A stretch of DNA of 64,000 bases from Hormiphora californensis (GCA_020137815.1 CM035356.1:7750001-7814000), one strand, 5' to 3'. Positions 1 to 64,000 are shown, counted from the stretch's first letter. Notes: generated from the letters alone by a model not told the origin. Made by a program: numbers and translations.

Positions 1-202
1 AGACCCCGTTTTGATTCTCAGATCGAGTTGGCGCCACCAGACTCTGTTTTGATTCTCAGATCGGGTCGGCGCCGCCAGACCCCGTTTTGATTCTGAGATC
101 GGGTCGGCACCACCACTGCACCGTTTTGGTTTTCAGATTGAGATCGGGTCGGCACCACCACTGCACCGTTTTGGTTTTCAGATTGAGATCGAGTCGGCGC
201 CG
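1..202. repeat. ~38-43-bp minisatellite, ~5 copies, truncated by window start
   Basis: Repeated unit agaccccgttttgattctcagatcgggtcggcgccgcc; related single copies near 12660-12706 and 52730-52752. Confidence 0.8.
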
Positions 203-487
203 ATTTAATGTATTAGCACGACAAGTTGATTATCAAATTATCAAAAGATTCTAACACAATTTTCAAAATTCAAGCAAAGTAGTTAACAGCTTTTGCCACA
301 TTTTCACAACAAAATAGATCGCTGGATGTTGTATAATTGTTATTGGTGCATTAATTGTCTCACACTTGCATTGTCTCATCATGTCTCGTAGTAGGGTGGG
401 GTATGGGAAGTTCCCACTAGTTCCCAGTGGGAACTGGGAAGTCGGATCTCTATTCTCTCACAAATTTTACCGTAGATTACCGAACTC

Positions 488-2129
488 TCAAGTTTTAGGA
501 GCGATTCTCAAACGAGTCCCATTTCTCCTAGTCCCTGCACGTCCAGAGGGCCGAGTCCTGCTGGCAGCGACCATCCCTCCTTTAAACTGTGTCCCACTTC
601 CCTTCACAACCACCCCAGGCAACACAATTCTTCCGGGGGACCGGGCATGTAGGACAATACCAGAGACATCATACGTCCTCCAGCTGGGTGGACTAATCGA
701 GGGTTGTGGTATCTTTCCTGGCATCACGCCAACCACAGAAGTTTGGATGGTTGTACTGGCGGTTGAAGATGAGGATGATGAGGAGGAACTGGTTGTGTCT
801 GAACTGGAGGAGCTGTCTGATGAGCTACTGCTGGAGGAGGAGCTTGATGGGGATGATGTTGTGCTGTTTTGAGTTGTTGTTGAGCATGATTTGGAAGGAG
901 ATGATGAATCATGGAGTCCTGTTGGGTCCCTCCTGGAATCATAGTGGGTGACTTGATGAATTGGTTGAGATGAATCATGGATTGGGGTTGGTTGGGGGAT
1001 TGTACTGGGTGGGGTAGGTTGATGGATTGAAGTGACATCCTCAGCTATGGTGCTACATGGCTTGTAATGCTCTGTGAAATGGGACGTTACTAAATCTAGT
1101 GGCGCTGGAGCTGCTAGTGGTACTGGAGCTGCTAGTGGTGTTATGTACTGTTCTGCTACTGGAGTGGAGGAGGGGTTGATGATCTGTTGGTTTAGTCTCG
1201 TGGCGGTATATTCATGGTTCTGTGGGGTGTTGTAATCGGGGTGTGGGGTGTTGTTGCTGTCTTGTGGCGTGTTATAAGTGGGTTGTTGTGGCGTGTTCCA
1301 CCAGTTAGATTGGGGAACTGCAGAGGTATTGTCGGTGGTCTGGTATGAAGTGTCTTGGTGTGAAGTAGCATGGTGACAACACGTTCCATTATAAGATACC
1401 GGTGTCCCCACCATCCCCTCCTCCCCTAGATCTATCAGGGTTGCACAATCCTCCTCCTCCTCATCACCAGGGATATCAAGATGGGATGATGCTGTCTCAT
1501 CAGGGGGTAGTGAGGATACCTCACCCACCGACTGGTCATGGTCCCCTGTATTATTACACAAGTCCCGGAACTCTCTCGGTTCTTCCTCCACTAATCTCCT
1601 AAAGGTCAGCTTTTCCTTCAGCGAGAGGACACTCTTCTTAGTTTTAATCAACTTCTGCCGGGATGGTCTCCTCTTACGGTGTGATCTGAGCCCACAGCAC
1701 CCGGTGCTACTCTCATTATCTGAATCCAGTAGGGAGTGTATATCACTGGTGCTGGTAGAGCTAGACTGGGTGTTCTTGATGGTGCTGGTGGTACTGACGT
1801 GGCATTGTTGGAGAAGTTCCGTCGGGACTGAGAGTCGTGTCTGAAATATGGAGGGGGGGGGGTATTATAGGAACATAGATAAACGTGAAACGACAAAAGT
1901 AAACGGTGCAAAACTATGAACAACTTCATATCTCATCTATGAACAACTTCACACACAAAAACAAACATGTACCGTGTCAAACCGTGTCTCCTCATTAACA
2001 AGTTCATAATTGACATCTCAAACATACCTCAGTTAGTTCGGAGGTAGAGTCACAACAGGAATTATCCTGATGTACCATCTTGGTCCGCTGATGGACTGCA
2101 GTTGTACAGTGGTGTGTGGCGGCAGGCAT
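488..2129 (-). CDS. Two-exon orphan protein (~484 aa), Ser/Thr/Pro/Gln-rich, likely disordered; exons 2129-2028 and 1840-488
   Basis: The frame of ORF 488..1651 stays open up to a pyrimidine-tract/TTCAG acceptor at 1841. An upstream exon MPAATHH...SELTE ends in GAG|GTATGT in phase 0. Confidence 0.6.
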
Positions 2130-2885
2130 AGCATATAAAACATATACAACCAGAGAGAGAGAGAGAGTGTGTTGCCAGTGTAGACAGCAGCTGTAGGAGA
2201 TTCTTAGGGAGACTTTTAGTCTGCCGAGGAGGGGGCTGCAAGGGATAATAAAGTAGGATAAATGCGAGAGAGCGAGGGAGAGAGATAAAATGTGATCTGG
2301 GATGGAGAGGGAAGTCGTATTTTGGACGTAACGTCTACTTATAGACGAAAACGGTCAAACGCAAATAAGGGGTAGGACAGATTGTAGCGCTAAGATGTTC
2401 TAGAAGACAAGTCGGGTGGACCAGATAAGAACATTTGTTAATTGTTACACGCGATAAGCGACTTAGTGCACCAAAACCCAAGGATTGTCTCTGTAGTGTG
2501 GTGTTTAGCAATGTCCGCTATATTGGGAGAGGTGGGTGGGGGAGGCGGGTGGGGTGGCGGGTGGTGTGGAGGGGGTGGAGGCAGGCAGGCATGGCCAAAA
2601 ATGCTTCTTTAAACTAACAACTGGACTTTTTGTTGCCGGGGAGACTGCTTGCTGGTAACTGAGAAATCATATGTGCTCGAATAATAAATCAGTCTTTAGT
2701 TTTTATTGAGCCTGCACGTGGCGTGCATCTTGGTGTGCACTTTCCTGACTCCTGAGCCGCGCCTGGATATCGTTCCTGGCCAGGTATACCGTTCCTGGAT
2801 ACCGTTCCCAGGCATGGGTGCTTCACACGGCAGGGAAATTCAGCGTTATGTTAACATAACGCAAATAATCTTGTTTCATTTCAAC

Positions 2886-3505
2886 ATGTTTTTCTACATT
2901 CTCTCTCTCCTGTTTTTGCCTGCCCAAACTCTTGTGTGCTGGAGAGGAGTATCTCCTGTATCTTGCGATGGGTCTGCGTAAGTTTTGTTTTGTTGTTTGT
3001 TCTATCATTTTGTCACAACTCATTTTCTCAATCAGGATTGAAGCGTGTTATTACTCTGAAACTTCAGGGGATAGTGGCTGTGGACTATGTCCTAACAACC
3101 TGCTTGCGTATGACTGCTACATATGCCACAGCTCATGGTGCAATGGGTAAGTGATTAATCTCTCCATAATGCACTCATTCTCTCCCTGATCTCCTTCATT
3201 TTTTATACTTTCTAACCCTTTTTATACTTTTTAACCCTTCCTAATTCAGGAACTCTACTCTGATATTGGAGTCATACGAAAAGAGGACCCTGACCTGTGA
3301 GAAACCGAAAACTGAAGCCTGCTCCTGCAAAGAGAAATCTGCTCCAGCCACCGGACTCTCCCAAGCCTTCCTAATATGTTCCAATGCACTACAGGCCTTA
3401 TTAACTATAGTGTCTATTTTGTATACCATTTTACTAAGACGAAGGGTCAGGGGACTGAAAAGGGAGAGAGAAAGAGACAATCATGTGGTTTTTTCTACGC
3501 TCTAA
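2886..3505 (+). CDS. Small Cys-rich single-pass membrane protein with Ly6/uPAR (three-finger)-like ectodomain; exons 2886-2977, 3036-3146, 3250-3505
   Basis: Two GTAAGT..CAG introns, both phase 2. Product: signal peptide MFFYILSLLFLPAQT, LVC...C...C...GCGLCP...CYICHSSWCN, hydrophobic helix ALQALLTIVSILYTILL, then RRRVR. Confidence 0.7.
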
Positions 3506-3531
3506 AATAATACCATGACTATGGTATCTGA

Positions 3532-4139
3532 TTGGTAACATAGACACCTGGCGCGACCCCCGCACCGGCACACAGGTGTCGGCTCCGCCCCAAAAAGGGT
3601 CGTTTCTTTCAAGGGATGTTGCACGCGATCCACTGGACCGATTTGCATCCGGTTTGTCGCAAAAGACTGCAAATTAGTTCTAATTTACTAGAAAATACCT
3701 AAGTTTGTCTGTCAACAGGAAGTGGGTCAAAATTGACACTGAAGTCAAATCTATAATCTGACTTCCGACAGTTTCTGCACTACGCCCATGCGGTTTAGAA
3801 GATATTGGGAGATATGTATGTTGATGCAATTAGCATCAGTCATCAGATGTTGATGCCTGGTATTTTCCAGTACTCATAAGGCCTCAACCTATCTCCCAAT
3901 ATCGTCAGACTCAGTCTAAACCGCCTGGGAGTGGTGCAAAAACACTTCAGTGTAAATTTTGACCCAATTCTTGTTCACAGACAAACTTCTCGGGTATTTT
4001 CCAGTAAACTAGGACCAATTTGCAGTCTCATGTAACAAGCGGGATCACGTGAAAGATCTCTTGAAAGACACGACCCTTTTTTAGGGGGCAGAGCCGACAC
4101 CTGTGTGCGGGGGGTGGCACCAGGTGTCTATGTCACCAA
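3532..4139. mobile_element. MITE / non-autonomous TIR element, largely palindromic
   Basis: TIR ttggt(a/g)acatagacacctgg... at both ends with extended internal inverted similarity; a miniature copy lies at 43106-43199. Confidence 0.8.
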
Positions 4140-4189
4140 GGTATTTGATAATGATTTGCCAGGTTCTGATCGAGCTAATACCATTTCTA

Positions 4190-4510
4190 AATTGTTTACA
4201 ATCGATTTTTTGTTCTTCCGGAACCTAACGTTGGCTAATTCCAATCTGGTCTCCTCAACTGTCTCCTGGAGCAGCTCTCCGTTTCTACTGGTATGTTGAT
4301 GGAAATACCACCCGAAGCCAGAGTCCTCCCAGCCAATTCTGGCGTTAAAATCTCCGGCAACGACAAGGAGGTTATGAGCTGGAACAGTATTGATGTAGTC
4401 CCTGAGATCGTGGTGAAACTTTTCAACTTCTTCTACATTCGCACACTCAGTGGGCGAGTAAACCGAGATGACTGTCAGTTTCGGATTACCGGCCAAGGTA
4501 ATGGCTAACA
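4190..4510 (-). mobile_element. Non-LTR retrotransposon fragment, RTE-like APE endonuclease
   Basis: TVISVYSPT...LLVVAGDFNARIG...SRNGELL motifs; no reverse transcriptase follows. Confidence 0.8.
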
Positions 4511-5169
4511 GAGCATCGAGAACCCCGGTGTTAGTCTGAAGTGTTTCAGAGTTTACTGGGTAATTAATAGGGTTAGGAATTCAGACGTACGTCATATCAG
4601 ACGGAAGTGCAACATGCTCAGACGTAACTAATTTGTCATGACCATTCACTGCGTAATGTCTGCGTAGACACTGCTCATAAACTGTGTATCCCTTTTATGT
4701 GGGAATGTGTGTCACATCAGTGGTTTTTGGTGATACCTATTAAACCACATTTCTCTGTGGCACGCCCAACTTCTCACCACAGCCTAATAATAGTGTGAAG
4801 CTAAAGCTATAGTTCTGAAGAACCTTCTACAACATTTTGGGGAATATTTTCCGCAACTGTCAGGCCAATTCTCTGAGAATAAGTCCAGGCAAATGCTTTG
4901 ACAGCCCCGCAAATTCGGAAAGTACAGGGTGTCTCACTATCTTTGCATATCACGCAATGATAGTGGGACACCCTGTACAATTCCGAACCCGGAAGTTCCC
5001 CAGAACACGCCAAGACAGAGCTGCGAGCTGAGCTGAAGGTGTGAAGACGGAGTTTCCCGTTTTTTAGCCATTGTCCACGCTTTTCTCTATGTTCTCTCTG
5101 TTCGAAATTCCATGTACCACTTCATGCCGTGTTGTGGTGCCGTTTTATTTTCACGTGATATAAGAGAAC

Positions 5170-5399
5170 GGGAGAGAGAGAGAGAGAGGGAGAGAGAGGG
5201 AGAGAGAGAGAGAGAGAGAGTAGATATCAGAGAGATGCGATAGATAGAGAGAGTTAGCATAGAGATATCTCTCTCTCTCTGCTCGCTCTACATCTCTCCT
5301 CGCTTCTCGCGCTTCCTACTCTAGCCTCTCTCCTCTCTCTCTTCCTCTCGCACTCTCTCTCTCTCCTCTCTTCGCTCTCTCGTCCTCGCGCGTCTCTGG

Positions 5400-5430
<31 letters not shown>

Positions 5431-5830
5431 GCTCCTCTCTCTTCGCTCTCTCTCTCTCTCTCTCTCTCCTCTCTGCCTCTGCTCTCTCTCTCTCATCCTC
5501 TTCTCTTCTGCTCTCTCGTTCTGCTGCTCGCTCGCTGTACTCTCTCTCTGCTCGTTCTCCTATGCACGTTCTCTCTCTGCTCTCGCTCTTCTCTCTCTTC
5601 CTCTCTCTCTGCTCGCTCCGCGTCCTCTTCTGCTCTCTTCTACTGGCCATACTCTCTCTCTCTTTCTTCAAAACGCCTCGTGTCGATCGTCTCTTGCTAC
5701 TTCTATTCTGTTGGTCTTCTGTTCTCTCTCTCTCTCTCTCTCTTCTTCTCTCCTCCTTCTCCCCCTTCTTTTCTGTGTTTTTTCCTCCCCTCCTCGTTCC
5801 TTCCCACCCTTCTTTTGTTTCCACCCTCCT
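5170..5830. repeat. (GA)n/(CT)n microsatellite, degenerate or noisy
   Basis: GA run followed by a long imperfect CT run. Confidence 0.85.
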
Positions 5831-7447
5831 CTTTTTTCATCGCGTGTTTGCCAAGAGTGCAATTCTCAAACCATCAACCCTACCCCCCAAGCTATTTTCG
5901 TAACAATGTCACGGGCGGTTCAGTGTGGGAGAGAACAAAAGAGAAATATAAAAAGGAAGTTAGGGAGAAAGTGAGAGACAGAGATAGTGAGATGGAGAGG
6001 GTGATAAAAAAGGGAAAGAATCCAAAAAATTGAATTCTCTGTCACACGTTATGTCACAGCGTTGTCTGATTGCATTAAACGGTCTCACTGCTATAAACAA
6101 GCAGGCGGAAGAATTTTATTAGTTAGAAAATAACAGCTCAGTTCTCGTATTCGCCATCAACTGCAGCAGCAGGCTTTTTATTCGTACAAGGCTGAGTTGC
6201 ACTTTGTTCTAACCTGACTTGCAGGGAGTAGTGAGACAGGGTTGAATAATGCTGAGTTGGCGTGGAATTACATTAACCCAGGCCCAGAGTTGATGAGTCA
6301 GCTAGTTCCCCAGAAGTTTAGACAACGTACCAGAATTGAACTATGAGTATCACCGCCATACCTATTTTTACGCAGAAATGAAAGTCTGAGATAGTCAATA
6401 TACGCTCCATTTCGTGTTCAACTGTTTTAGTTTTGACAGTTCCATCAGCAACATAATCTCTCACTCGTACCATTATGGTCTGATTGTTAGTGGTAGGATC
6501 ATACTGTCACAGCTGAATGCCATGATGATCATGGTAGCTCGTTGGCCGTGGAGGGATACTGTCACAGGAACGCAGCTGCAGTATTTGGTGAAGCTATATC
6601 ACAGTTCACACTGCACTGTATAATATACACTGTATATCGGTTACTTTACCGGGCACATGCATTAATGCACTCATGGCAGCTTTATATCTCACACTCCATT
6701 AAGTATGGCATGGCTTCTTCTTCTTCTTCTTTTTCTATACAACTAGCTCGTCATGTAACTGTGCCACTATATCTGTATGTCTAGCACCTAGCTCTGTGCC
6801 ATGTCGACCTGGCACCTAGCATCACACTTATGTCATTCTGCAGCAGTAATAACCTACCCCCTCCTCCTCCTTTTGCTGTAGTAACAACTGCAAAGGGGGC
6901 ACAGGGCCAACAACTTCATAATCACAACCAGCAGCAGCTCTCTCTGTGTGCTCACATGTTAGTGCTCATTGTGTATTTCGGGACACGCGTTTAGTAATTC
7001 TTAATTAAAACTTGCCATGTCACACCCTAATTATCTTAACCCAATGCACCTGACTTTGTTTCACAAACCACAGTCCACTATATTATACAGCCATGAGTTT
7101 TGTAGTATAGTGCTTGAATAGAAATTAGGGACATGTGAATTGTGAATTTCGTATCCCATTTTGTTCGCCTGACAGCAGCTTCATCAGTGGTCTTTTTAAT
7201 GCCTCTTTATCAAACCACTATTATATTCTTCCTAACCGCACGACTATAATTGTAAACTAATTAATAATTCCCTGGTTGTGATTAGTTTTCCCGCCCACAA
7301 TCCCACATGTGTTTGGTTTAGTGGATCTCTAAATTTGATTACTCTGCAGCTACATCTTGGGCACGTCGTGCTATCCCCTGCCAAAGCTGCATCAGTGGTA
7401 TAATACATAACCCCAATCCATTAGCAGATAGATCAGATAGTACAATT

Positions 7448-8449
7448 ATGCCTCGATTTGTATCAGCGCCCAAATGCGTCGTCTGTGGAAAGAGCGTATA
7501 CGCTGCAGAGGAGCTGCATGCCGTTGGAAAACTGTACCACAAGTATGTTTTGGAAGTTCGGGACAACGATTAGAATTTGTTTTGGAATTCATCTATTCCC
7601 TAAGCCCTCCAATTTATCTTTAAATAATGCCTTTACCCAAAACTCTCCAACTCTTCTTGTAGGACGTGTTTCAAATGTACCTAAAACTCTCCAATTCTCC
7701 CTTTAAAACTTTCCAATTCCCCCTTTAAAACTCTCCAATTATCCGGCCTTTAAAACTCTCCAATTCTCCCTTTAAAACTCCCCAACTCCCCCTTTAAAAC
7801 TCTCAAATTCTCCCTTTAAAACTCTCCAATTCTCCCTTTAAATCTCTCCAATTCCTCCATTAAAACTCTCCAATTCTCCCTTTAAAACTCTCCAATTCCC
7901 CCTTTAAAACTCTCCAATTCTCCCTTTAAAACTCTCCAATTCTCCCTTTAAATCTCTCCAATTCTCCCTTTAAAACTCTCCAATTCTCCCTTTAAATCTC
8001 TCCGATTCTCCATCTGCAGGACGTGTTTCAAATGTAACTCTCCAATTCTCCCTCTGCAGGACTTGTTTCAAATGCACCGCATGTGGTAAGAAACTGACCC
8101 CTGGCCAGGAGACTGTTCATGAGGACGCTCCTTTCTGCAAGAACTGCTACGGAAAGAAATTCGGACCCAAGGGTAGGTTGATGGTACCATTGCTACCTGT
8201 TGAATCCGCTAACAGATGCCAAATGGTTGTCATGGTTACTGTATGGTTCCATTGCCACCTATTTTGTTTGTCAAGGTTACCATTAATCTCTCTCGCCACA
8301 CAAGCTGCATGGCTTGTCTGCCGAGAGAGATTGGAGAGAGAGGATAGAAGCTAAAACTAATGTATAATACTATAATAACCCTCTTCCTTCCTTCTTCAGG
8401 AATTGGAGGTGGAGCAACTGCCGGATGTCTTGCGGAGGACGCCGAATAA
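7448..8449 (+). CDS. Single-LIM cysteine-rich protein (CRP/CRIP/muscle LIM protein family), 85 aa; exons 7448-7542, 8060-8172, 8400-8449
   Basis: Spliced product MPRFVSAPKCVVCGKSVYAAEELHAVGKLYHKTCFKCTACGKKLTPGQETVHEDAPFCKNCYGKKFGPKGIGGGATAGCLAEDAE has a canonical LIM domain plus the Gly-rich YGKKFGPKG motif; GT-AG phases are consistent. Confidence 0.93.
7680..8059 (+). repeat. Intronic ~22-bp minisatellite (taaaactctccaattctccctt) with duplicated exon-2 starts
   Basis: About 15 units; AG|GACGTGTTTCAAATGT decoys start at 7663 and 8020. Confidence 0.85.
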
Positions 8450-8589
8450 TTCCACCCAGCGATATGTGATCACCACACAATTTTGTAGTTTTGATATGAA
8501 ATATAACTTTTGGATTTAAAATGTAAATTTTTGAAACTCGTTTGTAGGATTTCTAAAAAGGGTCGTTTAGTACTTCTACATAACATTTA

Positions 8590-9353
8590 ACGGGTGACAA
8601 CTAAAAATCTGGACAATTTTCTGTGAGCTCTAGCGCCGACCCCGCTTGAGATACAGCTTCAGGCCTGAGCTAGAACGATTTTTCAGACAATTTTAAATCA
8701 GAATAACACAACGGGAAAAATTAAAAAGTTCATTTTCATTGCGATATCGCATCATTTCCTCTTGACCCACCAAAGCATGTAGTACTTGAAATTTACACAC
8801 TTTTCTAGCACCTCTAGCGCCTTTTATTTTTGAGATACAGCTTCGGGGCAGCAATAGAATGATTTTTCAGACGATTTTGAACAAAATTAACTTTGTTTCA
8901 CACTCTGATAATCTCAATTCTAATCACAGAATCATCTGTAACAAACCCTCCAAAGCGTAGTTTACAGGTAATTTGAGAAATCGCCATTTTGACGATCTCT
9001 CGAAACATTTATGACGTGGAAAACCAACTTCCTGATAAGCTAAAATTTTGAAACTTGGCAGTTATGTTGGGTATGGCATGAACAACCAAACATCCAATTT
9101 TGAGAATTTTATCTCATCGGGAACGTTGTTTCTGATCACACAGAAATCTCAAATCTCCGTACACATGCTTTGGTGGGTCAAGAGGAAATGATGCGATAAC
9201 GCAATGAAATTGAACTTTTTAGTTTTTCCAGTTGTGTTATTCTGATTCAAAATTGTCTGAAAAATCGTTCTAGCTCAGGCCTGAAGCTGTATCTCAAGCG
9301 GGGCCGGCGCTAGAGCTTACAGAAAATTGTCCAGATTTTTAGTTGTCACCCGT
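8590..9353. mobile_element. MITE with ~190-bp TIRs and TA flanks (Tc1/mariner-like)
   Basis: ta|acgggtgacaactaaaaatctgg ... ccagatttttagttgtcacccgt|ta. Confidence 0.85.
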
Positions 9354-9839
9354 TATGGTGACATCAGCATCTCATGCATAACTAGAGGACTCAATAACTC
9401 GACCAGTCGACTTGCACACATATCACATTGAAGAATTTCTCTTGTGGTAATGGTCAATCTATAAGTCATTTGCCATAAGTAGTTCTTATAATTTCTATCT
9501 CTCTATCTGATCTCTGATCGCTCTTTGTCTCTGATCTCTCTCTCTCTCACTCTCTTTCTCTCTCCCCTCCCTCTCTTTCTGTAGTATCAGATTCTGCGAG
9601 GCCCAGAATTTGATTGAGATGAATCATGATCTGCTCAATAGATTCTCGTAATAATTTCGTAATCTGCACCAGCTGTCTCGCATATATTGCTAAGTCAAAT
9701 AGTTAATATATTCATACGTAGTGTCTTGACGAAAGTCGCAATAGTTCATTAAGGTTCCAAACCACCAGAAGAAGAAGATACAGTGTCTTGGGTGTGTCTT
9801 GTGTATTTGTCAGTTTGTCACCATCTCCAACATCTATAT

Positions 9840-12800
9840 CTAGCCGGGTGGGAACGTGAACTGAGCTTTAATTCCCGGGGTAGAGGGAGAGCAAGGAAGT
9901 GAGACCTCCTTAGGGAGGACGAGGTGATCCATTGGGGGTAGCACCAAACCACCACCACCACCACTACCACCTGATTCATAGGAGAAGGTACTCTCAGTAC
10001 AATATGGCAGACTCCTCTCATCGTCATCATTTAGCAGGTCATCATTACTAGCTGCTACCCTGTCTAATTTAGCACGTGCAAGGGACCGGACCCTCTCTTC
10101 CTCACTGTACAACATGCTACTACCCTCACTCAAACTATTTCTAGTCCTCCTGGGTACTCTTGGTTGGTATAACTGCTCATGGCTAGCTCTCATGTTGTTG
10201 CTTTCAATGATTCGGTTCCGGGCTAATTCCCTTATTCTCTGCTCCTCAGCCCGAGCTAGGATCAGGGAAGGGAGGGACCCCATCATATGCGGGGAGGACA
10301 GGGATCCAATCATATGAGGAGCAGGGGCTGGGGAGACCATCATATGGGGAGGAGCAGGGGTTGACAGCTGATGCAGGGTCGGTGACATATGGGGGTGTAT
10401 CATAGTAGGGGTCTGCAGGGTCGGTGATACCATGTTGTTCCGGAACTGCTGCTGATGAGGGTTGGGAGACTGCTGGTGATGAGAGTTGTGGGACAGAGAT
10501 GAGAGGAGGGTTAGTTCAGGGGAGTTAGTGATTGGAAGTAGACGCTGCTCCGCTGGTTTCTTATTAGACCCACCTTCAATATTCTTGTTATGGTCTGACC
10601 TGCTTTTATTATTCGGTTTCTTTTTGTCACTTTTCTTCACTTTTCTCTTCTTCCTCCCACAACAACACAAACTAGTGAGACAAGAACAGCACTGGGCCGC
10701 ATACCCAAACACCTTACAGAGTCGTCCAACAACACCCAAAATAATGATAAAACCCACCACCGCAACAGCCATGACCACTCCCTCCTGCCAGGTATCAATA
10801 CCCCCGAACCATTCCACTGGGTTGAGGTACTTGGCCCATGTTGAGGGGCTGAAAATAGAATCCTTTTCTGTCACAGTGTAGTTGATGGTGTTGTTTGGTC
10901 GGTTAAAGTCGTCTGGGGACTCTACTTTGCAGTATATTGTCTTGCACTGTAGCTGGTAGTCACCTAAATAGGGAGAAAGGAGATGAGAAGGGTCACAGTT
11001 GGACACACACTTAGTAGGAAAATAGTCGTGAATGAATCTCAGATTCAGGTCACGGTTAATTTCACCGGAGACCTTAGGTTTCAGGGTTATTCTTGGTTAA
11101 TTTATTCCCTGAAAATTTCCCTGATATCTCAGGAAATACTGAAATAGCCGTTACTGAGCCCTGAGATCTGAGCCCGAATAGATCGCCCGAAAGATATATT
11201 TGCGTATTACGTGAAATCGTACTTTCACCACACACACACAAAGGCACACAGAAGGCACATGTGCCTTTTGTAATTTATGTGGTGATTGGTGAAAGTGTGG
11301 TGAAACGTAATGCGCAGATGATTAGATGAATCTTTCGGGCGATCTATTCGGGCTCTCCTTTCGCGAAAGGAGAGCCCGAATAGATCGTCCGAAAGATTCA
11401 TCTGCGCGTCGAAATTTCGATCCCCCGTGTATGGGGAAAGAGAGGAAGTGATAGAGAGAAATTGAGTCAGATAGAGAGGCTAGGGAGAGAACAGGGGAGT
11501 GTGTAAGTATGGTAATACATATATTGCCGCCAGGTGCTTATAGAAGAAAGAGATCAAAGAGAGAGAGAGAGAGAGATAGAGAGGGAGAGATAGAGAGGGA
11601 GAGATAGAGAGATAGAGAGATAGATAGAGAGAGATAGATAGAGAGAGAGAGAGATAGAGAGATAGAGAGGGAGACCCATGGAAACACATCGAAAAAGGAA
11701 TAACTGATCAAGCTGTTATATCATAGCGGCCCGGTTGCAAGTGTGTTACCACCTTTTATTACAAGAGGGATTATAAGAGTTTTGCATTAGTGTGTGCTTT
11801 TGTGAAACAGCAGTCGATCAATAGTCCAAACTATTTCATGTCTGCAATGTTAGAAAGTTTTTAGAAGTACTGATTTTTGTTCGGCAATGTTTGTTTCGTA
11901 CCAAATGAACATGGAAACGTGGGAATCCAGAATCCTAAGTCTAAACTCGTGTTTTGTTTTGGAATCGTAGAACATGTAGTCATGTGCAATTGTGCTAAAT
12001 ATAAATATTATACTTTGTAACTCTATCTAACTCTACTTCATAACTACCTATATAACCAACCCCGTACAATATTTCATTTTCATTGAAAAACTGAGAAGCA
12101 GCCTGAAAATTTCAAGCTGCTTCTCAGTTTTTCAACCAATAATTCACTGTACTGCTGTCACGGTCGCCTGTAGTATTGGCCTCACTCTATATTCTCATTT
12201 CTTTAAAATAAGCTAAGCAGAGCATTTGCCCTGACAGCTGTACTAAATATTGTACAAAACTACCATACTGAGTAATAATTTTGATATCTTTGGTAAACCC
12301 GGTAACTTATTTAACCATCACCAGTAAGATATAGTGCTAAAATTAATTATTTTTTTACTTCCACTTCCCCACTAGTACAATTATGCATTTGAGTAACACA
12401 CAAAATCTATATTTCATTCGGACCCCGATTTACCCCGATTTACGGACTCAACAAGATTTACCGGCATACGATCAGTGGAAAGGGTTTTGCCCGGTAAATC
12501 GGGGTTCCGATAAATCGTAATAACGAAAATTGCATCTAGTAAGCAGTACACACCAGTAAAAATTAAAATTTAAAAAATTGATTTAAAAAATTGATTTTAA
12601 AATCCAACATCCTAAAATCGTTGTTGAGTAAATCGGGACTCCTGTAAATCCTGTCTGGCGGCGCCAGACCCCAATTTGATTCTCAGATGGATCGCGGCGC
12701 CAGACAGTGTAAATCGGGCTCCGACTGCAGTATTACTAAATACTAACCCGTATGGAGGCATATTTCAGCTTGGTCCCCATCACTCTCGTCACTGCACCAC

Positions 12801-15800
12801 TCCGTTAGAGCGATCACTTTTGAGTAATTCTCCGCTACTCCCGTCCTTTCCCTGTATGGGGGGGGGGGGGGTGTGTGGCCTGGGTGGGGTTTTAAACCAC
12901 TCCCATCATTCCTCTCACTTAGCTCCCACTTAGTCGGCCTATATTTTATCACGCCACAGTCCCCCACACGTGTTTCCCGAATTGAGCAGTACAAAAAAAG
13001 GAGGATGGAGGGTTAACCCCTTGCTTAGCCTTTTCCTCAGACTCCACCCGAAACAGGGGGGGCCGGGGGGGGGGGAGGGCTTCTACACATATATGAGGAA
13101 GTGTTACTAATTAGTAATTACCTGGAGGTAACGGTAAGAACAAAACTTTCATCGAGATGATGTGTTCCCCGGATCAGACCATAGAGGGTTCCCTGACCAT
13201 TCACTACCGTCACATTTAGGTACCTATTTGTACAGGGGGGGGGGGTAGAGGGAGAGGAGCTAGGGGATCAAGTTGTTGTAGTTGGAGGGAGAGGAGCTAT
13301 AGCTATTATATGGATCAAGTGGGGCCAGGGGCGGGGAGTAATCCACCGTGTAAGATACGAAAAGGAGAGCATCACTATTATAATTCACTGATTGTTTTAC
13401 CGGTTGGAGTGGTTATCAAAGAATGCCTTGCCAAAGAAATCTTCGAAACTTGGTGTCGAGAACTCCTGGGTCACAACCATCACACCTCTCAGGACTATAT
13501 TTATTGTCACCCTGGGAAACCTGGAACATGTGTCAGATAAAATCCAGGGAAACCTGGAACATGTGTCAGATAAAATCCTGGGAAACCTGGAACATGTGTC
13601 AGATAAAATCCTGGGAAACCTGGAACATGTGTCAAATAAAATCCTGGGAAACCTGGAACATGTGTCAGATAAAATCCTGGGAAACCTGGAACATGTGTCA
13701 GATAAAATCCAGGGAAACCTGGAACATGTGTCAGATAAAATCCAGGGAAACCTGGAACATGTGTCAGATAAAATCCTGGGAAACCTGGAACATTTGTCAG
13801 ATAAAATCCTGGGAAACCTGGAACATGTGTCAGATAAAATCCTGGGAAACCTGGAACATGTGTCAGATAAAATCCTGGGAAACCTGGAACATGTGTCAGA
13901 TAAAATCCTGGGAAACCTGGAACATGTGTCAGATAAAATCCTGGGAAACCTGGAACATTTGTCAGATAAAATCCTGGGAAACCTGGAACATGTGTCAGAT
14001 AAAACCCTGGGAAACCTGGAACATGTGTCAGATAAAACCCTGGGAAACCTGGAACATGTGTCAGATAAAATCCTGGGAAACCTGGAACATGTGTCAGATA
14101 AAATCCAGGGAAACCTGGAACATGTGTCAGATAAAATCCTGGGAAACCTGGAACATGTGTCAGATAAAACCCTGGGAAACCTGGAACATGTGTCAGATAA
14201 AATCCTGGGAAACCTGGAACATGTGTCAGATAAAATCCTGGGAAACCTGGAACATGTGTCAGATAAAATCCTGGGAAACCTGGAACATGTGTCAGATAAA
14301 ATCCTGGGAAACCTGGAACATGTGTCAGATAAGATCCTGGGAAACCTGGAACATAAGTCAGATAAAATCCTGGGAAACCTGGAACATGTGTCAGATAAAA
14401 TCCTGGGAAACCTGGAACATGTGTCAGATAAGATCCTGGGAAACCTGGAACATAAGTCAGATAAAATCCTGAGAAACCTGGAACATGTGTCAGATAAGAT
14501 CTGGTGAAATATTTTATACCTCTTTTATACGCAAACACAGTACACCCAAACACAGGAAAGTGGACAATATAATTGTTTTCTTGTACAAGCTCAGTTTAGC
14601 ATCAGGCACTATACCTATGTTATTATTATGAACAGCACTTACTGGTTGTACTTTACAGAGACCGTCCTTTGGATGTTGTCCCTGACAGGCAGACTTGATG
14701 GAAGATGCGTGGAAATCTGTTACATCACGTGAATCTCTATCTATACGCTCCTCTTTCAGAGCAGAAAATGTAACTTCTGCCTCACTACTTCCACAATTCT
14801 CAACCTGACAAGCGACAGACGATGAGAGAGAGATAGAGAGAGAGGGGAGAGAGAGAGGGGGAAGAAAGAACGTGCTAAAAGCGTGACAGGTTACTTAGAA
14901 AAAGGGGAAGTTCACTAAATGAAGCTTTTTGAGCTCTTTCTGAAATTATATGGCGAGGTTGTCTTAACATGCACCTTTCATATAAAGCTCTATTTCTGTT
15001 ATACCCATGAATTGTAGTACTGTCAGAGCAAATTGGCCTGCAATCAGACCTGATCCCATTATCATTTCTTCAAATGAACCGCGATGGTCAGAGCGCTGGC
15101 CTGACAGTGCTAGTACCCTAATTATGCCCCTTCAGTTCTTCGCCCTATAAAAGGTGCATTCTTCTATTGAATATTGATAACTTTGGGGGAGATTGCTTTT
15201 CGATCACATCAAAGCTAGGAGAGACCTCTTTATGTTATAATGAACCTCTGTTTTGTTGTAATGAACCTCTATTTATTTTTTTATGTTTGTAAATTTACCC
15301 CTGAGGTTTCAGGGTTCATTGACGGTTATTCCAGTTGTTTTTCAGTGCTCTTCTTATTAAACTTACATTGACATCAAAGGCTTGCTTGACTTGCTGTGCA
15401 TCAAACTCTCTCCTCCCCGAATCCCTGATCTTGTACCATCCCAATTTAGTGATATCCCATTCTTCTAGGGAATTAACGTCAAGATTCGTCCTCACATCCT
15501 CCTCATTGGCAATACCAAAGTACCTACAGAATTGAAATGCTGTTATGATTCAGAGAGAGTACCTACCTACAATTTAATTTAAACGCTGTTATGATTCAAG
15601 TTTCAGATTTTGGATTTTAGATTTTAGCTGGAAAATTCAGGAACTTTCTGACTCCTAGGCGGGGCTAGACTAAAGAGAGATAAGTCATACCAGAGATACC
15701 AGATCTCGAACTGTCAGAGCATTGGCCCTGCCGCGCGAGAACTGTGGTCAGAGCATTGGCCTGACAGATCTCGTAGCATCTGAGAACTCATATATATTGA

Positions 15801-17762
15801 AAGTTTCAAATCGTGATATAATATCAGCCGAGTGTAGTACGACTACGTGGTAGAGAGCTACCCCCCTTATTACCAGAGACTATAACTACTGCAGCAGCAG
15901 CTGCTACGGATCTTCTTACATTTCATTCAGCTTCAAGCTCTATAGCATTCTCTTTGTCTAAGGGCTTGATATAGGCTCGATGTTTAAACTTCTCGTATTT
16001 TTCCTTTTTCTTCTATCTCTATATCTATTATTCATTTCATTTTAACTCTTTTTCACTCTCTTTTTCCTGCTGACATTTAGATTAAACTCTCACGTCATAT
16101 TTATTCGCGTCAATTTAAGTTCTTAAACATTGCTATAAACCGATTGATTTTTCAAAAAGGCATTTAAATATGGCATGAAAATAACACATACAGAATTGCA
16201 ATCCTGCATGTGTCATTTTCATGCCTGAATGAAACTATAGTCAACACCTGGAGTTGCCCTGCATGGTTACCACGGCAACAACAACATCTGGTTACCATGG
16301 CAACAACAACATGGTTACCATGACAACAAAATGGTTACCATGGCAACAACAACATGGTTACCATGGCAACAACAACTCCACTACTTACCATCCATCAGGG
16401 ATGTTGTTAACATTTCCAAGGCTATCAAAGGAAATATTTTCGATTACATCATCGTCAATCAATGGAAACATCGTACCTTAGTGGGAAATTTAGTTTAGTT
16501 AGAGAGAGAGTCTTCTTTTACCTTCTCGAAGCTTCGAGCTTTTATTTGATTTGGTATATTTTCTAGAAATTAATCATAGCTGGTGATTTGATTGAAAGTT
16601 TGTGCACATTTAAAAGTATAAGATTGTGACAGATTGTGCAATTATGGTTCCACAGAATTCGAAAAAAAGAGATCTCTCATCCATGCCCGGTTTGAAACTC
16701 ATACTATTCGTATTGAATTGTACTTGCAGTTGTAGTTTTGAGAGGTAACTTCCCGGGGAAATTATTGTCATTTGTAATTATATCATTAATTCATATCACT
16801 ACATATCATTATTAATTCATTTTAATTAACTTTAATTAACTTACTGCCACTAAATAAGTTGTGAATCTGTGTATCAGTGGCACCGTCTCGTGTGCTGATA
16901 GTAAAGCTACCCCGAACTGACACGTCAGACAACTCGAAGGCCTTGTAAACCACCTCTCCGCTCTGTTTCACTCGCACTGAGCAGCACACCTGTGTTGAAT
17001 TGTTAATTTTATTGATTTAGTACCATGTTAGGTCATTGTTTAATTGTACTTTCAATTAATTCAATTACATGTTATAATTGGGCACTATAGCTATAGGGTC
17101 TCACTGGGCATTGCGCCCCTCTGATCACATATACCACCTAGTATTTTGGTCTATAATTGATATGTTTCATGAAACCGTGCAGCTACTAGCTAGTATTCTA
17201 TGTAGTATAGAGCTGATTTCAGAGATAGATTTCAGAGAATTTGTATGTGGTTAACTGATTTACTGATTTATTGGAAATGATCGGAGAGGGAGTTATACAG
17301 GTGTTACCATGATCATTAGGGGGAGCAGCAGCTGTTGTGGGTTGTTAGAGGGGGGGGGGGGGTGTGATGATTTCAGGTGCAGATCTATCTATCTGATATA
17401 AAGCTGTGCAAATAACTGATTTCACAGCCGAACACAGAGAGCATGCAATTAGGAACCTATAGAAAGACTTGCCCAAATTAGGGGGTTACAGAGAAAAGTG
17501 TGGGGTAGTTAATTAATTAATTGATCAGTTGATCGATGGATAGATCTTATACAATGTGCAAACGACCAAACTCGTCACTCGAGATACACACTTACATCTG
17601 CGTCTCCAAGCTGTGACTGAAAACCACACCCAATAGTGCTCTGTCCCTGTTTGTAGACGTTGTAGCAGTGGGTGGTTGATCCCCCGTCCACTCTACAACT
17701 ATCACGCTCAGGATAGCAGTGCTTTTCTGCCATAGGGCAGTCACATATGCATTGAACCTTGG

Positions 17763-17826
<64 letters not shown>

Positions 17827-17987
17827 GAGAGAGAGCGACTAGATGACTACGAAATTTAGATATACGATAGCGCTCGCAGATCCTCTCTCGCTCTCGCTCT
17901 CTCCTTCGCTTATCTCTCTCTTCTCTCTCTCTCTCTTTTCTCGCTGCGCTCTCCTTCTCTCGCTTCTCTCTCTCTCTCTCTCTCTCG

Positions 17988-18019
<32 letters not shown>

Positions 18020-18900
18020 CCTCTCTCTCCTCTCTCTCTTCTCTCTCTCTCTCCTCTGCCGCTCTGCTCCTCTGCCAGCTCTTTACCTCACCCTGTCACT
18101 AATTCCTCTGCTCCCCTCTTGAATACAATAGTCAATGTGTAATAAATTCTAACTAACTGCTCCCGGGAACTGCGTGGGTGAAATGGTAGGTATTTTTAAA
18201 ATTGTAAATTCCTTCTACACTATCGAACGTGAACTGATAGCTTTTCCCCTCGGATCCCTGAAAGTGTCATGATTAGAAACATTGACTTGAGTCTTGACTA
18301 GATTATTTGCTATATTAGCACATTTGTCAATATTAGTCCCCTTCATATATCTTTGGGGGGGACGGCTATAATTTTCCATATTTAAAACCCCCATAGGCCC
18401 CCACTACTTAGAAGATCATTTTCAAAACTTTTAACGTCGGGAGGGGGGGGGTTAAAGAAGCCAAGATTTAAGTGATTAAAACCCCCCTTTAAACCCCCCC
18501 ACACCATCTTTTCCTTTTATCCCCCTCCCCTACTAAACAGGTAATACTCTTTTGACCCTCTAACACCCATTTTTACAAACTTGTGAGGTCCCCTATTTGT
18601 TATACCCCTTATTTTAACAAAAACCTTTTACATCTTTTTTGCGATCGGGGTGTCCCAAAGTTCCCACCTACCACTTGTGGATCCATCACAGTAAAACAAG
18701 CCGTTTCCCCCGTTCCCACATCAAATGATACTATTGTTTCCGTTTCCCCCCTTTTTGCCGCTCTCGGTCATAACCAAGTTTGTTTTAATACTTTAAAAAA
18801 AAAAAACCATACTCCAGCACAAAACGCCCGGCCCGTTTGCTACCTGCCATCCGAAATATAGGTTTTTTTACCATAACCCTTTCCTGGGCAGTTTTCCCGA
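9840..18900 (-). CDS. EFF-1/AFF-1 (FF family) fusexin, class II cell-cell fusogen; exons ~18790-18672, 18257-18158, 17757-17596, 16989-16845, 16476-16389, 15523-15367, 14804-14643, 13520-13401, 13223-13122, 12851-12748, 10963-9840; 5' end unresolved
   Basis: FF-type motifs occur in order: SFDVGTGETACFTV, YHFTHAVP, VQCICDCP..CY..QSTIGC..VCCSV, VNSLEEWDITKLGWYK, VNVENC, DNHSNRYLNVTVVNGQGTLYG, WAKYLNPVEWFGGI, then a TM helix and a Cys/basic juxtamembrane segment. Intron phases chain correctly apart from apparent indels near 14687 and in the noisy ~18.2-18.8 kb sequence. Confidence 0.85.
12417..12728. mobile_element. Tc1/pogo-type MITE (cagtcgg...gatttacc family)
   Basis: Inverted ends tcggaccccgatttac / gtaaatcgggctccgactg; a related copy with TA flanks lies at ~56023-56159. 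Confidence 0.6.
13511..14500 (-). repeat. 33-bp tandem array (~30 copies) made of the fusogen 3' splice site plus exon start
   Basis: Minus-strand unit attttatctgacacatgttccAG|Gtttcccagg; the last copy continues into exon 13520-13401. Confidence 0.92.
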
Positions 18901-20337
18901 CTGTGTGTGTAGAATTGAAAAAAAAAAACAAAAACGGACCCCTGTTTCATGGGCTGCTATTTTTTTTATTGCGACTAAGTTAATTTAAAAAAAACACCTT
19001 TCCCGAAAATTTTTTTTTCTTTTTTTTCGCGGTGCACTTTCTTAAAACTTTTTTTTTATTCTGGTACAAATTACCATACATAACACAGGGCGGTGCGTAA
19101 CACATGTGCGTATTGTGTAATAGTCTGTCTGTCACGGAAACAGTATTCTCCCTGAAAACTTAAAGAATAGCACTGACCCAGCTGATACCTGAGGTCATTT
19201 ATTGTTTAATAGCCGTGACCTGAACCTGAGATTCTGTTTTCCCCTATAATGTCCTCTATCACTACGATCACGTAGTTTGAGATTATTGAATTAGAGAACT
19301 ATCGAATGGATCCCGGCCCATACAGCTGCTAAATTGCTGCCATTTGGTTCTTTGCCAAGGGGATTCCGACACGCGAACACAAAAGAGAAAGGGGAGGGGG
19401 AATATTGGATTAAAGAATATATACCCTGCTAACTTAAATAATGCGCCAGTGGCGAGAAGTCCCACTAGCGCGCTCTCAGTAAACAGCCAGTCCAGCGGCA
19501 GATTATTTCCCACTGGCAGGTTATTTATTTTTAACTCCTACGTAACATTCAAAGTGTGTGTAAATGATCAGTTCTTAATAAAATACAGAGGGAACACTAT
19601 GTGCAACACTTACACACTACATTGGAGAGAAAGAAAGGACACATTCCGTCAATTACTCTCTCTTTATCTCCCCTTTTGTCTCACTATCTCTTTCTCTGTG
19701 TTATTTGTGACATGCCCCTTATCAGGCTATTTCTTTCACTCTCTTTCCTTAGCAACTGCTTAGTAACTGTTACCAAACAGTGTACACTCAATTGTGACGT
19801 GTTTTTAACTATTTCTCAGTTCTCTTTGTGTGTTTTGATTAGTGTTCTCTCTCTTGTTGGTGTGTAATACTTGAAATAAACAACTAAAGCAGGGTATATA
19901 ACCCATAAACTCTGACCACTGGCACGTTATAGGTTTAAACCCCTCCGCCTCTCCCTCGGCTCCACCTCGGGATCGTCGTCGTGATTTAAACCAGTTTATC
20001 CGCCAGCGGCGGATAAACTCCAGCTAACTTCTCCCAGCGGCGCGCTGGGAGAAAGTTATCTGAAATAACGCGCCAGTGGCTAGAGTTTATGCCTCATATA
20101 TCTGGAGACAGAGAGAAATAGAGAGCTATAATAGAGAGGAAAGGGAGCCGATCAATTCCAATCAGCCGAAGGCGAGGCCGGAGGGGCCATTAAAATGTAA
20201 AGTGGCTTGGTTTGTAGTTTTTTTACGAGAGATCTACAGTCTACACTAACAGCTTTACATTTATTCATTGGGCAAACCAATTTACCATCCTAAAATGCAC
20301 GAGGGGGTACGTGGGGGTGCTCCTCTGCTGCTCCGTC

Positions 20338-20555
20338 AGAGATAGAAAGAGAGGGAGATAGAAAGAGAGGGAGATAGAAAGAGAGGGAGATAGAAAGAGA
20401 GAGAGAGAGAGACAGAAAGAGATCAGGGAGATAGAAAGAGAGGGAGATAGAAAGAGAGGGAGATAGAAAGAGAGGGAGATAGAAAGAGAGGGAGATAGAA
20501 AGAGAGGGAGATAGAAAGAGAGGGAGATAGAAAGAGAGGGAGATAGAAAGAGAGC
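20338..20555. repeat. 16-bp purine-rich minisatellite (gagggagatagaaaga)n
   Basis: About 12 units, directly visible. Confidence 0.85.
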
Positions 20556-20659
20556 TGGAGAGCTGCAGCAGCAGTAGTAGTGATCATATAGCTGCAGTGT
20601 TTAATTTGTTACCGCTGGTGCCAACGAGTGCACCTGTAATGTAAATCTCATATCTTTCC

Positions 20660-20840
<181 letters not shown>

Positions 20841-22681
20841 TCTCTCTTTTCCTCTCACTCTCTCTCTCGCCCCTCTCTCTATCCTTGTCTCTCGCATTCT
20901 TTTCCTCTCTCCTCGCCTAACGGCCTAATCCCTTCACCATATCAACCGGCTGCTCTCTGCAGTATATTACCAGTTCTCTTTCTGCTTCAATCAATTTCCC
21001 AGGAAAAACCTTGCTTACTCTTGTGGTTTCTCAGTTTCTTGGAAAAACAGATTTCTTAGTATATTATATAAGTTTCTTGCAAGGCATTTACTATAACTAT
21101 TCAATCATGTCCTCTTAATCTCTCATTTTAATGATCTTTGGTTAGAATCTGTCAGAACAATTGCACCATATAGAACATCTTTAGATGTAGGCCAGTAGGT
21201 ATAAAGACAGCGCTTTGGGGCATGCTTCTTTTCTGTACTAAATTACAAGCTTATATATGGGCAATTAGTGATTTGCGGGTGTGTTGCACTGAAATGTGAA
21301 ATACTAAGAAACGAGCTGATGTTACATGGGAGAAGAATATAGAAGGGGGTTATTCCTTAGTCAATTGATAGAACTGCAAAGCAGAACTGGCTATGCAGTC
21401 GGTGGGTATTATAATGGGGAAGGGAGCTGATAGTGATAGTGAGAGAGAGAGAGAGAGAGACTAAAGAGAGCAAGGAGATAGAGACAAAGGTTATACCATA
21501 CAATAACTGTCCGTTGTGTTAGTATAATTGTATCAGTATGGCAGTTTTACGTCCTAATATGATAATTATATACCCAAACGCTTCGAATTGTTTTCCCATA
21601 AAGACCACCGCCATGTTAATGTCTGTGGTGAGCTGAAAGAGATGAAAATAGATTAGCTATAGCGAAGAATGGGGCTTTCAATGATGAAAAAGAGCCCACA
21701 TGATGCATAATGTAAATGAGTGTAGCTATTGCTGTACCTATATTGCTGCAGTAGTTCTTCTTCTTCTTCTACGAGTGCCTGGACAAGGAACTATCGCTGA
21801 TTAGAATTGGGGTGGGGTGGATATGATGGGTGAGGTAGGGCGGATGGGGTAGTGTGGACGGGGTGGGGTAGTGTGGATGGGGTGGGATGGAAATAGGGAG
21901 ATAGAGAGAGAGAGAGGGAACAGTAAATGTCAACCTGAGGTGGATATCTGTTTACCATTGGAAAGGTATCCCTGTAGCAGCCGGAGCATCGTCCTGCACA
22001 ATTACAGAGAGTAGTAAAAAGAGAAAGTAGTGCTTCTATATATAGCACTATAGTGCTCCTCCCTTGAACTTTCTAATAAAATCATTGATGAATTATCTTT
22101 TGAGTAGATCAGATGTAATACAGGTCTTCCTATACTAGCTGCATGTGGTGGAGAGTTTGAACATGTGCAGTAACGTGATACTGACGTTTACACTCTCAAA
22201 TTAGTAGTGCAAATTGCTCCCGTCCCCATCCTGTCCGTTCCCTAGCTCCTTATACCCGATCTACTTTATCAGATACATATGTTGTGAGTTGGCGCTATTT
22301 CTTTTTACTTTACTATAATAGCAATCTCGGGCTTTCTTATGGATCTGCCCTTTAGGATTGCAGTTGGTCTAATTGGACAAAAATAGTGAAATTAGTTTTT
22401 CATCGTGTTTTCATCGATGTGTACAATTCAAGGTCGCCGGTATTTCATTATACCTCGAGACTACTCATGCGCCTCATAAACTTTTTGCCACTCATGCACT
22501 TCAATCTCGCTTAATTAATGAACAGATGCAATTTAATATTTCAACATATTTTAAAATATTTCTGGGTGTTTCTTCTCAATGGTGTCTCGCTCTCTCTTTT
22601 TGTGTAGAATTGGAGTCAGGTGCGGAATTTCTATGTGATCTGTATTATAAAACACTCGCGTCGATCACTTCTTTTCTTTTT

Positions 22682-22841
<160 letters not shown>

Positions 22842-24779
22842 TAATGCATTTTGGGCTGCTGGGTCTTTCTTTCATTCACTTGCTTCGCTGGACCTAGATT
22901 TAACTATTAACTTACACTTCCGTTTCTCACATATAATTTGACCATAATCGTCTTCGCAGTCTTTTTAGTGGTCCTTCAGAACTTCTTTGATATTAACAAG
23001 ATATACAACGATATAATGGTACTAAATCAAATAAATTGACAGAAGCTTTCGAGGTCACTGTGTATCACGTCTTCAGCTCTTTCGAGATCACTGTGTATCA
23101 CGTCTTCAGCTCTTTGATATCTCTCTAATGCTCTCTAATGCTCTCTCTAATGCTGCTATTGGATCACATATATCTTGGTTAATAGACATCTATCAAGTGT
23201 CACGTATCTCATCAGTATCATTCCTGTATTGAACGTTGCATTAGGGACAGCCACACCCCTGCAGTTAACTGTAAGATCTTCTTAAGAACCAGTTTCCATT
23301 ATAATGGACTCTCCCGCACTGAGAACTCGGAACACGTGCCCATTTTCTCAAAAAGGCAAAAGCAGCTAGAATATGATGAGCATTGAGCCATGTGTTGAAC
23401 TTCTTGTGGATACCTTGTACACAAGCGCTATAATACTGAGTGTTGATCAGTGTATAGGTAATGAGTGTATTATAGGTCCATGTATCATATCTGTGCTTTG
23501 TAGAATTGTATTACAATTTCACACACAATGATCTACTAATATTCGTATTTCGTGACATTTTCTGTTGTAAGTGGAGCGAGAAGAGTGATCTAGTGATTTA
23601 CAATCATCACACATTTTCTCTGCAGGGTATTATTCCACATACTCATACCGCGGTTGTAGGTGATTAATTATTACACGCATACCCACGTACCGCTCCCTAT
23701 TCTGTCTCTAACTATGTAGGGTGTGCCGAACCGAGATACCACGATCAGTATGCTTATAGCCCTACAAGGGTACCTATAGGTCCTTGCCCTCCCCTTGAGC
23801 AATGAGCAACCTATACAGGCTGGGGTTTCCAGCCCAACCACATTCCTTAGTTCTACTATTGTTTTTTTCATGTTGCGGCCCCCTCGTGTAATATTGTACA
23901 CATGTATAATTGTTTGAATCCACTCATGTGTAGTAGTCTTTTGTTCACATAGAAGCTTTCAGTAACTTTGTGCATCGTGTGTTGTATCATTTTATAACAA
24001 TATTTCTAACAAAAGTTGTAGCAATATTAAAAAATTTTCAGCACGATAAATCAGCATTGACAAATATTTGATCATGTAAATTTTTCTCGAATGTATTTCA
24101 TATCACTAGTAAACCCGTTCGCCCTACGGGCGAATTTCGGGGAACTGGTATTGGCAGCTGGATTAGGGAACACTGACATCATCAGTCTAACTAATGACAT
24201 GCACTATCCCATCTTAAGTTACGGTACCGTAGAAGGAGCTCAAGCGGGATCGCTGCGAGTTTCTGGTTTCAGAACGTCAGATGATGATCAGGCGATCAAA
24301 GTTATAAAAGAACTTACTATTTCGTCTGTTTGCAGTATTCATCTGCCTTAATCTCTGAGATTGATCATCGGTTCTGTTTAACCTCTAACGTCTTGTTCGT
24401 TCTCTCTGGACTTCTTTTGGTGTTGCTGCATTTAAACCCCTCGGTGTATAATGGAAAAGTAGAGAATGGCGGTGAGATCTTGCGTGAATAACTCCAACTG
24501 TCGCTGTCGTATATCAACAGTTGTTGAAGAGAGCATATTAGCTGGAACAGTGACACAAACTAAAGCAAGATCAAATGCACGTGCACGTGCAGTATAGTAG
24601 CAACAGCCATTGGCAACGGCTCCGACCCCTGGCCCCACGCCAATAGTACTCCACAGTCCACCTCTAAACCTGCACGTGCTAAATGCCATATAAGGTAAAA
24701 AACGTCACACAGGATTTCCCTATTTGCTTTAATAATAGTATGATGTCGGCATGTCACCTTTATCTTAGAATTCTCAGCT

Positions 24780-25485
24780 TTGTATTGCCCCTTATCACAT
24801 GTGTATTGCCCCTTATCACATGTGTATTGTCCCTTATCACATGTGTATTGCCCCTTATCACATGTGTATTGCCCCTTATCACATGTGTATTGCCCCTTAT
24901 CACATGAGTATTGCCCCTTATCACATGTGTATTGCCCCTTATCACATGTGTATTGCCCCTTATTACATTTGGATCCATCGCATCCTATTCTCGCTGCGCG
25001 AATAATATGTGATATAATATATATAATAATAATATAATATAATAATAAGATGTGAGATCGATCTCGGTCGCTGCGCGACCTCGATCTCACTCAGGCAGCA
25101 ATGTGGCCAATTATTACATGTGTATTGCCCCTTATCACATGTGTATTGCCCCTTATCACATGTGTATTGTCCCAATTATCACATGTGTATTGCCCCTTAT
25201 CACATGTGTATTGCCCCTTATCACATGTGTATTGCCCCTTATCACATGTGTATTGCCCCTTATCACATGTGTATTGCCCCTTATCACATGAGTATTGCCC
25301 CTTATCACATGTGTATTGCCCCTTATCACATGTGTATTGCCCCTTATCACATGTGTATTGCCCCTTATCACATGTGTATTGTCCCTTATCACATGTGTAT
25401 TGCCCCTTATCACATGTGTATTGCCCCTTATCACATGTGTATTGCCCCTTATCACATGTGTATTGCCCCTTATCACATGTGTATT
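24780..25485. repeat. 21-bp minisatellite (tgtattgccccttatcacatg)n in two blocks, 24780-24965 and 25112-25485
   Basis: About 9 + 18 units separated by a ~145-bp spacer; ends immediately before an AG upstream of the ATG at 25503. Confidence 0.92.
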
Positions 25486-25502
25486 CAGTTGTAGCATGAA
25501 CT

Positions 25503-28500
25503 ATGAGTTGTCGGAGCAAACCAGATAGTAAGAAGAAGACCTCGATTTCAAAACGCAACAAATCTATCGATACGGAGGAAATCTGTTTGATCCCTACTGA
25601 ACCTTCCCTCAGGTATGTTATCAGCTGACAATGACAGCGCTGCAGGTAACTTGTAGAGTAAGGGGTTAATCAGCAACAGGTGACAGAAGGGGAGCCTTAT
25701 ACCTTGTAATAAAACTAAGAAGCTGTAGTTTGATGTACAAGCTTAACAATCAAATTTCTATCTAGCGTGCTTCTTTAGACAACCCCATAAACATGATAAA
25801 TCACACATAACCACAACTTCACATATCGCCCTGTTAGGTTGAGTGTTACAGACATGGTGGGTTGTAAGGGATGGCAAACACTGGACCTCAGTAACCTGCT
25901 GACTCTCCGGGGTGCAGATTACATTGGGCCGGTGGAGTACGCGGAGATATGTGTGGCGTGGATTGAGCACCACATGCCCGACCAGCAGAGCGTTACTATG
26001 ATCTGGGAGAGTGTGCCATTTAGGAAACTGTGTCAGAGGTCAGTTAGCAAACTGCATAACACTTCTCCATTCTACCCGCCCTACTCACCCTACCCTGATC
26101 CCTACCCGCCCTACCAACTACTCGAATTTGGGAGATTACGGAGCAATTCAGGGAAAAGGACCATCAAATAAGGCCAGGAAACTCCGTTTGCAAATGACAA
26201 GTTGTGTGCAATCCTCAGAGAATAGGCAGTGTGTGCTACTTCTCTTGTCACCCTGTTTGACCCCTCCCTCCCCACTATAGGTACGTGTTTGACCTGCTAA
26301 ACCACATCCGAGACCAGCTGCATTATAAGGTGGATCACAGGACAGTGAGCAACACCGAAGTCATATCATACACCTTCCCATGCAACCCCATCGAGCTGAA
26401 ACTGAGGAAGGAATGCTGGAGGGAATGGCATGGTATGTTAACAGTCGCGGACCCGGCTGACTTACCGGGCTTCCCCCGGGCAAAATCCCCCAGCAAAGTC
26501 TGGCGTTGTACCTTATTTTGTACCTTATTTTGTACCTTATTTTACCTTATTTTGTATCTTATTTTACCCCCAATTCTGCAGGTTGTGGTATGTACAACTG
26601 TTCTAATACCCCCTCCCCTCAGGTTGTGGTGTATACAACTGTTCTAATTCCCCCTCCCCTCAGGTTGTGGTGTATACAACTGTTCTAATTCCCCCTCCCC
26701 TCAGGTTGTGGTGTATACAACTGTTCTAATTCCCCCTCCCCTCAGGTTGTGGTGTATACAACTGTTCTAATACCCCCTCCCCTCAGGTTGTGGTGTATAC
26801 AACTGTTCTAATACCCCCTCCCCTCAGGTTGTGGTGTATACAACTGTTCTAATACCCCCTCCCCTCAGGTTGTGGTGTATACAACTGTTCTAATACCCCC
26901 TCCCCTCAGGTTGTGGTGTATACAACTGTTCTAATACCCCCTCCCCTCAGGTTGTGGTGTATACAACTGTTCTAATGCCCCTCCCCTCAGGTTGTGGAAT
27001 GTACAACTGTTCTAATACCCCCTCCCCTCAGGTTGTGGTATGTACAACTGTTCTAATACCCCCTCCCCTCAGGTTGTGGTGTATACAACTGTTCTAATAC
27101 CCCCTCCCCTCAGGTTGTGGTGTATACAACTGTTCTAATACCCCCTTCCCTCAGGTTGTGGTGTATACAACTGTTCTAATACCCCCTCCCCTCAGGTTGT
27201 GGTGTATACAACTGTTCTAATTCCCCCTCCCCTCAGGTTGTGGTGTATACAACTGTTCTAATACCCCCTCCCCTCAGGTTGTGGTGTATACAACTGTTCT
27301 AATTCCCCCTCCCCTCAGGTTGTGGTATGTACAACTGTTCTAATACCCCCTCCCCTCAGGTTGTGGTGTATACAACTGTTCTAATACCCCCTCCCCTCAG
27401 GTTGTGGTGTATACAACTGTTCTAATAACCCCTCCCCTCAGGTTGTGGTGTATACAACTGTTCTAATACCCCCTCCCCTCAGGTTGTGGTGTATACAACT
27501 GTTCTAATACCCCCTCCCCTCAGGTTGTGGTGTATACAACTGTTCTAATACCCCCTCCCCTCAGGTTGTGGTGTATACAACTGTTCTAATACCCCCTCCC
27601 CTCAGGTTGTGGTGTATACAACTGCTCTAATTCCCCCTCCCCTCAGGTTGTGGTGTATACAACTGTTCTAATACCCCCTCCCCTCAGGTTGTGATGTATA
27701 CAACTGTTCTAATACCCCCTCCCCTCAGGTTGTGATGTATACAACTGTTCTAATTCCCCCTCCCCTCAGGTTGTGGTGTCTACACAACTGTTCTAATACC
27801 CCCTCCCCTCAGGTTGTGGTGTATACAACTGTTCTAATACCCCCTCCCCTCAGGTTGTGGTGTATACAACTGTTCTAATACCCCCTCCCCTCAGGTTGTG
27901 GTGTATACAACTGTTCTAATGCCCCTCCCCTCAGGTTGTGGAATGTACAACTGTTCTAATACCCCCTCCCCTCAGGTTGTGGTATGTACAACTGTTCTAA
28001 TACCCCCTCCCCTCAGGTTGTGGTGTATACAACTGTTCTAATACCCCCTCCCCTCAGGATGTGGTGTATACAACTGTTCTAATACCCCCTCCCCTCAGGT
28101 TGTGATGTATACAACTGTTCTAATGCCCCCTCCCCTCAGGTTGTGGTGTATACAACTGTTCTAATACCCCCTCCCCTCAGGTTGTGATGTATACAACTGT
28201 TCTAATTCCCCCTCCCCTCAGGTTGTAGATGTATACAACTGTTCTAATACCCCCTTCCCCTCAGGTTGTGGTGTATACAACTGTTCTAATACCCCCTCCC
28301 CTCAGGTTGTGGTGTATACAACTGTTCTAATACCCCCTCCCCTCAGGTTGCGGTGTTTACAACTGTTCTAATACCCCCTCCCCTCAGGTTGTGGTGTATA
28401 CAACTGTTCTAATACCCCCTCCCCTCAGGTTGTGGTGTATACAACTGTTCTAATACCCCCTCCCCTCAGGTTGTGGTGTATACAACTGTTCTAATTCCCC

Positions 28501-31500
28501 CTCCCCTCAGGTTGTGGTGTATACAACTGTTCTAATTCCCCCTCCCCTCAGGTTGTGGTGTATACAACTGTTCTAATTCCCCCTCCCCTCAGGTTGTGGT
28601 GTATACAACTGTTCTAATACCCCCTCCCCTCAGGTTGTGGTGTATACAACTGTTCTAATACCCCCTCCCCTCAGGTTGTGGTGTATACAACTGTTCTAAT
28701 ACCCCCTCCCCTCAGGTTGTGGTGTATACAACTGTTCTAATACCCCCTCCCCTCAGGTTGTGATGTATACAACTGTTCTAATTCCCCCTCCCCTCAGGTT
28801 ACAGAATATACAACTGTTCTAATACCCCCTTCCCTCAGGTTGTGGTGTATACAACTGTTCTAATACCCCCTCCCCTCAGGTTGTGGTGTATACAACTGTT
28901 CTAATACCCCCTTCCCTCAGGTTGTGGTGTATACAACTGTTCTAATACCCCCTCCCCTCAGGTTGTGGTGTATACAACTGTTCTAATACCCCCTCCCCTC
29001 AGGTTGTGGTGTATACAACTGTTCTAATACCCCCTCCCCTCAGGTTGTGGTGTATACAACTGTTCTAATACCCCCTCCCCTCAGGTTGTGGTGTATACAA
29101 CTGTTCTAATACCCCCTCCCCTCAGGTTGTGGTGTATACAACTGTTCTAATACCCCCTCCCCTCAGGTTGTGGTGTATACAACTGTTCTAATACCCCCTC
29201 CCCTCAGGTTGTGGTGTATACAACTGTTCTAATACCCCCTCCCCTCAGGTTGTGGTGTATACAACTGTTCTAATACCCCCTCCCCTCAGGTTGTGGTGTA
29301 TACAACTGTTCTAATACCCCCTCCCCTCAGGTTGTGGTGTATACAACTGTTCTAATACCCCCTCCCCTCAGGTTGTGGTGTATACAACTGTTCTAATACC
29401 CCCTCCCCTCAGGTTGTGATGTATACAACTGTTCTAATACCCCCTCCCCTCAGGTTGTGGTGTATACAACTGTTCTAATACCCCCTCCCCTCAGGATGTG
29501 GTGTATACAACTGTTCTAATACCCCCTCCCCTCAGGTTGTGATGTATACAACGAGTCACCCCCTCCCTGCCGACGGACCTCCCTGCCGACGGGTCGGCAG
29601 GGAGGTCATTCGGCAGGGAGGGCGGGATATGGGGGTATAATGTCCTACGTGCCGACGAAATTGGGATGAGATCGCCGTCGGCACGTAGGACATTATACCC
29701 CTATTTTCTGCCCTCCCTGCCGACGGACCTCCCTACCGATCGGCAGGGAGGGCCGTCGGCAGGGAGGACATTTTACCCCTCCTTTTACCCTCTGTACCGA
29801 CGATCGGCAGGGAGGACATTTTACCCCTCCTTTTACCCTCTGTACCGACGATCGGCAGGGAGGACATTTTACCCCTCCTTTTACCCTCTGTACCGACGAT
29901 CGGCAAGTAGGGCCGTCGGCAGGGAGGACATTTACCCCTCCTTTTCAGCCTCACTACCGACGATCGGCAGGGAGGACATTTACCCCTCCTTTTCACCCTC
30001 TGTGCCGACGAAACCATAACCCAAACTTAGCCCAAACCATCGCCCTAACCATCACCCTAACCACCGCCCTAACCACCGCCCTAACCCTAACCCTAACCCT
30101 AACCCTAACCCTAACGATACTCAGAGGAACAATACACACTGTGTATTACACAGTGAACTCTTCGTATTTGGCCTGCCGGCCAAATTCTCGAGCTCACAGA
30201 AGGAGTGAAACGCCCTCCCTACCGATCGTCGGTACAGAGGGTAAAAGGAGGGGTGAAATATCCTCCCTGCCGATCGTCGGTACAGAGGGTGAATAGGAGG
30301 GGTAAATGTCCTCCCTGCCGAATACTCTCTCGGAGTGAGTTTTCGGCAGGGAGGGCGGAATATAGGGGTCAAATGTCCTACGTGCCGACGGCGATCTCAT
30401 CCCAATCTCGTCGGCACGTAGGACATTATACCCCTATATCCCGCCCTCCCTGCCGAATGACCTCCCTGCCGACCCGTCGGCAGGGAGGTCCGTCGGCAGG
30501 GAGGGCGGGTACCGTATACAACTGTTCTAATGCCCCCTCCCCTCAGGTTGTGGTGTATACAACTGTTCTAATTCCCCCTCCCCTCAGGTTGTGGTGTATA
30601 CAACTGTTCTAATTCCCCCTCCCCTCAGGTTGTGGTGTATACAACTGTTCTAATACCCCCTCCCCTCAGGTTGTGGTGTATACAACTGTTCTAATACCCC
30701 CTCCCCTCAGGTTGTGGTGTATACAACTGTTCTAATACCCCCTCCCCTCAGGTTGTGATGTATACAACTGTTCTAATACCCCCTCCCCTCAGGTTGTGGT
30801 GTATACAACTGTTCTAATTCCCCCTCCCCTCAGGTTGTGGTGTATACAACTGTTCTAATACCCCCTCCCCTCAGGTTGTGGTGTATACAACTGTTCTAAT
30901 ACCCCCTCCCCTCAGGTTGTGGTGTATACAACTGTTCTAATACCCCCTCCCCTCAGGTTGTGATGTATACAACTGTTCTAATACCCCCTCCCCTCAGGTT
31001 GTGGTGTATACAACTGTTCTAATACCCCCTCCCCTCAGGTTGTGGTGTATACAACTGTTCTAATGCCCCCTCCCCTCAGGTTGTGGTGTATACAACTGTT
31101 CTAATACCCCCTCCCCTCAGGTTGTGGTGTATACAACTGTTCTAATTCCCCCTCCCCTCAGGTTGTGGTGTATACAACTGTTCTAATTCCCCCTCCCCTC
31201 AGGTTGTGGTGTATACAACTGTTCTAATACCCCCTCCCCTCAGGTAGTGGTGTATACAACTGTTCTAATACCCCCTCCCCTCAGGTTGTGGTGTATACAA
31301 CTGTTCTAATACCCCCTCCCCTCAGGTTGTGGTGTATACAACTGTTCTAATACCCCCTCCCCTCAGGTTGTGGTGTATACAACTGCTCTAATACCCCCTC
31401 CCCTCAGGTTGTGGTGTATACAACTGTTCTAATTCCCCCTCCCCTCAGGTTGTGATGTATACAACTGTTCTAATACCCCCTCCCCTCAGGTTGTGGTGTA

Positions 31501-32043
31501 TACAACTGTTCTAATTCCCCCTTCCCTCAGGTTGTGGTGTATACAACTGTTCTAATTCCCCCTCCCCTCAGGTTGTGATGTATACAACTGTTCTAATACC
31601 CCCTCCCCTCAGGTTGTGGTGTATACAACTGTTCCCATCTCCGGAACCACGCTGTGAAACTCCAACTCTCCACAACCGGAGAAGTTCCCCTGTATACCCG
31701 TGATAGAGAGGTTAAATACCCCGCCAGCACCAAAATATCCATCAGACACTATCATCCGGGGGCAGTGATACACTGGTGGGGGTGGACGGACACATGGACA
31801 CATAGGACCCTCGACCCATCCAGTGCTAATTCCAAGGAGTTTGATAGTCTAGATGATGAGAGTTGTAAGAGAACGTTTGTCAGTATGTTGACTAATACGA
31901 TGGAGGAATTCATTGAAAAGTTAAATAAGGGAGGATGGAAATATATCGCGTGTATGGTACAGTTGAACCCGCCTGATACTGGACAGTTCCCACATCCTGG
32001 TGGAATGGGTGGATGTACTACAGCAGCTCCACCGAATAGCTAG
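25503..32043 (+). CDS. BACK-domain-like protein (~297 aa); exons 25503-25612, 25838-26038, 26281-26432, 31613-32043
   Basis: GT-AG introns with phases 2, 2, 1 give one open frame. WQTLDLSNLLTLRGADYIGPVEYAEICVAWIEHH...IWESVPFRKL resembles the BACK helical motif; the domain call is by eye. Confidence 0.7.
26582..31633 (+). repeat. 41-bp satellite (~100 copies) whose unit is the exon-4 start plus branch point/polypyrimidine/AG; interrupted by a TIR element
   Basis: Unit GTTGTGGTGTATACAACTGTTC-taataccccctcccctcAG; ~72 copies before and ~27 after the insertion (length/41). Confidence 0.95.
29552..30514. mobile_element. Non-autonomous TIR element with internal ~40-bp subrepeats and a (CCCTAA)n tract; 7-8-bp TSD
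   Basis: ~150-bp inverted termini (ccctccctgccgacggacctcc...); TATACAA duplicated at 29545-29551 and 30515-30521; six CCCTAA at 30079-30114. Confidence 0.88.
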
Positions 32044-33248
32044 TACTTTTATATCGGTGTACTTATATTAGTACTCAACATGTGAAGTGCGTCACTGGAA
32101 GTGACGGTTGCGTTGGATTCGTCTCGAAAAGGTGATTCAGAAAAGCTCCGTTCTCCTAGGGGGTTTCAGACCACAGTCAGACCCTAGTCACTGCACTGCA
32201 GGATTTCAGTTTAAGTTTGTTGCATACTATCATAACAAACAGTGTTGTGCTTAATGTACTTTTATTACTAATAGGTAGATAACCATTTTATTTGGTGGGT
32301 TGCCATAAAACATTGATTGTTATGGGTAATTATATAGTTAATTAATGTGGGCACAATTATAATTTACAATTTATATATTCTCAATTCTCATTACTAAGTA
32401 AATGTATGCGATGAGAAAGTTAAAAGGAGATAAATTGAGGGAGGAGGGGATCCAGCCTTAAAGAATTTGTCCATCGGCCAAAATCAGGGTACCGATGGAC
32501 TAAACGCTAAACAGTCTTTATCAGTCCAGCGTAAGCTCACAGAGCCGACATACTGGCCGGGGGATATGTTAAGGTAATGGGGGAAAACAGTCTTGACTAA
32601 CCTCAGATTCAGCTTACGGCATCTCAGAGCTATTTTTGCTTATGCCCAGATGCCCATGCCCTGATGGTAAATAGCCGTGACCAGAACCTGAGATTCAGGC
32701 ATGACTGTTTCGCCCATTGGGTATCCCCTCATCCCTATAAGTTGCAATACTAGACCTAAGACGATATTCTCGATTATAATTTTACAAACACTGATATGAT
32801 ATTGTGATTATTGCGTGGTATCCTGAAAACAAGGTTTCAGACTCGAATCTTAATGTCATTGTACTACGACTGTCAGCAAACCCCTTCATTACACAATACA
32901 CACACAACTAATTGATTGTTCATACTAATTTACAACTACAATTGATTGTTTCGACTGTCTATAAGTCTATTTACCTAAAACGGACTGGACAGTGGACTCA
33001 AAAATGATCTGTTTGGTAAACACTGAACAATTTTACACGTGATGCATGTCACTTGGTTACACATGCTTCTCTTGTCCACATCATAACTCTCACACAGTCA
33101 GTCTCTTCTCCTTCGTTATATCCGATATTATCCAATACTATCACACAGTAAAGTCAGTCTCTTCTCCCTCATTGATATTATCCAATACTATCACACAGTA
33201 AAGTCAGTCTCTTCTCCCTCAGTGATGCTATCACACATCTCCATATCA

Positions 33249-33398
33249 TCACACAGTAAAGTCAGTCTCCTCTCCCTCAGTGATACTATCACACATCTCC
33301 ATATCATCGCCAGGGTGGAGGAACACATCTCGTTCATCAAACTCCTCTTGATCAGTGAAATCCAACTGAAGTCCACCTCTCTCCTTGAACACGCCACC
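33249..33398 (-). CDS. Probable terminal exon of an unidentified gene (GGVFKERGG...EETDFTV*); upstream exons lost in noisy sequence
   Basis: cttcttgcacAG acceptor followed by 50 codons to TGA; the stop-codon region is tandemly repeated downstream. Confidence 0.4.
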   Translation of the reverse strand, partial: GGVFKERGGLQLDFTDQEEFDERDVFLHPGDDMEMCDSITEGEETDFTV

Positions 33399-36300
33399 CT
33401 GTGCAAGAAGATATTATATGATTAGATGACTGGTTAAAATGGTCTATTACTATTTAGTGCACGAGGCCGAAGGCCGAGTGTTCTAAATACAACAATAATG
33501 AACCGAGACCGACAGGTCGAGGTAGATCCTTTTACTTAGCTGCCGAGCCTGCGAGGCACGCTAAGTGTAACTACTGAGCGAGCCTGCGAGCTCTGTAGTT
33601 GTACTTTTGGGCCGAGCCTGCGAGGCCTAAAAGTGAAAGAATCTTTAACATTATTGTTGTGTAATAGAGCATGTAAAAGCAGTCATCTAATTTTATTGGA
33701 TGATTTTGGAAACAAACTGAGTGAACGAGATAAAGATTGAGTGAGAGAAAGAGAAAGAGAATGTGTGAGAGAGAGAGAGAAGAGAATGGGAAAGAAATAA
33801 AAGGGGCGGAGAGGGAAAGCAATGCAGGACCCCCCCTCATTGGGGTTCCTTAGGACGTACGGCCCTATTTGGGGGGGGGAAAAAAGTTAAAGGGGGGCGT
33901 TGTGAAATTATTCTAAACCTTTCCCTGTTGGTGGACTAATAAATGCCCAAAATTTTATAATGAACTTTTTCAGGGTGTCCCCAAAATTTCCCTTCCTTTT
34001 GGGCTTTCAAAAAAAAACCCCCGGTTTTAATTGGGTGTGCCCGGGGAGTGGTGGATTCCCCCAAATGTTTTTTTTTTAAATTAAATTTCAAAACACGGGA
34101 AGGAAATTTTCCCCGTTTTTCATAACAAAGGGGCCAAACCCGGTTTGCTTTTTTCCTTACCAAAAAACCAAAAACCAGGGGTCCTAAGGAGTTAAAATTT
34201 TTGGGGATTGTCCTTTTTCACCCAATGGTGATAGTCCCCCAAATCTTTTTAAAACTTTTCATTGGGGTCGGAAAAAACTTTAAAACCCCGTTCAATTTTT
34301 TGGTTTGGTAGTTTTCAACCCAAAAAACCCCCGGGTGATAAAGTTTTTGGTTTTGTTTCCCAAACCTGTGCGGGGTGGTCGTTGGTTTTTTCAACAAATT
34401 ATTTCTTTGTTTTAAAATCTAACATTTCTCAATTTTTAAGGGATTTTTTTAGAACCAGAAAGGGGTTTTTTTTGCTTTTGGGTTGTACATTTTTAGACTC
34501 ATCCCAATTTTAAAAAATATTGTTTTTAAGGGGAAAGGTTTGAATTTTTTGGGGGCACAAAATTTATCTTTTAAACCCTTTTTGAAAAAAGGGAATAAAA
34601 AATTTTTCACTTTTTTAAAACCCCAGGTCCCATCCCCAATTGGGAAAAATAACATCCCTTAATTTTGGGGAAAAATCTTTTTTCCCCGACTTCAAATCGC
34701 TGACCCAAGGGCACCCCAACTATTTTCAAACCTTTTTACCCCCTTTGGGGTTGAACTTTGGGAAACAAAACCCCTTTTCTAAACGGGTTTTTTGGGTTCC
34801 AAAAAAACTAAAAAATTTTTTTAAAAGTTTTTGGGAGTTTTTTGCCTTTTTTTTCTTTGAAAAAACCCCCCCTTTCATAATGTTCCCCCAAAGTTTCTTG
34901 GTTTTAATTTTTGGGGGGCCCATTGGGCCCCTAAAAAGCCCAAACGGGGGAGCCCCATTTTCCCCCCCCTCTTAAACCCCGGGTTTTTTAAATTTGGGGT
35001 TTTTAGGGTGTCATGGGGAAAATTCCCCGGGCCAAAAAAGGGGTTTTTTTTCTCGAAACAAAAAGCTATGTTTTGGGTTTTCTTTCTTTTTTTGGGAAAT
35101 TTTTTAAAAACCCAAGTTAAAAAGGATTAATATCACCCCCCAAATTTTTGTTTTCCCAAAATAGTTTTTTTTAATCGAAAAGGGCCGGAGTTAAGGGGCC
35201 CCCCGGTTTTTAATTTTTTCATTAAATAATTTTTAAGGGGGATTTAAACAAAATTTTTGTGGTGTAAAATTTAAATTCCCCGGGATCGAAAAAGGGAGGT
35301 AAAGCAAATTTGGGGGAAAATTTAAAATTTTTGCAAAAAAGGACGGGGCCAAAAAACCGTTCATGCCGGGCCCCCCCAACACTGGGCCCCGGGAAACAAC
35401 CCTTACTCCCTCTTGTCATTTTGCAGGACATGGGCCCAAAAAAATCCAAACCTTTTTCCCCAAATCCTTTGGGAAAGGGTTGTTCCTAAATGAGTTTGGA
35501 AATTTTAAACCTAACAATTTTTTAAAAATGAATTTTGGAGTTTTGACCCTAAAAATTTTTCCGGGGGGCCCAAAATTTTTTTTTGGGCCTTTCCAATTTT
35601 CCCCCAAAAAATGTTTTTAAAAAAAAATCGGGGTTGCGGGAACCTTTTTTAAGGTTTTGGGAAAAAAATTTCCTTTTCATTTTTCAGTCTTTGTGCCGGG
35701 TTTTTGGTTTTAAATTTTTGGTTTTAAAGGTGTTTTTCTTTGGGAATTAATTTCCGAGCCCAAAAAAAATTTTCCCCACCAGGTCCCACATTTAAAAAAT
35801 TCATGAATAAAGGCAGCAATGGTTTTTCAAAAAAATTTTTTAATTTTTTTGAATTTTAAATTTTAAAAAAGACCTTTGGGAAACGAAAACCCGGGAAAAA
35901 CCCCAAAGTTTTTTTAATTTTTTGGTGACCACTCCCAACCCCCGGGAAATTATGGGGGAATTTTTTTCCCATGTTTTGGCGGGTGGTTAATTTTTTTTCC
36001 GGAACTTTTAAGGGGGGTTTTTCTGGAAATTTACCCCCGGGTCAAAATTGAAGATTTTTAAATTAAAGCTTTTGGATTCGGGTCTCCTTGGAAATCCGGG
36101 GCCGGCCTGAAACCTAGCCAAAAAAAATGTTGAAACCTTTAAAAGATTTTTTAAAAAAAAGGACTGAAAGCCGAAGCTGCCCCCGCGATTAACCAAATGG
36201 GTTATTTCAAAATATCTCCGGTTTTAAAACTTGTTAAAGTTTTTTAATTCGTTTTGTTATAAACACGGCCGCTTGTGGGGAAAAAACGGTTTTAAGGGAA

Positions 36301-37719
36301 ACCGGAACCGGAAGAAGCGCCCCAACCTCCCAATTGGGCCCCGGGGTTTCCCGGTGTTTACAAAAAGGGTCTTTTTAAACCATGTTTGGAAAAAGCCCTT
36401 GCGCTTTTTAGGGGCAAATTCCCGAAATTGGGGGAATTTTTGCGGTTCCCCGTATTTTTGGAACTACCAAAGCAGCACCCGATAGTTATATTAAAACGTA
36501 AATCAAATTTTCCTCCCAAATTTTCCGAATAAAATTTTATTTTGGGTATTTTTCCTTCCCCCCTAAATTGCCCGGGTGGTTTGAAAGAGAATAAAGCCTT
36601 TGGATTTTGGTTGGTGGGGTTTTTCCTGGGGTTCCCCTTTTGGGAACCGCCCCCTTTTCTACTTAAAGAAAATGTTGACCTGTCCCCTTTGGAAAAAAAA
36701 CCTGGCACAGGAAGAGATGGAAAAGGTTGGAGCCTTTCACTGCCTACCAGGGGAGAGAGTTTGGAAAAAGTTAGAGCCTGTCACAGTGCACCTGCAGAAA
36801 GAAAAATAAAAGGGGGAGAAACAAAAAAAAAGAGTAATGAAAAACCGAAAAGGGGAAAATTTTACCGTTTTTAATAACAAGCACAGTAAGCTCTCCTTTT
36901 ATAGAGCTGAAAAGGGGTTTGTGACAAAAGTAAACCACCCAACCCAAGAAATAACTGGTTTCCCTGATTGGCTTACAATTTTAAAACCTGACAAAATAAC
37001 AGTTCTAAATTTGGGTTTTTTTACAAACGGGGGTTCCTGTTTGGGGAAAAATTTAACCCAAATTTAAAACATAATTGGGTGAAAAACTTCGGATAATTTC
37101 CCAAAAAAAAACCCCCCTTTCAATTTTTAAAAAAATGGGGGGGGAAATTTTGAAACAAAAAATCAATTTAAAAAGGGGGAAAATAATTAAAAAGGGAACC
37201 CCCTTAATTAAAGGATTTAAAAATTTTACCGGTTCCCCCCAGTCCTTAAAGAGTTTCAGCCCCTTCGAGCCCGGAAATTTGGTTCGAAAAATTTGGGAAC
37301 TTGGCCCAGCAAGTTTAGGTTTTTAAAAATTTTTAAAAAATGTGTAAAAAGGACCGAAAGCTAAGGTATGGGTCTTTTAACATTTAACGGGTGAAACCCG
37401 GAGCTAATTGTGGGGAAAGGGAGAAATAGGAAAGGGGTTTGGGAAGGTCCCACTGTTAAAAAAAAACCCCAAAGGGGGAAAACACCCTTGGGCCCGGGAG
37501 TGATGCTGGCCGGTAAAAAAGTCCGTTTAACTGGTTTAACTGTTTGTTTGGTCAGACTTTGGCTGGATTTTCAGAAATTTAGGGGAGGATGGCTGCTGAA
37601 TGTTGCGGTACCTGTGGGAGAGTTATTTTTTTAACCCCCGGGTTTTGAGAGCAAAAAAATTTTTTGGGATAACATTCTTTTTTGTTTAAACAGGGGCCCT
37701 CCCTGGTTTCCCTGTTTTG

Positions 37720-38169
37720 GTTAACAGCGGCCCCATCCCGGGCTTCTAAATTTTTAAACACTGCCCCATCCCGGGCTTCTAAATTGGTTTAACAGCTGCC
37801 CCCCCTGGTTTTTCTGTTTGGGTTTTAACCCGCTGTCTATCCCTGGCTTCTAATTGGTTAACATCGGTCCACCACTGGCTTCTGATTGGTTAACAGCGGT
37901 CCATCCCTATATCTTCTGATTGGTTAACAGCGGTCCATCCCTGGCTTCTGATTGGTTAACAGCTGTTCATCCCTGGCTTCTGATTGGTTAACAGCGGTCC
38001 ATCCCTGGCTTCTGATTGGTTAACAGCTGTCCATCTCTATAGCGTCTGATTGGTTAACAGCTGTCCATCCCTGGCTTCTGATTGGTTAACAGCTGTTCAT
38101 CCCTGGCTTCTGATTGGTTAACAGCTGTCCATCCCTGGCTTCTGATTGGTTAACAGCTGTCCATCCCTG
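37720..38169 (+). repeat. 34-bp tandem array (~11-13 copies) containing an acceptor-like site
   Basis: Unit gcttctgattggttaacAG|ctgtccatccctg; the last copy reads on as LSIPVDSLILPKTI* (38157-38201) with AATAAA near 38273. Confidence 0.85.
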
Positions 38170-38550
38170 TGGATTCTCTCATACTTCCCAAAACAATTTG
38201 ACTTTTGATTCTTGTACTTTGAGTCTTGTACTTTGAGTACTTGTAGATCGGGCTATGCAGAGAGTTTTTTTCAATAAAATGTAATATCAATTGCCAGTAA
38301 GCATACCAGCTGGTCATATTAGATCACAAAGTGCATCCAGGAATGCTAAATTTGAAAATGAGTAACTCACTAGTAGCAATAAATAGAGTTTTCAGTTTAG
38401 CCCATCACAAGATTTTCATTACTTCTAACAAGTAATACTTTACCGGATCATTAGTACGTGATTATCATTGATAATATTATAAGGTACGATATTTCATTTT
38501 TAGTTGGTGATGCCATCCAAGGCTTTGTTTGATTATGGCATGGAGGGGTG

Positions 38551-38932
38551 ATTGCATCACCACTTATTTTAGTAGCCTTATCCAAGCATATTAACCCTTT
38601 GGGGACGATTGGGTCACAGGTGACCCAGTACTTTGAACCCATTTAGCATCTTTATAGATCATGTTTGAAAGTTTTAAATTGTTTCCAGGGTTAAAACATA
38701 CAATTTTCTACCATTTTGAGGTCGTTTTGAGCCTCTGAAGTTGTCGACTTCAATTCGGAAAACAGGGCTAAAACAGTGGATTTGGTAGGCAAAATGGGTA
38801 GTTTAATGGCCATATCTCATATTGGTACGAGTATGCTTAAAATGGACTTGGTTTCAGGGTGATATTACAAATTTTGTGCCTCTCAGAGGCCTTCACAGTG
38901 CTGGGTCACCTGTGACCCAATCGTCCCCTAAC
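38551..38932. mobile_element. piggyBac-like MITE remnant
   Basis: TTAA-ccc left end; inverted repeat ggggacgattgggtcacaggtgaccca / tgggtcacctgtgacccaatcgtcccc. Confidence 0.55.
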
Positions 38933-39274
38933 GCTAAAACAGGAATTTGTATTTTACGAGAATTTCTAAAGGAATGGCCAGCGATAAAAGTCCAAAACGG
39001 CATTTTTCAAACAGGTGCTAGCGACTAACCGACTCCATCATTTTTGTCTCAACATCTTAGGGAGTCGATGAAAAAATTTTTGAGATCCGTGCTCCTTTAT
39101 AAAATTGTTCATCTCGGCCAATTTTGACATTCTAAAATCGGCTACGGATGAGATAGAGAGGTTTTAAAAATTCTGTCGAGAAGGAGCTTATCGTCCCCAA
39201 ATAGTATGAAGTGATATATGCCTATATGTAATATCAACCCTAAAATTCCTCCTTTTCCAGGCCGTGTTCCCGAT

Positions 39275-40300
39275 ATGAAACGCATAATACTGTGCCTCCT
39301 TCTACTGGCCATGACAAGGGCGTGGATTAAGGTAGGTAGGCGCCGTCGGAGACGAAGATCCTGTGTGGTTAACGGTGGTTGGAGTGGTTGGCATGATATA
39401 TCTGGGTGTAATTGTAACCACGCAGCCGGGACAGGGTACATCTCGACTGGAAGGAGCTGCAATAACCCCTCCCCTGCTTGCGGTGGGAGCAATTGTGCTG
39501 GATCTGCAAGAGGCTCTAGGGACTGCTCCAGCAGCTGCTGTAAAGCTATCAATGGAGGATGGAGTGGTTGGAGCTACACTTCTGGCTGTGCCTGTAACTA
39601 CGCTACCGGAACTGGCTCCCACCCAAAGGCAAGATCGTGCAACAGTCCAGCGCCCTACTGTGGGGGAGCAAGTTGCTCTGGCAACTCACATACTACAGAC
39701 GACTGTTCCAGCAGCTGCTGTAAAACTAGAAATGGAGGGTGGAGTGGTTGGAGCTACACTTCTAGCTGTGTCTGTAACCATGCTGCCGGAACTGGCTACC
39801 GCCCAAAGGCAAGATCCTGCACCCCCAAACGCCCTACTGTAGGGGGGCAAGCCCCTCTGGTAGCCTTTAACTAGTAGGACCCACTGCTTTCCCAGCTCCT
39901 TTTAAAACTGGGCCATGGAGGATGGAGTGGTTTGGGGCTACACTTCTACTGTGTTTTTTAAACCCTGCTGCCGGAACCCGGGTACCACCCAAAGACCAAA
40001 ATTTCCGGGACCAGTCCGCGCCCCATTTTTGGGGGGGCAACTGCTCCCGGTACTCAACTGTAAAAACCCTGCCCAAGCCGCTGCTTTTAAAAATGTCCAT
40101 GGAGGGGGATTTGGGTTTGGGGCTACACTTCTAGCGTACTTGCCATGCTACCGGGAAATGGCTACCGCCCAAAGGCAAGATCCTCACCAGTCCAGCACCC
40201 TTTTTCTTGGGGGGGGGGAGCAACTTGCTCTGGCACTCCCTAGTACAGACCCACTGCTCCGGCCCCGTGGAAAGGATAAGGGGATGGGGGTTGAGTAATT
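39275..40300 (+). CDS. Secreted thrombospondin type-1 (TSR) repeat protein, at least 5 tandem ~60-aa repeats; 3' part corrupted by low-quality sequence
   Basis: Signal peptide MKRIILCLLLLAMTRA, an Arg run, then repeated NGGWSGW...RSCNxPxPxCGGxxCxG at 180-bp spacing; recognisable remnants continue past the apparent stop at 39874. Confidence 0.85.
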
Positions 40301-43300
40301 TACGGGGGAAAGTGCCAATGGGAAAGAAAAGGGGGTCGTGGGGGGAAGGTTGTTTTTTCCTTAAAATTTCCCCCTTTTTCCTGGGGGTGGGGTGGTGGAC
40401 CATTCTTGGCCCGTGTTTGACCAAGGGCCGGAACGGTTCCCCCAAAGAAAAAGAACCTCCCATCCCCTCCCGTGGGGGACCAAATTGGCCGGGGGAGGGG
40501 TCCCCCAAAATGAAATTAAAGAAGATGTTAAGAGCCCCCCGGGGCTGGGCAATGGGGGTGGGTGAGTGGGGGTTCCCTGCTGTTCATGTGGGGTTATACC
40601 CACGCCGGAAACCAACGGGGGGGAAAAAGGGGCTTTAAAAACCCAAAAAAGACCCTTTTTTGGGGGGGGGGGGGGGTTAAGGAATTGGGGGGGAGGTACC
40701 CAAAAAATTTTTTTCATTTTTGAAAAAAATGTTAAAAAAGAAAAACTCAAATTTTCTGGGCAAAAGTTTTTTTTTTTAATTGCGTGGGAACCCCTTTAAT
40801 TACCGGGGAGGTATATCACGGAAGGAAGGAACCAAACAAGAGGGGGAAAAGGGGAAGCCAAAAAAACCTTTTTTAAATTGGCCGATGGAATGGGGGTTAA
40901 TTGTTTCGGAAAAAAGTTTTTTTCCCAAAAAATTGGTTGCCCCCAAAAAAAAATAAAAAGTAAACCCCCTTTTTAAAAATTTTTCCCCAAACCCCCCAAA
41001 GGGTTTTTTTTTAAAAAAATTTTAAATTTATCCCGGTTATTGTTTTCCAAAAATTTTTTTTTTCCCCTTTTGGGAAAGGCTGGGCCCCAAACAAACCAAA
41101 GAGGGTTTTGGCGGACCGGGCGGCCCCTTTTTAACAAACCAAAAGGACCCGTTTTGGAAAAGGTTTGGGCCCCAAAAGGACCCGAAGGGAAAATTGGGCC
41201 CCCCCAAAACCCTGGGGTAGGAAAATAGGGTAACAAATGGGAAAAATTTCCCTAAAATCTTTCCCGGGGTTTGAAAAAAAACAAAGTTTTTTCCCTGGAT
41301 TTTTAACTAAAATTTTCTGGCCAGTTCCCAACAACCAAACCCAATGGGACCCGGGGGGAACAGAGGGGGGGAGATCAAAAACCAAGGGGCCCCCAGGGCG
41401 GGGGAAGGGTTTGGGGGGCCCCAAAAAAAATTTGGGCCCCCGGGGGAACGGGTTTGGCCCAAAATTTTGGCCCGGGGAAAAGGGGCCCCCAAAGGGGGCC
41501 CATTTAAAAACCCGGGCCCTTTTTAACCTCCTTCCGGGTTGAAACAGGGTCCTCGTTTTCTGGAAATTGTAGTTGTTTTTCCTTTTTTCCCTTTCTTCTT
41601 ACCTTTTTTTAGATCCCCCAAAGGGGGGGCCCCCGGGGAAAGGGGGGGGAAGGGGGGGGAAGGGGCCGGGGGGGGGGGGTAGGGGGGAATGGGTGGGTGG
41701 GTTAAGGGAGGGTGGGGGGACAGGGTGGGTCAAATTTGGGGATAGGGAAAAATGGTCCAATTTCCATAAATTCATTTTTAATTCCCCTTTTGATAGTCTA
41801 AATTTTTTGATTCCTTGTTGTTTTTCCCTTTTAAAGTTGGGTTTAGAATCTGTCTTTTTCCCAAGTGGGGGGAATTTTGCCTTCCCGGAAGGGTGGGGGT
41901 TCCCCCTTAAAACTTTTTGGGGGTTGGGGGAAATTAAATGGATTAGTTTGGGGGGGGAAGTGGGCCCGAAAGAAAAAAATAAAAATAATTGGAAATAATA
42001 GAATTTTTTTGGTATTTTTAAATACCCCCTACTGAATTCTAAATTCCCCACTGGGATTTTATTCTTAATGATACTTTTTTTATTTGCTCAAATCACCTTA
42101 AATTTGGGTTTGGGAATATCCCCAAAATTTTTCCAACCCTGAGGGGGATCCTTTTTTACCTGTCCCCCAAAAGTTTGGGGTCCACCCTTTTTTTTTTTAC
42201 ACCCTTAAATTTTTTTTGGGTTTTTTTACGGGTTTGAGGTCCCCTTTTTTTAAAAAAAATAAACTTGAGTTTAAAATGGTTTTTAAATTGGTTTTTTGGG
42301 GGGAAAATTTTTTCCAAAGGCCCCTAATGGGGAAAATTGCAAAACCCCCAAACTCAGGGGGGCCATTCCTTTGGGGGTCTGGTTCAGGGTAAAAACTGTG
42401 ATTTATTTAAAAAACACTGGGTTCCCCCTACCCAAATAGGTTTTTTACTTACCAACCCACTTTATAATTTCATTTGGTTTTAAAAAATTTCCCTGCCTTT
42501 TACCTCCCCTTTTAAATCTTTTAAAAAAATTTTAATTTTTTTGGGTTTTCCAGCCGGGTTTTGGGCCATCCTTGGTTTTTTTCCCCAAAAAAACAACTTC
42601 TTTTAGAATATTTTTTATTGGTTTTTTGGGGGGACCAACTCCCAAAAGGTTTCCAAAAAAACCCCAATTTGGGGGAAAACAGTGTCGAAACCCAATTGGG
42701 GTGTTCACTGAACACCATGAACACTGTTCAGGTCTCAGGGTTCAGTGAGGGCTCTTCAATTTTCAGGGAATAGTTAAGAATAGCCCTAAGACCTAAGGTC
42801 GCAGGGGAAATAGCTGTGACCTGACTGTGGTCTGGAAACCATAAAATCAGCTTTTAAGCCCCCTCATTTTTAGTCATTTTTCGGTGCACGAGCCAATCAG
42901 AGGCCTCTATTTCGAAATCTAAGCTTTTTACCTCGAATATGTGTGTTTGTGGGAGGTAAGAGTAAAGTCGGGCAATGCACATATTCTTCTGTAGTACCCT
43001 ACTCAACGCATCGTTACTGTGGGAGATACAAATGGGGCTATTTCAGGGCTATTTCAGGGAATAGTCAAGAATAGACCTGAACGTGAGATTCAGGCACGAC
43101 TGCAGTTGGTGACATAGACACCTGGCGCGACCCCCGCACACAGGTGTCGGCTCCGCCCCTGTACTGTGCGGGGGTCGCGCCAGGTGTCTATGTCACCAAC
43201 GTATGCAGTTCCTCCCAACTGCTACTCACTCAGGGGGAAGAGGACTAACAAATCCAAACCCCCAAACCAGGCCGGGGAAAGGAATCACTTTGGTACCACC

Positions 43301-43353
43301 CCTCTATCTCACCTACGAGACGGCCTAATAGAAGAAGAAGAAGAAGCTACTCA

Positions 43354-46300
43354 CTAAGTTTTATTGGCATTCATTTCTTCAATATATCCCTCCAGGTGCT
43401 CGATTACAAACTTATCCGTTATAACCGCGTGTGCTAGCTTGAACTGAACCCTCTGTGTGTGTGGGGCTATCTCTGTCTCGAGGGAAGGAAGACATGTAAT
43501 TATGGAAATGAAATTTCCTAACAAATACATGAAAAACTAAAAAAGGTATAGGAGCATCACAACAAGTATAAAAACAATCAGCCGCGTATGTCACCATTAA
43601 AAACACTCGACAAGCGGTCAAGTATAGATTTTCCTGATAATGAACTACATTAACCGTAGTATTATGCACTATGCTGCAGGGACATCACACACACACATCA
43701 CCCACACACATGATATTGATCAAGCCTGAACAACAGGTTATTGAATCAATCGACCGTTCAACGGTACGAGGTGCCATCACTGATTTCGTGCAGTTGATCC
43801 GAGGATCACGAATTCAATTAATATGTCGTGATTACTGTTTAATAGCCCAACTGGTCATTCCGAAAAATCAGATACAAGCACATTAATGTGTTTGTATCTG
43901 ATTTTTCGGAATGACCAGTTGGGCTATTAAACAGTAATCACGACATATTAATTGAATTCGTGATCCTCGGATCAACTGCACGAAATCAGTGATGGCACCT
44001 CGTACCGTTGAACGGTCGATTGATTCAATAACCTGTTGTTCAGGCTTGATCAGTATCATGTGTGTGGGTGATGTGTGTGTGTGATGTCCCTGCAGCATAG
44101 TGCATAATACTACGGTTAATGTAGTACATTATCATGATATGTGAGCGCTGCAGATAACATGTGCCCTGTTTAATACGCCTAACTGGTTAGAAAGCAAGAA
44201 CCCTGTTTAAACACAAGGATTGTTGCTGTTCGAGATATCCGATATAAAGATAGTGCTAATACATCAGTACTGTGGGAATATGATATGCGCCTAGATATGT
44301 CGAATCCAGTGGATCGCTTGGTTACTTCCTTCGTTAAACAAGCATTGAAACTGGAGGATTGGAGTAACTCATATACAGTGCGGCACATTGATTTGATTTG
44401 ATTTGAAATTTGAAAAAGGATAAAAATCTATATATATTACAATGCATATAAAGAAACTATCCCGGCTGGCTCCTATCGACGGAATGTCAATATAGACGGA
44501 GCGCTTACACCTCAATATCACTTTTAAAAATCACACACAAACAGTTCTCACGCACTACGGACAGACATACTAATACAGTTCACTTTTAATAAGTTAAAAT
44601 ATAAATCTAATTCGGCTACTATAGATAATATATGTTGATTATTTCCCCCTCCCTAGCCAACCCCCAAATTTCAAGTTTGTATATGTTTTGTCAGTTATGT
44701 AGATATTGATTTTTTCTAGTCATGAGATACTGGATTATATTAGGTTATTTAGATTCGCGACTGGGCGATTGTTTGTTGTATAGTTTCAACTTCCCAACAC
44801 CACACCAAAGAAAATAATTTGAAGTCGATGAGGTAGATATAAAACAAAATAAAGTTGATTCCCTAAAGTTTAGAAAGTAGGTGAGGCCAATCGCACAGCC
44901 GCGAATTTACGAATTCGGAATGTTTTTCCAGAGATGATCTTTAAGCTTGGCCACGAAGGCATCATGAGAATCTAGGCATCGTAGGTCATGCGGGAGCTTA
45001 TTCCATTCCACATGGACTCGGTAAAAATAACTATGTTTAAAAGCATCAATATTAGGTTTATGTGTGCAAATGATGTCTGTTTGGTCTCGGTTTGTCTGCT
45101 GTCTAGTTGTACGCCTGTCGTGTCTGTCGGGGATGTATTTGTGAAGGAACAATGGAAGTTTTAGGGATGAAGATCCGTAAAATATCTTATGAAATAATTT
45201 TAAGTCATTATAAAGGAACCTTTCGGTAATTGGAAAAATCTTGCTCTGTTTAAGTTTACTGACATACGCTTTCCAATCATAGCTGAGCTCCATTTCATTA
45301 TTTATCCATTTTAATGCACGTTTTTGGAGCTTTTCAAACTTTTCAATACTAGAGGCTGAAACTGGTCGCCATATCTGGCTGCAGTGTTCGAACAATGAAC
45401 TAACAAGACTAACATAGAGTGTTCTCCTCTTAAGAGGGGAATCAACTAGAGCACTAGTTCTCTTTACTAGGCCTAATCTCTGAGACGTTTTAGAAATTAT
45501 CATGTTTTGGTGTTCTAGAGGCGATAATTTTCTATTGGTGATCACCCCCAGGTCAGTTTCATTTGTACATTGTTGAATCTCACTACTTCCTAAGTAATAT
45601 TTTAGGTTAACAGGCTTATGCTTCAAGGTACATCTAAGAAGTTTACATTTATTAGGGTGGAACTTCATTTTATTTTTCACACTCCACTCAACCAATCTAT
45701 CAATATCAGGCTGGAGACTATCATTTTCATTCTTAATCGTCCTCCAGATTTTTAGATCATCTGCATATAGCTTTATATTGGTTTCTCCTTCATCCCCAAT
45801 GGCCTCAACTATATCATTTATAAATAGAACAAAAAGGAATGGACCGAGGATGGATCCTTGAGGGACTCCACTCTTAACATTAGACCATTCCGAGAATTCA
45901 CCATCTAATGCTACTCTCTGTCGACGTCCAGATAAGTACGCTTTAAGAAATTGCAACATTTTACCGTTTATGTTATACTGGACTTTAAGTTTTTCAAGTA
46001 TGACATCGTGTGAAACGCTGTCAAAAGCCTTTTGAAAATCAAAATATATAATATCTGTTTGCAAGTGTTGGTTTAAATTTATTGCTAGCTCACAGTTAAA
46101 CTCGATCAGTTGGGTCGTACATGACTTCAGTGGTACGAACCCATGCTGATGAGGTGTAACTTTCTCCAGACAAGCCCTATACAGGCGCTCTCTAACCAAC
46201 TTTTCGAAGACCTTCATAATTAGACATGTAAGAGAAATCGGTCTATAATTCTCTACATTAGACTTATCTCCTTTTTTGTGGACTGGCACAACATTTGCAT

Positions 46301-49300
46301 TTTTCCACTCAGTTGGAATAGACCCTTCATCAAAAACTTTGTTAAAAATTAATACTAGTGGATATGCCAATGATTTGTGACATTTTTTCAAAACTATACC
46401 GTCTATATTATCTGGGCCAGTGGCCTTGGATGCATCTAATTTTCTTAATATATCTACAACTTCATCAAAGTGAAAAGTTTCGTTGTTAAAATCATTATCG
46501 TGGTTTCTATCAAAATCAATTGGTGTGCTATACGTACTGGCTTGTGTGAACTGTTTACAAAAAAAATCATTAAACATTTTACATTTTTGTTGACTACTTT
46601 TTTCAGAGTTATCCTCGTAATGAACTATATCAGGGACTCTAGTGCTGCTAGTTTTTGATTTCACATGTTTGAAAAACTTTTTGGAAATTGCAGCTGTAGA
46701 GGCAGACTCATCAATGGAGGAGAGTTCTAGAAAGTGTGTTTCTTTCTCCCTTGACGCTTTCCTGTACTCTGCCTCCATACAAGTAAATACATTTTTTAGG
46801 GAAACATCATTTGGAAACTTCAGAGAGGCTTTTCTAGAATTATCCATTGACCTTTTTAACTGTCTCAACTCATCATCGTACCAGGGTGGTTGAGATCCTA
46901 TTTTTACATTAACTAATGGTACATGGTGTCTTAGGGTAATATCTAATTTTGATTTAAATTTCTGAAGAGATTGCTCGGCCCTGAGGTGTTTGAATTCCTT
47001 AGTCCAGTCATACCGAATCAGTCCCTCATTAATCGCATCCCAATCAGCTTTCTTGTAAGAAAACTTTTTAGCCGTCTTAAACTTGGGTCTTATCTTTTTG
47101 ATTTGCACCTCACATTTAATAGTGAAGTGGTCAGATTTGACTAAACAATTTTCTTCTACCGATACATTGGAAAAACACGAACTATTATTTGTGAGAATTA
47201 GATCTAATACATTTCCATCCCTGTGTGTTGGTGCGTTTATTAACGAACTCATACCCAGAGATGTAAAAAGGTGAGCAAAGCCTTCGTGTATACTATTGCT
47301 CGATACTGGGTCATCCCAATCTTTAACCGAACTTAGATTGAGATCCCCGATGATTGCTAGGTTTTTATATTTTCTAGATAGGCGTGTGTAGTACCGCTCA
47401 GTTTCTTCAAGACAATCTGACCCCGAGTAGTCATACCTGTAGAATGTTGAGATACATATCGGGGTCAGGTTTTTTGACTTGAGCAGTATGGTGACAATAG
47501 GCAGATTTACCTTGTCCTTTACCTGATCAAATTCAATACCCATGTTATTCTTACATAGAATCATAACTCCTCCCCCACCCTTTTTATCATACATTTCCAT
47601 GTCCCTTTTAGTTCTATCTTTTCTGTATATTGTATAGAACTGATCGGACACTAATTCCCCATCATTGACATGCTTGTTCAACCACGTTTCATTTAATACT
47701 ACAATTTCTGGCTCATAAGTAAACAAGTATGCTCGGAGATCAGAGAGTTTAGATACTTGAAACTGGGGCTGATCACCACTAATTGATTGCATATTTATGA
47801 GACCATTAACGTTGCAGTACACCACACTAATTTTTGTTTTTGGTTCAGTAGGCCCAGGATTTACAATACTGGGCTGGTGGATAACAATAAGTGCTTTTGC
47901 TAGACTCGAAAGAAAGATTAATAGTACGACTAGTCGACACCTAACAATGATTTTGGAACAGGTGTTCCCTATTTTCCCCATACTTTTGAATATCACCAGG
48001 GTTAACACACAATTAGCATACCAAATGTAATGCTGGTTGATACTCTTACCGACTTCTTCTCGGCCTGCTTCCATACATAGTTCTCTACAGGACAGAGAGG
48101 AAGTACATCTGGACATAGAGCCTAAAAGAATAAGTATTAGTATACTGTAACTTAGGTAGAGAATCAAATGAAATGGTGATATTGATGATGTTTGTCTGTA
48201 CTGTCGGTCAAGGGTTTTGTTAGTAAACATTTTTCTTTTTCCACCCCTCCCCCCTGCAAACCTCCCAATAGTTTGTCTGTACTGTTCAGCACTTATCATT
48301 GTGGGGGTTTTGGATTTTGGGAATTTGGCACTAAGGGTTCACGGAGGGTCTGTTGGTTGGGGTAATAAAACAACTTCTCCCCCCAAACATATATATTATC
48401 AATGCAGCAAAATCAGCAATCAGCGTAAAACTTCGTTATAAATCAGGTCAGTTAAGACCGAGTAACCATATTTATTCAAATGCACACCATCCCTACAATA
48501 AAGTGATGAGTTGAAAAACAAATCACGTGTTAGGAAATCAGCCATCCAACTCACAAAACTGCAATTCATGAGTTGGGACACACAATTTACAATTTTGTTG
48601 TACATGGTAACATTAGAGACCGTATATGAGAAGTCTCCTCTCAGGGGAAGGACATGTGTAATCACTATCTGTGTTTGTATCTGATTTTTCGGAATGACCA
48701 GTTGGGCTATTAAACAGTAATCACGACATATTAATTATAGATTTTCCTACCAGATTTACCTTTTAGAATCCTCTTCCTCTCAGGTGACAAGAAAGAGCTA
48801 CGTCCTGGAGCTTTCTCTGTCCCGTGCCTCTTGGGCTTCCTCAGCGCGTGAAGATGTAGCAGTTCTATAGGAGGAGAAACATATATCAGGGGTATGTGTG
48901 TTGAAAACTTTGAACCAACTAAAATTCAATTCATTTTACAAAATTAGTACTCCTCTTTACTTCTAATATTGATGTCCCGTTTTGATTCCTTACTTCTAAT
49001 ATTGATGTCCCGTTTTGATTCCCTGCTTTTTCTCCGAAATATCTCAGTGTCCTCGCTAAACATCATTTCGTGACCCTCGTCCGGATCATACCTGCATAGA
49101 GGAGGACCTATGATTAGGACCTATAATTAGGACCTATAATTAGTAGTTAAAGGATTTAAAGTGCCTGCATAGAGGAGGACCTATAATTAGGACCTATAAT
49201 TAGGACCTATAATTAGGACCTATAGTTAAAGGATTTAAAGTGCCTGCATAGAGGAGGACCTATAATTAGGACCTATAGTTAAAGGATTTAAAGTGCCTGC

Positions 49301-52300
49301 ATAGAGGAGGACCTATAATTAGGACCTATAGTTAAAGGATTTGAAATGCCTGCATATAAGAGGATCTAGTTATAGGGCTTAGATACCTATACGTTGAGAT
49401 ACGTTGAGGATATTTAGAAATCCTACACTGAGTGTGTGTATTCAAATTACAATACGATGTGTATTTGTACATTAAAGTCTGACTGTGGTCTTGAAACTTC
49501 CTGCAGCTGAACGGAGCTTTTTTGAATGTTCAGTGCACTGTGCAGGTAAGTATAAGGGGGTTTCGAGACCAGACCACAGCTTCAGACACCATGGTAAATA
49601 CTCATTGTACATTAGGGGTTGCTAAGTCGGAATGAATCGCCATGAATCATATTTCCTGTTATTCATTGGGTAATTATCTACTGATATCCGGAGTTTCAGC
49701 CCAAACAGTTGAGCCACTAAGGATCGCAAGCCACTTTTGTGACCCTTGTTTTTGCTGTTTATTGCAGTGCGCATGGGTTGTATTCGTGCACATACGGTTG
49801 TATAGTATTAAAATTGAGTATTCAAAAATTTCAACTTAGCATTAAATGAAGTATGAACGTTTGTAGACTGGCGCGTTATGAAGTTGGCTGTTCCCAGCGC
49901 GAGCTGGGGACAGCCAACTGGAGTTTAATCGCCCGGCAGGGCGATTAAACTGGTTTAAATCCCGACTCCGATCCCGAGGCGCCAGCCGAGGGTGAGGGGG
50001 AGGTGATTTAAACCTATAACGCGATAGGCTAACAAACGTTCATATTTTATGAAACCCGATAGTAATTACACACAAATAAGAGACACAACACAAGGTGAAA
50101 CACACTAGAACTGCTGGTAAATAGTTTGGGCACGTCGCGCCCCCCATGTTCGCGCGCCCGTAGGGCGATCCCCTCACATAGGGGGCACAGTCACGACTAG
50201 GGCACTCGTAGAATGCTTCGTTCTGCTAAACGGCGCTAGTTAGCGTTTTAATTTTTGGTTTTTCTGATCGGTCATGTTCTAAATGAATGCAACGAACATG
50301 TCTCGATTTGAAACTCTCAAAAACCGTGGCGTAATCGCCGATTTGCTCAAATCGGTTTTTTGGCAATTACGGGAGAACGGAATATCCATAAAATCCCAAA
50401 TTCTGGGATATGTTAGAAGAGACAATTTGACACCTTCGTGTCGAAGGATTTGTCTCTTATTCTTCTGGTCTTCAACTGACGGCCATTTGAATTAATTTGA
50501 CCTCTCTTCCCCCGACCCTTAGTCCCACTAAACGACAGCTTTATAAGTAACCATCTTTTTTCCCAGGTAGAGAATCCCTTGAACTGGTGCAACGTATAGG
50601 TGGATAAGCCAGAAACGATTTCTGGACAGAGGAATCGACTCTCAAAGTTGGATGATTTCAAACAGTGATTGGACTTTTTGGGACACTTTGACTTTAAAAA
50701 GATTGATACATTTATCATTTTCCGACATAATTTTACCTAATTTGACCAACGAAAGTGTTTAATTAATCGTTAATTGCTTAATTAAGAAAATCGGACGCGC
50801 AAATATACAAACGCGCTTGTTTTGGACAGAAATTGCGCGCGCTGAAGAATCTTCAAAGTGAATCGTGACGGCGCGAACTGAAAAAGTTGCGCGGTTTTTT
50901 TTCGAAACTCGAAAAGTCAAGAATATTTTGCGCACGGATCAGGACCCATCCTCTTCTAAGGGCCTGCAGCAAAGACAAAACTTTTCCGGAACTATTGAAA
51001 ATCTAAGCGATGAATTATTCTGAGGCTCGAGCGACCTATACACAGCGTATGTATGGCGACATTTAAAGGATTCTGACCTGAAACGTCTACAGAAAGTTCA
51101 GAACGTCTACAGAAAGTTCAGAACAGTGCGACACGATACATATATGGGAAAAGAGGAAAACGCGGTGTAACAAAACTTCGCATGAAATCACACTTCTTGC
51201 CTGTGAAACAGCGAATAGAGTACAAAATTTGCTCGATGGTATACAAGATTCTTCATGATCAATCCATACATGTCTGAGATGTTAGTGAAGCGGCCCCAGA
51301 AAGTGAAATCACTCCGAGTGGATAATGACGTCACCGCTCTGAAAGAGGCGCGGAGGAGTGAGTACCACTACGAGAACACTAGAGGCGCTTTCAGTATTGC
51401 TGCACCTAAATTATGGAATCAGCTACCACGATCAATCGGGGACTCAGAATCCCTTACTACTTTTAAAACATCCCTGAAGACGCACTTGTTCTTTAGAGCA
51501 TACAACCAATGACCGGCAAAATAACCCTCACTTCCCTACATCCACATGGATTCCTGAGTAACTACCGTCTCTAACTCCTATTCCTGATTCCTGGGCTCCC
51601 TTTTTCTCGTGTATTCCTTCACATCGATCCCTGGGTCCTTTACTCCTACTTCCACTCCACATCGATCCCTGGGTCCTTTACTCCAACCTCCTCCACATTG
51701 ATCCCTGGGTCCTTTACTCCAACCTCCTCCACATCGATTCCTGGGTCCTTTCTCTACCTTGCTCCACATCGATCCCTGGGTCCTTTCCAACCTCCTTCAC
51801 ATCGATCCCTGGGTCCTTTACTCCTACCTCCTCCACATCGATCCCTGGGTCCTTTTCCTTGCGCTGCTCCATATCGAGCACATCCTCATTCCTCATTCTA
51901 AAAACTATTTACAACATCCCTTCTACACGCTACTCATCACCTGTTATCACGACAGTTGATTGATTCTGTTTTTTGTACATACATATACACACTGTGATAT
52001 TGAAGAGTGTTTGAATTAGACGAGACCCAGCTAGAGGTAGCTACGGGCGGAAACGTCCGCATGTTGGACATATATTTTTTTAAATTTGTGAACCAATATG
52101 TTTAGTGTATTAGCGGGGTGTCAATAATTACATTTATTTAATTTATTGACATTATAAATATAATTTTAATCTTGTAATCTTGTAATCTTGTAATCCATTT
52201 CAACTGAGATAAAAATTTGGAGCTCAGGAAGATCATGTTTAGTTCTTATTCCTTAGTGAGCTGAGGTGACATAAACGAACTTCAGTTGGACCTGCTCAAG

Positions 52301-55300
52301 GTATCAGAGTGTTGTCAGGCACTGACTGTACAGTGTACAGTGTACAGGTTGTGTGGTGTACACTGTACACCGCACAACCTCACGTAGCCGCACCGGGCCT
52401 AAGGCTCGCCGCGAAGAGGACAGTTCACTTTATTGTATAAAACTTTTTATTTTTAAACATTGTAAACCTCTCTAGTGTGTTTCATGGCGAAACGAGGAAA
52501 TCTGACGAGTGACGAAATGGATAAATCTGAATGAACGGTACAAAAACCCAGGATTTGATGCCCTCCAAACATCAATTTTATCACTTTTCTAATTGGATAC
52601 TGCGTTCTGGATACTGTGTTTAGTATCCCATGCTTGGCACTCTCTCAGATACTCAGCAGGTAAGATATGCTATCACCACGAGAAGTGGGGGACACAAAGT
52701 CATAACCCAATTTGATCCAAGCGACAGTGCGCTCAGATGGGGTCGGCGGCGCAAGGCAGCACCCTTGACCCGTGATAACAATCTCCCCTATTTCAGAGAA
52801 CCACAGCAGTGAGTAGCTGCAAGATACTTCCCAGTTTTATTCAACGTATCTTCCACAATGTCCACAGACCAGAACTTACAAGAAAGGAGAAGAAATTGAA
52901 CAGCTACCATTACCCCCTGATCTCATCACCATCCCCTCACTCTGGTAGGTGATAGTTTTGTTTCTTAGTTAAAGTCCACCTGGAATTTGTACATAAACTA
53001 AAGATACATATATTAAACACTGCCATTACAACTATTTTAGAACCCCTTCTACTCATCCCCTTGCCCTATCTCCAGGTAAACAAACATGAGTTTAGAAATC
53101 TGGTGTTGAGGTGACATGACAGCTGTGAGATGACAAGAGGGAATGGTGGGTGTGCCAGTCTCAATTCTCATCTCTGTAAAACGGTAGGCACCACTGAAGT
53201 TATACCAAATTTAATGCACAGTATTTTTACACAGTACAGTTATACACAGTATAACAGTACACACATACGTCATACATGTATTACCAACACTGCGGGTTCG
53301 TCACCAAGGGAATCTCAAAACACAGTGGTTCACCAAGTTTACAACTGTTTCGGGAGATAGTTTTGGTGTGTATTTTGGGTGGGGTGATGTTCAAGAGGTC
53401 AGCCGAAATTTACACTGTAGTAGAGTCGATTAGCACACATGACTCTCGCAATTTTTACTGCCTCATCGTTATTGCCTGGCTCTATCCTCTTTCCGTGCGC
53501 CCCGCCCTCTTTTACAAATGTAAAGGAGAGTTATAACATCGTTATGGGTCTTACGCAGCATGTTGAGAATTTATATATATATATTTGCCAACCTACTCTT
53601 GACGTTATATCTGTAACCCACACACTCAATTCCAGGTGTTCAACGGTTGTCCTTTTCAACAAGAATAACTGCATTATGTTTCATAATGCTATGTTTCCCC
53701 GCCAACCTTTATTTTCATAACCATCTAATGGGAAGGCGGGACAGGCATTTCCGATCATCTATGAATCAGTCAAACCGTATAGAACAAATCATTGTGTTTT
53801 AGTAGCACTAAATTGTGCGCCACATTGCGCGGCTCACATTTCCTGAAAACGTGCCATTGAAGTATTTGATGAAGGAGCAACATCGTTGTCCCTCGCAACT
53901 GAGCGGGTTACGTTACACAAAAGCGTGACACTTCACTAGTATGTAAAATAAAATTGTCGAATTCTAAACCCCTATGCCTTTTTACAAAAGGCATCCGGGT
54001 GAATGCCTTCGGCATTCACCCGGGCGGGGAAAAAATAGTCCATCAGAGGATAACTACTATCTCAGACCCTGCTAGTTATTGATGGGAAAAGTGGTTATGT
54101 TGCATGTCACGCTCCTCTGCTCGCCGTCAAGTGGTTATGGCATCGACATTATAAGGTGAGAGCAACCAGTAGTTTATACTTTGTAGTTCTCTATACTAGT
54201 AGTTGACAATTCAAAATATTTTAATTCTATATGTTTTCTCTCGCCCTACCTGCTACCATTCTATGAATTCTCTCTCTTTCACCCTCGGTAGCTGTCAGTC
54301 TCTCCCTCACTATCTCTCTAGCTCTATCTACCTCTCTCTCCGCCTCTCTCAATCTCCCCTCTCTTTCTTGCCCGCGTAGCGAACATGAGGGGCGCGACGT
54401 GCCCAACTCTCTTTCGTTGTAGTACTGGATTTAAGATATCTCACATGTGATCCCATCCTTCTAGTTGTGGGTGGTTGTCTTGCGGGTGGTTGTGTTGCGG
54501 GACCGGATCACTAGAATTGGATGTTAGGTTTATCAATTGTTTAGCAGACATAGCCCCTGGCAACCGTGTATCTTCCCTGGGTGGTATTAATTCCACAACC
54601 TTCTTTTTCCATTTTTGGTGACCCCCTGAAATTTATAAAACTTTCCTAGTAACCCCGTAGGGCTATTCCCAAGATAGCAGAAATGAAATCTAACCTATTC
54701 TCTCTACAGATAACTTTACGATAAGAGAGTCGAAGGATATTTTAAACTGCACTGGGGAATCAATAATGAGTTGTCGAACCGAATGGTGAGTTTACAGCCG
54801 AGTATTTTACTAGGCAGCAAAATCGTCGATTTTTGGGACAAAGTTGGCAGCATATAATTTGACTTTTGAAAATCGTATTTATCTAAAATTTTGAAAATCC
54901 GGGCACCGGGTACAGCCCTCTAACACTGTCCCCCCCCCCTTTACCAACCCTCTAACACTGTTCCTCCTCTAACACTGTCCCTTTTTACCAACCCTCTAAC
55001 ACTGTTCCCCCTTTACCAACCCTCTAACACCCCTTCCCTCTCAGGAAGGAGATCTTGAAGAGGAACAGTCAGGCCCAGCTGCAGTCAAGAGATCCCCACT
55101 GGAAGCTATGACCCAGACTGATAAGGAGCTAGATCGGCAGATCGCATCTCGACCTGAAGCTGATGATGTGGAGGATTACTGTGATAAGGTTTGTGTCCAG
55201 CTCTAACCCCATTTAGGTTGCTTTTTCAATCCCCTAACTGCTAATTTACACTCCCGTGTATGGTAAGCTGGGGCAAAAGTGGCCCATTTTTAATTTATAC

Positions 55301-58300
55301 AGCAGGAGAAAAAAAATGTATAGGCTACCCAATGAAACGTTTTCCTTTCAGCCGGGCTAAATTTTAAAACCTGCAAGTTTTATTTAATGGGTTAGTTAAT
55401 CAATTCAAATAATTTGGTGATGCTATATTTTATCCCACCCCAACACCCCTAACTCACCCCCTAATCAACCCCTAACACCCCATCTCCTCCTCTCCAGGAC
55501 CACTCAGAGCCGGAATCCGAGTTGAATGTAACAAACTGCACCACATGTTATTATGACGGCAACTGTGGGTGCTGTTGTGATGTCTGCTGTGATGTCAGGA
55601 CATTGAAGAAAAAAATTCCTTACTCCCCTAACACTGCATACATCATCTACTGACTGCAGTATTGATCCAGCTCCATTTTAGCTGGTTACATGGAATGGGA
55701 ATAGAATTATAAATGCAGTGAATGGACTCATAAACAATACCGAACATTAGAAGGATCCCGTGGTAAAAATAGGACACTGGACACTCTTTGTTGGACACAC
55801 ATTTTTTGGATCGAATAATTTTTGAGAATAGTATGAGCAGCAAAACTGACCGTCCCATGAGGTGTTTTAGGATGTTCTCAATTCTTACTCTGTGATATTA
55901 AAAACACAAATCTTAGGTATCCATTTCTATATATTACAGCGGATGGAAATTGGAAAATTAGTTTTGAATATATAGAAATCATAAATATATTCCCCCCCCA
56001 AAAAGTGTGCTTTTTGCTAATATACAGTCGGTTCCCGATTTACCGCGATGCTCGGGGGAAAGATATTGCCTGATAATTCGGGGTGCCCGGGTCAAATAAT
56101 GTTAATTTCTTATCCCGGCTCGGGTATATCAACGACTGGTAAATTGGGGTCCGACTGTAACTTAATAAATAGTTCTTTGTCCATCACAATCTTTTAACAC
56201 TTATTTCCAGGTACTGATCATTGAGTTTCGAACAATGCCGTGTAAACTGTCCTCTATCAATAATTATGAAGCTCCCATCATCCGGTGTAGGCTTTTTCCT
56301 GACAGAGGTATGGTATAATGCTAATTAATAATCAGGTCATTATCAGGTCATCACAACACTTTAGGGTGTGGCAAACATATGTTTGCCACAACCTAAAGTG
56401 TTTCAATTTGTATTCTGCTCCCTCTACACCCGGTCGAGCACTTTCGTGGCCGTCACCGCCCCGTACTGTATATTTTACAGTATAAATCCTAAATCGCATT
56501 CTCTCTTCACTCTAATTTAAAATTATATCTCTCTCCCCTAGTTTGATTCGGTCCTGACCAAGATGTTAACGTTGGTACATATTTGTCCTTTTCCTTCTCA
56601 TTACACATACCAAGTTTCGAATAATGCCATGTGAACTGTCCTTTCATCCCGTTCCCGAAAATGAGGTATGGTAACAAGATTTAAATATTTATTTTATGAG
56701 TTTTGAATAATGTTTAAGGGGTCATCAATTCAGCCCTAAATTACAAATTGGCTTAATTCAGTTTTCAGATGGTGTTAAAATGAACACACCATGTCACACC
56801 ATGTCACACCATGTCACACTAATACCCTAAGATTTAATCGGGGCGCGCGCGGTTGGTTTTAAAATAAAAGTTGAAACGTGTCAGCAGTTGGTAGCGTGGT
56901 CTGGTGTGCGCGTCTTAGCAACCCCTGAACTTATCGAGCGTGCAGGCCTACGCCCCTACGGGGCTTGCCTGCTTCGCAGGCAAGTAAATAGTCAACAGAT
57001 ACCCTGAAAATGTGTGTAGACTTAGTGTCTACTGTTCCTAACATGTTTGAGAAAGAGAGAGAAAGATTAGGGGCAATACACACTGTCAGAGGTAATGAAC
57101 AGTAAAAGAGACAATGAGAGAGAGAAATGAATGGAATGTGATTCTTTTCACTCCTTATGAGAGAGATAACATTGAAACGTGTTGCAGACATGTTTCCCCT
57201 TTCTTTTGTTGACAGAACTGTGTGTTTACACACATTTTCAATACTTAGAATTTTACACGCATGTTATTCAAATGAAGAGAAATGCGTGAAAAAGAGAGCG
57301 GGACTGTTAAACAGCGAGCAGGGTGTTAAATCTCCCAGCTAGCAGTTATCATGAGCGCGCAAAATCTTCAAACGACTGATAAATCAACTATCGGGTTTCA
57401 TATGTACATGGCACGTGTAATAAAGTACTGACCTGCACAAATAGTTCTTCTTCGAGATCCCAGAGGGTACGGAAGGGAGGCTTTTGTTTCTGCTAGAGGT
57501 TGGTTCTTCTTCTGCAAGAGAAGATCAAATTCTGGTAACTATGGTAACTATGGTAACTATTATAATGGTAACTATGGTAACTATGGTAACTATGATTCGC
57601 ACCATTAGATGGAGTAACATTCTGGTAACTATGGTGTTGCTCCTTGAATCTCTCCCACCACTCCAACAGGGTCAGATGACTGTCAGCTTCATGTTCAGTA
57701 AGGATTTCCTCCTCATCAGCGATAGCCAAGATGGAGGGTACTGATTGGCTGAGAGTTGAGGCGCTCCTACCACGCAGTACCACCTGACCTGCACGTGCAG
57801 CTGATGATGTCACACCACGTGATGATGTCATGGCCCGACTACGGCTGGTGGAGGAGGTGGCTTGGTCAGTATCATGATCACTGATCGGGGCTTCCAAGGG
57901 GGTGCTTCTTCTTGGTTCTTGGACACGGTGTCCCTTAAGGAGGTGAAACCTCGACTAGATTAAGTTTTTTGGAGACCGGACCTAGGTTACGTATTTTTGA
58001 CCGAGGAATCCGAAAAACATAAAATTAAAATCGAAAACGTAGCGGTTTTTGAGTAAAACGGCAAAAACTGTCATTTTTCAGCGATGTTCGACTTTTTACG
58101 CTTTCTAGAGATTTAAAAAATATTTCCTTACAAGATATGATCTTGTGCTTCTAGACTAATAAAATGCGATCGATTTGCTACAAATTGGTCCCGGGTTTGT
58201 GTAATTTGGTCAAAAGCTCTCTTTACTGTGGCCCATCAAAGATGGCCACTCTGCAAATACGTATTTGGCTCCTGTGGCTGCAGATGTAAACCAAAAGAAG

Positions 58301-60019
58301 ATTTGTTATACACCAAAATTTGCGTCTTTTCAAGGCAAACAACCTGGTTTTTACGACATTCCATTTCATGCAGGCGTTAAGGAGTTACAGCTGAAAAACT
58401 GGTACAGTGGATTTTGGAAATACCCCTACTTCAACAAACCCTAATCCAGATAAGATTTCGAAAAAGATACATCTTCATACATGAAAATGAAGCTCAGACA
58501 AATGCCAACGTGATGCAAAAAACGGGAAGTGTCTAACTTATTTCGTTTAGAAGCTATAGCCAAAATAAAAGTGCTTATATTTGCCTTGAAAACACCCTCT
58601 AAAAACCATCATTTTAGACAATTTCTGACAATTTCAAACAAATTCTATCCACAGGGGACTAAGTTGGTGCACTGGAGGTGACATTTTATTCGTATTGCAT
58701 TTTTAGACAGATTTGCTGTTTTTCAGGGCTTTTAGAGGGTGTTTTCAAGGCAAATATAAGCACTTTTATTTTGGCTATAGCTTCTAAACGAAATAAGTTA
58801 GACACTTCCCGTTTTTTGCATCACGTTGGCATTTGTCTGAGCTTCATTTTCATGTATGAAGATGTATCTTTTTCGAAATCTTATCTGGATTAGGGTTTGT
58901 TGAAGTAGGGGTATTTCCAAAATCCACTGTACCAGTTTTTCAGCTGTAACTCCTTAACGCCTGCATGAAATGGAATGTCGTAAAAACCAGGTTGTTTGCC
59001 TTGAAAAGACGCAAATTTTGGTGTATAATAAATCTTCTTTTGGTTTACATCTGCAGCCACAGGAGCCAAATACGTATTTGCAGAGTGGCCATCTTTGATG
59101 GGCCACAGTAAAGAGAGCTTTTGACCAAATTACACAAACCCGGGACCAATTTGTAGCAAATCGATTGCATTTTATTAGTCTAGAAGCACAATATCATATC
59201 TTGTAAGGAAATATTTTTTAAATCTCTAGAAAGCGTAAAAAGTCGAAAATCGCTGAAAAATGACAGTTTTTGCCGTTTTACTCAAAAACCGCTACGTTTT
59301 CGATTTTAATTTTATGTTTTTCGGATTCCTCGGTCGAAAATACGTAACCTAGGTCCGGTCTCCAAAAAACTTAATCTAGTCGAGGTTTCACCTCCTTAAG
59401 GGACACCGTGTGGACTTGTTCTGAAATACAGAGTGACATAACACGTGGCTATACAGTAATTATATTATATATATATAAATAAACAGGGGGAAAACAGTCA
59501 CGGCTATTTACCCCTGAGACCTCAGGTAAATAGCCGTGACCTGAACCTGAGATTCAGGCACGACTGTTTTCCCTCAGTTAAGTTTACAAATATAACGTAC
59601 TTAATTTGGATGGTGAGAAATTTTGCACGGTGTAATAATTCTGTGTAGCTGTCGATATTTTGGTCAGGTTCACCCGGTTCCTCGAGATTTGTCCGTCTGA
59701 CCTGCTCCTTATCAGTCTGGAGGATGCTGTACTGCCACTACTGCTCGTCTCACTAACATATCTGCAATGATATACAACTCATGATATGATCACCCTAGTT
59801 CGCTATAGTTCTCATTATGGTCATGATTATAAAGTCGGTAAATGATTCTCGAATAAAAAAGAGAGAAAGAGCTGGCTTGATCGATAAAGTATAGCTCCAA
59901 GCTCTGATCGTAATATCAGGAAGGTGAAATTTAAAAAACCTGTCCCGACGACTGTTATACCGTCTACTGCTGGATCGCTTCACATGGCTCCGGACTTTAT
60001 CCTTAAATTTTCGAAGCAT
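43354..60019 (-). CDS. Large multi-exon orphan protein; exons 60019-59940, 59761-59601, 59420-57603 (split by MITE), 57511-57433, 51897-51532 (repeat-interrupted), 49091-48994 or 48961, 48864-48760, 43517-43354
   Basis: Eight GT-AG-bounded segments whose phases (2,1,1,2,2,1,1) chain consistently; no recognisable domain. The model needs the MITE and part of the 51.7-kb repeat removed. Confidence 0.55.
43635..44134. repeat. 500-bp near-perfect palindrome with no spacer
   Basis: Mirror ORFs 43671..43886(+) and 43883..44098(-); centre 43884/43885. Confidence 0.9.
44907..48299 (-). CDS. LINE ORF2: APE endonuclease + reverse transcriptase, 1130 aa, with hydrophobic N-terminal extension
   Basis: Motifs NVNGL, LNETWL, IIGDLN, LDLIL, SDH; NYRPISLT, DFQKAFDSV, GVPQGSILGP, LYADD. 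Confidence 0.96.
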   Translation of the reverse strand: MISAEQYRQTIGRFAGGRGGKRKMFTNKTLDRQYRQTSSISPFHLILYLSYSILILILLGSMSRCTSSLSCRELCMEAGREEVGKSINQHYIWYANCVLTLVIFKSMGKIGNTCSKIIVRCRLVVLLIFLSSLAKALIVIHQPSIVNPGPTEPKTKISVVYCNVNGLINMQSISGDQPQFQVSKLSDLRAYLFTYEPEIVVLNETWLNKHVNDGELVSDQFYTIYRKDRTKRDMEMYDKKGGGGVMILCKNNMGIEFDQVKDKVNLPIVTILLKSKNLTPICISTFYRYDYSGSDCLEETERYYTRLSRKYKNLAIIGDLNLSSVKDWDDPVSSNSIHEGFAHLFTSLGMSSLINAPTHRDGNVLDLILTNNSSCFSNVSVEENCLVKSDHFTIKCEVQIKKIRPKFKTAKKFSYKKADWDAINEGLIRYDWTKEFKHLRAEQSLQKFKSKLDITLRHHVPLVNVKIGSQPPWYDDELRQLKRSMDNSRKASLKFPNDVSLKNVFTCMEAEYRKASREKETHFLELSSIDESASTAAISKKFFKHVKSKTSSTRVPDIVHYEDNSEKSSQQKCKMFNDFFCKQFTQASTYSTPIDFDRNHDNDFNNETFHFDEVVDILRKLDASKATGPDNIDGIVLKKCHKSLAYPLVLIFNKVFDEGSIPTEWKNANVVPVHKKGDKSNVENYRPISLTCLIMKVFEKLVRERLYRACLEKVTPHQHGFVPLKSCTTQLIEFNCELAINLNQHLQTDIIYFDFQKAFDSVSHDVILEKLKVQYNINGKMLQFLKAYLSGRRQRVALDGEFSEWSNVKSGVPQGSILGPFLFVLFINDIVEAIGDEGETNIKLYADDLKIWRTIKNENDSLQPDIDRLVEWSVKNKMKFHPNKCKLLRCTLKHKPVNLKYYLGSSEIQQCTNETDLGVITNRKLSPLEHQNMIISKTSQRLGLVKRTSALVDSPLKRRTLYVSLVSSLFEHCSQIWRPVSASSIEKFEKLQKRALKWINNEMELSYDWKAYVSKLKQSKIFPITERFLYNDLKLFHKIFYGSSSLKLPLFLHKYIPDRHDRRTTRQQTNRDQTDIICTHKPNIDAFKHSYFYRVHVEWNKLPHDLRCLDSHDAFVAKLKDHLWKNIPNS
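48420..48665 (-). pseudogene. LINE ORF1 C-terminal remnant, SGNH-esterase-like
   Basis: DGVHLNKYGY motif directly upstream of ORF2, as in esterase-type ORF1s of CR1/L2 elements. Confidence 0.7.
51040..51512 (+). mobile_element. 3' fragment of an L2-like LINE ORF2
   Basis: RLQKVQNSATR...HFLPVKQRIEYKI...RGAFSIAAPKLWNQLP...FKTSLKTHLF. Confidence 0.85.
51615..51860 (-). repeat. 33-37-bp tandem repeat (~7 copies) inside a putative exon
   Basis: Unit aaggacccagggatcgatgtggaggaggt(a/t)ggagta. Confidence 0.85.
54783..55653 (+). CDS. Small acidic/Cys-rich protein (~100 aa) nested antisense in an intron; exons 54783-54785, 55045-55188, 55498-55653
   Basis: Strong CTAAC/polypyrimidine acceptors and phase-0 joins; ends CTTCYYDGNCGCCCDVCCDV...IIY*. 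Start codon uncertain. Confidence 0.45.
57924..59410. mobile_element. 1.49-kb fold-back MITE, Chapaev/CMC-like (CACGG termini, 4-bp TSD TGGA)
   Basis: ~680-bp nearly identical inverted arms; TGGA at 57920-57923 and 59411-59414. Confidence 0.9.
59486..59574. mobile_element. Short dispersed repeat family (gggaaaacagtc...acctgagattcaggca); other copies ~11035-11170, 15296-15335, 19135-19245, 32580-32715, 42670-42830, 43030-43100
   Basis: Shared core aatagccgtgacctgaacctgagattc with short inverted ends. Confidence 0.65.
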
Positions 60020-60517
60020 ATTATCAAGATGAAAACACACACACAACAGCTGTATTATAGTGCTGGGAACTTTGAAACGTGAGCTGATAAGGGGCACCCG
60101 AATATATGAAGATGTAATTGTATACCTTCATAAAAAACGGGCTGCTATGACGAAGTGATAAAATGTTTGATTGTTTGAGTTTCAGTCACGAGAAATTTAG
60201 AAGATGATGTCAGATGATGTCAGAGCTTTCTGCTGCACACCAGAAAAAGGGAAGTGGTCCGTGTGTGATGACCTGACTGTATAATAGTAGAGTCGATAAC
60301 TACATCGACCCCTCCCAATTGTTCCAGTTTTTGTCACATCTGTTTGGAGCCTCGACACGACCTCTAAACAGTTGTTACTTTTTCACAAACTGTTTTCATC
60401 ATGGTGTAATCAGCATTTGAAATGTTGTTGATCATAACAAAAACCGAACTATTTTTTGACAATTGGGGTAAAACCATGGGTATGGGTCACCAGTGGTGAC
60501 CCATACCCATGGGTGAC

Positions 60518-60788
60518 TCACCACACACCAAAGTTAAAATTAAAATTAAAATTTTGATTTTAAACCCGCACACACCAGCGGCCGTTAAAATTTCTCTCCC
60601 CATCCTAAAAGTAACAATCTCACGCACGATTTTGACGGTCGCGTTGGATGACAAAATTTTAACACGCCGTTAAAATTGTGCGCGAGATTGTTACTTTTAG
60701 AATGGGGGAGAGAAATTTTAACGGCCGCTGGTGTGTGTGGGTTTAAAATCAAAATTTTAATTTTAATTTTAACTTTGGTGTGTGGTGA
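60518..60788. mobile_element. Palindromic MITE, preceded by a ~40-bp hairpin at 60473-60514
   Basis: ~120-bp inverted arms tcaccacacaccaaagttaaaatt... / ...aactttggtgtgtggtga. Confidence 0.75.
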
Positions 60789-61402
60789 CCCTATCAAAAG
60801 TTAGCTCTAGGTCTCCTGAGCTGAGTAACCATCCGGAGACTCTATAAGAGATATTTCAAGCCGTTCTCCCGTAATTAAATCATTAATGCCGGTGGAGAGA
60901 ATATGGGTCCAGCTGTACCCTGGCTCTTTCTCTTAGCAGCCTCACTACTCTCCTGTCCCTCATTCGCAACTCTTTCACAGCCCTCATTACCTGAAATGAA
61001 GGAGAGAGAGAGTGGTAATACACATTTCGTGATTCTTGATGCAAGAGACATGTGCTGTTTCTAGTGCTGTTTCTCGATAAATATATTTCAACCAGTAATA
61101 TGATTGATATATTCAAATTCAATTTATGGTGACCAGGGCATGTGATGTTCCCTAACACAGAGCAACGTGCCCAATTCCAGAATGGATGATGATGATCGGA
61201 TTTATGGGCCATAAATCCCATCATTGAAGGACCTTCAAACCCAAAAGCCGCGAAGGTTACTCAATAACTTATTGGGTTTGAGGCGCCTCGTAGCTACGAG
61301 GACCCTAAAACTCAATAAGTTAATAAGAATAACCTACGCGTAGTCTAGGATTGCAAATAATAATAATAAAATGATAATAATAAAATTCTCGCTCTCACTC
61401 TC

Positions 61403-61510
<108 letters not shown>

Positions 61511-61585
61511 CTTGTGTTTCTGGGAAACCAATCAATCGATATTATATAAAGCATCGACCGAAAGGGTTTATTTAACATTCAAGTC

Positions 61586-62888
61586 ATGTTACTTACAACT
61601 CTGCCTGTGTTGATGTTATTTCTGGTGGGTGCCCCTGCGTTCCAGACAGAACCCCTAACGGACTTCGATGCAGTTTGGCACCTTGGGATGAACTTAAACC
61701 CTGCGGATGGCCATATCATGTACTACGGAGAGGGTTGGCACACCGGAACCCCTATCGGAACCAAGGATACAGCCCTCTCAATGGACTACCTTGATAAGTA
61801 TGTTTGGAAGGAGCCGGCCGACTACATCGCTATCGTGAGGCACCAGGGTGGAGTGAGTGATGCTGTCAAGGTGTTCAAGTTCAGGTACGATAATTGTGGT
61901 AATAGGGCCTTCTGGTAACTCAACAACCCTACCATAATACAGCCCTAATATCGAACCACAACTGAGCGCTGGAAAGCACTCTGAATCTGTTTTTATTGGG
62001 CACTGAAATTATTATTTTGTGCATATATACATATATATACTCGGTACACAATTACCCTACCCAAAAAAATTTCTACCTCAGAGTTACAAGACGTATAATA
62101 TGTCTCTGAATCTGTTTTTATTGGGCACTGAAATTATTATTTTGTGTATATATATGTATATATACTCGGTACACAATTACCCTACCCAAAAAAATTTCTA
62201 CCTCAGAGTTACAAGACGTATAATATGTCTGACATATGTAAACCTCTGAAAAGTTTGTCCCTCGGACACCCGGCCTCCTCGACTAGCCTTAACATGTCGT
62301 CCCACCTTCAGGTACTGGGGATTGAGCCTACTGGAAAGATTCAAAGATATGGACCCGGGAAGACGGATTGTTAGTGACGGTGGTCCTATACAAGAAGAGA
62401 TCGCATGGGACGCTGAAAACATACCTGATGATCCCATATTTGGTATGGGAGGGGAACTAGCCTTCAACTGGCAATACGGTAACCAAGGAAATAGGATCGT
62501 ATTGATTGGAGCTGGAGGACATCTTTCAGATTTGAGAGCTGGTAATGACTGTACAAATGGACTAGGAAACGATTTCTTCTGCAATCCCTTAACAGGAACC
62601 ACAACTGGTGATGCTGAGGGTATATGGGAAAGTGAGATATCCAATATTCAGCTGGACTGCCCATCTAATACATATCCACGTTGTAAAACTATCATAGTCC
62701 AGGGAACTGACCACGGAATTGGGTTTCAAGGCTTAATTTCATTTACGACGGGACCGGTCTATGGTAACTATGCCATCTACGTCTCAAAGAATGTAAACCG
62801 ATTCCCGGCTGTTGGCACAAAGCTTTGTCCCGTTGTAAAGGGAACACGGGATGTAAATTATCAACCGAGTTTGCTGTGTAAAATTTGA
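61586..62888 (+). CDS. Secreted protein of unknown family (~291 aa); exons 61586-61884 and 62312-62888
   Basis: Signal peptide MLLTTLPVLMLFLVGAPA; a phase-2 GT-AG intron joins two complex ORFs in frame (KVFKFR-YWGLSLLERF). Confidence 0.8.
61979..62230. repeat. Intronic ~125-bp tandem duplication
   Basis: ctctgaatctgtttttattgggcactg...gtataatatgtct occurs twice. Confidence 0.85.
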
Positions 62889-63150
62889 GTCACTTGAAAC
62901 AGTTAGAAAGTACAGATGAACAATTTATGTGAATTAGACTGTGATTTGTAAAATGATGGACTTATAATAGACTGTGATTTGAAAAATGATGGACTTATAA
63001 TAGACTATGGTTTGTAAAACGATGAACACCAATTAATTCTTGCTAAATAACAACAACTGTTTACTTTTTACCACTTTATACCGCAAGCACTTAAAATTAA
63101 ATTGACAGCAGTTTTCTGTTCTCCCATTTCCTAGCCACCGACAGCTGCTC

Positions 63151-63237
63151 AACAACCAATCAAAACTCGTTATTTAGGTCACGTGACTGGTTATCAGCCA
63201 ATCAGGGACCAGTATTTCCTGATTCGGTCGGTTCCTG
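63151..63237 (-). mobile_element. Short interspersed repeat (caggaaccgaccgaatcaggaaatactggtccctgattggctg...) flanked by a ~27-bp diverged direct repeat
   Basis: Flanks ccatttcctagccaccgacagctgctc and ccatttcttagccacagacacctgctc. The sequence is recalled as an abundant Pleurobrachia repeat (unverified). Confidence 0.7.
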
Positions 63238-63667
63238 TCCATTTCTTAGCCACAGACACCTGCTCTATAGACAGGCCTTCACCACCTCCTCCTTGAGAAA
63301 CTTGGCAGATCTCACCAGGGCTTCTATAATAATAGACACTATAAAGAGAGACGAGTGATGGGGTTAGAAGCCGGGAACCCCAGTAAACGCGCGTACGCCG
63401 TTAGTTGCATAAACGACGTTGTTCTATAATATACTCCGTTAACAGCGCACGTAGAATAAGTTTTTGCAACTTTATGCGTCGCACATTTGCAGTTGCAAGA
63501 ACGGCATCGTTATAACGGGGTCGTACTTTGCACGCGAGGCAGTTAGTTGCACAAACAACGTCGTTGCTCGTTTTATTATTTTATTTGACTCTGTTATCTC
63601 CATGAACACTGTATTTCCATTACAGTGCTGCTTGTAGTCAGATTACCGTAATGAAAATACAGTAAAC

Positions 63668-63882
63668 TCGGATTTTTTGAAACTGTCACCCCCCTGAAAT
63701 AAAAAATTTGTCATATCTCCGGTTCCTGATAAGATAGAGACTTGAAATTTGGAGGTTCGGAAGAACTTAGCAAGATCTTCGTAACTTCCAAATTTCAAGT
63801 CTCTATCTCATCAGGAACCGGACTTATGGTCATTTAATGAAATTTGAAAACTCTTGGGGGGTGACAGTTTCAAAAAATCCGA
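63668..63882. mobile_element. Palindromic MITE
   Basis: tcggattttttgaaactgtcaccccc ... gggggtgacagtttcaaaaaatccga, with inner inverted arms. Confidence 0.8.
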
Positions 63883-64000
63883 CTTTAAGGAGACGCGCAC
63901 GGTACATAACGCGCGGCAAAAAGTTCATGTGTCAGCACGTACTAGCGCCCTGATTGGTCACGGTTGCGCGTCGTCTTACTGTATCTTCGTTTTCCATTAC

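What the first reader, a model, noticed from the sequence alone, without database searches (positions are those of the whole stretch)
7650..55044. Window-wide pattern: tandem repeats are amplified splice junctions
Seen: in at least five unrelated genes the repeat unit straddles an intron-exon boundary. Acceptor examples are LIM x3, fusogen x~30 and x2, BACK x~100, 38-kb x~12 and 49.1-kb x5. Donor examples are 48.99-kb x2 and 51.7-kb x~7. At acceptor arrays the frame-preserving site is the LAST copy. Branch-point/polypyrimidine arrays also abut acceptors (7680-8050, 54915-55044). Established: tandem duplication of AG|GT sites is a proposed route to intron gain, and AG|GT sites permit recursive splicing. 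Inference: this lineage may have a splice-site-associated duplication process plus a splicing rule (exon definition, recursive splicing or NMD filtering) that tolerates large decoy arrays. I know of no description of this, but could not search.
Basis: partly seen in the sequence, partly recalled or inferred. Interest (0 to 1): 0.85.

Follow-up and report, generated by a model that had tools for sequence, protein, structure and literature searches.

The report
Comb jelly "mirage" splice-site repeats
In a comb jelly genome, a few short DNA repeats are head-to-tail copies of a gene's own intron–exon border (up to about 100 copies), and in the one gene with RNA data only the last copy is spliced; this likely harmless kind of repeat is already known from lancelets as "mirages", and most repeats in the window are not of this kind.

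Summary
Partly confirmed, but over-generalised and of a known kind. The window is ctenophore DNA (spliced leader on the LIM RNA). Three arrays are well-supported tandem copies of real acceptors:
- LIM x3: RNA contigs of two studies use the last copy.
- EFF/AFF fusogen x30: homologues align gap-free at the last copy.
- 41-mer x100: a relative has the same intron short, with one copy.

The 48.99-kb donor x2 and 49.1-kb x5 rest on an open-frame gene model only. The 38-kb and 51.7-kb examples are unsupported.

Only 5 of 31 arrays straddle a modelled site (expected 1.2-1.8; inside genes 5 of 13 vs 2.4, p about 0.07). Ten of 31 straddle or end within 25 nt (expected 2.2-3.7), 8 of them at acceptors. 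"Last copy keeps the frame" follows from the geometry and fails for the fusogen, where all 30 copies are in frame. Recursive splicing is not supported.

These are "mirage" minisatellites, described in amphioxus and human F7. This scan has noted them before in annelid, urchin, mollusc and cartilaginous-fish DNA. My searches found no ctenophore report.

The parts
7425..8541 (+). LIM-domain (CRP-like) gene; trans-spliced leader joins at 7425; exons to 7542, 8060-8172, 8400-8541
   Evidence: Pfam LIM; RNA contigs X7 and X9, leader as loose end; leader letters match the published H. californensis leader
7640..8074 (+). LIM mirage: three copies of acceptor plus exon head (AG at 7662, 8019, 8059); a 22-mer branch-point/pyrimidine sub-unit x15 (7682-8011) lies between copies 1 and 2
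   Evidence: TRF; RNA uses 8059/8060 only; DNA run X1 shows an allele skipping 7931-8035
9843..18257 (-). EFF/AFF-family cell-cell fusogen gene, at least 10 exons; one frame break inside exon 14643-14804 (consensus error or real lesion)
   Evidence: Pfam EFF-AFF on two exons; homologues P0009 and P0012-14; frames
13511..14509 (-). Fusogen mirage: 33-nt unit (23 intron + 10 exon nt) x30, all copies in frame and stop-free; the supported acceptor is the last (exon starts 13520)
15517..15604 (-). Degenerate two-copy duplication of the fusogen acceptor at 15523, only 3-5 exon nt shared
   Evidence: below TRF score 40; a relative has a different duplication at the same acceptor
24781..25485 (+). 21-mer x33 array without AG, ending 3 nt before a candidate acceptor (25488) upstream of the ATG of the 25.5-32.0-kb gene
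   Evidence: the acceptor is a model only
25503..32043 (+).
   Evidence: open frame; homologue P0001, 62% identical
26579..31634 (+). Mirage of 41-nt units (branch point, pyrimidine tract, AG, about 22 exon nt): 100 acceptors, only the last open; preceded by a 12/22-mer pyrimidine array at 26506-26568
29553..30512 (.). Inverted-repeat element of about 960 nt inserted into one 41-mer unit, with a 9-nt direct repeat on both sides
37717..38169 (.). 32-mer x14 array; splice-junction origin not supported
48957..49022 (-). Two-copy donor duplication (33 nt: 29 exon + 4 intron); both donors keep the frame
   Evidence: gene H (48050-49091) rests on an open 3-exon chain only
49091..49368 (-). Intron-tail array with five AG copies (49349, 49296, 49243, 49164, 49091); only 1 exon nt in the unit
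51615..51855 (.). 36-mer x7 array; donor origin not supported
54949..55030 (+). Branch-point/pyrimidine array (17/28-mer) ending 14 nt before acceptor 55044
   Evidence: gene J rests on an open chain only
55445..55476 (+). 11-mer branch-point-like array ending 21 nt before acceptor 55497
3200..3239 (+). 19-mer x2 branch-point/pyrimidine duplication ending 10 nt before acceptor 3249

Best explanation
A minority of the window's tandem arrays are 'mirage' minisatellites: head-to-tail copies of a real intron-exon border, likely made by ordinary slippage or unequal crossing-over and likely tolerated because one intact site stays attached to the exon. A duplication that takes in branch point, pyrimidine tract, AG and exon head leaves the last acceptor copy (or first donor copy) joined to the rest of the exon, which is geometry and needs no special rule. 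The mRNA uses that copy (shown for LIM; inferred from homologues for the fusogen and the 41-mer gene). The choice is inferred to come from exon-side context (exon definition and exonic signals), because decoy and true acceptors are identical in sequence; NMD may clear rare out-of-frame products. The excess of arrays near acceptors likely comes from a survival filter (frameshifting copies inside exons are removed) plus slippage-prone C/T-rich acceptor sequence.
For: RNA joint 7542->8060 in two studies, with no RNA cover in the bins between. The array varies between DNA samples: an X1 joint skips the middle acceptor, and X5 depth is 33 against 200-300 in the flanks. Relative P0001 has the same intron at about 96 nt with one acceptor. 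Fusogen homologues align gap-free at the last copy. Decoy and used acceptor scores are identical for the 41-mer (15.6 = 15.6) and the fusogen (5.9 = 5.9). Units are nearly all local to their own locus. Arrays show shared variants, a repeated variant block and an inserted element. The same anatomy, length instability and normal splicing are reported for amphioxus mirages. Near-site enrichment is 10 of 31 vs 2.2-3.7, and 9 of 13 vs 4.0 inside genes.
Against: Only LIM has RNA, as contigs that drop rare forms and from animals whose alleles are unknown, so competition with decoys is not directly shown. Near-site enrichment survives conditioning on gene spans (p 0.004-0.005), so 'ordinary duplication plus filter' may not be the whole cause. 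Exon definition was not tested. The 33-mer and 41-mer arrays were not checked in reads, and the window has low-quality stretches. The fusogen model has a frame break, so relaxed selection cannot be excluded there.
Confidence: 0.7

Rival explanations
1. A mutational process aimed at 3' splice sites (for example R-loops or breaks tied to co-transcriptional splicing) seeds duplications at acceptors in this lineage.
For: 8 of the 10 site-associated arrays are at acceptors. Enrichment persists inside genes (9 of 13 vs 4.0). A relative has an independent duplication, about 96 nt, at the same fusogen acceptor.
Against: Strict straddling is not significant inside genes (p 0.07-0.12). The window was picked for the pattern. 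Acceptor sequence is C/T-rich and low in complexity, and the null did not match for this. The scan's unchecked notes describe the same thing in many phyla, which if true argues against lineage specificity.
Confidence: 0.12
2. Decoy copies are functional alternative sites. The in-frame fusogen array would add 11-residue modules to the ectodomain, the double donor 11 residues, and the variant-D 41-mer units a 6-nt microexon.
For: 30 of 30 fusogen copies are in frame and stop-free. Both gene H donors are open. 4 of 98 41-mer units, including the first, carry a strong donor 6 nt after the AG (score 8.8).
Against: No homologue has such an insert. A 33-nt unit is in frame by arithmetic. LIM RNA shows only the last site. 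Amphioxus mirages are reported not to give aberrant mRNA.
Confidence: 0.08
3. The large arrays are assembly artefacts of a long-read consensus.
For: Homopolymer-rich low-quality stretches at 18.4-18.7, 33.9-37.4 and 40.3-42.7 kb. A frame break in the fusogen.
Against: The LIM array is covered by contigs of DNA runs X1 and X5, with allelic differences; X1 may be the assembly's own sample. The 41-mer array has 20 distinct units, a repeated variant block and an inserted element with flanking direct repeats.
Confidence: 0.05
4. Arrays are tolerated because each AG|GT unit is removed by recursive splicing.
For: Fusogen and 41-mer units begin with GT and end with AG, with a branch-point-like motif. 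The 49091 site reads CAG|GTATGA (acceptor 14.4, donor 8.6).
Against: Regenerated donors score -2.0 and -5.3; 64% and 94% of all GT in the window score higher. LIM units begin with GA and the 49.1-kb decoys with GC.
Confidence: 0.05

Closest known systems
Amphioxus 'mirage' minisatellites (Adh3, globins BflGb6/BflGb9, troponin C, PGBD5). Read: PMC3087553 section 16 in full and passages; PMC3902484 one passage. Canestro et al. 2002 (PMC117041) is not held and is known only through these citing papers.
   Same: Tandem units spanning an intron-exon border; both acceptors and donors affected; unit sizes overlap (10-72 and 150-160 bp there, 33-53 bp here); copy number differs between haplotypes; mRNA spliced normally.
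   Different: Different phylum (ctenophore). Up to 100 copies here against 3-6 in the globins. Several unrelated genes within 64 kb. Additional arrays made of branch point and pyrimidine tract only.
Human F7 IVS7 37-bp VNTR (PMC1557585; abstract and outline read)
   Same: A minisatellite whose unit spans a splice site and makes identical pseudo-sites that stay silent; the copy attached to the exon is used.
   Different: F7 is a donor array with an experimentally studied 5'-to-3' scanning rule. Here most cases are acceptors, where the last copy is used, and no experiment exists.
Intron gain by tandem duplication of AG/GT (Rogers model; ATP2A1, PMC3265369, abstract and outline read; variable repeats at human exon-intron boundaries, PMC2812944, passages read)
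   Same: Local duplication of sequence holding splice signals.
   Different: No new intron is shown here; the arrays lengthen existing introns.

Membership tests
Mirage minisatellite | Tandem unit contains both intron and exon sequence of a real junction | tested here: met
   LIM (RNA), fusogen x30, 41-mer. Donor 48.99 kb met on a model only. Not met or unsupported for 49.1 kb (1 exon nt), 38 kb and 51.7 kb.
Mirage minisatellite | Copies are local, derived from the host gene and not from a dispersed repeat | tested here: met
   Unit searches hit almost only their own kb bins within the window. No whole genome was held, so only the window was examined.
Mirage minisatellite | Normal mRNA uses the copy attached to the intact exon | tested here: met
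   LIM only: joint 7542->8060 in X7 and X9. Other genes are inferred from homologous proteins.
Mirage minisatellite | Copy-number polymorphism between alleles | tested here: met
   LIM array only: X1 joint 7930->8036 and low X5 depth over 7592-7815. Contig-level evidence.
Mirage minisatellite | Somatic instability (reported for Adh3) | not testable with these tools
   No raw reads were served.
Recursive splicing (ratchet points) | AG followed by a strong regenerated donor | tested here: not met
   Scores -2.0, -5.3, -8.2 vs 5.7-11.0 (matrix trained on the window's own 23 donors). Exceptions: 4 of 98 41-mer units and site 49091.
Recursive splicing (ratchet points) | Intermediate junction reads or saw-tooth intron coverage | not testable with these tools
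   Only assembled contigs were available.
Intron gain by tandem duplication | A new intron, absent from orthologues, formed from the duplicated segment | tested here: not met
   The 41-mer intron exists in relative P0001. The fusogen acceptor 15523 marks the start of the match in P0002 too.
EFF/AFF fusogen (host gene label) | Pfam PF14884 match | tested here: met
   Exon 17596-17757 27.9 bits (cut-off 25); exon 15367-15522 24.5 bits; homologues 168-198 bits.
   No family matched three single exons or P0001; single exons may be too short.

The most novel reading that the evidence does not exclude
Ctenophores carry mirages at high density with a real acceptor bias, so that the same acceptor is hit independently in related lineages. 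Their spliceosome picks the last of up to 100 identical acceptors by downstream context alone, even where no frame filter can act (the 30 in-frame fusogen copies). That would make mirage turnover a pan-animal, splice-site-biased mutational process and the fusogen array a natural test of 3' splice-site choice.
Probability: 0.2. Interest if true: 0.6.

Novelty: new member of a known kind. Interest (0 to 1): 0.3.

Why it matters
It extends a little-studied repeat type from lancelets and humans to ctenophores, one of the earliest-branching animal groups. The arrays are natural experiments on how one 3' splice site is chosen among identical ones; the in-frame fusogen array is the cleanest, because NMD cannot hide errors there. 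In practice such arrays lengthen short introns about fifty-fold (about 96 nt in the relative against 5180 nt here) and can mislead gene prediction and read mapping. Nothing here shows a new splicing rule.

Tried and rejected
No whole genome was held, so there was no genome-wide test.

RNA could be laid on 5800-12500 only. No junction outside LIM was tested with RNA, and X9's partial cover near 9645-10048 does not reach a fusogen junction.

A metagenome scan with a dispersed repeat of the window gave only 2 short loci, too little for a second sample. A genome-contig scan with P0003 found no relative. The first fusogen search among longer proteins found nothing; the representatives search did. 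The protein atlas did not answer. Canestro 2002 is not held.

Model corrections. A candidate fusogen exon 16192-16247 was dropped because phases fit without it. My first exon 18092-18148 and acceptor 14716 were wrong by homology. One search replaced them, with the donor of exon 18158-18257 set 12 nt off, which changes no count. This lowered the near-site count from 11 to 10.

Rows left out before counting, by a fixed filter: period under 10, microsatellite-like units, arrays inside the three low-quality stretches, and arrays inside the inserted element. Relaxing the microsatellite filter or the TRF score did not change the picture.

The 33.1-kb array was considered as an acceptor array. Read by hand, it fits better a duplicated stop-codon region of a minus-strand exon (acceptor scores about 6). 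The site-centred 24-mer test found 3 of 28 acceptors and 0 of 23 donors at 18 or more matches; its control (16 of 600) excludes arrays, so it is not a fair null.

The stretch 50.6-51.5 kb looks to me like the decayed end of a LINE reverse transcriptase. That label is recalled; Pfam and the window's own LINE did not confirm it.

Full report
ORGANISM AND DATA. No whole genome is held. An RNA contig of the LIM gene carries a 22-nt loose end plus AG that matches the spliced leader published for Hormiphora californensis (PMC8527503, passages read). The window is therefore ctenophore DNA; I did not try to narrow it further. Three stretches are homopolymer-rich and look like poor consensus, and I left them out of all counts. 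Only assembled contigs of public runs were available, no raw reads.

GENE MODELS. I modelled eight genes by canonical GT-AG sites and open frames. LIM has RNA support. The fusogen is an EFF/AFF family host gene, and homologues confirm its exon chain. They also reveal a frame break inside exon 14643-14804. The 25.5-32.0-kb gene has a homologue, P0001, but no Pfam match, so 'BACK' is unconfirmed. Genes A, B, H, J and K rest on open chains only.

LIM. There are three acceptor copies (7662, 8019, 8059). The second leads to a stop, and so does the first (read by hand). RNA contigs of two studies join 7542 to 8060 (depth 11.5 and 19.2), with no RNA cover in the bins 7592-8039. These animals' alleles are unknown. 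DNA run X1 shows a path skipping 7931-8035, which removes the middle copy, and X5 has low depth over the 22-mer array, so the array varies between samples.

FUSOGEN x30. Homologues P0009 and P0012-14 align without a gap when the last copy is used, which suggests the array is intronic.

FUSOGEN x2. This is a degenerate double. A relative's read-through protein repeats the first ten residues of the same exon 32 residues apart (P0002, P0005). That implies a different duplication at the same acceptor; it is inferred from protein alone, and the DNA was not seen.

41-MER ARRAY. It has 98 whole units of 20 types, plus one unit split by a 960-nt inverted-repeat element. Of 101 AG positions tested (100 array copies and one chance AG in the insert), only the last is open. 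In P0001 the same intron is read through as about 32 codons with one acceptor.

WEAKER CASES. The 48.99-kb donor x2 is real in sequence and both donors are in frame. The 49.1-kb array has five AG copies but only one exon base in the unit. The 38-kb and 51.7-kb arrays have no supported exon and weak site scores.

ENRICHMENT (first version). I kept 31 array clusters (TRF score 50 or more, period 10 or more, not microsatellite-like), collapsed each to one unit and placed it at random outside exons.
- Straddling a modelled site: 5 of 31. Expected 1.2 with 51 sites (p 0.006) or 1.8 with 27 hand-picked candidate sites added (p 0.03). Requiring 4 nt on each side gives 4 of 31 (p 0.014-0.055).
- Straddling, inside gene spans only: 5 of 13 vs 2.4 (p 0.07), or 4 of 13 vs 2.0 (p 0.11-0.12).
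- Straddling or within 25 nt: 10 of 31 vs 2.2-3.7 (p 0.002 or less); inside genes 9 of 13 vs 4.0 (p 0.004-0.005). Eight of the ten are at acceptors.
- Only the three genes with RNA or homologue support: 3 of 7 straddle vs 0.8-1.0 (p 0.03-0.06).
The window was chosen for the pattern and the null is not matched for composition, so these p-values are optimistic. The fair reading is a real but modest, acceptor-sided association, not a rule.

MECHANISM. Shown: anatomy, locality of units, variation of the LIM array, and last-site use in LIM. Inferred: origin by slippage or unequal exchange, survival because an intact site stays on the exon, and selection of that site by exon-side context. The last inference follows because decoys score the same as the true site. 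Recursive splicing is unlikely, since regenerated donors score far below real ones, with two local exceptions listed under Noticed in passing. NMD could help at LIM, the 41-mer and 49.1 kb, but not at the fusogen.

WHAT IS KNOWN. Ebner et al. (PMC3087553; section 16 read) describe minisatellite-like duplications of intron-exon boundaries, called mirages, in amphioxus globins and Adh3. They report haplotype length differences, normal splicing and a proposed route to intron gain. PMC3902484 (one passage) adds troponin C and PGBD5. Human F7 has a donor-spanning 37-bp VNTR with silent pseudo-sites (PMC1557585, abstract). PMC2812944 (passages) reports variable repeats at human exon-intron boundaries. 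PMC10078293 (passages) catalogues human repeats tied to splicing variation. PMC3265369 (abstract) shows intron birth by duplication. The Hormiphora paper reports 13% tandem repeats and, in the passages seen, nothing on splice sites. Searches (listings only, unless named above) found no ctenophore case and no genome-wide test of mirage enrichment. Subscription journals were not searched and I read no supplements. After I had reached the mirage reading, the scan's own notes showed the same structure in annelids, sea urchins, abalone, skate and elephant shark (unchecked AI notes). None mentioned a ctenophore, and none came from this genome.

VERDICT. It is a new member of a known kind, interest 0.3. 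The parts worth following are the in-frame 30-copy fusogen array, the 100-copy array, and the independent duplication of one acceptor in a relative.

Noticed in passing
window 9843-18257 (-), further exons probably to about 23 kb: Intron-rich EFF/AFF-family fusogen gene in a ctenophore, with a long cytoplasmic tail; one frame break in exon 14643-14804.
   Followed up: partly
P0002/P0005 vs window 15523 (-): A relative (81% identical exon) appears to carry its own tandem copy, about 96 nt, of the same acceptor and exon head.
   Followed up: partly
window 29553-30512: Palindromic element (163-nt arms, 96% complementary) inserted in the 41-mer array, with a 9-nt flanking direct repeat and (CCCTAA)6 in its middle; Mutator-like by the 9-nt repeat (label recalled).
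   Followed up: partly
window 26582 and three other 41-mer units: Variant units have a strong donor 6 nt after the AG (score 8.8), a possible in-frame 6-nt microexon; the first copy is one of them.
   Followed up: no
window 49091 (-): The acceptor is directly followed by a strong donor (CAG|GTATGA), like a ratchet point.
   Followed up: no
P0001 residues about 77-99: The relative has a 23-residue insertion shortly after the part of the exon that is duplicated in the window; it may be an extra intron read through.
   Followed up: no
window 33124-33308: 50/58-mer array that seems to duplicate the last codons and stop of a minus-strand exon (33250-33399).
   Followed up: partly
window 44910-48338 (-) and 4131-4580 (-): LINE endonuclease/reverse-transcriptase frame of 1143 codons, which opens in frame over an exon of gene H, and a second endonuclease fragment (Pfam).
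   Followed up: partly
window about 57924-59411: 1.5-kb palindromic element with TTAA near both ends; other palindromic elements at about 43680-44100 and 60540-60780.
   Followed up: no
window 63120-63270; L001:241-276, L002:1054-1089: Dispersed repeat shared with two metagenome contigs. L002 begins with the ctenophore spliced leader and looks like a papain-family protease mRNA (label recalled). In the window the element sits between two similar stretches of about 25 nt.
   Followed up: partly
window 39260-39871 (+): Secreted protein with 180-nt coding repeats that look thrombospondin-like by eye (label recalled; Pfam gave no match), running into a low-quality stretch.
   Followed up: no
window 18.3-19.1, 33.8-37.7, 39.9-42.7 kb: Homopolymer-rich stretches that look like poor long-read consensus; gene models there cannot be trusted.
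   Followed up: partly
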